DNA of 28,359 nt, taken from positions 1 through 28,359 of the forward strand of contig JBBQSO010000068.1 in NCBI GenBank assembly GCA_038213805.1. The letters run 5' to 3'. The DNA is from Planctomycetota bacterium. GTDB taxonomy: Bacteria > Planctomycetota > UBA11346. The notes beneath the pieces are model-generated. The model had not been told where the DNA came from, ran no database searches, and was given only the letters and a program-made list of their open reading frames with translations. Made by a program: the position numbers and the translations under genes. This document shows, piece by piece, positions 1-28,359 of the stretch (its first letter is position 1; the number at the start of each line of letters is the position of its first letter).

Positions 1-543
1 CGCCACGCTGCGGATGCGCTCGTTGGTCTCGAGGCTGGGCTGCTCAGCCTTGCCGCCGGCCGGGGCCGTGCCGAGGTCTTCGGGCATGACCAGGGCCTTG
101 GCGTTGATCAGGGAAAGCAGCACTTCCTTGGTCTTGCCCTCGTAGGCGGTGTACCAAGCGAGCAGGTCGGTGCTGTCGAAGATCGGCGCGAGCAGCACTG
201 CGCTGCGTTCGGCGAGGTCCTTCTTGATCTCACCGTATTCCTTGTCGTAGGTCTGCACCTTGGGATCGAGTTCTTGCGCCCAGCGCTCGGTGAGCAGGTA
301 ATCGTTGGTGAGCTTCTTGATGTCGTCGGGCTTCTCTGGGTCGAAGACCCCGAGCGGGTTGCCGCGCTTGGCGCGCCCTTCGAGTTCCTTGAGCTTCTCG
401 AAGTCGGAGTCGAGCTTCAGCTTGACCTCTTCAGCGGTCTTGCCCTGGTCGTCACTGGGCTCGACCGAGAAGAATACGATGAGCGCGGCCAGGAACAGGA
501 CGGCGGAGATGATCCAGAACAGGTAGAGCTTGAGCTGTTTCAC
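1..543 (-). CDS. Membrane-anchored type IV pilus assembly protein, PilO-like by position (partial, runs off the window's left edge)
   Basis: Not in the ORF track. GTG at 543 overlaps the pilM TGA (GTGA). Open frame MKQLKLYLFWIISAVLFLAALIVFFSVEPS... to base 1, with an N-terminal TM helix followed by a charged helical region. Confidence 0.7.
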   Translation of the reverse strand, partial: MKQLKLYLFWIISAVLFLAALIVFFSVEPSDDQGKTAEEVKLKLDSDFEKLKELEGRAKRGNPLGVFDPEKPDDIKKLTNDYLLTERWAQELDPKVQTYDKEYGEIKKDLAERSAVLLAPIFDSTDLLAWYTAYEGKTKEVLLSLINAKALVMPEDLGTAPAGGKAEQPSLETNERIRSVA

Positions 544-2402
544 TTGCCGGCCTCCTTCTTGGCGGGCTTGGCGGGGGCGGCCGGGGGCGGCGTGGCGACG
601 ACCGCGTTGGTGACGTCGCAGTGAAGGGTGACGACGATCATCGGCACCTTGAATTCCTTGATCTCGGTCTTGGAGGCGCCGGTGCGCTCATCGATCTTGG
701 TCGGGTCGGTCGCGTAGGAGACGTCCTCGGCATCGACGCGCAACTTTTCCTGGACCTCGCTGAAGAGCTTTTCGCTCGGGTGGAGCGACTTGAGGTATTC
801 GGGATTGGGGGCGGCGGAGAGGCGGTCGCGCAGGGTCTGCGGCAGGCTGCGCAGGGCGTCCTTCTTGGGGATGCGCACCTTGAGCACCGCGCGCCGTGGC
901 TCGTCGAGCGGACGGAAGACGCTGGCGTCGCCGTCGGCCTTCAACGTGGTGACCTCGAGAGATTCAAGGAACAGCGCCTGGAGGGGCGGCTCGCCCCCCT
1001 CCTCGGGCGGTGGCGCACCGGGATTCACCAGGCCGTTTTCGCGGATGAGGTCCTCCATCACCGCCAGCACGGTCTCCTCGACGGCGTGGACCACGCCCTT
1101 CTGACCGCCGTAGACGGCGAAGGATTTGAGCGTTGCGGCGCTGGGGCCGACGCGCGCGAGGACCTTGCGCGAACTCTCGACGCGCACCTCGTTCTCCTTG
1201 TAGTGGGCGTCGATGCCGGCGGACATCGCGGTGTTGTCCTTGATGACGCGCGCGTAGACCATGTAGTTGATCAGCCAGGTTGCGAAGACCATGCCGACCA
1301 GCGCACCGCCTGCCCAACGCTTGGTCTTGAGAACGCGCTGCAGCTGCATCTGGCTGGGCAGCAGATTGACGTTGGCCTTGGCCAGACCGGTGCCCTGCAG
1401 GGCGAGGCCGAGGGCGACACCCAGGGACTGCAGGTCGCGCAGGAACAGGCTGCGGTCCATGCCCGCGGCGACCTGGATCTTGTCGAGGTCCTCGAGGATG
1501 TTGACGGTGTAGCGCAGGCGCTCGGCGAGGTATTCGGGCAGGTTGGGCAGGCGGAAGGTGTTGCCGGAGATGACCAGGTTGTCGAGTTTTGCGTTGGGAT
1601 TCTGCGATTTGTAGAAGCCCAGGCTGCGCTGAACCTCGCTGGTCAATTCGCCGAGCGAGCCTTCGAGGACCTTGAGGATCTTCTCGGCCTGGCGGCTGTC
1701 GCCGATCTGGCGCTTGAGGGTCTCGGCCTCCTCGAAGGAGACGCGGAACTTCTTCATGAAGACCTTGGTGATGTCGTTGCCCGACAGCGCCAGGGTGCGC
1801 ATCCACAGGGTCTCGCCCTGGTAGAGCACCAGATCGGTGTTCTCGGCGCCGACATCGAGGATGATGACGGTCTCGTCGTCCGGGAATTCCTGGTCGAAGC
1901 GCACGAAGTTGTAGAGCGCCAGGCTCGACACCGACACGCCGACGAGGTTGATGCCGGCGCGCTTGCACTTGCGGATCAGCTCTTCAGTGAGGGTGCGGCG
2001 GGCGGCGAACAGTGCGACGTCGTTGGAGGCGCCGTCGGCGGCTGGGGACAGATGGTAGCCCCACTCGACCTCATCGAAATTGCCCGGGATCTGCTGGCGG
2101 GCCTCCAGCTCCACCATCTTGTCAACCTTCTTGGGGTTCAAGACGGGGATGTTGATCGTGCGGGTGAAAATCTGCCGACCGGAGAGCGAGGCGACCACCG
2201 GCACACCACCGATGTCCTCTGCCTGGGCCAGCTGTTGGAGCGCCTTGACCACGGCTTCGTCACGGTCGCCATCTTCCGCCACGGTGATCGGCTCGATGGC
2301 ATAGGCCATCACCGTTACCCCGTTCCCGGTGCGCGCGAGCTTGGCGGCCTTGATGCTCGAATGTCCGATATCGAGGCCCCAAACAACCGGGTATTTTTCC
2401 AT
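540..2402 (-). CDS. pilM: Type IV pilus assembly protein PilM with a fused PilN-like C-terminal region
   Basis: Actin-like motifs GLDIGHSSIK, LDVGAENTD, ISGNTFRL and EIQ/EVQRSLGFY-type segment. Followed by the PilN signature NVNLLP, a TM helix and a periplasmic domain. Confidence 0.9.
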   Translation of the reverse strand: MEKYPVVWGLDIGHSSIKAAKLARTGNGVTVMAYAIEPITVAEDGDRDEAVVKALQQLAQAEDIGGVPVVASLSGRQIFTRTINIPVLNPKKVDKMVELEARQQIPGNFDEVEWGYHLSPAADGASNDVALFAARRTLTEELIRKCKRAGINLVGVSVSSLALYNFVRFDQEFPDDETVIILDVGAENTDLVLYQGETLWMRTLALSGNDITKVFMKKFRVSFEEAETLKRQIGDSRQAEKILKVLEGSLGELTSEVQRSLGFYKSQNPNAKLDNLVISGNTFRLPNLPEYLAERLRYTVNILEDLDKIQVAAGMDRSLFLRDLQSLGVALGLALQGTGLAKANVNLLPSQMQLQRVLKTKRWAGGALVGMVFATWLINYMVYARVIKDNTAMSAGIDAHYKENEVRVESSRKVLARVGPSAATLKSFAVYGGQKGVVHAVEETVLAVMEDLIRENGLVNPGAPPPEEGGEPPLQALFLESLEVTTLKADGDASVFRPLDEPRRAVLKVRIPKKDALRSLPQTLRDRLSAAPNPEYLKSLHPSEKLFSEVQEKLRVDAEDVSYATDPTKIDERTGASKTEIKEFKVPMIVVTLHCDVTNAVVATPPPAAPAKPAKKEAGK

Positions 2403-2452
2403 AACACGCTTTCGGGCGGATAGTTAGGGTAGGGTTTATATAGCCGCTCCCA

Positions 2453-2481
2453 ACTATAGCGCCGGCGCGGACAGCGGTCAA
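2453..2481 (-). promoter_or_regulatory. Sigma70-type promoter for the pilM operon
   Basis: Minus strand TTGACC-N17-TATAGT, about 50 bp upstream of the pilM ATG. Confidence 0.6.
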
Positions 2482-2612
2482 AGGCACTCGCGAGCGGGTA
2501 TGCGCGGGTGTGTGATAGCCGGAAGCGGGTGCTCCATCCTGTGCATCAACATGGCCAACGTCGTGACGTCATGCGGCCAGCGCCCCCCGCGACCGTCTTT
2601 CCCATGCTTTTT

Positions 2613-2704
2613 GTTGGGGGAGCCGCAGCAGGCGGCCTCCCCCAACGAACGCGCCTACGGCGCTGCCCCCTATGTCTGACAGACCCTGGGTCGGCTGCGC
2701 CGAC
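2613..2704. repeat. ~90-bp REP/MITE-like multi-hairpin repeat, copy 1
   Basis: GGGGAGCCGCAGCAGGCGGC...GCGCCTACGGCGCT...GGGTCGGCTGCGCCGA, collinear with the copy at 2925-3013. Confidence 0.75.
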
Positions 2705-2801
2705 TTGGTGTGCCCGGTATAGCAGGCCGCATGGGGGCAGCGTCTCGCCACTGCCTTCCCCCAGGTCGCAGGGACGCTACAAGAAGCCCCACCGACGTCA
2801 T

Positions 2802-2888
2802 GGACCTGTGGCAGAGCGGTTGAATGCACCGGTTTTGAAAACCGGCAGGGGCGAAAGTCTCTCGTGGGTTCGAATCCCACCGGGTCCG
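2802..2888 (+). tRNA. tRNA-Ser (anticodon TGA)
   Basis: Acceptor stem GGACCTG/CGGGTCC with discriminator G, anticodon arm CCGGT-TTTGAAA-ACCGG, long variable arm, T-loop GGTTCGAATCC. CCA is not encoded. Confidence 0.97.
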
Positions 2889-2924
2889 ATTTTAACCAGG
2901 GTGAGCGGCAGCAGGTGCTCGCTG

Positions 2925-3013
2925 GTAGGGGAGCCGCAGCAGGCGGCGCCCCCGACAGACGCGCCTACGGCGCTTCCCCCATTGTCAGACAACCGCAGGG
3001 TCGGCTGCGCCGA
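2925..3013. repeat. ~90-bp REP/MITE-like multi-hairpin repeat, copy 2
   Basis: Direct repeat of 2613-2704. Begins GTAGGGG and keeps the hairpins GCGCC-TAC-GGCGC and TCGGC-TGC-GCCGA. Confidence 0.75.
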
Positions 3014-3123
3014 TTCGGTGAGCGGGCGACGACGCCGAGATCTGGGGCCATTTGGACTGCAGTCACGACTCAGGGAGCAGTTCCTAGGGTCTAGGGTCTA
3101 GCGCATAGCGCCTCCCCCACGGT

Positions 3124-3152
3124 TTGCGCCGTCACGGGATTCCCGGTACCAT
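3124..3152 (+). promoter_or_regulatory. Sigma70-like promoter, probably giving a leaderless mRNA
   Basis: TTGCGC-N17-TACCAT ends 8 nt before ATG 3161. No Shine-Dalgarno sequence. Confidence 0.45.
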
Positions 3153-3160
3153 TACCGGGC

Positions 3161-5857
3161 ATGGCCGTCGCCTATATCGACTTCTACCTGGTCTCGAACA
3201 GCGGGACGGTGCTGCAGCTGCTGCCGCAGCGGACGTATGTGTTCGGGCGCGGGGACGACGTCGACATCCTGATCCAGGACAACCTCACCTCGCGTCACCA
3301 CTGCGAGCTGCGCTGGGACGATCAGAGCCTGTGGTCGTTGGTGGACCTTGAGAGCCGCAACGGCAGCTACCGCAATGGACATCGCCTGACGGGCAGCGAG
3401 GCGCTCGCGGACAAGGATCTGATCCAGGTCGGGGGCCAGCAATTCACCTTCGCGCTGTTGCCACCGGGGTCCGACCCATCGTCGCTGATCGACCGCGGTA
3501 AGGGCACCATCAGCAGCATGGAGACCTTCGAGGTGTCCAGCCACGAGCTGATGGCGGACAGCGCCAAGCCGTCCTTCAGCGGCGAGGTCACCGATCGCGA
3601 TCTGAGCAAACTGCTGCGCTTCTTCAGCCTGACCAGCAAAACCGGGCGGCTGACCCTGGCGGCGCCGCCGGAGCGCGAACTGTGGCTGGTCGATGGCGTG
3701 CCGCGGCACGCGCGCGCGGACGCCCTGACCGGGCGCGCGGCGATCGCCAGTCTGGTCTCTGATCCGGGGGCGACTTTCCGTTTCCACGAGGGCGAGCGCC
3801 TTGATGACGGGCTGTGGACCATCGCCGGGGACCGCGTGACGGTGCTGCGCGACCTGCTCGGCATCACCGACCTCTCCGACCTCGGCATCGACATCGCGGA
3901 TCTCGCCAAGGCCGAACGCCTGCAGCGCCACCTGCTGGCGCGTCTGCCGACCATACCGGGCTACGACATCGGCGTGGTCTACGAGGGGCGCTCTGGCGTC
4001 AGCGGGGACTTCTACGATGTCGGTATGATGCCCAGCGGCGATGTGCTGGTGGTGCTTGGCGACGTCGCCGGCCACGGCGTGCAGGCGGCGCTTGAGGTGG
4101 CGAGCATGATCAAGTCGCTGCGCGCGCTGCGCCGCCAGGACCACGAACTCGGCGAACTGCTCGGCCTGCTCAACGACGACCTGCGTCAAGAGCTGCTGCC
4201 TGGGCAGTTCATGACGGTGTTCGCCGCGCTGCTGACGCCGGCCACCGGCGAAGTGACCATGGCGCTGGCCGGTCACCACCCGGCGCTGCGCTTCACGCTG
4301 CAGGGCGACATCGCGATCGAGGCCCTGGGCAAGCGCGGACCGGCGCTCGGACTGTTCCCAAGCGAGCGCTTCGTGCCGATGCTGCAGCTGACCACGCTGC
4401 GCCTGGGACGCGGGGAGGGCCTTCTGCAGTTCACCGATGGCATTCTCGAGGCGATGGACGCCAAGAGCGAGGAGTTCGGCGATGAGCGCCTGGCTGCGAG
4501 CCTGGGTCGTCACCGTGCCGGCACCGCGCAGCAGCTGGTCGACGCCATCTCCGCCGACACCAAGGCCTTTGCCACCACCATCGAGGACGACGTGACGGTG
4601 CTGGCCGTGGTGCGCAGGGCGGACGCGCCCGACGGTCAGCCGGTGCCGCGCACCAGCCAGGGATCGACCGATGCGCATGAGCGCCGCAGCGGCCCGCCGA
4701 GCACCGATTTCGGCATCATCGTGCCGCGGCAGGGCGGCGCCGCACCCGAGGTGACCGCGGCGGTGCGCGCGGCGAGCGCATCGACCGGGACGACGGCGCG
4801 GCCCGCGCCGGCGTCGGAGCGCGCCGTCGCGCCGGGCGGCGATCCCTGGCTCGGCCGACATTTCGGCCAGGTCAAGACGGTGTGCCGCATCAGCCAGGGC
4901 AGCATGGGCGCGGTCTACCGCGGCCACCACGAGGTGCTCGATCTCGATGTCGCGGTCAAGATCATGCTCAACCGCGGCAACGATGCGCGCGCCGAGCTGC
5001 ACCGTCAGCGCTTCCTGCGCGAGGCGCGCGCGGCGGCGCGCATCCGCCACAATCACGTGGTGCAGATCATCGACGCGGGGCAGACTGCCGAGGGCGAGCC
5101 CTTCCTGATCATGGAGCTGGTCGAAGGGCCGAGCCTGGCGCGGCGCCTCGATGAGCACGGACGCATGGGCGCGGTCGAGCTGGTGCAGATCGGCAAGGGC
5201 ATCGCGGAAGGCCTGGCCGCGATCCACCGCCAGGGTATCGCGCACCGCGACATCAAGCCCGACAACATCCTCATCGATCCCTCGGGCCAGGCGAAGATCA
5301 GCGATCTCGGCCTGGCACGGCTAGTGGACGAGAGCGAGGCGCGTGGACTGACCAAGACGGGGATCGTGGTCGGCACGCCAGCCTACATCTCGCCGGAGGC
5401 GATCCGCGATTCCAGCACCGCCGGGCCGCCCTCGGACATCTACAGCCTGGGCGTGACCTTCTACCACCTGCTCGCCGGCCGGCCGCCGTACGAAGGCAAG
5501 GTGATGAGCGAGCTGATGCGCGCGCACCTGCTCGGCAAGTTCACCCCGTTGCGCAACCTGGTGCCGGGCCTGGATCCCGCGCTGTGCGCGCTCGTCGAGC
5601 GCTGCCTGAAGGTCGATGCCGAGGAGCGTCCGACCGCCGACCAGCTCGCGCAGGGCCTGGGCGCCCTGGCGACCAGCAACGCCGGCGGCTTCATGGCCAG
5701 TCAGGCGACGATCGTACCGCAACTGTTCCGCAAGCAGAAGCAGCGCCAGCAGCGCGGCCTGCTCGCCGACCGGCGGCTATGGATCGGCCTGATCATCGCC
5801 CTGGCGGTGGTGGGGCTGCTCGCGCTGCTGGTGGCGAACCGGCATTGGTTCATCTAG
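3161..5857 (+). CDS. FHA + DUF4388/PATAN-like + SpoIIE/PP2C phosphatase + Ser/Thr kinase with C-terminal TM anchor
   Basis: FHA: FGR..SRHH..DLESRNG. DUF4388-like: FSGEV..LSKLLRF..KTGRLTL. PP2C: SGDFYD, GDVAGHG, AGH, FTDGILEA, DDVT. Kinase: VAVK, HRDIKPDN, DLGLA, GTPAYISPE. TM: LWIGLIIALAVVGLLALLVA. Confidence 0.9.
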   Translation: MAVAYIDFYLVSNSGTVLQLLPQRTYVFGRGDDVDILIQDNLTSRHHCELRWDDQSLWSLVDLESRNGSYRNGHRLTGSEALADKDLIQVGGQQFTFALLPPGSDPSSLIDRGKGTISSMETFEVSSHELMADSAKPSFSGEVTDRDLSKLLRFFSLTSKTGRLTLAAPPERELWLVDGVPRHARADALTGRAAIASLVSDPGATFRFHEGERLDDGLWTIAGDRVTVLRDLLGITDLSDLGIDIADLAKAERLQRHLLARLPTIPGYDIGVVYEGRSGVSGDFYDVGMMPSGDVLVVLGDVAGHGVQAALEVASMIKSLRALRRQDHELGELLGLLNDDLRQELLPGQFMTVFAALLTPATGEVTMALAGHHPALRFTLQGDIAIEALGKRGPALGLFPSERFVPMLQLTTLRLGRGEGLLQFTDGILEAMDAKSEEFGDERLAASLGRHRAGTAQQLVDAISADTKAFATTIEDDVTVLAVVRRADAPDGQPVPRTSQGSTDAHERRSGPPSTDFGIIVPRQGGAAPEVTAAVRAASASTGTTARPAPASERAVAPGGDPWLGRHFGQVKTVCRISQGSMGAVYRGHHEVLDLDVAVKIMLNRGNDARAELHRQRFLREARAAARIRHNHVVQIIDAGQTAEGEPFLIMELVEGPSLARRLDEHGRMGAVELVQIGKGIAEGLAAIHRQGIAHRDIKPDNILIDPSGQAKISDLGLARLVDESEARGLTKTGIVVGTPAYISPEAIRDSSTAGPPSDIYSLGVTFYHLLAGRPPYEGKVMSELMRAHLLGKFTPLRNLVPGLDPALCALVERCLKVDAEERPTADQLAQGLGALATSNAGGFMASQATIVPQLFRKQKQRQQRGLLADRRLWIGLIIALAVVGLLALLVANRHWFI

Positions 5858-5900
5858 GGGGAGCGCAGGCGCTACGGGCTAAACCCGAGCCACCGGCGCT

Positions 5901-6791
5901 TCACGGCCGATAGACGAAGCGCACGCCCACCAGCAGGTGCCGCGTGGCAGGGTCGATGTCGGCGCGATGTGCGGCGCGGGCGGTGGACACCGGGTCATTC
6001 CACGAGCCACCGCGCAGATGGCCCTCGCTGGTCTGCTCCCAGGCGTTGCCGTGCAGATCGTAGAAGCCCAGCGCCGTGGGCAGCAAGCCACCGACAGCCT
6101 GGGCACCGCGCGCGCCGCCCGCGCTCTCCGCGAGCAGGGCGTTAGCGGCGACCACCGCGGGCGCCTGGCTTTCGCCCCAGGCGAAGGTCCCGCCGCCGCT
6201 GCGCGCGGCGACCTCCCATTGCACGTCGCTGGGCAGGCCGAGCTGGACGTGATGACTGGCGAGATAGCCGGCGCAGGCGGCCACAGCCAGGTCATGGGAA
6301 ATGCCGATGGCCGGGAAGCTGTTGCCCACAGCGATGTCGCTGGCCGAAGTCGCCGAGACCAGCGTGGTCCATGGACTGCTGCCGGCGAGCACCTGCCACT
6401 GCGCCTGCGTGGTCTCGAAGACCGCGAGGTAGTAGCGCGGCGGGGCGGCGCTGGTCGCGGCCGGATCGACGCCCGCGCCGAGCGCCCCGCTGGCGGTGCC
6501 GATCGGGGTGGCGCCGGTCTCGACCAGGCGGAAGACCATCTTGGTGGAGCGGAAGGTCGGATCGCCGAGCAGATCGGGAACGCTGCCAGCTGCCTGGACG
6601 GTGCCGCTGGCGAGATCGAGGATCTGGTAGGCCGAGCGCGTGCGGCCGATGGCGGCGCTGAGCCCCGCGTCACTGCTGCCGGTTCCCGAGCCGGCGCCAC
6701 AACCCGCGATGGCGAGCAGCAGCGCGAGGCCGGCGCTGGCGGCGCAGATGCGCGCGCGCCGTGCTGGTGCCTGGGTGCAAGCGGTGCTCAT
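5901..6791 (-). CDS. SUMF1/FGE-sulfatase-fold lipoprotein (copy A), probably non-catalytic
   Basis: True start ATG 6791 overlaps the upstream TGA (ATGA). Lipobox LAIAG-C; FETTQAQW, LPSDVQWEVAAR, GFYDLHGNAWE, RGGSW, VGVRFV. Confidence 0.85.
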   Translation of the reverse strand: MSTACTQAPARRARICAASAGLALLLAIAGCGAGSGTGSSDAGLSAAIGRTRSAYQILDLASGTVQAAGSVPDLLGDPTFRSTKMVFRLVETGATPIGTASGALGAGVDPAATSAAPPRYYLAVFETTQAQWQVLAGSSPWTTLVSATSASDIAVGNSFPAIGISHDLAVAACAGYLASHHVQLGLPSDVQWEVAARSGGGTFAWGESQAPAVVAANALLAESAGGARGAQAVGGLLPTALGFYDLHGNAWEQTSEGHLRGGSWNDPVSTARAAHRADIDPATRHLLVGVRFVYRP

Positions 6792-9700
6792 CCGTTGCTC
6801 CCCACGCCGGCGTGGAAGAGGACCTGGATCGCCTGGAAAGTCGCGCTGCCGCTCACCGGGTCGACGATCAGGATGCCGATCTCCTGGTGCACCTCGGGCG
6901 CGCCGCCCGCCGTCCACGACACGGTCGCGGTGGCCGCACCGGTCTTGGTCACGGTCACGCCGCTCGGCGCACCGACGATCTGGAACTGCAGGTCGGCGCC
7001 GGCGGGCAGCAGGGTGGCGTCCGCCACCAGCGCGTAGACCAGGGGCGTGCCGAGGAAGCCCTCGCGCGGCGGGCTGGTCACGACCTGCGGGCGCGCCGCG
7101 GCCAGCCGCGACGACACCACCACCGTGGCGGTGGCCGGCGTCGAGGTGTTGATGCCGTCGCTGACCGCAAAGGTGAAGGCGTCGTTGCCGGTGTAGCCGG
7201 CGACCGGCGCATAGCCGACCAGTCCGGTGGCCGCGTCGAGCAGCGTCGCGGTGCCGTGCGTCGGCGCGCTCACCAGCTGCCAGGTCAGGACGTGGCCGAG
7301 CGGGCCGCTCGCCGGCAACAATCCGGAGGTGGGCAGATCCGAGACCGCGTAGAGGGTGACGTCCAACGCGGTGGGGACTGGCACCAGGGTGATCGTGGTG
7401 GTTGCCACCACGCTCGCCGCCTGGCCGTCGTTGGCGACCACCTGGACGGTGCGCACCGAGCCGACGGTGAACACCCCGTTGTGGGTGAAGCGCACATTGC
7501 GCAGCGCCGCCTGGGTCGCTGCCGGGGTGGCCTGGGCGTTCAGCGCCAGGACCAGCGGCGCGCCGCCGCTGCCGCCGGTGAAGGTGCCGATGGCGGTGCC
7601 GGCGAAGGTGACCGTGCCGCCCGCGACGCCGATCTGGCCGGCGCCGGTGCCGTCATCGCGCAGGTCGAGGACGTCGCCGGCCACACCGTTGGCAAGGCTG
7701 ATCGTCAGGGACCCGCCGGGGAAGGCCGCCGAATCGGCATCGGTGAGGGTGGCCGCGGCGTCGATCGCCAGCGGCGCATCGCCCTCCGTCCAGGTGCCAG
7801 GGGCACTCGGCAGCGTGACCACCGGTGGCACGTCGACGATTTGCACCGCGATGGTCTTGGTCACCGGCACGCTGCTGGTGCCAGCGCCATCGTTGAGCGT
7901 CACCTGCACGGTGCGCACCCCGCCGACGGGCGGCAGGGCCGCATCAAGGAAGGCCGCCTGGCGCAGCAGGGCCTGGGTCGCCGCCACGGTCGCGTTCGCG
8001 TCGAAGCGCACCAGCAGCGGGTTGGTGGCGGTGCCGGTGCCGCTCACCACGCCGAACGCGGTGCCCTCGTAGGAGACCACTCCGCCATTGACCGCGATCT
8101 GGCCGGGGCCCGACCCGGTGCTGGTGAAGAGCAGCTGGTCGTCGACGGTCGCCCCGGAGGTGAACTCGACGACCAGGAAGCCGGTCGGGTAGGCGGCGGT
8201 GTCGGGATCGCTGATGGTCGCCAGGGCATCCACCGGCAGCACGCCCTGGCCCTGCTGATAGGTGGCCGCGGGCGAGGGCAGGGTGACGACGGGCGCATTG
8301 TTGACCGCACTGAAGATCACCGTCAGCACTGCGGGCACGGACACGCCACCGACGCCATCGTTCGCCACGACGCTCAGCACGCGGTTGGCGATCGAGGGAT
8401 TGGACGACACGTTGGTGAAGCTCAGGTTGCGCAGCAGGGCCTGGGCGATCGCCGGGGTCGCCTGGCTGGTGAAGACGATGGTCAAGGGGCCGCCGTCGAC
8501 ACCGCCGCTGCTGAAGCCGACCACCGCGCCATTGAAGGAGATGGCGTTGCCAACCACCGACACCTGATTCGCACCGGCGCCCTGGTTGCGCACGGTGAGC
8601 TGGTCGTCGACGCCGGCGCCCGCAGTCCAGGTCGCGACCAGGGTACCGCCGGTGAGCTGCGGCGAATCGGCGTCGCTGAAGGTGGCGGTCGGATCAAGCA
8701 CGCGCGCGCCGCTGCCTTCAACATAGGTGATCGCGCGGCTGGGCAGGGTCACGACCGGCGCCTGGTCGACCGGCTGGACGATGATGTCCTTGCCGGCGGG
8801 CGCGCTGATGCCGCCGGCACCGTTGTCGAGCACCACCTGCGCGCGACGCGTCGCCGCGCTGGGCGCCGCATCGGCATTGTCGAAGGTGATGCTGCGCAGC
8901 AGCGCCTGCACCGCGGTCGGATCGGCGGCCGCCGCAAGCGTCACCACCAGCGCTGCGCCGCTGCCGCCGCTGAGCGTGCCGATGGGCGTGCCCTCGTAGT
9001 TCACGGTGCTGCCGGCGACGGCGATCTGGCCAAGGCCGTTGCCGACGCTGCGCACCGCCAGCAGGTCGCCGGCGCTGCCGTTGGCGATCAGCGAGATCTG
9101 CAGGTTGCCGCCAGCGAGCGTGCCGCTGGCATCGACGACCGTGGCGCCGCCATCAAGCACCACCGGCCCGCCGCCCTGCACCCAGGTCACCGCCGGCCCG
9201 GGCAGGGTCACGGCGGGCGTGGTGCCGACCGCCGCACCGCTGATGGTGATCGGGAAGGCGGTGACCGGCAGGCTGTTGCCCTGGGCGTTGACGACCGTGA
9301 ACTGGAAGCCGTCGCTGCCGGCCACGAAGCCGGTGTTGACGTAGCTGAGCAGGCCGGAATTGATCTCGGCCTGGGTGAAGGTGTCGCTGAGGGTCAGCGC
9401 GGTGCCGCCGAGCTCAAGCAGGCCGTCCGTCGGCAATGCCGAGAGGTGGTAGACCAGGGAGCTCGCCGGGCCGAAGTCCTGGGTCTCGAGCGCGAGGTAG
9501 CTGATCACGCCAGAGCCGTGCACCGCGACGGTCAGGCCGGCATCGGTGACCAGCACCGGGACGTGTGACTTGGGCGTGACGGTGACGGTGAAGCTGCGCG
9601 CCACGCGGTCGCGCCCGCCGTTGGCGGTGCCCCCATTGTCGGCGACCTGCACAAATATGGTGACCACTCCGCTCTGGTGCGCCAGCGGGGTGAACTGCAG

Positions 9701-11200
9701 CGCGCCCGCCGCCTGCGGCGAGGCGTAGAAGACCGTGGGGTTGGGGATGATGTCCGGCCGCGATGAGATCGCGGTGACGGTCAGCACCTGCGCAGCCTCG
9801 TTGGCCGGACCGGCGCTGATGCCGGCGATCTGCACGGTCTGGGCCGGGTCGTCCTCATTGATCACCAGGTCGGCGAGCGCGGCCAGGGTCGGGCGCTGGT
9901 TGACCGGCACGATCGTGAGCTGGAAGGTGCGACTAAAGGTGTCGAGCGACCCGAACGCGGTACCACCATCGTCATGCACGGTCACCGTCACCGTGGCGGT
10001 GCCGAACTCGAACGCGACCGGCGCGAGCATCAGCGTTCCGGTCGCCTGCGCGCTGGTGTAGACCACGGTCGGGTTGAGCAGGATCGCGGGGTTGCTTGAC
10101 GTGGCGGTCACGGTCAGGTTCTGCGCCACCAGGTCGCCGCCGTCGCCGATCCCGGTGAGCGGGATGCTGAGCAGACCCGAGTTCTCGAGCACGCTGCGGT
10201 CGGCGAGCACGTCGAGGGTCGGCGTGTGGTTGCGCGCCTGCACGCCCAGGACGCAGAACACCGTCGGACTGTCGAGCGCGCCATCGTTGACCACCACCGT
10301 CACCTGGCGGTTTCCGCCGATCGGCGGCGAGCCGACGTTGTCGTAGGTCAGGGTGCGCAGCACCGCCTGATACGCGGCCAGCGACGCGCTGCCGGTCAGG
10401 GTCAGCACCCCAGTCGCCGCGTCGAAGCTCTTGCTGATGCCGCCCTGCACGGTGGCGTCGAGCCGCTCGGCGGCGCCGTCCTGGCGCGCGGTGATGGTCG
10501 CGGTCGCCGAGACCAGGGTGGCGTTGTCCGGGTCGGCGACGGTCAGGGCGGTGGCATCGACCACCACCACCGCGCCTTGTCCCTCGATGAACAGCGCGGC
10601 GAAGTTGCCGCCGGCGACCAGCGGGCCATTGAGATCGAGGGCCGGCGCGTTGTTGACCGGGATCATGGTCAGCACGCAGTTTGCCGCGAGGCTGTCGACA
10701 AACCCGTCATTGACGATGACGGAGATGACGCGGGCGGTGGCGCTCGGATTCAGCGAACTGTTGTCGTAGACCAACGAACGCAACACCGCCTGGTAGTGGG
10801 CGACGGTGTCGACACCGCTCAGGGTGAGCAGGCCGGTGCTGGCATCGTAGCTCTTGGCGATCGCCGTGCCGGTGATCACCGCGTCGAGCAGTTCGGCGCC
10901 ACCGTCGAGCTGGTTGGTGATGCGCACGCGCGCACCCACCACCGTGTCCTGGATCAGGTCGGTGAGGGTCGCCGCGGCCGGATCGGCGATCGCCACCGCT
11001 CCGCCCGCCTCGGTGAAGGTCGCGGCGTAGTCGGCGCCGGCGACCAGCGCCCCATTGAGATCGACCACCGCCGGCTGCTGCGCGATGGTGAAGGAGGCGT
11101 TCACGTCGAGGGCCGCCGCATAGGGCGCACAGATCAGCGCGGCCATGCCCAGTAGGGCACGGACGAACAGCTGGCGCAGATGCGGCAGGCGGAGGGGCAT
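6788..11200 (-). CDS. Large secreted adhesin-like protein with cadherin/Ig-like repeats (adhesin A, 1470 aa)
   Basis: Signal peptide ending AAA. Repeats with VNNAP/VNQRP/VDQAP linkers, ~125-aa QALLR..F repeats, a CSPG/Cadherin_3-like unit (FTQAEIN.G.L.Y) and a Big_9-like unit (PTHG..Y.P..GYTG.D.FTF.VSDG). Confidence 0.85.
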   Translation of the reverse strand: MPLRLPHLRQLFVRALLGMAALICAPYAAALDVNASFTIAQQPAVVDLNGALVAGADYAATFTEAGGAVAIADPAAATLTDLIQDTVVGARVRITNQLDGGAELLDAVITGTAIAKSYDASTGLLTLSGVDTVAHYQAVLRSLVYDNSSLNPSATARVISVIVNDGFVDSLAANCVLTMIPVNNAPALDLNGPLVAGGNFAALFIEGQGAVVVVDATALTVADPDNATLVSATATITARQDGAAERLDATVQGGISKSFDAATGVLTLTGSASLAAYQAVLRTLTYDNVGSPPIGGNRQVTVVVNDGALDSPTVFCVLGVQARNHTPTLDVLADRSVLENSGLLSIPLTGIGDGGDLVAQNLTVTATSSNPAILLNPTVVYTSAQATGTLMLAPVAFEFGTATVTVTVHDDGGTAFGSLDTFSRTFQLTIVPVNQRPTLAALADLVINEDDPAQTVQIAGISAGPANEAAQVLTVTAISSRPDIIPNPTVFYASPQAAGALQFTPLAHQSGVVTIFVQVADNGGTANGGRDRVARSFTVTVTPKSHVPVLVTDAGLTVAVHGSGVISYLALETQDFGPASSLVYHLSALPTDGLLELGGTALTLSDTFTQAEINSGLLSYVNTGFVAGSDGFQFTVVNAQGNSLPVTAFPITISGAAVGTTPAVTLPGPAVTWVQGGGPVVLDGGATVVDASGTLAGGNLQISLIANGSAGDLLAVRSVGNGLGQIAVAGSTVNYEGTPIGTLSGGSGAALVVTLAAAADPTAVQALLRSITFDNADAAPSAATRRAQVVLDNGAGGISAPAGKDIIVQPVDQAPVVTLPSRAITYVEGSGARVLDPTATFSDADSPQLTGGTLVATWTAGAGVDDQLTVRNQGAGANQVSVVGNAISFNGAVVGFSSGGVDGGPLTIVFTSQATPAIAQALLRNLSFTNVSSNPSIANRVLSVVANDGVGGVSVPAVLTVIFSAVNNAPVVTLPSPAATYQQGQGVLPVDALATISDPDTAAYPTGFLVVEFTSGATVDDQLLFTSTGSGPGQIAVNGGVVSYEGTAFGVVSGTGTATNPLLVRFDANATVAATQALLRQAAFLDAALPPVGGVRTVQVTLNDGAGTSSVPVTKTIAVQIVDVPPVVTLPSAPGTWTEGDAPLAIDAAATLTDADSAAFPGGSLTISLANGVAGDVLDLRDDGTGAGQIGVAGGTVTFAGTAIGTFTGGSGGAPLVLALNAQATPAATQAALRNVRFTHNGVFTVGSVRTVQVVANDGQAASVVATTTITLVPVPTALDVTLYAVSDLPTSGLLPASGPLGHVLTWQLVSAPTHGTATLLDAATGLVGYAPVAGYTGNDAFTFAVSDGINTSTPATATVVVSSRLAAARPQVVTSPPREGFLGTPLVYALVADATLLPAGADLQFQIVGAPSGVTVTKTGAATATVSWTAGGAPEVHQEIGILIVDPVSGSATFQAIQVLFHAGVGSNG

Positions 11201-11202
11201 GT

Positions 11203-12174
11203 TCAGGGCTTGGTAGCAGCGGGCGGGGCGCTGTAGCGGAGACGGATGAGTTCGCTGCGTTCGTAGTCGGCGCCGGCGAGGTGGCGGCGCTGCTTGGCGG
11301 AGAGGCCGGGTCCGGCGCGGCGGGCGAGGAACAGCACCTCGTCAACCTGCTCGTCCGCTTGCAGCGCGCGGGCGGGCTTGGCCGCCAGGTGCAGCAGGCG
11401 GGTGGCACCGGGGGCGAGGGTGAAGGAGGCGGTATCGGGAAGCGCCCAGTCCTGATCCATCAGCCCGGTCTGGCGCGCGCCGAAGAAGCGGTTGCGACGC
11501 TCCTCCTCGCCTGCTCCGTACGCCTGGCGCAGGGTCAACAGGTCATACGTGGCGGGATGATCGTCATGGTTGGTGATCTCGACCTCGCCGCTCCAGCCGC
11601 CGTCGCCGTGCGGCACCATCTCGACCCGGCCAGGGGCGAGGGCGATGCCAGCGGCATGTTCGAGCGCCCCAGGATGGGGGTCGACCGCTGTCTCGATCAT
11701 CACACGCGCGCGCACCCGCAGCGCTGCGCCCAGGGCTGCGGTCGACTTGGGGCCAGCCTCGACATAGAGCATGAAGTGGCGGTTGGCGAGCTCGGGCTTT
11801 AAGGGGATGTCCAGCGTGACCCCGGCATGCGCCGTGCCGTGCGCCGGAACCTTCAGCACATTGTGGTCGAGGTGTACCCAGGACGCGTCGGGCAGCGGTT
11901 CGTAACCCGCTTCGTAGGAGGCGATCTCGTCCGGGCCGGGGACGATAGCCACCAGTTCGAAATCCTCGTCCGTACCGCCGGCGTTGCTGACCTGAATGTT
12001 CAGGCCCTGCGCACCGAGATCGAGCCGCACGCCGGGCGGCGCGTCCTCAATCAGAACGATGCCTGGCGAGATGCCCAGACCGCCGCCATCGGCCGCCATC
12101 ACTGCTGAAGCAGAGAACAGGCCACAGGTGATAAAGGCGACGAGCGGGTGCCGTCGATGATGATGCAAATGCAT
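11203..12174 (-). CDS. Secreted protein with two PapD/DUF916-like Ig domains (putative fimbrial chaperone)
   Basis: ATG 12174 with RBS GAAAGGGGG and a signal peptide. Two related halves: GLGISPG..VSN..SWV..LKVPAHG and GIALAPG..ITN..DWA..FTLAPG. Confidence 0.6.
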   Translation of the reverse strand: MHLHHHRRHPLVAFITCGLFSASAVMAADGGGLGISPGIVLIEDAPPGVRLDLGAQGLNIQVSNAGGTDEDFELVAIVPGPDEIASYEAGYEPLPDASWVHLDHNVLKVPAHGTAHAGVTLDIPLKPELANRHFMLYVEAGPKSTAALGAALRVRARVMIETAVDPHPGALEHAAGIALAPGRVEMVPHGDGGWSGEVEITNHDDHPATYDLLTLRQAYGAGEEERRNRFFGARQTGLMDQDWALPDTASFTLAPGATRLLHLAAKPARALQADEQVDEVLFLARRAGPGLSAKQRRHLAGADYERSELIRLRYSAPPAATKP

Positions 12175-12215
12175 GTTGCCCCCCTTTCGGTGGGTTGATG
12201 TGTAGTGCCCGCTGC

Positions 12216-12812
12216 TCAGAACGCAGTGCCGAGGAAGGTAAACGTCACGGTCTTGCCTGCACCCACACCACCGGTGAAGGAGCTCGGCACGGTGAAGGCG
12301 AACCATATCGAAAGGGTCGAGGCGGTCTCGGCGACGGTAGCAAATGCGTTTGAGCCAGCGACCAGGGTACCCGCGGTGAACACCGCCGCGGTATCGGCCG
12401 GAGGCGTGTTGTTGGCGGTGCATGCGGCAACAAACTGGTTGGCACCCGCCGAGGCGCCGGCAGCCCATCCGGCCGAGGTCGGGGTGACTGTCAGGACCAC
12501 AGCGTCGCCAGTCAGGGTTTGGTTGGTGATGACGAGCGTGGTACCGTCCGCGAGCGGCCAACCGGCGCCGTTGGTTTTGCTGAGGGCGTTGGTGACCGTG
12601 CTGAAACTCGCGCCGAGAGTGGCGAGACCAATTGGCCAGGAAACAGGAGCGGTTCCCGAAACGCCTCCGGTTCCACCCCAGACGATGCTGACGTCCTTTG
12701 AGACGGTGAACGTGGTGTTCACGACGAGCGAAGACGCAGCATCAGCGTGCTGGACGATCGCAGCGCCGGCGAGCAGCGCGAGGATGGGGATGAGGCGGTT
12801 GCGGCGTTTCAT
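12216..12812 (-). CDS. Small secreted beta-rich pilin/WxL-like fibre subunit (198 aa)
   Basis: ATG 12812; signal peptide MKRRNRLIPILALLAGAAIVQHADA. Mature part is T/A/G/V-rich with alternating strands and ends KTVTFTFLGTAF. Confidence 0.6.
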   Translation of the reverse strand: MKRRNRLIPILALLAGAAIVQHADAASSLVVNTTFTVSKDVSIVWGGTGGVSGTAPVSWPIGLATLGASFSTVTNALSKTNGAGWPLADGTTLVITNQTLTGDAVVLTVTPTSAGWAAGASAGANQFVAACTANNTPPADTAAVFTAGTLVAGSNAFATVAETASTLSIWFAFTVPSSFTGGVGAGKTVTFTFLGTAF

Positions 12813-13405
12813 GGCAGTGGCTTTCGGTTTTGGGTGCAGGGGACGTAGGATGGAGCGGAATGACATGGCGGGATTCCTTGGCGATGCGGTCTGAGACCGC
12901 GGGATTGGTGGAAGGATAGGGCTTGGAGAACTCAGCAGTGTACCCCCTGCGACCATTGGGAGCAACCCCACCCGAGACCCTTTGTGAGGTTCTGAACAAC
13001 CTTTCATCTCGATATTGAGACTTTGGTTACGTCGATTCGCTACAGCTGCATCAATTTGCGAACGGTCGCCTGCTTGCGAAAACTCCGCCTATCCTGCGCA
13101 GTGCGAGGCCAGCTTGCGCAGAGCTTGCCGGTGCGAACGAGCGCTGACTGGACGGCAGGCGAACGGACGCATTGCGCTGCGCTGGCACGGACGCGAGCCG
13201 CCTGATCTGCGTCTCGCCCACGCAGGCGAGGAAGGAGGGCGGTGCTGAGGCGGTGCTGATTGAAGGGTACACATCAGCGCACCATGCAGCGAATGCTCGT
13301 GCATGGCTGGTGATCCAGGCGCGCCGGGATCAGAGCATCCACGAAGGCACCCCGATGGTGTCACCGCGCATGTCCTTCAACGCTGCAGAGCAGCCTGCGA
13401 CGACT

Positions 13406-14293
13406 TTAAGGCTGGTAGACGAAACGCACCCCGACCAGCAGGTGCTTCGTCGCCCGATCGATGTCGGCGCGGTTGGCCGCGCGCGCGGTCGAGACCGGAT
13501 CGTTCCACGAGCCGCCGCGCAGGTGCGATTCCGCGCTCAGTTCGGAGACATTGCCGTGCAGATCGTAGAAGCCGAGGGTCGACGGTGCGAAGCCAGCGAC
13601 CGGCTGCGCACCGCGCGTGGCGCCGGCGGTTTCGGCGACCAGGGCGTTGGCTGTCACCACCGCCGGTGCCAAGCTCTCACCCCAGGCGTAGGTGCTGGTG
13701 GTACCCGCGCGCGCAGCGATCTCCCACTGCACGTCGCTGGGCACCGCGAGGTGCACACTGCGGGCGGCCAGATAGCCCTGGCAGGCGGTATTGGCCAGGT
13801 CGAGGCTGATGCCGATCGCCGGATAGGTGTCGCCGACGCGGACGTCCTCCGGCCCGGTCGCGGAGATCAGCGTGGTCCAAGGCGTGCTCGCCGCGATCAC
13901 CTGCCACTGCGCCTGCGTGGTTTCGAATACGGCCAGGTAGAAGCGGTCCGGTGCCACTGCCGCCGCGCCCTGGTCCACACCCGTACCCAGTCCGACGCTG
14001 GCGGTGCCGACCGCGCCGGGCAGGTGCACGCGGCGGAACACCATCGAGGTGGTACGATAGAGCGGATTGCTCAGCAGGTCGGGGACCTGGCCGGCGGGAT
14101 GGACCGTGCCGGTGAGCAGATCCAGGATCTGGTAGCTGGCGCGGGACTTGGCGATCGCAGAGCTGAGCCCGGTATCCTGCGAGCCGGTGCCGGAACCGCC
14201 GCAGCCTCCGAGCACCAGCGCGCCGATCACCAGCGCTGCGGCGCAGACGCCACTCCGTGCAGAAATCGTGCACATGGTTCTGGACATGGTCAT
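13406..14293 (-). CDS. SUMF1/FGE-sulfatase-fold lipoprotein (copy B)
   Basis: Lipobox LVLGG-C. Collinear paralogue of 5901-6791, with ATGA overlap to the upstream adhesin. Confidence 0.85.
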   Translation of the reverse strand: MTMSRTMCTISARSGVCAAALVIGALVLGGCGGSGTGSQDTGLSSAIAKSRASYQILDLLTGTVHPAGQVPDLLSNPLYRTTSMVFRRVHLPGAVGTASVGLGTGVDQGAAAVAPDRFYLAVFETTQAQWQVIAASTPWTTLISATGPEDVRVGDTYPAIGISLDLANTACQGYLAARSVHLAVPSDVQWEIAARAGTTSTYAWGESLAPAVVTANALVAETAGATRGAQPVAGFAPSTLGFYDLHGNVSELSAESHLRGGSWNDPVSTARAANRADIDRATKHLLVGVRFVYQP

Positions 14294-17200
14294 CCGCTCC
14301 CCCCTGCCGCCGCATGGAACAGCACCTGCACGGCTTGGCTGGCCGCGGCGCCGCTCACCGCATCGCTGATCAGGATGATGATCTCCTGATGTTCCTCGGG
14401 CGTGCCGGTGGCGGTCCAGGTCACGGTCGCGGTGGTCGGGCCGGTTCTGGTCACGGCCACGCCGGCAGGTGCGCCAACCGCCTGGAAGACCAGGTCAGAA
14501 CCCGGCGGCAGCAGGCTGGTGTCGGCGACCAGGTCGTAGGTCAGGGGCGAACCCAGGAAGCCTTCGCGCGGCGGGCTGGTCAGAACCTGCGGGCGCGCCG
14601 CGGCGAGTGGCACCGCGACCAGCATGGTCACCGTCGCCGGCGCGGAGACGGTGACCCCGTCGCTGACCGTGACGGTGAAGGAATCGCTGCCGGTGAAACC
14701 GGCGGCGGGCGTGTAGCGCACCGCGCCGGTGGTCGCGTCGAGCAGCGTGGCAGTGCCACGCGCCGGCTGGCTGGCCAGGGCCCAGGTCAGCGCGCCCCCC
14801 TCGGGATCGCTGCCCACCAGCAGTCCGTCGCGGGCGAGGTCCTGGACGGCGCCGAAGGTCACCGCGCTGGCGGTGGGCGGATCGTCGACCGGCACCAGAT
14901 CGACGACCGCGCCGGCAGTGTTGCCATCCGCCTGGCCATCGTTGGCCACCACGGCAAAATTACGCGTCTCTGCACTGGTGAACTCGCCGACGTGGCTGAA
15001 GACCACCGCGCGTAGCACCGCTTGGGCCGCGCCAGGCGTCGACAGCGGGCCGAAGCTGACTACCAGCGGCGAGCCGGGGCCGGCTCCGCCGGCATAGGTG
15101 CCGACGGCGATGCCGCTGACCAGCACCGACCCATTGCTGGTCGCGACCTGTCCGGCGCCAACGCCCGAGCTGCGCAGGTCGAGCACGTCCCCCGCGACCG
15201 CGTCGCTGCCGGTCACGGTCAGCGAACCGCCGTTGAAGGTCGCCGAATCGATGTCGCCGAGTACTGCGCCCGGTGCGATCGCGACCGGCAGATCGTGCTC
15301 CGTCCAGGTCGCAGGCGGATCCGGCAGCGACAGCGATGGCGCCACGTTCACCGCCTGCACGGTGACGATGCTGGTCACCGGTAGGCTGGTGCCGCCAGCG
15401 CCGTCGGTAAGCACCACCCGCACGGTGCGCGGCCCCCCCACCGGCGGCACTGCGACGTCGGCGAAGGCGAGCTGCCGCAGCAACGCCTGGGTTGCTGCGA
15501 GGGTCGCGGACGCGTTCAGACGCACCAGCAAGGGGCCGCCGATGGTGCCCGGTGCAGTGAGGATGCCGATCGGCACGCCTTCATAGAGTACGTCGCTGCC
15601 GCTGACCGAGATCTGCCCGGTGCCGGTGCCCTGACTGAGCACGGTGAGCTGGTCGTCGGCGGTCGCACCCGCGGTGAAATCGACCACCAGCAGGCCGGTG
15701 GGATAGGTCGGGGTGTCGATGTCGGTGAGACTGGCCAGCCCATCAAGCGCCTGCGGGGGCGCCCCCTGCAGGTAGAGCAGCCCCGGCGACGGCAGGGTCA
15801 CCACCGGCGGGTTGTCGACGGCTTCTACCACCACGGTCAGGGCTGCGGGCACCGAGACCCCGCCAGCGCCGTCACTGATCACCACCGCAAGCTGGCGCAG
15901 CGCGAGCGACGGGGTCGCCGAGGTGTTCGTGAAGGCAAGATTACGCAGGATCGCCTGGGCGATGGCCGGTGTCGCCTGAGCGGTGAAGGTTACGGTCAAG
16001 GCCGCGCCGGCAGCGCCCCCGGCGACGGTGGCCACATTCACACCGTCGACGCTGATCGACGTGCCGACGACGTGCACCTGCCCAGCCCCCGCGCCCTGGT
16101 CGCGGATGGTCAACTGGTCGTCGACCGTGGCGTTCGCCGTCCAGGTCGCGACCAGAGTCCCACTGGCGAATGCCGGCGAGTCGGGATCGATGACCGTGGC
16201 ACCGCCATCCAGCACCTGCGCACCGCTGCCTTCGAGATAGGCGACGGTGCGCGCCGGCAGATCGACCAGCGGCGCCTGGTTGACCGGCTGCACCTGCACG
16301 TCCTTGGTCACGGCCGCGCTCGTGCCGCCGGTGCCGTTGGTCAGCAGCACCTGCACGCGGCGCGCGGCGGCGCTCGGTGCGGCATCGCCGCTCGCGAACA
16401 GCAGGTTGCGCAGCAGTTCCTGCACGCCAGCCGGCGTGGCGGTACCGGCAAGCACCACCACCAGATCGCTGCCCACGCCGCCGCTGACGCTGCCGATGGT
16501 CGCACCCTGATACGTGACGATGCCGCCCGAGATCGCGACCTGCCCCGGACCGCTGCCGACGCTGCGGAACGACAGCAGGTCGCCGGCGCTGGCGTTCTGG
16601 GTCTCGTGCACGACCAGGGTGCCGCCGACCAGGCTGCCGGGATCGGCGACGGTGGCGGTGGCGTCGACCACCACCGCGCTGCCGCCCTGCACCCAGGTCG
16701 GCGGCGCCCCCGGCAGCGTCACCACCGGCGTGGTGGTGGCGAGATTGCCGGCGATGGTGATGGCGAAGGCGGTCGGCGCCAGGGCGTTGCCATCGCTGTT
16801 GGTGACGGTGAAGGTGAAGCCATCGCTCTCAGCGACGCTGCCAGTATGCGCGTAGAGCAGCAAGCCGGCGTCGATGTCGGCCTGGGTGAAGGTCGCGCCG
16901 GCACCGAGCGCGATCCCGGCGCGGCTGAGCGCGCCCTTGGTCGGCGGGGCAGCGAGATGGTAGACGAGCTGCGCCGGTGCGCCGAAATCACTGACCGTCA
17001 GCTTCGCAGAGGACACCACCGCGGCACCACGGATGGGTAGAGACAAACCGGTGTTCACCGTCACCACCGGAGTATGCGGAATGGCGGCGATGGTGACGTT
17101 GAAGGTCAGCAGGGTGCTTGCGTTGCCGCCATTGGCAGTGCCGCCGTCGTCGCCGACGGTGACCAGGATCACCGCGCTGCCACTGACGTGCGCAGTGGGC

Positions 17201-17841
17201 GTGAAGGTCAGGGTCGCGCTCGCGCCAGGACTGGCGTAGCCGACTGCGATGGCGGGGATCAGGTCGGGACGCGAGGACAGCGCCGCGACGCTGACCACCT
17301 GCCCGGATTCGTTCGCCGGCCCGGCGGCGATGCCGGTCAGGGTCACGACCTGCTGCGGCGCGTCCTCGCTGAGCGCGACATCGCCGGGCTGGGCGACCAC
17401 GGGTGGATCGTTCACCGGCAGCACGGTGACCGTGAAGGTGCGCGTGCGGGTGCCGGTCGGGAAGCCGTTGTCGCTCACCGTCACCGTCACCGTGGCGGTC
17501 CCGAAGGCGTCGGGCACCGGGGCGATGCGCAGCGTCGCGGTGGCCGCCGGACTGGCATAGACCACCGTGGGATCGAGCAGCACGCTGTGATCGCTCGACA
17601 CCGCGCTGACGGTCAGCACCTGCCCACCATCGCCACCGTCGCCGATGCCGGTCAAGGCGATGCCCTGCACGCCGCTGTCCTCGGTGAGGGTCAGCGGCGC
17701 CACCACGTCGAGGGTCGGCGTCTGGTTGGCACCCGCGGCCTGCGGCGCCGCCAGCACCAGCAGTGGCGCCAGCGCGAGCAGCCGCCGCAGGGTCGGCGGC
17801 AGCGCGCGCAGGTACGCAGGATGACGACTGGGACCGCGCAT
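14290..17841 (-). CDS. Large secreted cadherin/Ig-repeat adhesin-like protein (adhesin B, ~1183 aa)
   Basis: Likely start ATG 17841, 10 nt after the kinase stop; signal peptide ..LLALAPLLVLAAPQAAGA. Collinear with adhesin A from NxTPTLDV to the C-terminus. Confidence 0.85.
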   Translation of the reverse strand: MRGPSRHPAYLRALPPTLRRLLALAPLLVLAAPQAAGANQTPTLDVVAPLTLTEDSGVQGIALTGIGDGGDGGQVLTVSAVSSDHSVLLDPTVVYASPAATATLRIAPVPDAFGTATVTVTVSDNGFPTGTRTRTFTVTVLPVNDPPVVAQPGDVALSEDAPQQVVTLTGIAAGPANESGQVVSVAALSSRPDLIPAIAVGYASPGASATLTFTPTAHVSGSAVILVTVGDDGGTANGGNASTLLTFNVTIAAIPHTPVVTVNTGLSLPIRGAAVVSSAKLTVSDFGAPAQLVYHLAAPPTKGALSRAGIALGAGATFTQADIDAGLLLYAHTGSVAESDGFTFTVTNSDGNALAPTAFAITIAGNLATTTPVVTLPGAPPTWVQGGSAVVVDATATVADPGSLVGGTLVVHETQNASAGDLLSFRSVGSGPGQVAISGGIVTYQGATIGSVSGGVGSDLVVVLAGTATPAGVQELLRNLLFASGDAAPSAAARRVQVLLTNGTGGTSAAVTKDVQVQPVNQAPLVDLPARTVAYLEGSGAQVLDGGATVIDPDSPAFASGTLVATWTANATVDDQLTIRDQGAGAGQVHVVGTSISVDGVNVATVAGGAAGAALTVTFTAQATPAIAQAILRNLAFTNTSATPSLALRQLAVVISDGAGGVSVPAALTVVVEAVDNPPVVTLPSPGLLYLQGAPPQALDGLASLTDIDTPTYPTGLLVVDFTAGATADDQLTVLSQGTGTGQISVSGSDVLYEGVPIGILTAPGTIGGPLLVRLNASATLAATQALLRQLAFADVAVPPVGGPRTVRVVLTDGAGGTSLPVTSIVTVQAVNVAPSLSLPDPPATWTEHDLPVAIAPGAVLGDIDSATFNGGSLTVTGSDAVAGDVLDLRSSGVGAGQVATSNGSVLVSGIAVGTYAGGAGPGSPLVVSFGPLSTPGAAQAVLRAVVFSHVGEFTSAETRNFAVVANDGQADGNTAGAVVDLVPVDDPPTASAVTFGAVQDLARDGLLVGSDPEGGALTWALASQPARGTATLLDATTGAVRYTPAAGFTGSDSFTVTVSDGVTVSAPATVTMLVAVPLAAARPQVLTSPPREGFLGSPLTYDLVADTSLLPPGSDLVFQAVGAPAGVAVTRTGPTTATVTWTATGTPEEHQEIIILISDAVSGAAASQAVQVLFHAAAGGSG

Positions 17842-17851
17842 GGCGCCGGAC

Positions 17852-20800
17852 CTACGGCCGCGCCCAGTCGGCGTCGATCGCGATGCGCAAGCCGACGTAG
17901 GCGGAGCGCACGTCGCTGGCCAGGGCGCGCCGGCAGCCGGCGCGCAGCAGCTCCGGCAGGTCGCCCCACGAGCCGCCGCGGATGACCTGGGTTTCGGCGC
18001 GCGGGGCGCGGGGATCGCTGACTGGGACAACGTTGTAGGGGCCGTAGCCGTCGGCGCACCATTCCCACACGTTGCCCTGCATGTCATAGAGCCCGAGCGG
18101 ATTCGCCGTGCGCGTGCGCACCGGCTGCGTATCGCCGCCGGCGCCCTGCGCAGAAACCGCGCTGCGGTCGAGGTCGACCTGCGCGCCGTCGGCCAGCGGG
18201 AACGGCCCGGGGACGCCGGCGCGGCAGGCGTATTCCCATTCCGCTTCGCTGGGCAGGCGGCAGGGCAGACCCCCCGGGACGCGCTTGGCGAGCGCGGAGA
18301 GGAAGTGCTGGCTGTCGTTCCACGACACGCGCTCGACGGGGTGGCCGTCGCCGGCGTGGTAGGCGGGGGTGGTGCCGGTGATGGTGCGCCACACCAGCTG
18401 GGTGCACTCGCTGTCCGCCAGCCACAGGCCGCGGGTCAGGCGCACCGCGACCTGGCGCTCGTCGGTCCCGCGCCCGGGCTCGTCGGCGGGACTGCCCATG
18501 GTGAAGGCGCCCGGCGGGATCCAGCGAAAGCGCTGGCGCAGCGCGCCGATGCTCAGCTCCGCCCAAGTGCCGTGCGCGTCGTGGCCGGATACGCTTGCCC
18601 AGGGCGGGTGCGCCGGCCCGAGCAGCATCGCCAGCCGGGTGCGCGCCTTGACCAGGCCGGGCTCTTCGGCGCCGATCTCGGCGGCGAGGCCGTCGCAGGC
18701 CTCCTGCGCGCCGGCGGATGGGACATAGGCCTCGTCGAGTCCGTGCAGCTGCGCGCCGAACGCGGCGCAGCGTGCGAGCTTGCCTGACCAGCGCACGGCG
18801 TCGGCGTCATCGTCGCCGACCAGGGAACGGAGCCGGCCAACCTGGTCGGCGGCGCCGACGGGGATGGGCCGCGCCGCGTCCAGCGCGGTGAGCTGGCCCT
18901 TGAGGTCGCCGACCGCGGCGAGCTTGTCGCCCCAGCGCCGCACATCGGCGGCGGTCGGACCGACCAGCGCAGCGAGGCGCGCGAGGTCCTCGGCGGCGTG
19001 CGGCGGCAACGCCCGCGGTTGGTCGAAGGAAGCGAGATGCCGGCGCAGCGCGCTGAGCTCATCGAACTTGGTCCGCCACGGCTTGACGTGGGTGTCACCG
19101 GCCTCTGCGAGCCGCTCGTACTGGTCGAGCAGCGGGCGCAGCTGGTCGTCGACGTCGGCGGCACGGTCGAGCACCGCGAGGCGCTCGCCGAGCAGCACCA
19201 GGCGCGCCGCGTCGCGCGCCAGGCGCTCATTGATGCGTTGCGCCTCGGCCGGATCGAGCGCCTGGACCGCGGCCAGCCCGGCCACGGTGGTGCGCAACAG
19301 GGTCTGCTCTTCGGCGCTGAGCTGCTCCTTGCCGGCCAGCGAGGCCAGCACCTGGCGGCGCGTGGCGACGCGCGCGCGCGCCTCGTCCAGGTGCTGCTGC
19401 CAAGCGCGCCCTGCGGCCTCGTCGCCCACGATGGCGCGCCATTCGCCGAGCGCGGCCTGCAGGGCGTCAAGGCTGGCGAGCGGCAGGTCGTCGTGGCCTA
19501 GCGCACCGAGCTGCACGCTCAGCGCCTCGCGCCGCGCCTCGGCGCCGGCCACGCGCGCACTCCAGCGCACGCGGTCGCGGTCGTCGCCCGCTGACAGCGT
19601 CTGGAACTCCTGCCACTCGTGCGCCAACCCGGCGAAGGCGGCGAGCGAGGCGGTGGGCCCCGCATCGAGCTGCGCGAGGACCTTGCGTAGCGCGGCGACG
19701 TGCGCGGCGGTGGCGCGCGCGCGCGCCGACCAGCGCAGCACCTCGTCATCGGCGTCGCCGACCAGTGCGGCAAGGCGCGGCAGGTCGGCCTCGGCGGTGG
19801 CCTGCAGCGCCGGCGGCACGGCGCCGGCGGCATCAAGCGGCGCGAGCCGGGCGCGCAGCGCAGCGATGCGCGTGTCGGACGCCGCGAGCTTGGCCGCCCA
19901 GCCGGCGACCTGCGGGTCGTCGGCCCCGCCCAGGCGCTGGGCCACCGCGAGCAGCGGCAGCAGACGGTCGTGCAGGGCGCGCGTCGGGACCTCGGTGGCG
20001 TCGAGCTCGGCGAGCTGGGCGCGCGCCTCGCGCAGGTCGCGCTCGGCGTCGCCGAGGCGCTTGGCCCATTCCACGGCGAGCGGATCGGTGGTACCGCATT
20101 CCGCGACGAAGGCCTTGAGCGCCGGGGACAGCGCGGCGATGGCGGCGTGGTCGAGCGCGTCGCTGCGCCCGGCGAGCTGGGCGCGCAGGGCGGCGACGCG
20201 TTCGAGCTTGGCCGCCCAGCGCGCCACCTGCGGGTCGCGCGCCCCGCTCAGCGCGCGCAGCTGCGCAAGCGTCGCGTCGACGTCGCTGGGCAGCGCCTGC
20301 GGCTGGTCAAGACCGACCAGCCGCATCCGCAGGCCCTCGGCCTCGCCGCGCTTGGCGAGCAGCCACCACACGCCCAGCGAACTCAGCAGCACCAGCCCGG
20401 CGAGCCCGGCGGCAAGCGGCTTCCAGTGCCGACGCAGGCCGCCGCCGTGACGCGCCAGCGCGGCATCGGCGCCGGTGCAGACGCGGCCCTTCGCAAACAC
20501 CGCACCCTGAGGCTCGCGGCCGAGCTCGACCGCCTCGAGGTCAGCGAGCAGCGCCGTGGCGTCGGCGTAGCGCTCATCAGCGGCCTTGCGCAAGCAGGTG
20601 AAGACCACCGCCTGCAGCCGTGGATCGGCGTCGGCGATCTGGTCGGTGATGAGCTTGGGTTCGACGAAATGATGCTGGTAGATCAGCGCGTCAGCGGTCT
20701 CGCCGCTGAACGGCTGCGCCAGGGTGAGCAGCTCATAGATCACCGCGCCGAGTGAATAGATGTCGGAACGCTGGTCGACCGCGTCACCGCGGCCCTGCTC

Positions 20801-21535
20801 AGGACTCATGTAGGACGGCGTGCCCATGGCCGTGCCGGTCATGGTCATGGCCTCCTCGCCGAGCACCTTGACGATGCCGAAGTCGGCGATCTTCACCACC
20901 CCCTCGCGGGTGAGCATGAGATTGCCGGGCTTGATGTCGCGATGCACCAGCTGGTGGCGGCCAGCCTCGACCAGGCCGCGAACCGCCTGGATGGCGAGCC
21001 CGACGGCCTCGGCGCTGGTCCACGGCCCTTGGCCCGCCTCGCGGCGCAGCTTGACCAGGTCGCCGAGGCTGCGGCCGTCGACGAACTCCATCTCGAGGTA
21101 GCACAACTGCCCATAGCGGCCGCCGCCGAACACCTTGACCACATGCAGCGAATCGAGCGCCTGCGAGATGCGCGCCTCGCGTTCGAAGCGTACGCGGAAG
21201 GCGGCGTCGTCGGCGAAGCGCGCGGGCAGGATCTTGAGCGCGACCAGGCGTCCGTCGCCGCGGTGGCGCGCGAGGTAGACCGCGGCCATGCCGCCTTCAC
21301 CGAGCAGGTCGCCGATCTCGTAGTCCTTCCACTGCGCGCCCGACACCGGGCCCTTGCGCCCATCGGTGCTCAGGACCGCGCGCTGCGCATCCAGGGCTGG
21401 ATTGCTGCCCTGACCTGGGCCATCGCTGGCGAGGTCGGCCTCGGTGAACAGGAACGGGCGCGTGCCGCTGCTGCCACCGCTCTGGTGGGCGGGGCGTTCG
21501 CCTGGCGGTGCGGGTTGTCCGGAAAGGATGGGCAT
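17852..21535 (-). CDS. Transmembrane Ser/Thr kinase with extracytoplasmic helical repeats and C-terminal SUMF1/FGE domain
   Basis: Kinase: LGEGGMAAVY, VALK, HRDIKPGN, DFG, GTPSYMSPE. TM: LAAGLAGLVLLSSLGVWWLL. About 11 helical repeats follow. FGE motifs: FTMGSP, RLPSEAEWEYACRAG, GLYDMQGNVWEWC, RGGSW. ATG 21535 preferred because it lies after the upstream stop. Confidence 0.9.
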   Translation of the reverse strand: MPILSGQPAPPGERPAHQSGGSSGTRPFLFTEADLASDGPGQGSNPALDAQRAVLSTDGRKGPVSGAQWKDYEIGDLLGEGGMAAVYLARHRGDGRLVALKILPARFADDAAFRVRFEREARISQALDSLHVVKVFGGGRYGQLCYLEMEFVDGRSLGDLVKLRREAGQGPWTSAEAVGLAIQAVRGLVEAGRHQLVHRDIKPGNLMLTREGVVKIADFGIVKVLGEEAMTMTGTAMGTPSYMSPEQGRGDAVDQRSDIYSLGAVIYELLTLAQPFSGETADALIYQHHFVEPKLITDQIADADPRLQAVVFTCLRKAADERYADATALLADLEAVELGREPQGAVFAKGRVCTGADAALARHGGGLRRHWKPLAAGLAGLVLLSSLGVWWLLAKRGEAEGLRMRLVGLDQPQALPSDVDATLAQLRALSGARDPQVARWAAKLERVAALRAQLAGRSDALDHAAIAALSPALKAFVAECGTTDPLAVEWAKRLGDAERDLREARAQLAELDATEVPTRALHDRLLPLLAVAQRLGGADDPQVAGWAAKLAASDTRIAALRARLAPLDAAGAVPPALQATAEADLPRLAALVGDADDEVLRWSARARATAAHVAALRKVLAQLDAGPTASLAAFAGLAHEWQEFQTLSAGDDRDRVRWSARVAGAEARREALSVQLGALGHDDLPLASLDALQAALGEWRAIVGDEAAGRAWQQHLDEARARVATRRQVLASLAGKEQLSAEEQTLLRTTVAGLAAVQALDPAEAQRINERLARDAARLVLLGERLAVLDRAADVDDQLRPLLDQYERLAEAGDTHVKPWRTKFDELSALRRHLASFDQPRALPPHAAEDLARLAALVGPTAADVRRWGDKLAAVGDLKGQLTALDAARPIPVGAADQVGRLRSLVGDDDADAVRWSGKLARCAAFGAQLHGLDEAYVPSAGAQEACDGLAAEIGAEEPGLVKARTRLAMLLGPAHPPWASVSGHDAHGTWAELSIGALRQRFRWIPPGAFTMGSPADEPGRGTDERQVAVRLTRGLWLADSECTQLVWRTITGTTPAYHAGDGHPVERVSWNDSQHFLSALAKRVPGGLPCRLPSEAEWEYACRAGVPGPFPLADGAQVDLDRSAVSAQGAGGDTQPVRTRTANPLGLYDMQGNVWEWCADGYGPYNVVPVSDPRAPRAETQVIRGGSWGDLPELLRAGCRRALASDVRSAYVGLRIAIDADWARP

Positions 21536-21542
21536 GGCGGTC

Positions 21543-22214
21543 TCAGCGGATCGGCGGCGGGGTGCCACCGAAACGGTAGGCCACGCCGATGAAGCCGGTC
21601 GGTCCGGATTGGTCGAGGGAGACGTCCAGCCCCTCCCCGGAGAGCGTGGCGGCGCTGACCAGCCAGCCGGCGCGCGCCTGGATCAGCCAATGTCGGCTGA
21701 GCGCATAGGACACGCCAACGTCAGCGCCGTAGTCGATGACGTGGCCGCTGGTGTTTATGGGCTGGAAGAACTCGTTGCCGGGGATGCGGAAGCGGCCCAG
21801 TCCCGCGCCGACGAACGGGCAGATCTCGGCCGTCCACTGATCGTCGAAAGCGTAGGCGTAGCCAGCGAGCGCGCGCAGCATCGCCACGTCGTAGCGGCCG
21901 CTCCCGCCATAGGTGTAGGTCTGCAGGTCGAGCGCACCACCGACGAAGAATGCGCCGCTGCTGCCCGGTGCGCCGAAGGCGTAGACTCCACGCCCGGCCA
22001 GGCCGAAACCGTATTCGAACGTGCTGGTGCCGGAGACGTCACTGCCGCTGTCGTGGACGTGGTAGGTGAACGAGGTCGGCAGCGATTCGATCCCGAAGCG
22101 CAGGTCCGACAGCACCACTTCGGCCGCGGGCAGTGCCGCAGTGCCAACGAGCAACGTGCATGCGAGCCAGGAGCGGCGCCGGTCGCGGTGCGGTGATGGG
22201 TGGAGACTGGTCAT
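21543..22214 (-). CDS. Small outer-membrane beta-barrel protein (OmpA/OmpW-like size)
   Basis: RBS AGGGAG before ATG 22214 and a signal peptide. Amphipathic strands LAGYAYAF, PFVGAGLG, VGVSYAL; terminal GFIGVAYRF. Confidence 0.75.
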   Translation of the reverse strand: MTSLHPSPHRDRRRSWLACTLLVGTAALPAAEVVLSDLRFGIESLPTSFTYHVHDSGSDVSGTSTFEYGFGLAGRGVYAFGAPGSSGAFFVGGALDLQTYTYGGSGRYDVAMLRALAGYAYAFDDQWTAEICPFVGAGLGRFRIPGNEFFQPINTSGHVIDYGADVGVSYALSRHWLIQARAGWLVSAATLSGEGLDVSLDQSGPTGFIGVAYRFGGTPPPIR

Positions 22215-22452
22215 GGCTCCCTGCGTCACCCCCTGTCGTCGTCAAGCGACGCCCCCGGGATGCTTGCGAAGATACCATGCAATCTGCAATGGACGCAAAT
22301 GCCGGTTTGGACGTGCAACCATCGCAGCATGTGCAACCGTCGCTACAATCTGGACATGCAGGGTAAGCCGCGGGCGCAAACCTGGATTGAGAGCGGCGTC
22401 ATCAGGGGCTCGCAGCCCAATCGTACGCGGGCACTCGCTGCGCTGGAGACGC

Positions 22453-23052
22453 TCAGCCGAACATGCCACCCATCATCGCCACGCTGGCGCAGGTAATCAG
22501 CCCACCCGCGATGCGCAGACTGGCTCCCGACCAGGAGCGTGCGACCAGGATGCCCAGCCCCAGGCCAATCGCGTGCAATACCATGGTAGTGGCGAGGAAA
22601 CCGGCAGCGTAGGCGCCGGTATCTCCCGCCCCCATCTCGGCGACGTGGGCGTGGCCGTGACAGAGCGCGAAGGCCGCCACCACTGCGCAGGCGACGGCGG
22701 TGCGGGCTGGCCGCGCCAGGGCGAGGATGGTGCCGAACACCAGCACCGAGAGCGCTATACCCCATTCGGCACCAGGCAGGGGCACACCAGCGAGGGCGAT
22801 CAGCCCGCCCGCCAGCATGGCCGTGAGGAAGGCCCCGGGGATGAGCCACAGGGCACGCCGGTCGCCACCGGGGGCGAGCGCGGTACGCACGCCGAGCAGT
22901 CCGACCGCAACCATCGCCAGCACATGGTCGAGACCCTGCACGGGATGCGCGACTCCCGCGGCGAAATCGGCGGGTCCATGGCCCGGATGGGCGACAAGCG
23001 CCGCTGGCACGGCGAAGGTGAGCAGGGCGATGGTGGCGAGCCGAGTGTTCAT
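22453..23052 (-). CDS. HupE/UreJ family nickel/cobalt permease
   Basis: AHPGH, HPVQGLDHVLAMVAVG, CHGHAHVAE, GFLATTMVLHAIG, multiple TM helices. True start ATG 23052. Confidence 0.92.
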   Translation of the reverse strand: MNTRLATIALLTFAVPAALVAHPGHGPADFAAGVAHPVQGLDHVLAMVAVGLLGVRTALAPGGDRRALWLIPGAFLTAMLAGGLIALAGVPLPGAEWGIALSVLVFGTILALARPARTAVACAVVAAFALCHGHAHVAEMGAGDTGAYAAGFLATTMVLHAIGLGLGILVARSWSGASLRIAGGLITCASVAMMGGMFG

Positions 23053-23122
23053 GGGTGACCTCGCTGACAGCCTGCCGGAGCAGGACGCGGCGGCAAGGTC
23101 GCAGGACGCGGCACTATCGGAC

Positions 23123-23185
23123 GGCTGATGGCTGATGGCTGATGGCTGATGGCTGATAGCTGACGGCTGACGGCTGACAGCCGAT
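23123..23185. repeat. Heptanucleotide tandem array (GGCTGAT)5 plus degenerate units
   Basis: Five perfect GGCTGAT units, then AGCTGAC, GGCTGAC x2 and AGCCGAT. Confidence 0.95.
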
Positions 23186-23407
23186 AAAACAAGGAGACGC
23201 GGAGACGCAGAGAACGGAGGAGGACGAACCGAACTTGGGTGGGTTGGGTGAGCGCAGGAAGCGTCGGTGAGGCGAGAAAAACCGTGCCGGACCCATGGAG
23301 ACATCATTAGTCCTGATGTGATTTCAGCGTCTTCGGGTGGTCTGAGTTGGGTGCGAGGCAGGCTATCCGGCCGGTGAGTGGTCAGGATCGAACGCTGCCA
23401 GCACAGG

Positions 23408-23439
23408 GAACGGGTCCAGGCATCAGCCAGGACCCGTTC
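23408..23439 (-). terminator. Strong hairpin downstream of dps (possible terminator)
   Basis: GAACGGGTCC-a-GGC-atca-GCC-a-GGACCCGTTC; no clear U-tract. Confidence 0.4.
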
Positions 23440-23503
23440 AGGATGCAATGCACGGTTCGGCGGGGCCTGCGGATTGCAGGGCTTACGGCCCGGCCGGATG
23501 TGA

Positions 23504-23974
23504 TTATTTGCCCAGGGTGGCCAGCAGCATCCAGGCGGTCTTCTCGTGCTCTTCGATGTGGGTGATGAGCAGATCCGCAGTCGCTTCGTCTTCGGCCTTC
23601 TTGGCGAATTCGAGAGTCTGGCCGAGCTGAGCGGCCACCGCCACGCGATCGTCGTAGATGACCTTCACCAGTTCCAGCGCCTGACGGCTGCTGGGGGCGG
23701 GCGGCAGGGTGCTGAGCTTCGCCAGTTCGGCGATGCCACCGGGGGTGACGGAACCCAGCACGCGCAGGCGCTCGGCGAGCTGGTCGGCCGCTTCGAACAG
23801 GTCCGTGTACTGCTTCTCGAAGGCGGCATGGATGCCGAAGAATTCCGATCCGACCACATTCCAGTGCGCGCCGTGGGTTTTCACGGTCAGGGCATAGGTA
23901 TTGGCCAGGGCGATGGTGAGTCCCTGGATGAGGTCGCTCGGGGCGCTGGGCTTGGACTTGGGCTGGCTGGACAT
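23504..23974 (-). CDS. dps: Dps family DNA protection/ferritin-like protein
   Basis: KTHGAHWNVVG.EF..IH..FE.QY, D.LAER, EHEKTAWML. ATG 23974 with AAGGA RBS; 156 aa. Confidence 0.93.
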   Translation of the reverse strand: MSSQPKSKPSAPSDLIQGLTIALANTYALTVKTHGAHWNVVGSEFFGIHAAFEKQYTDLFEAADQLAERLRVLGSVTPGGIAELAKLSTLPPAPSSRQALELVKVIYDDRVAVAAQLGQTLEFAKKAEDEATADLLITHIEEHEKTAWMLLATLGK

Positions 23975-24235
23975 CGGATGATCCTTGGTGGTGGTGAGGC
24001 GGAAAGAAGGCGTCGGAACATGACCGGGGTCCGTGCTGCTGCGCGAGTTCCCCCCTGCAGGCGGCGGTGTGGCCTCTCGTGGCCACACCGGGGGGCGCGA
24101 CCGCGAGTTCCTGTACCTCCTGACCTAAGCTCTGGTCATGCCGAACGCCCCACTTCCGGACGCCACGATCTGCATGTTCATGCGTCATGGCGTCCCTTTC
24201 CCCGGCCGCCATGCTCCCGGCCGCAGCGAGACCCC

Positions 24236-24577
24236 ATGCCCACCATCCCCGTCTCCGGCCTGACGTTCCCGCACGCGGTGTTGGCCCACACCGGCCCGCT
24301 CGCGGTGTGTTTCCACGGCACCTGGTGCGGACCCTCGCGCCGCCTCATGCCGATCCTCGAGAAGCTCGCCGGGGACCGCACCCTGGGCCTGCCCATCGCC
24401 ACCGTCGACGTCGACCGCCAGCCAGAGCTGGCGGCCCGCTATGGTGTGGTGAGCCTGCCCCTGCTCATGGTCTTCACCGCTGGTGCGCCGGTCGCGAGCT
24501 TGGCCGGCTTCCAGCCCGCACCGCAGGTGCGCACCTTCCTCGCCGCGCACACGCCGCTGGCGACCGCGAACGCCTGA
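24236..24577 (+). CDS. Thioredoxin-like protein with WCGPS active site
   Basis: 113 aa; WCGPS, VDVD.QPELAARYGV.SLP, G.QP typical of the TrxA fold. Confidence 0.85.
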   Translation: MPTIPVSGLTFPHAVLAHTGPLAVCFHGTWCGPSRRLMPILEKLAGDRTLGLPIATVDVDRQPELAARYGVVSLPLLMVFTAGAPVASLAGFQPAPQVRTFLAAHTPLATANA

Positions 24578-24672
24578 CCAGCGCGCGGGCGTTTGGTCCT
24601 TGCCGCATCCGTCGTGACGGCGTATGGGCATGACCCGTCGCCCGCATCCGCGGCGGCTTCCGAGGATCCCGC

Positions 24673-26031
24673 ATGCCCCGTCCGTCCGCCACCGTGCTGG
24701 CTCTCGCCCTCGCCTCCGCCTGCTCCGCCGTGGGCCTGGCCGCTGAGCCGGCCCAGCTTCCCGCCACCGCCCCAGCGGTCACGGCTGCGACCACGCCCGC
24801 GCCGCTCTCGCTGAGCGATGCCATCGCCCTGTCGGTGACGGTCATCGGCGTGCAGCTCGCCGACCTTGACCGCGATGCCGCAGACGCGCAGACGCGCGTC
24901 GCGCGCGCCGACCTGTTGCCGACCATCGACGCCACCGGCACGTATAACCGCGCCAGGAGCGCGGTCACCCGCGGCACACGCGACAGCGCGCCGGTGTTGT
25001 TCGGACCCGCCAACACCTGGGACGGGCGACTGCACCTCGGCCAGCAGCTGATCGACAGCGCCGCGTGGCTGCGCCGCAGCGCCGCCGTGGCCGCGGCCGA
25101 GGTCGCTGGCGAGGACAAGCTGGTCGCCCTTGAGCGCGCCGCCAACGCCGCCGCCAACGCTTACGTCAACCTCGCCACCGCCACCGCCCTGGTCGAGGTA
25201 CGCCGCCAGGACCTGGCCATCGCCGAGGATCTCAAGCGCCTCGCCGACGCCCAGGTCCAGGCCGGCGTCGCCGAGTCGATCAGCGGCACCCGCGCCGCGA
25301 CCCAGGTCACGGTGGTGCGCGGCACCCTGCTCAACGCCCAGCAGTTCGCCGACCAGTTCGCCCTGACCCTGGACCGCGCCATCGGCCAACCAGCTGGCAC
25401 CGCCTACCGGCTGAGCGGCGGCGTCGACGAGGCCCTGGCCGCGAGCGACGCGCCGCGCGCGCCCGCCGCCGCCCTCGACGCGCTGCACCGCTGGCGCCCC
25501 GAACTGCGTTCGGGCGCCGCGCGCCTGGCTGCCGCACGCCTCGACCGACGCGCTGTCGGCGCTGAGCGCATCCCCACTGCCGATCTGTTCGCCGACATCG
25601 GCCGCACCGGCGCCTACCTCGACCACACCGCCACCACCTGGGAGGCGGGCGTGCAGGTGACCGTACCGATCATCGACGGCTTCCGCCGCGAGGCACGCAT
25701 CGACGCCGCAGACATCGCCATCCGCCGCGCAGCAGCGCAGCAGCGCGACCTCGATGACCAGCTCGCCTCCGAGGTGCGCGACGCGCTCATCGGCCTCGAC
25801 GCCCAGGACGAGCAGCTGGTGGTGGCCCGCGAGCGCCTGCGCCTCGCCGAGCTCGAACTGAACCAGGCGCGCGAGCGCTTCAAATCCGGCATCGGCACCA
25901 ACCTCGACGTCATCACCGCGCAGCAGGGCCTGTCGGACGCACGCGCCGGTGAACTTAATGTGCGCGCCACTGCCGCGAATGCGCGCGTGCGCTTGGCGCG
26001 TGCGGTTGGGGTGGCGACGACGTTGCGGTGA
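24673..26031 (+). CDS. TolC family outer-membrane efflux protein
   Basis: Signal peptide; LSLSDAIAL, ARADLLPTI, AY.NL, RPEL, VTVPIIDG, RFKSGIGTNLDVITAQ. Confidence 0.9.
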   Translation: MPRPSATVLALALASACSAVGLAAEPAQLPATAPAVTAATTPAPLSLSDAIALSVTVIGVQLADLDRDAADAQTRVARADLLPTIDATGTYNRARSAVTRGTRDSAPVLFGPANTWDGRLHLGQQLIDSAAWLRRSAAVAAAEVAGEDKLVALERAANAAANAYVNLATATALVEVRRQDLAIAEDLKRLADAQVQAGVAESISGTRAATQVTVVRGTLLNAQQFADQFALTLDRAIGQPAGTAYRLSGGVDEALAASDAPRAPAAALDALHRWRPELRSGAARLAAARLDRRAVGAERIPTADLFADIGRTGAYLDHTATTWEAGVQVTVPIIDGFRREARIDAADIAIRRAAAQQRDLDDQLASEVRDALIGLDAQDEQLVVARERLRLAELELNQARERFKSGIGTNLDVITAQQGLSDARAGELNVRATAANARVRLARAVGVATTLR

Positions 26032-26033
26032 AG

Positions 26034-26068
26034 GGGTGATGGCTGATGGCTGATGGCTGATGGCTGAT
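26034..26068. repeat. Heptanucleotide array (GGCTGAT)4
   Basis: Four perfect units just after the TolC stop. An inverted ATCAGCC-type array lies at 26154-26181. Confidence 0.95.
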
Positions 26069-26103
26069 GCGGAACGGCGCTGCGCGCCGGTTCCGCCTCT
26101 TTT
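26069..26103 (+). terminator. Probable intrinsic terminator of trx-tolC
   Basis: GCGGAAC-GGCGC-tgc-GCGCC-g-GTTCCGC followed by CTCTTTT. Confidence 0.55.
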
Positions 26104-26168
26104 GGACATGGAACATCCGCACCCCTACGGCGCAAACCTCCGGAGTAGGGGCAGTCAGCTGTCAGCCA

Positions 26169-26702
26169 TCAGCCATCAGCCGGCTGCGGCACCTTCACCA
26201 CCAGCGACGCATCGTACCCTTGGCCCGCCGCGCGCCACAGGATGCCTTGGTAGACGTCCTCGGGCAGCGTGCGGGTGCGCGACAGCACCCACAGGTACGT
26301 GCGCGAGGGATGTCCGACCACCGCCCAGCGATACTCGGGATCGAGGTCGATGACCACATAGTCGGTGCTGAACGGCCACAGGAAGCGCACCGACCACACC
26401 GCATTGCTCACGGTGTCGGTGACCTTCGCGGAGCCATGCCAGACGACCTCGGGGGCGTCAAACGAACCGCGCCGGAAATGGAACTCGTTGTCGAAGGTGC
26501 CATCGGGCCGCTCGCGGTAGCGATCGAAGGTCGCGACCTTGCCGTTCTCGAGCCAGTAGGGGATATTGGCGATCACAAACCAATCGCCCTGATAGCGGGC
26601 GAGGTCGACGTGGTCGACTGGGCGCAGGACGGGTTCCTCGCGGCCGCACCCGGCAAGCAGGACGAGCGCGGCGCCGATGAGGAGTAGGGAGCGGCAGTGC
26701 AT
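26169..26702 (-). CDS. blc: Bacterial lipocalin (Blc-like outer-membrane lipoprotein)
   Basis: Lipobox LLAG-C; VDLARYQGDWFVIA, F.WPF..DY.V, YLWVLSR. Confidence 0.92.
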   Translation of the reverse strand: MHCRSLLLIGAALVLLAGCGREEPVLRPVDHVDLARYQGDWFVIANIPYWLENGKVATFDRYRERPDGTFDNEFHFRRGSFDAPEVVWHGSAKVTDTVSNAVWSVRFLWPFSTDYVVIDLDPEYRWAVVGHPSRTYLWVLSRTRTLPEDVYQGILWRAAGQGYDASLVVKVPQPADG

Positions 26703-27022
26703 GAGCGAATGATCACCGCCTCTGCGATGGAGTCACGTGAGGGAAGAGCATCCCTCGGCATGGCCCTTCCGGTCATCCTGCGATTCACAATCATTTCACG
26801 ATCGCGGGCCACTAGCCCGCAACGCGCGAGCACTGAAGGGGCATGGCCGTTCAGATCGGGGCTCCTCGACGACAGTCGCGGAAACCCCGTCAAGGGTCTT
26901 CCTGGGACCGCGCGCCGCTGGCGTGCTCTCCACGATGTGCGCGCCAGCGGCGTGCGGTCCCAGGAAGCTCACTCACGCAGCTGCCGCGATCAAGACTTTG
27001 GACTCCGGGACCTCGCCGCGCG

Positions 27023-28359
27023 CTACGCCCCGCGCGTCCCCGTGCGCATGCGCAGCTCGTCGATCTGGCGTTTGAGCTCGCCGATGATCTGGCGGTCGTC
27101 CGCGTCGGCCTGCTCCTGGCGGACCTTGGCGGTGGCGACGGCGTCGCGGGCCTCGCGCATCAGCGCGTCGAAACGCTGGCGCTGGCGGGCGCGCGAGGCC
27201 TCAAGCTCCTGCAGGCGCACGCGCTCGGCGGCGAGTTCGCGCTCGACCGCGGTGAGGCGCGCGTGGGTGGTGTCGGCGTCGGCCTTGGCCGAGGCGAAGG
27301 CCTGCTGCACCGCGCTCTCGCGGCGCTCGACCTCGCCGACGCGCTCGCGCAGGTGCGCCTCGCTCTGCCCGAGGCGCGCGGCCTGCTCCTCGAGGTGGGC
27401 GAGGTGGTGGCGCTGCTCGTCGGCGAGGTGCTCAAGCTCGGCGATGCGCAGGCGCGCCGCCTCGGTGTCGGCGGCGCTGTCGGCGAGGCGCTTGGTCCAG
27501 GTGCCGGTGGTGTCCTTGCGCTCGATCGCGTCGCGTGGCTGGCTGGCGTAGCGGGTCAGCTCGGCCTGCAGGCGCTCGCCCTCGGCGGCAAGGCGGGTGT
27601 TGAGCTGCTTGTGCTCGCCAAGCTGGCGGCTGGTTTCGGCGAGGCGCGCGGTGAGCTGGGATTCGCGCTCCTCAAGGCGGCGCGCGATCGCCTCCTGGTC
27701 GAGCTTGGCGCGTTCCAGGCTGGCGCGCAGGCGGTCGCGTTCACCGGCGGTGCTGCTGGCGCTGGCGCGGGCGACGTCGCGTTCGCGGATGAGCTGGGTC
27801 TCCATCTCGGCCCAGGCGGCCTGCTCGGCGGCGTTCTGCTCGCGCGCCGCCAGGGTCTGGGCGAGCTTGGCGCGCACCTGAGCAAGCTCGGCGGCGAGGC
27901 GCTCGGCGCGCTCGGCGGTGTCGCTCTCGCTGCTGCGCAGGCGTTCGACCTCTTGAGCGAGGTTGCGGATGCGCTCCTCGGCGCCGCTCGCGCCGCTGAC
28001 CAGGCGCGTGCGCTCGCCGTCCAGGTCGGCGCCGCGCGCGCGCAGGCGGACCAGCTCGGCCTCGCTGGCCTGGGCGCCGGCCGCGAGCTTGTCGCGCTCG
28101 GCGCGCAGCGCGACGACCTCCTTCTCGAGCACGCCGGTGCGTTCGCCCAGCGCGGTCGCGGCGGTGGTGGCGCGCGCGAGCTGGGCCTGGGCCTCGGTCT
28201 CGGCGGCGCGCAGCTCGGCGAGCTGGCGCTTGCTCTGGCTCAGGCTCTGCTCGCTCTGCCCAGAGATCGACTCGTGGGTCTTGCGCAGGGCTTCGAGACG
28301 CGCCTGCAGTTCGGCGCGTTCGCGTTCGCCGCGTTCCCGCTCGGCGCCAAGCTGGCGCT
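27023..28359 (-). CDS. Long coiled-coil protein (partial, 5' end outside the window)
   Basis: The frame stays open from the window edge to TAG at 27023. A/E/R/L/Q-rich heptad pattern throughout. Confidence 0.8.
   Translation of the reverse strand, partial: RQLGAERERGERERAELQARLEALRKTHESISGQSEQSLSQSKRQLAELRAAETEAQAQLARATTAATALGERTGVLEKEVVALRAERDKLAAGAQASEAELVRLRARGADLDGERTRLVSGASGAEERIRNLAQEVERLRSSESDTAERAERLAAELAQVRAKLAQTLAAREQNAAEQAAWAEMETQLIRERDVARASASSTAGERDRLRASLERAKLDQEAIARRLEERESQLTARLAETSRQLGEHKQLNTRLAAEGERLQAELTRYASQPRDAIERKDTTGTWTKRLADSAADTEAARLRIAELEHLADEQRHHLAHLEEQAARLGQSEAHLRERVGEVERRESAVQQAFASAKADADTTHARLTAVERELAAERVRLQELEASRARQRQRFDALMREARDAVATAKVRQEQADADDRQIIGELKRQIDELRMRTGTRGA

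Follow-up and report, generated by a model that had tools for sequence, protein, structure and literature searches.

A cluster of eight tightly packed minus-strand genes, at positions 5901-22214 of the window (the whole analysed stretch of 28,359 nucleotides from a Planctomycetota bacterium), consists of two conserved and separable units, B-K-A-L and g5-g6-A-L, which occur apart in other genomes. The region reads as a cell-envelope module that is specific to one uncultured Planctomycetota family, in which it occurs in multiple copies; jointly with the mechanism proposed below, we give this reading even chances of being correct. The original prediction had taken the eight genes for a single system. 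That the genes belong together was borne out, but their unity was not, as the two units lead separate lives elsewhere. A search of openly accessible papers, main texts only, found no described system of this composition, in line with what had been claimed.

Organisation of the gene cluster

The genes follow each other in the order B, K, adhB, lipoB, g5, g6, adhA and lipoA (Table 1) with gaps of 7, 10, -4, 593, 41, 2 and -4 bases, both -4 gaps being ATGA start/stop overlaps (adhB/lipoB and adhA/lipoA). Because of the gap sizes, with 593 bases between lipoB and g5, the genes were assigned to two blocks. Coordinates and gaps thereby confirm the predicted arrangement of eight co-oriented, tightly spaced genes in two blocks. 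Signal peptides and lipoboxes are readable in the translations of the cluster proteins. The arrangement lies far beyond chance, given that this set of genes is shared as a group by many further genomes, and the expected co-occurrence of the homologues was found. In the eight proteins, no further Pfam families were matched at E <= 0.01 beyond those named for B, K, A and L. In a scan for promoters and terminators, promoter-like sites were absent and terminator-like sites numbered 3, with 4.3 expected by chance, and the sole Rfam match, a tRNA, is located outside the cluster.

Table 1 Features of the gene cluster and its signalling neighbour, in positions of the window.
Feature	Position	Strand	Size and basis
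B, small outer-membrane beta-barrel protein with signal peptide	21543..22214	-	223 aa; PF13505
K, receptor Ser/Thr kinase	17852..21535	-	1227 aa; Pkinase and FGE-sulfatase
K transmembrane helix, residues 374-394	20354..20416	-	hydropathy window
K FGE-fold domain, C-terminal	17879..18520	-	PF03781; alignment
A (adhB), giant secreted cadherin/Ig-repeat protein	14290..17841	-	1183 aa; Pfam
adhB conserved C-terminal domain (CTD)	14293..14622	-	alignment of 25 CTDs
L (lipoB), lipoprotein with non-catalytic FGE fold	13406..14293	-	295 aa; FGE-sulfatase, lipobox
g5, small secreted beta-rich subunit	12216..12812	-	198 aa; without Pfam/NCBIfam match
g6, periplasmic two-domain Ig-like protein with PapD/WxLIP-like fold	11203..12174	-	323 aa; structure model
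A (adhA), giant repeat protein with the same CTD as adhB	6788..11200	-	1470 aa
L (lipoA), second FGE-fold lipoprotein	5901..6791	-	296 aa; 65% identical to lipoB
FHA - DUF4388 - SpoIIE(PP2C) - Ser/Thr kinase - TM protein, neighbour	3161..5857	+	Pfam

Recurrence of the B-K-A-L unit

K, A, L and B co-occur across 27 K-bearing loci in 20 genomes, all from one family of uncultured Planctomycetota, with L present in 25, A in 24 and B in 24 of the 27 loci, the last count being taken from a family HMM search of related loci. All four genes were found in 21 loci, or in 22 if the divergent A of L015, seen by eye alone, is counted; in a subset chosen purely by the rank of the K hit, the complete set was present in 14 of 19. 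At least one of the four genes is missing within the fetched stretch in 5 of the 27 loci (L072, L080, L081, L086 and L088), and in L072, L086 and L088 a contig end is close by. In 21 of the 22 four-gene loci, all but L079, the genes follow one another in a cyclic permutation of K-A-L-B (BKAL, ALBK or KALB).

Gene trees built for L, B, K and the A CTD share their main clades. The window is grouped with L017 and L012 in all of them, with SH-aLRT values of 99, 99, 99 and 93, respectively; resolution is weak in the A CTD tree, where a single branch is starred. The five KALB loci cluster as a clade of their own for L, B and A (SH-aLRT 92, 94 and 88), whereas for K the corresponding clade (98) also includes L079. 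The module of the window and its paralogue on contig C6 fall into different clades in all four trees.

Loss of the catalytic site in the FGE-fold domains

The FGE-sulfatase family (PF03781) was matched by K with 123 bits (E 2e-35), by lipoB with 62.8 bits (E 5e-17) and by lipoA with 57.3 bits, all above the Pfam cut-off of 23.3. Catalytic FGE has its active-site cysteine pair after an RGGS motif. In the alignment of K with Streptomyces FGE (6muj/2q17), the two cysteine positions are occupied by a gap and a proline, and the sole invariant cysteine in an alignment of 26 L proteins is the lipobox cysteine, which is present in 26 of 26. The alignments thus agree with the prediction of three FGE-fold domains devoid of the catalytic cysteine pair, and an identity as catalytic FGE was rejected for all three. 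The L family is strongly expanded; a single genome can have as many as 29 matches (E <= 0.001), any FGE-domain hit being counted. A locus search with the L alignment, made via one generic FGE pattern, returned mostly ordinary FGE-domain genes (residues 108-285) and says little on the distribution beyond the family.

The receptor kinase and its signalling neighbours

K is composed of a cytoplasmic kinase, one transmembrane helix, about ten helical repeats of 52 amino acids, as judged from the spacing of repeat Trp residues, and a C-terminal domain of the FGE/C-type-lectin fold. The Pkinase domain is intact (PF00069, 135.9 bits, E 2e-39 in Pfam) and the HRD and DFG motifs are readable in the translation, which identifies K as a Hanks-type Ser/Thr kinase. 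Among the matches listed, full-length matches to the K ectodomain come from family f1 alone (23 of 23 genomes), and outside this family the same query hits only the FGE part. The helical spacer is of similar length across the full-length matches.

A second kinase gene adjoins the module in 12 of the 27 loci. Five of these kinases carry an FHA domain according to Pfam and three more are, like the neighbour in the window, orthologues of the FHA-PP2C kinase, which is kept beside the orthologous module in genomes G003, G022 and G009. Paralogous modules, too, are adjoined by kinases with FHA domains. The FHA - DUF4388 - SpoIIE(PP2C) - kinase protein is likely the cytoplasmic signalling partner. Conserved synteny, the shared fold and the frequent FHA-kinase neighbours are what suggests that K may relay the state of the putative adhesin.

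K may instead sense a ligand unrelated to A, L and B. According to such an explanation, which we regard as unlikely, its FGE/C-type-lectin domain would bind an external or periplasmic ligand such as a glycan or a foreign protein, and K would merely regulate A, L and B without physical coupling. The kinase-TM-CLec architecture is already known, and two papers (PMC10907252; PMC5758913, category b12) interpret kinase-TM-CLec/FGE proteins as putative sensors of ligands or antigens. Furthermore, the FGE domain of K shares only about 27-30% identity with L and is closest in sequence to PvdO and TvpA. On the other hand, K has diversified together with L, B and A, and every paralogous module has a K of its own; direct cognate contacts account for this pattern more readily than a shared regulator would. 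The similar length of the helical spacer in the full-length ectodomain matches of family f1 also speaks against an unrelated ligand.

Predicted pairing of the giant A proteins with FGE-fold lipoproteins

Both adhA and adhB match Cadherin_3, Big_9 and Cadherin_5 in Pfam; adhB also has a tandem-95 repeat (NCBIfam) and a readable signal peptide. A is located directly upstream of L in every locus having both, and the overlapping reading frames suggest that the two proteins are made in matched amounts. A proteins end with a conserved CTD of about 100 amino acids that starts with an [ST]-x-P-P-[RMLF] motif (25 CTDs aligned). In complex predictions of the last 230 amino acids of adhB with residues 22-285 of lipoB, an ipSAE of 0.92 was obtained in all three runs, compared to 0.00 for the best of 3 controls; the runs shared at least 64% of the contacts and the pLDDT of the partner was at least 89. 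Of 157 solved complexes, 116 attained this mark, as did 2 of 215 mismatched pairs; the calibration is only roughly valid for our own alignments, and the score expresses model confidence. The constant A-then-L adjacency, the ATGA overlap and the strong predicted complex together back the proposed pairing of a giant putative adhesin with an FGE lipoprotein.

The predicted interface joins CTD residues 121-140 and 194-221 with L residues 248-277, which come directly after the RGGSW motif, in the loop where the FGE cysteines would sit. The L interface positions are more variable than the rest of the FGE part (entropy 2.11 vs 1.68, p 0.013), with D255, H274 and L276 as conserved anchors. This variability, the strong expansion of the L family (counted over any FGE-domain hit) and the FHA and kinase signalling nearby would also be expected of a diversifying repertoire for self/non-self or anti-invader recognition, in innate immunity or among kin, in which A would be displayed as bait or serve for recognition as a fibre. 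FGE ('FGS') domains were proposed as non-enzymatic binders of invaders in conflict systems, planctomycetes included (PMC7159879). We consider this explanation quite improbable, as the variable face of L is predicted to bind the A protein of its own module rather than a foreign ligand, and searches of the window turned up neither a toxin, nuclease or protease nor a STAND or vWA-MoxR effector. In addition, the 90%-complete genome gave 0 matches to reverse transcriptase (PF00078; controls positive in 3 genomes), so that diversification by a diversity-generating retroelement (DGR) was rejected.

The g5-g6 cassette

Neither g5 nor g6 has a match in Pfam or NCBIfam. The cassette is present in three Planctomycetota families, and in 12 of 14 loci g6 is immediately preceded by g5. 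The g5 alignment contains three invariant Trp residues, and the N-terminal strand motif of g5 is common to the start of the downstream large protein in 10 loci; in the window, g6 stops 2 bases before the start of adhA, which has an extra N-terminal part beginning with a g5-like strand. The nearest named Atlas cluster to g5 is WxL (0.83), a lead only, and the g5 structure model (pLDDT 47) was unusable for fold assignment. The g6 model (pLDDT 84.1, pTM 0.80) gave WxLIP 9i1y as best structural match (Z 12.1, rmsd 2.8, 123 aligned residues, 17% identity), followed by the chaperones Caf1M, FimC, PapD and CsuC with Z around 10. At the sequence level, PDB searches with the g5 and g6 profiles returned only chance-level hits and no link to PapD or WxLIP. 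The g6 profile finds 1158 representative proteins, and among 65 scanned relatives PF06030 appeared in 10, below its cut-off.

With E. coli as positive control, the 90%-complete genome had 0 matches to the usher family (PF00577), as had been stated for the region, and no PapD_N (PF00345), neither in g6 nor elsewhere, and a classical chaperone-usher system was rejected. The earlier label of a chaperone fits the fold of g6, and that of a pilin fits the shared N-terminal strand motif of g5. The strand common to g5 and the large protein suggests a donor-strand-type assembly that proceeds without usher. Going by the g6 fold and the strand motif, g6 may be a chaperone, and g5 units may be joined to the adhA N-terminus by strand complementation.

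Proposed mechanism

B matches the small barrel family OMP_b-brl (PF13505) with 33.2 bits, above the cut-off of 28.7. In the mechanism that we propose, A would be a giant Sec-exported protein held, according to the complex model, via its CTD in the former substrate face of the cognate L. From synteny and co-diversification, the cognate B barrel is placed with L in the outer membrane, and K would span the periplasm on its helical repeats with a second dead FGE domain at the tip, where it would read the assembly state of A/L/B or a shared ligand and signal to the neighbouring FHA-domain kinase/phosphatase proteins. Judging from fold and motif, g6 would act as periplasmic chaperone and g5 as small subunit, units of which would be strand-complemented onto the distal (N-terminal) end of adhA in an usher-less manner. 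A could be periplasmic rather than exposed across the outer membrane, as no translocator is encoded and the B barrel, with about 190 residues, is too small for one. For this overall explanation of A/L/B/K and g5/g6 as an envelope module, we see the probabilities for and against as balanced.

A more specific version can be formulated. Sulfatases carry the motif C/S-x-P-x-R, which is resembled by the motif at the CTD start that is predicted to lie against the former-cysteine loop of L. The dead-FGE L might hold A by [ST]-x-P-P-[R/M/L/F] as a pseudo-substrate, the dead-FGE tip of K might compete for or read the same CTD motif, the module might serve as a trans-envelope sensor of occupancy or tension for each surface fibre, and g5 and g6 might build a usher-less, donor-strand-type fibre on the adhesin N-terminus. 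That these four propositions hold together is doubtful in our estimate.

Planctomycetota envelopes and giant genes are poorly understood, and the module offers a concrete, testable unit, with the CTD as putative address tag and the pseudo-FGE lipoprotein as its putative receptor, complemented by a Hanks-type kinase predicted to span the periplasm and by a cognate barrel. If the docking is true, the FGE/C-type-lectin fold gains a new job, the anchoring of a fibre of the cell itself, and the module would provide a model of the monitoring of single surface fibres by bacteria. With its three families and more than 1000 representative g6 relatives, the g5/g6 cassette may stand for a pathway of assembly by strand complementation that has gone unrecognised in diderm bacteria. 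Should the joint pseudo-substrate and usher-less version apply, this would be the first such system outside the chaperone-usher and Bacillota WxL pathways.

Comparison with known systems

The gliding/type IX secretion (T9SS) machinery of Bacteroidota (SprB, SprF/PorP, GldJ/GldK/PorK) likewise combines a giant repeat adhesin that is recognised by its C-terminal domain with a small cognate barrel of the outer membrane, whose gene lies alongside, and with lipoproteins of the non-catalytic FGE fold; it belongs to another phylum, its barrel to another Pfam family, and the receptor Ser/Thr kinase is a trait of the Planctomycetota module. A motility or secretion apparatus of this type, with L corresponding to GldJ/GldK/PorK, B to a PorP/SprF anchor and A to SprB, is mirrored in the SprB-type logic of CTD, barrel and lipoprotein and in weak matches and PDB sequence hits to PorK/GldK and GldJ, but we judge it very improbable because the GldK scores (TIGR03525: lipoB 33.2, lipoA 16 and K 67.1 bits) are far below the cut-off of 350 and B matches OMP_b-brl and not PorP_SprF. 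The T9SS core searches (PF14349, PF11751; SprA_N, PorP_SprF) gave 0 matches in the genome, but with the control genomes equally silent they speak neither for nor against.

The logic of the module as a putative envelope sensor is similar to that of RcsF-OMP-IgaA/Rcs and NlpE-Cpx, in which a lipoprotein of the outer membrane, alone or together with a barrel, informs a signalling protein of the inner membrane about the state of the surface, and of LapD/LapG, which control the retention of the giant adhesin LapA from the inside out. The protein families are unrelated, however, and the module has a Hanks-type kinase where those systems have a His-kinase or a receptor for c-di-GMP, and no protease.

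In the WxL (Elr) pilus and in chaperone-usher pili, the gene of a small subunit also stands ahead of a chaperone-like gene. The N-terminal strand that g5 has in common with the large protein of its operon resembles the donor strands of ElrD/C/B, which belong to a system reported in a preprint to be confined to Bacillota (bioRxiv 10.64898/2026.10.17.759780). In contrast, g5 and g6 have no PapD_N, WxLIP or WxL hit in Pfam and no usher, and g6 lacks a C-terminal membrane helix.

TvpA and other variable proteins of DGRs with the C-type-lectin/FGE fold, kinase-CLec sensors among them, finally, also use the FGE fold as a binding module and not as an enzyme, and the predicted binding face of L corresponds to the C-terminal part in which such proteins vary. 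The difference lies in the source of diversity, which here is the duplication of whole modules, and in the predicted ligand, which is the adhesin CTD of the module itself.

The eight genes and their surroundings

The window is the entire contig C68 of a 5.5-Mb genome (180 contigs, 90% complete) and has a GC content of about 70%. Eight genes, all in the same orientation, occupy its middle in two blocks, with intergenic gaps of 7, 10, -4, 593, 41, 2 and -4 bases as computed with plausible start codons selected. According to Pfam and NCBIfam, the first block encodes an OMP_b-brl barrel (B), a protein with Pkinase and FGE-sulfatase domains (K), a giant repeat protein (A; adhB) and an FGE-sulfatase lipoprotein (L; lipoB); the second block comprises g5 and g6, for which neither database gave a family match, followed by another A-L pair (adhA and lipoA). 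Both A proteins (1183 and 1470 aa) are Cadherin_3/Big_9/Cadherin_5/tandem-95 repeat proteins. Alignment of K to 6muj and 2q17 shows that it lacks the catalytic Cys pair of FGE; the pair is also missing from 26/26 aligned L proteins, in which the lipobox Cys is the sole invariant Cys. With its tight gaps, its domains and the absence of the Cys pair, the cluster is as the original prediction had described it.

The flanking genes have ordinary functions and encode PilM, a tRNA, HupE/UreJ, a ferritin-like protein, a thioredoxin, a TolC-like OEP protein and a lipocalin. A PilM homologue was found in none of the 12 related loci compared. Since the tRNA gene sits inside it, the long ORF at this position is considered spurious. 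Two intergenic tandem heptamers represent a dispersed short repeat element, because the corresponding peptide-like string recurs in several spurious ORFs.

Coordinates of features in the window
Feature	Position	Strand	Remark
PilM_2-type type IV pilus assembly gene, then small membrane protein	1-2402	-	E 1e-43; PilM_2-type gene adjoins the FHA-PP2C-kinase gene
Long ORF	2508-3101		
tRNA gene	2802-2888	+	Rfam, 59.2 bits
Eight-gene cluster	5901-22214	-	
Spurious ORFs with heptamer-encoded string	22.4-26.7 kb		
GGCTGAT x 7.9	23123-23177		intergenic
TGATGGC x 4.7	26037-26069		intergenic

Conservation of the four-gene module

Homologues of the first block co-occur in other genomes of the same family of uncultured Planctomycetota. 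L was present in 24/24 other genomes of the family, frequently as many copies, and the K ectodomain was matched over its full length in all 23 family genomes sampled. Outside the family, L gave weak matches only, confined to the FGE core, and among the matches listed from a 401-genome sample of the phylum the K ectodomain was matched by its FGE part alone. We then compared 27 K-bearing loci from 20 genomes, 19 of which were chosen by rank of the K match and eight by an L match plus a long FGE-bearing frame on the same contig. Using BLAST and family HMMs, L was recognised in 25, B in 24 and A in 24 of these loci; all four genes were present in 21 loci, or in 22 with the inclusion of L015, whose divergent A was recognised by eye only (14/19 in the rank-chosen subset). 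Of the five incomplete loci, L072, L086 and L088 lie near a contig end, and in L080 and L081 B alone is missing within the fetched stretch. A lies immediately 5' of L wherever both occur. Of the 22 loci with all four genes, 21 follow a rotation of K-A-L-B, and L079 alone departs from it (K-B-A-L-A-L). The window's genome carries a second complete module on contig C6.

Four trees, for L, B, K and the conserved C-terminal domain (CTD) of A, were built from 18-19 modules and were concordant in their main clades. The window grouped with L017 and L012 in all of them (support 99, 99, 99 and 93, respectively), L084 and L085 were paired with a support of 100 in 4/4 trees, and the five KALB loci clustered as a single clade by L, B and A (92, 94 and 88), the corresponding K clade (98) being obtained only if L079 is counted among its members. 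The C6 module and the window's own module sit in separate clades. The modules therefore duplicate and diverge as units. K-A-L-B is certainly a conserved functional unit, and the original prediction stood up to its own check for co-occurrence in other genomes.

Two loci deserve separate mention. In L011 (G003:C36), from a genome of the same genus, both adhesin genes are split across several frames, owing to frameshifts or else to misassembly of these long, repeat-rich genes. In L086 (G385:C238), the gene after K encodes a lipoprotein composed of repeated Ig-like modules (7297-8100), and no A is recognisable before the contig ends, which may represent a variant module.

Predicted docking of A onto L

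The last ~100 aa in each of the 25 A proteins examined form a conserved domain, with [ST]-x-P-P-[RMLF] at its start and a short Gly-rich tail at its end. We take its [ST]-x-P-P motif to resemble the C/S-x-P-x-R motif of sulfatases, as a lead only. In both A-L pairs of the window, the genes overlap by ATGA. For complex prediction, the C-terminal 230 aa of adhB (24-row alignment) were combined with lipoB residues 22-285 (26-row alignment). An interface between adhesin CTD and lipoprotein, as originally proposed, was obtained with a score of 0.92 in three runs compared to 0.00 for the best of three controls, with a contact agreement between runs of at least 64% and a partner pLDDT of at least 89; the same mark is reached by 116/157 solved complexes and 2/215 mismatched pairs, counts that are approximate with user-supplied alignments. 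Docking of A onto L is thus strongly predicted.

The predicted interface comprises positions 121-140 (including the SxPP motif), 152-157, 194-200 and 214-221 of the CTD, and residues 91-97, 131-140, 198-214 and 248-277 of L, the last stretch directly following RGGSW, where the cysteines of FGE are located. On the L side it is more variable than the rest of the FGE part (entropy 2.11 vs 1.68, Mann-Whitney p 0.013), and the conserved anchors D255, H274 and L276 face T/S135, P137, P138 and Q216 of the CTD in the model. A variable interface with a few conserved anchors fits lock-and-key recognition between cognate partners that share one frame.

The kinase and its neighbours

K has a single TM helix (residues 374-394), followed by about ten repeats with a conserved Trp every ~50-56 residues and then by the FGE domain at residues ~1000-1227; its kinase domain is intact. 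In the window, the module adjoins a gene for an FHA - DUF4388 - SpoIIE(PP2C) - kinase - TM protein (Pfam), whose orthologues also lie beside the orthologous module in three other genomes (G003, G022 and G009). A second kinase gene adjoins the module in 12/27 loci, these three genomes included. Among seven such neighbours of paralogous modules scanned, five combine kinase and FHA domains (two also DUF4388), and in the remaining two an FHA domain was not seen. These observations support a putative phospho-Thr relay, in which a physical link of K to A, L or B is hypothetical. The original interpretation as a surface-adhesion and signalling system with a kinase relay is partly supported as a whole: the conserved unit recurs elsewhere and the A-L pairing is strongly predicted, and the relay, a surface location, any adhesive function and the part played by the barrel stay putative.

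The window's genome has more FGE-domain proteins on C62, C27, C15, C107 and C37 (loci L020-L022), including kinase-FGE fusions of 676 to ~1600 aa with no A, L or B nearby.

The g5-g6 cassette

The model of g6, built from 16 sequences, is confident (pLDDT 84.1, pTM 0.80) and consists of two Ig-like domains; the sequence matched no Pfam family and no PDB chain. Its top structural match (Foldseek, VIA-align) is the Enterococcus faecium WxLIP 9i1y (Z 12.1, rmsd 2.8, 123 aligned residues), followed within ~1.5-2 Z units by the PapD-like chaperones Caf1M, YadV, CsuC, FimC and PapD (Z 9.4-10.6), alongside which ASH domains also rank. The g6 profile matches 1158 representative proteins (E <= 0.001); most of the 65 scanned from the best 150 have no Pfam match, and ten of the 65 have WxLIP_PGBD below the cut-off. 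Within the family g6 occurs in 14/48 genomes; among 301 genomes sampled across the phylum, six have it, two of them outside the family.

A g5-like gene lies immediately 5' of g6 in 12/14 loci examined; in L094 the contig ends at that point, and in L186 none was detected. Three Trp are invariant in the g5 family. The model of g5 is poor (pLDDT 47), and its nearest named Atlas clusters, WxL (0.83) and SCPU (0.82), are leads only. Most tellingly, in ten loci, from four genera of the family and two other families, the large protein encoded 3' of g6 carries at its mature N-terminus the beta-strand motif of the local g5, of the type V-N-x-T-x-T-[IV], which varies by locus in step with g5. This shared strand behaves like the donor strands of chaperone-usher pili and of a newly described WxL pilus, a system reported there as confined to Bacillota (bioRxiv 10.64898/2026.10.17.759780). 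Neither an usher nor PapD_N was found in the window's genome, which is 90% complete. By analogy, g5 and g6 may serve a donor-strand type of assembly.

In genus g32, the gene next after the g5-g6 pair encodes a short protein that carries an A-type CTD, and an L gene flanks the pair; the CTD/L pair therefore also serves the cassette here, with no K or B seen in the fetched stretch. Cassettes of g5-like, g6-like and large-protein genes also occur in two other Planctomycetota families, in L194 (G312:C157), where two g5-like genes stand in tandem, and L195 (G303:C110). Their large proteins are very different, yet start with a strand of the local g5 type.

Comparison with known systems

The original prediction knew of no named system of such composition, and literature searches likewise found no module of barrel, kinase-FGE, giant repeat protein and FGE lipoprotein. 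Non-catalytic FGE/C-type-lectin domains are known binding modules, as in TvpA and other DGR targets, which include a class with a kinase domain (PMC5758913); 'FGS' domains are found in conflict systems, planctomycetes included (PMC7159879), kinase-TM-CLec targets have been described (PMC10907252), and PorK/GldK/GldJ of type IX secretion and gliding are non-catalytic FGE-fold binding modules. A reverse transcriptase, as in DGR systems, was not found in the window's genome at its 90% completeness. Scores against the GldK family are far under its cut-off, and core T9SS genes were unmatched, but control genomes also gave no match for these. By these results, the K-A-L-B module belongs to none of the four groups.

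Follow-up and report, generated by a model that had tools for sequence, protein, structure and literature searches.

A probable donor-strand-exchange fiber without a recognizable usher in a planctomycete, with a giant adhesin that opens on a copy of the pilin strand

Donor-strand exchange (DSE) has long been tied to the chaperone-usher pathway of Proteobacteria, with its logic of acceptor-only tips (FimH, PapG) as opposed to terminators (PapH). The TasA/TapA fibers and the archaeal bundling pili also use donor-strand complementation of a beta-sandwich subunit, chaperone-free in their case, and in both an accessory protein has been proposed to supply a strand. Two 2026 preprints describe DSE in the Bacillota and in the CPR bacteria, each reporting it as phylum-restricted (10.64898/2026.10.17.759780; 10.64898/2026.03.03.709456). 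The first presents the Elr/WxL pilus of Enterococcus faecalis as an usher-less, chaperone-primed DSE fiber, in which the N-terminal amphipathic donor strand of the pilins runs antiparallel to the acceptor's C-terminal strand and the strand-donating domain of the chaperone is DUF916; ElrB is donor-only, the large adhesin ElrA is acceptor-only, and an invariant attachment module carries varying payloads (10.64898/2026.10.17.759780). The second presents the Pam pilus, reported there as exclusive to CPR bacteria, as a DSE fiber with PapD-like chaperones and without a dedicated trans-envelope machine, in which the donor-only terminator PamR inserts its N-terminal strand and PamT is an acceptor-only tip (10.64898/2026.03.03.709456). 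A full-text literature search for Planctomycet* together with donor strand returned, among the texts it reached, only a general 2013 review; to judge from its sequence, the locus described below looks like an usher-less DSE fiber of a kind so far undescribed in Planctomycetota.

The locus lies in a 28,359-nucleotide stretch of planctomycete DNA, the whole of which we call the window. Its center is a co-directional run of three genes on the minus strand, from 12812 to 6788, in which adhesin A starts 2 nt past the stop of the chaperone-like gene. The preliminary description had picked out the pilin-like protein and the adhesin; it had missed the chaperone-like gene between them and the acceptor-only proteins of related loci. 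The features are as follows:

12216..12812, minus strand: pilin-like gene; 198 aa (from its translation), with a 25-aa signal peptide, a donor-like strand and a beta-sandwich domain
12696..12728, minus strand: N-terminal strand of the pilin, LVVNTTFTVSK, residues 29-39; proposed donor strand
12615..12647, minus strand: pilin residues 56-66 (the W59-x-I61-G62 strand); predicted second wall, or else floor, of the groove
12228..12257, minus strand: C-terminal strand of the pilin, residues 186-195; predicted to wall the acceptor groove on one side
11203..12174, minus strand: chaperone-like gene; 323 aa, with a signal peptide, a WxLIP/DUF916-like N domain and a PapD-like C domain
6788..11200, minus strand: adhesin A; 1470 aa, with a signal peptide, a donor-like strand and cadherin-like and Ig-like repeats
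11078..11110, minus strand: N-terminal strand of adhesin A, LDVNASFTIAQ, residues 31-41; copy of the pilin-family strand and putative donor-only module
14290..17841, minus strand: adhesin B; 1184 aa, a paralogue without the strand and without the first ~300 residues of A
5901..6917, minus strand: FGE-sulfatase-like gene (PF03781) after adhesin A; its start is uncertain and the ORF overlaps the adhesin end
13406-14293: FGE-sulfatase-like paralogue (PF03781) after adhesin B

The two FGE-sulfatase-like genes match the Pfam model PF03781 with E values of 2.4e-15 and 5e-17, and a gene of this kind is likewise placed after the adhesin in the related locus L001. A promoter and terminator scan of 11000-13450 gave no signal above shuffled sequence.

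The pilin-like protein has a signal peptide of 25 residues ending in A-D-A, and its mature form starts with ASS and continues directly into the strand. Like the chaperone-like protein, it stands outside every Pfam and NCBIfam family. It has no sequence match in Pfam (neither Fimbrial nor SCPU), NCBIfam or the PDB; a Pfam search with 12 members of its family, WxL (PF13731) included among the models, gave no matches even at E<=5, and the sole match of the family profile to PDB sequences (E 0.091) was judged spurious. The family is rare, with 10 representatives at E<=1e-3 among 1.84 billion, and scans of metagenome contigs with the pilin and chaperone-like alignments found no relatives. A sequence search found no longer fused forms of the pilin, which is weak evidence given that two fused forms were seen directly in the loci. 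The gene is single-copy in its own genome and has a GC3 of 0.70, as against 0.86-0.92 for its neighbors. Across 23 family sequences W45, W59, N97, W116 and P176 are nearly invariant. In an alignment of 12 the N-terminal strand is the best-conserved stretch, with L29, V31, F35 and T36 nearly invariant and T34 invariant; many homologues have a Cys at the position of the window's T33. The AF2 monomer model is poor (pLDDT 54.6), with residues 28-37 drawn as a strand. A fold search with it reached at best Z 6.4, which is noise level, and the matches to TasA, bundling pilus, Csu and FimH lectin were discounted accordingly (8aur and 7ueg likewise score at noise level, Z 4.8-4.9). Matches in the ESM Atlas (WxL 0.83, SCPU 0.82) were kept as leads only, the WxL one being weak.

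Adhesin A has a signal peptide of 30 residues, after which the mature protein opens directly with its version of the strand. Positions and sequences of the two strands were as the preliminary description gave them, with 5 of 11 residues identical, and the BLOSUM62 sum is 28. No other 11-mer of adhesin A, adhesin B or the middle protein attains this score against the pilin strand. When 11-mer windows were drawn from ORFs likely to be coding across the entire 5.5-Mb genome, only 4 of 1,922,890 attained it, one of them being the adhesin A N-terminus. When the pilin-strand profile leaves out the window's clade, the same N-terminus ranks 1/1432 within its protein. Adhesins A and B both match Cadherin_3 (E 9.5e-16 and 2.7e-19, respectively), and the mature N-terminus of B corresponds to about residue 333 of A, the first two repeats and the strand of A being absent. 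Its score of -0.7 against the profile (rank 24/1137) bears out the earlier claim that adhesin B lacks the strand and makes it an internal negative control. At the level of sequence, then, the strand match is real. We also considered that it might be a mere repeat-boundary strand of the cadherin-like repeats and found this compatible with a donor role: by eye, it occupies the place that the last strand of the preceding repeat takes in the internal repeats, and is thus an orphan strand in adhesin A, which fits such a role.

The proposal that the adhesin strand enters a pilin groove in trans is supported by complex prediction with pilin residues 26-198 and adhesin A residues 29-190. The ipSAE was 0.89, 0.85 and 0.80 (median 0.85), while the best of three controls scored 0.00; the score mark used was reached by 116 out of 157 complexes of solved structure and by 2 out of 215 mismatched pairs, a rough guide since the alignment here was our own. 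The runs share at least 96% of their contacts, with a partner pLDDT of at least 88, and the adhesin strand is placed into the pilin with an error below 1 Å. In the predicted interface adhesin residues 29-42 lie against pilin residues 186-195 and 56-66. The pairing with the former is antiparallel, because the lowest-error pilin:adhesin contacts run 192:32, 191:33, 190:34, 189:35 and 188:37; those of the latter are 56:32, 57:33, 59:33-35 and 61:35-37. This predicted orientation, antiparallel to the acceptor's last strand, is the one known from chaperone-usher and WxL pili. The pilin's own N-terminal strand falls outside this interface; it may normally sit in the site in cis and be displaced in the model by the look-alike strand of the adhesin. 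The open groove is taken from the complex model alone, because the monomer model is poor and its fold search stayed at noise.

The protein encoded between them is better modeled (pLDDT 79.8, pTM 0.77), and its predicted fold, a WxLIP/DUF916-like domain followed by a PapD-like one, is chaperone-like. In VIA-align comparisons residues 27-166 match the E. faecium WxLIP structure 9i1y (Z 10.8, rmsd 4.3, 125 aligned), a likeness to the Elr system in fold only. Residues 174-319 match SafB (Z 11.1, rmsd 2.6, 111 aligned), YadV (Z 11.1) and FimC (10.5), superposing on domain 1 of chaperones of this type, and also on CupB2, FaeE, EcpB, CsuC and CfaA, the whole set spanning Z 9.8-11.1. The PapD-like domain is, however, C-terminal here and not N-terminal as in the chaperone-usher proteins. 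The protein has no Pfam or NCBIfam match, with PF00345, PF06030 and PF11797 all absent; ESM Atlas matches to PapD_N (0.88) and WxLIP_PGBD (0.87, at 22% share) were treated as leads only. It ends in a polar tail without a hydrophobic C-terminal membrane helix, whereas such a helix is reported for 96.7% of WxL chaperones (10.64898/2026.10.17.759780), and the Pam chaperones and PamR are likewise described as membrane-anchored. Sequence comparisons set the locus further apart from the described systems: the window proteins have no match to WxL (PF13731), DUF916, DUF3324 or Peptidase_M73, the last distinguishing them from TasA/TapA, and no LPxTG or sortase anchoring of the Elr kind. The pilin and the 323-aa protein also match nothing in Pfam or in NCBIfam release 20, within whatever Pam models the latter includes.

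Among 48 genomes of the family, 14 carry the chaperone-like gene, as do 9 of the 401 in a sample of the phylum. A pilin-like gene lies directly upstream of it in 13 of the 14 loci with readable upstream DNA (ten recognized by HMM, those of L018, L030 and L032 by position and alignment). Where the downstream DNA could be read (13 loci), the next gene codes in 11 cases for a large secreted protein opening with a pilin-type strand, which gives, besides adhesin A, 10 further donor-only proteins. Locus L030 has the pilin and chaperone only, and L017 an orphan chaperone-like gene, both without an adhesin. Scored with a leave-cognate-out profile, from which the cognate pilins were excluded, the mature N-terminus takes first place in five of the nine downstream proteins (1/1432, 1/965, 1/896, 1/567 and 1/396), and 2/941, 4/297, 4/596 and 6/1423 in the other four, so that the motif is common to cognate pairs in other genomes, as the earlier reading would have it. 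The payload behind the strand varies among cadherin-like, PKD, beta-helix/Calx-beta, Big_5, Big_12 and Big_13 domains; the strand is, as far as sequence goes, a portable module.

The expected covariation of the two strands was found in part. Cognate pairs beat shuffled pairings over 8 loci (p=0.0058; 40,320 permutations) and over the 6 left when one of each close pair was dropped (p=0.046), but in 3 of the 8 pairs (L014, L018 and L013) non-cognates score as well as the cognate or better, pointing to modest cognate specificity in these sequences. L015 has a run of nine identical strand residues, yet 6 of their 9 codons carry synonymous differences; this rules out recent gene conversion and indicates that selection keeps the strands alike.

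In L013 and L016 the strand has an IPT domain before it and the pilin domain after it, an arrangement comparable to that described for PamA/B, where the donor strand links an N-terminal beta-sandwich to a truncated Ig domain. Large proteins encoded upstream in L013 and L020 carry at their C-terminus a pilin-like domain (E 3.2e-21 and 1.1e-15) that begins just past the strand position. The 45 residues before these domains hold no strand (best profile scores 0.8 and -5.7, where true pilin strands score 13.6 or more), and by their sequences these proteins are acceptor-only forms that lack exactly this strand.

The copied strand with its position and conservation, the gene cassette and the acceptor-only forms can be read off the DNA directly. 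Taking them together with the models, we consider it fairly probable that the locus encodes a chaperone-assisted DSE fiber in which adhesin A is the donor-only subunit, in the manner of ElrB and PamR, though with a giant payload. The 198-aa protein would be the pilin, a beta-sandwich with a groove where its last strand is missing and with a donor strand ahead of it at the N-terminus; its chaperone would be the periplasmic protein of 323 aa. The mature N-terminus of adhesin A would be a copy of the donor strand that no acceptor domain follows, entering the pilin groove in antiparallel orientation to the C-terminal strand in the predicted docking geometry, so that the 1470-aa cadherin-like stalk would be attached without a covalent bond at the groove-bearing end of a single pilin or of a chain of them. 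The large acceptor-only proteins of related loci, with the pilin domain at their C-terminus, would take the other end. Polymerization, export across the outer membrane and the identity of the cell-proximal end we infer. The pairing of donor-only and acceptor-only subunits is shared with Elr/WxL in logic, without implying homology. However, the Elr donor-only subunit is reported as a 13-kDa anchor (10.64898/2026.10.17.759780), and known donor-only subunits stand at the cell-proximal end, an odd place for a 1470-aa adhesin without a recognizable membrane anchor; chaperone-usher terminators, too, keep a pilin domain, which adhesin A lacks. Further, the host is a diderm planctomycete, whereas Elr is reported only from the Bacillota (10.64898/2026.10.17.759780). 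Neither an usher (PF00577; E. coli control positive), nor PapD_N (PF00345), nor another outer-membrane export component was found in the window's genome, which is 90.3% complete, so that the route of a fiber to the surface of a diderm is a difficulty for this reading.

It is unlikely, in our estimate, that the pilin-like protein is instead a monomeric adaptor that accepts the adhesin strand one-to-one, as a short bridge or cap, and lends its own strand to an acceptor-only protein where one exists. The sole modeled contact is indeed 1:1, just one pilin gene and no protein of the acceptor-only class occur in the genome, and the polymer is our extrapolation. Yet any subunit that combines a donor strand with a groove fit for strands of that type is by its very design self-complementary, and in chaperone-usher pili the known subunits so built all polymerize. 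The same holds for proteins so arranged in the Elr and Pam systems, as these are described (10.64898/2026.10.17.759780; 10.64898/2026.03.03.709456).

We give similarly little credence to the strand being the ordinary first strand of a complete pilin fold, its copy in the adhesin being a shared label recognized by the 323-aa protein, or by some factor for export or modification, and not donated to the pilin. The co-occurrence of the strand with the chaperone-like gene and the monomer model, in which it is drawn as a strand, would suit this, and a modification site is conceivable given the Cys at the T33 position in many homologues and the nearby FGE-like genes. Against it, the acceptor-only domains lack exactly this strand, as would be impossible for a structural strand in cis, and the complex model seats the adhesin strand in the pilin with sub-ångström error while the controls do not score at all; moreover, in known systems chaperones are described as binding the groove and not the donor strand (10.64898/2026.10.17.759780). 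That the match is chance, as the preliminary description allowed for so short a stretch, or the generic beta-strand likeness of two Thr/Val-rich secreted proteins, is, for all the T/V/I-rich strands of the adhesins, very improbable in view of its rarity among the genome's 11-mers, its first rank with the clade-excluding profile and its recurrence at other loci behind other payloads.

Should the DSE fiber prove true, it would represent an independent DSE lineage in a diderm phylum, with a soluble chaperone-like protein and no usher, and a giant adhesin bearing only a donor strand would be a new architectural idea. More tentatively, Planctomycetota and perhaps other diderms might possess a hitherto unrecognized plug-and-socket form of display, in which a soluble chaperone of the periplasm builds the pilin chain without an usher and giant modular surface proteins attach non-covalently to its two ends: acceptor-only proteins at one, donor-only proteins, adhesin A among them, at the other. 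A 12-residue N-terminal strand would then suffice to mount any payload on the fiber. If confirmed, this short strand could be used to find the cargo proteins of such fibers in genomes, and the cassette would offer a first molecular handle on the surface fibers of Planctomycetes.

Three closely packed genes run on the minus strand from 12812 to 6788 of the window, encoding a pilin-like protein, a chaperone-like protein (hereafter the middle protein) and the large adhesin A. The genes of the trio and those around it are:

12216-12812, minus strand: pilin-like gene, encoding a secreted protein of 198 aa
11203-12174, minus strand: middle gene, encoding a secreted protein of 323 aa, its start 41 nt past the pilin-like gene
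6788-11200, minus strand: adhesin A, 1470 aa, its ATG 2 nt past the stop of the middle gene
5901-6917, minus strand: second FGE-sulfatase-like gene, following adhesin A
13406-14293, minus strand: FGE-sulfatase-like gene upstream of the trio, following adhesin B
14290 to about 17841, minus strand: adhesin B, a paralogue of adhesin A, upstream of the trio
17852-21568, minus strand: Ser/Thr kinase fused to a C-terminal FGE-like domain, upstream

Both adhesins match Cadherin_3, Big_9 and Cadherin_5, and the pilin-like and middle proteins have no match in Pfam or NCBIfam. Downstream of each adhesin gene in the window comes a small FGE-sulfatase-like gene, and the kinase fusion lies upstream; L001, a related locus in another genome, has the same order, and its FGE-sulfatase-like gene (16028-16909) carries a lipoprotein-type signal. 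These FGE-like proteins weakly resemble the PorK/GldK ring lipoproteins; one possible role is binding or anchoring of the C-terminal domain common to adhesins A and B. The adhesin genes of L001 (5005-9441 and 11616-16031) are each split into several frames, probably by long-read assembly frameshifts rather than as pseudogenes. Also flanking the locus are genes for a PilM-like protein of 620 aa (1-2402, minus strand, of the window) and for an FHA-SpoIIE phosphatase-kinase fusion (3161-5857, plus strand); in the other loci neither was seen to be linked to the cassette. The pilin gene has a GC3 of 0.70, far below the 0.86-0.92 of its neighbours, and is preceded by about 590 nt of non-coding DNA; both features fit a gene that is strongly expressed or was acquired recently.

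The preliminary description had noted that adhesin A begins with a copy of the N-terminal strand of the pilin, and its sequences and coordinates for both strands (12696-12728, pilin residues 29-39, and 11078-11110, adhesin A residues 31-41) proved exact, with 5 of 11 residues identical and a summed BLOSUM62 score of 28. Both strands lie immediately past the signal-peptide cleavage site. The possibility that the match arose by chance, conceded in that description, fares poorly: a score of at least 28 against the pilin strand is reached by just four of the 1,922,890 11-mers taken genome-wide from likely coding ORFs, one of them the adhesin A N-terminus, and by no other 11-mer in adhesin A, adhesin B or the middle protein. 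Adhesin B indeed lacks the strand, starting at the equivalent of adhesin A residue ~333, and its N-terminus ranks 24th of 1137 against a pilin-strand profile.

The pilin-like family is rare, with 10 representatives at E<=1e-3 among 1.84 billion and five clusters at 90% identity, the window's own included; no Pfam model was matched even at E<=5, and no sequence in the PDB. Its most conserved part is the N-terminal strand (L-x-V-N-x-T-F-T-[IV]), in which T34 is invariant and L29, V31, F35 and T36 nearly so. The T33 column, inside this strand, is Cys in most close homologues, and another conserved Cys occurs in an A-A-C-T stretch; such residues could link subunits by a disulphide or carry a modification. 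AF2 modelling from 12 sequences gave an all-beta but poor structure (pLDDT 54.6), and a fold search with it returned matches only at noise level.

In a sample of 401 Planctomycetota genomes, nine encode the middle protein; within the host's own family it is encoded by 14 of 48. We read 16 loci, the window among them, with upstream DNA available in 14 and downstream DNA in 13. A pilin-like gene lies directly upstream of the middle gene in 13 of these 14 (10 identified by HMM; L018, L030 and L032 by position and alignment), L017 being the exception. The next downstream gene encodes a large secreted protein with a pilin-type strand at its mature N-terminus in 11 of 13 loci, so that the motif is common to cognate pairs in other genomes; L017 and L030 have no such protein. 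In L017 the chaperone-like gene (3944-5044, minus strand) is an orphan among regulator-like genes, with no pilin or adhesin neighbour. With each cognate pilin, and close relatives of it, left out of the profile, the mature N-terminus still ranked first in five of nine downstream proteins (1/1432, 1/965, 1/896, 1/567 and 1/396) and near the top in the remaining four (2/941, 4/297, 4/596 and 6/1423). Covariation between the two strands was modest: cognate pairs beat permuted pairings (p = 0.0058, 8 loci; p = 0.046 for 6 loci with one of each close pair removed), but in L014, L018 and L013 the cognate pair scored no better than non-cognates. In L015, pilin and adhesin share nine consecutive identical residues, of which six are encoded by codons differing at synonymous sites; recent gene conversion is thereby ruled out, and the identity is therefore held by selection.

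Complex prediction with the mature pilin (residues 26-198; 23-row alignment) and adhesin A 29-190 docked the adhesin strand into the pilin, as the preliminary description had anticipated. The ipSAE values were 0.89, 0.85 and 0.80, against 0.00 for the best of three controls; 116 of 157 solved complexes clear the pass mark, as do 2 of 215 mismatched pairs, counts that are only approximate here because a custom alignment was used. Contact agreement between runs was at least 96%, and partner pLDDT at least 88. The predicted interface joins adhesin residues 29-42 and 82-85 to pilin residues 186-195 and 56-66, with the nearly invariant W45 and W59 of the pilin among the contacts; the pilin:adhesin pairs 192:32, 190:34 and 188:37 indicate antiparallel pairing. 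The model lends predictive support to binding of the adhesin A strand by the pilin. Pilin residues 26-40, which contain its own strand, lie outside this interface, and that strand may normally occupy the predicted adhesin site in cis.

Across the loci, this strand acts as a separable module. Depending on the locus, the payload behind it is cadherin-like, four PKD plus Big_5, or TIG, beta-helix, Calx-beta and PKD, with Big_5, Big_12 and Big_13 as further payloads; in L013 and L016 an IPT domain precedes it and the pilin domain follows. Upstream of the pilin gene in L013 and L020 is a gene for a large protein with a C-terminal pilin-like domain (E 3.2e-21 and 1.1e-15), acceptor-only in that it lacks the strand:

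L013, 12702-15179, minus strand: large protein ending in an acceptor-only pilin-like domain
L020, 2008-5712, plus strand: large protein ending in an acceptor-only pilin-like domain, also with CARDB, TIG and matrixin (Peptidase_M10) domains

In both proteins the domain begins immediately past the strand position, and no strand was found within the 45 residues before it (best profile scores 0.8 and -5.7, where true pilin strands score at least 13.6). Strand-less domains alongside strand-only proteins are what a trans-complementing system would predict. With its matrixin domain, the L020 protein may place a protease on the fibre. A single pilin and a single chaperone-like gene are present in the genome that the window comes from, which lacks an acceptor-only protein.

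The AF2 model of the middle protein is confident and two-domained (pLDDT 79.8, pTM 0.77). Its C-terminal part (residues 174-319) aligns structurally with domain 1 of the chaperones of chaperone-usher systems (SafB, Z 11.1; YadV, 11.1; FimC, 10.5; also CupB2, FaeE, EcpB, CsuC and CfaA), and its N-terminal part (residues 27-166) with E. faecium WxLIP (9i1y, Z 10.8); Foldseek agrees. It carries a signal peptide and lacks a C-terminal membrane helix.

In two preprints, donor-strand exchange is described for the Elr WxL pilus, built with a DUF916/DUF3324 chaperone and predicted to have an acceptor-only tip, ElrA, and a donor-only base, ElrB (10.64898/2026.10.17.759780), and for the Pam pili of CPR bacteria, with membrane-anchored PapD-like chaperones, acceptor-only PamT and donor-only PamR (10.64898/2026.03.03.709456). 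The window's system shares their donor-only/acceptor-only logic, and the predicted docking geometry matches the one described for exchange between subunits of chaperone-usher and Elr pili (10.64898/2026.10.17.759780). Sequence tests for membership in WxL, DUF916/3324, PapD_N, Usher and NCBIfam families were all negative. Furthermore, the chaperone-like protein is soluble, unlike the anchored Pam chaperones, and the host is a diderm, whereas the Elr/WxL system is reported there only in Bacillota (10.64898/2026.10.17.759780). Apart from one general 2013 review, full-text searches of the available literature turned up nothing tying Planctomycetes to donor strands.

The strand match is confirmed and much strengthened, and the proposal that adhesin A plugs into the pilin by a donor strand gains in silico support. 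A 1:1 socket in place of a polymer is a less likely alternative. We favor, with moderate confidence, the reading that adhesin A is most likely a donor-only component of a strand-exchange fibre assembled with a chaperone, a role that would be filled here by a giant adhesin in place of a small anchor.
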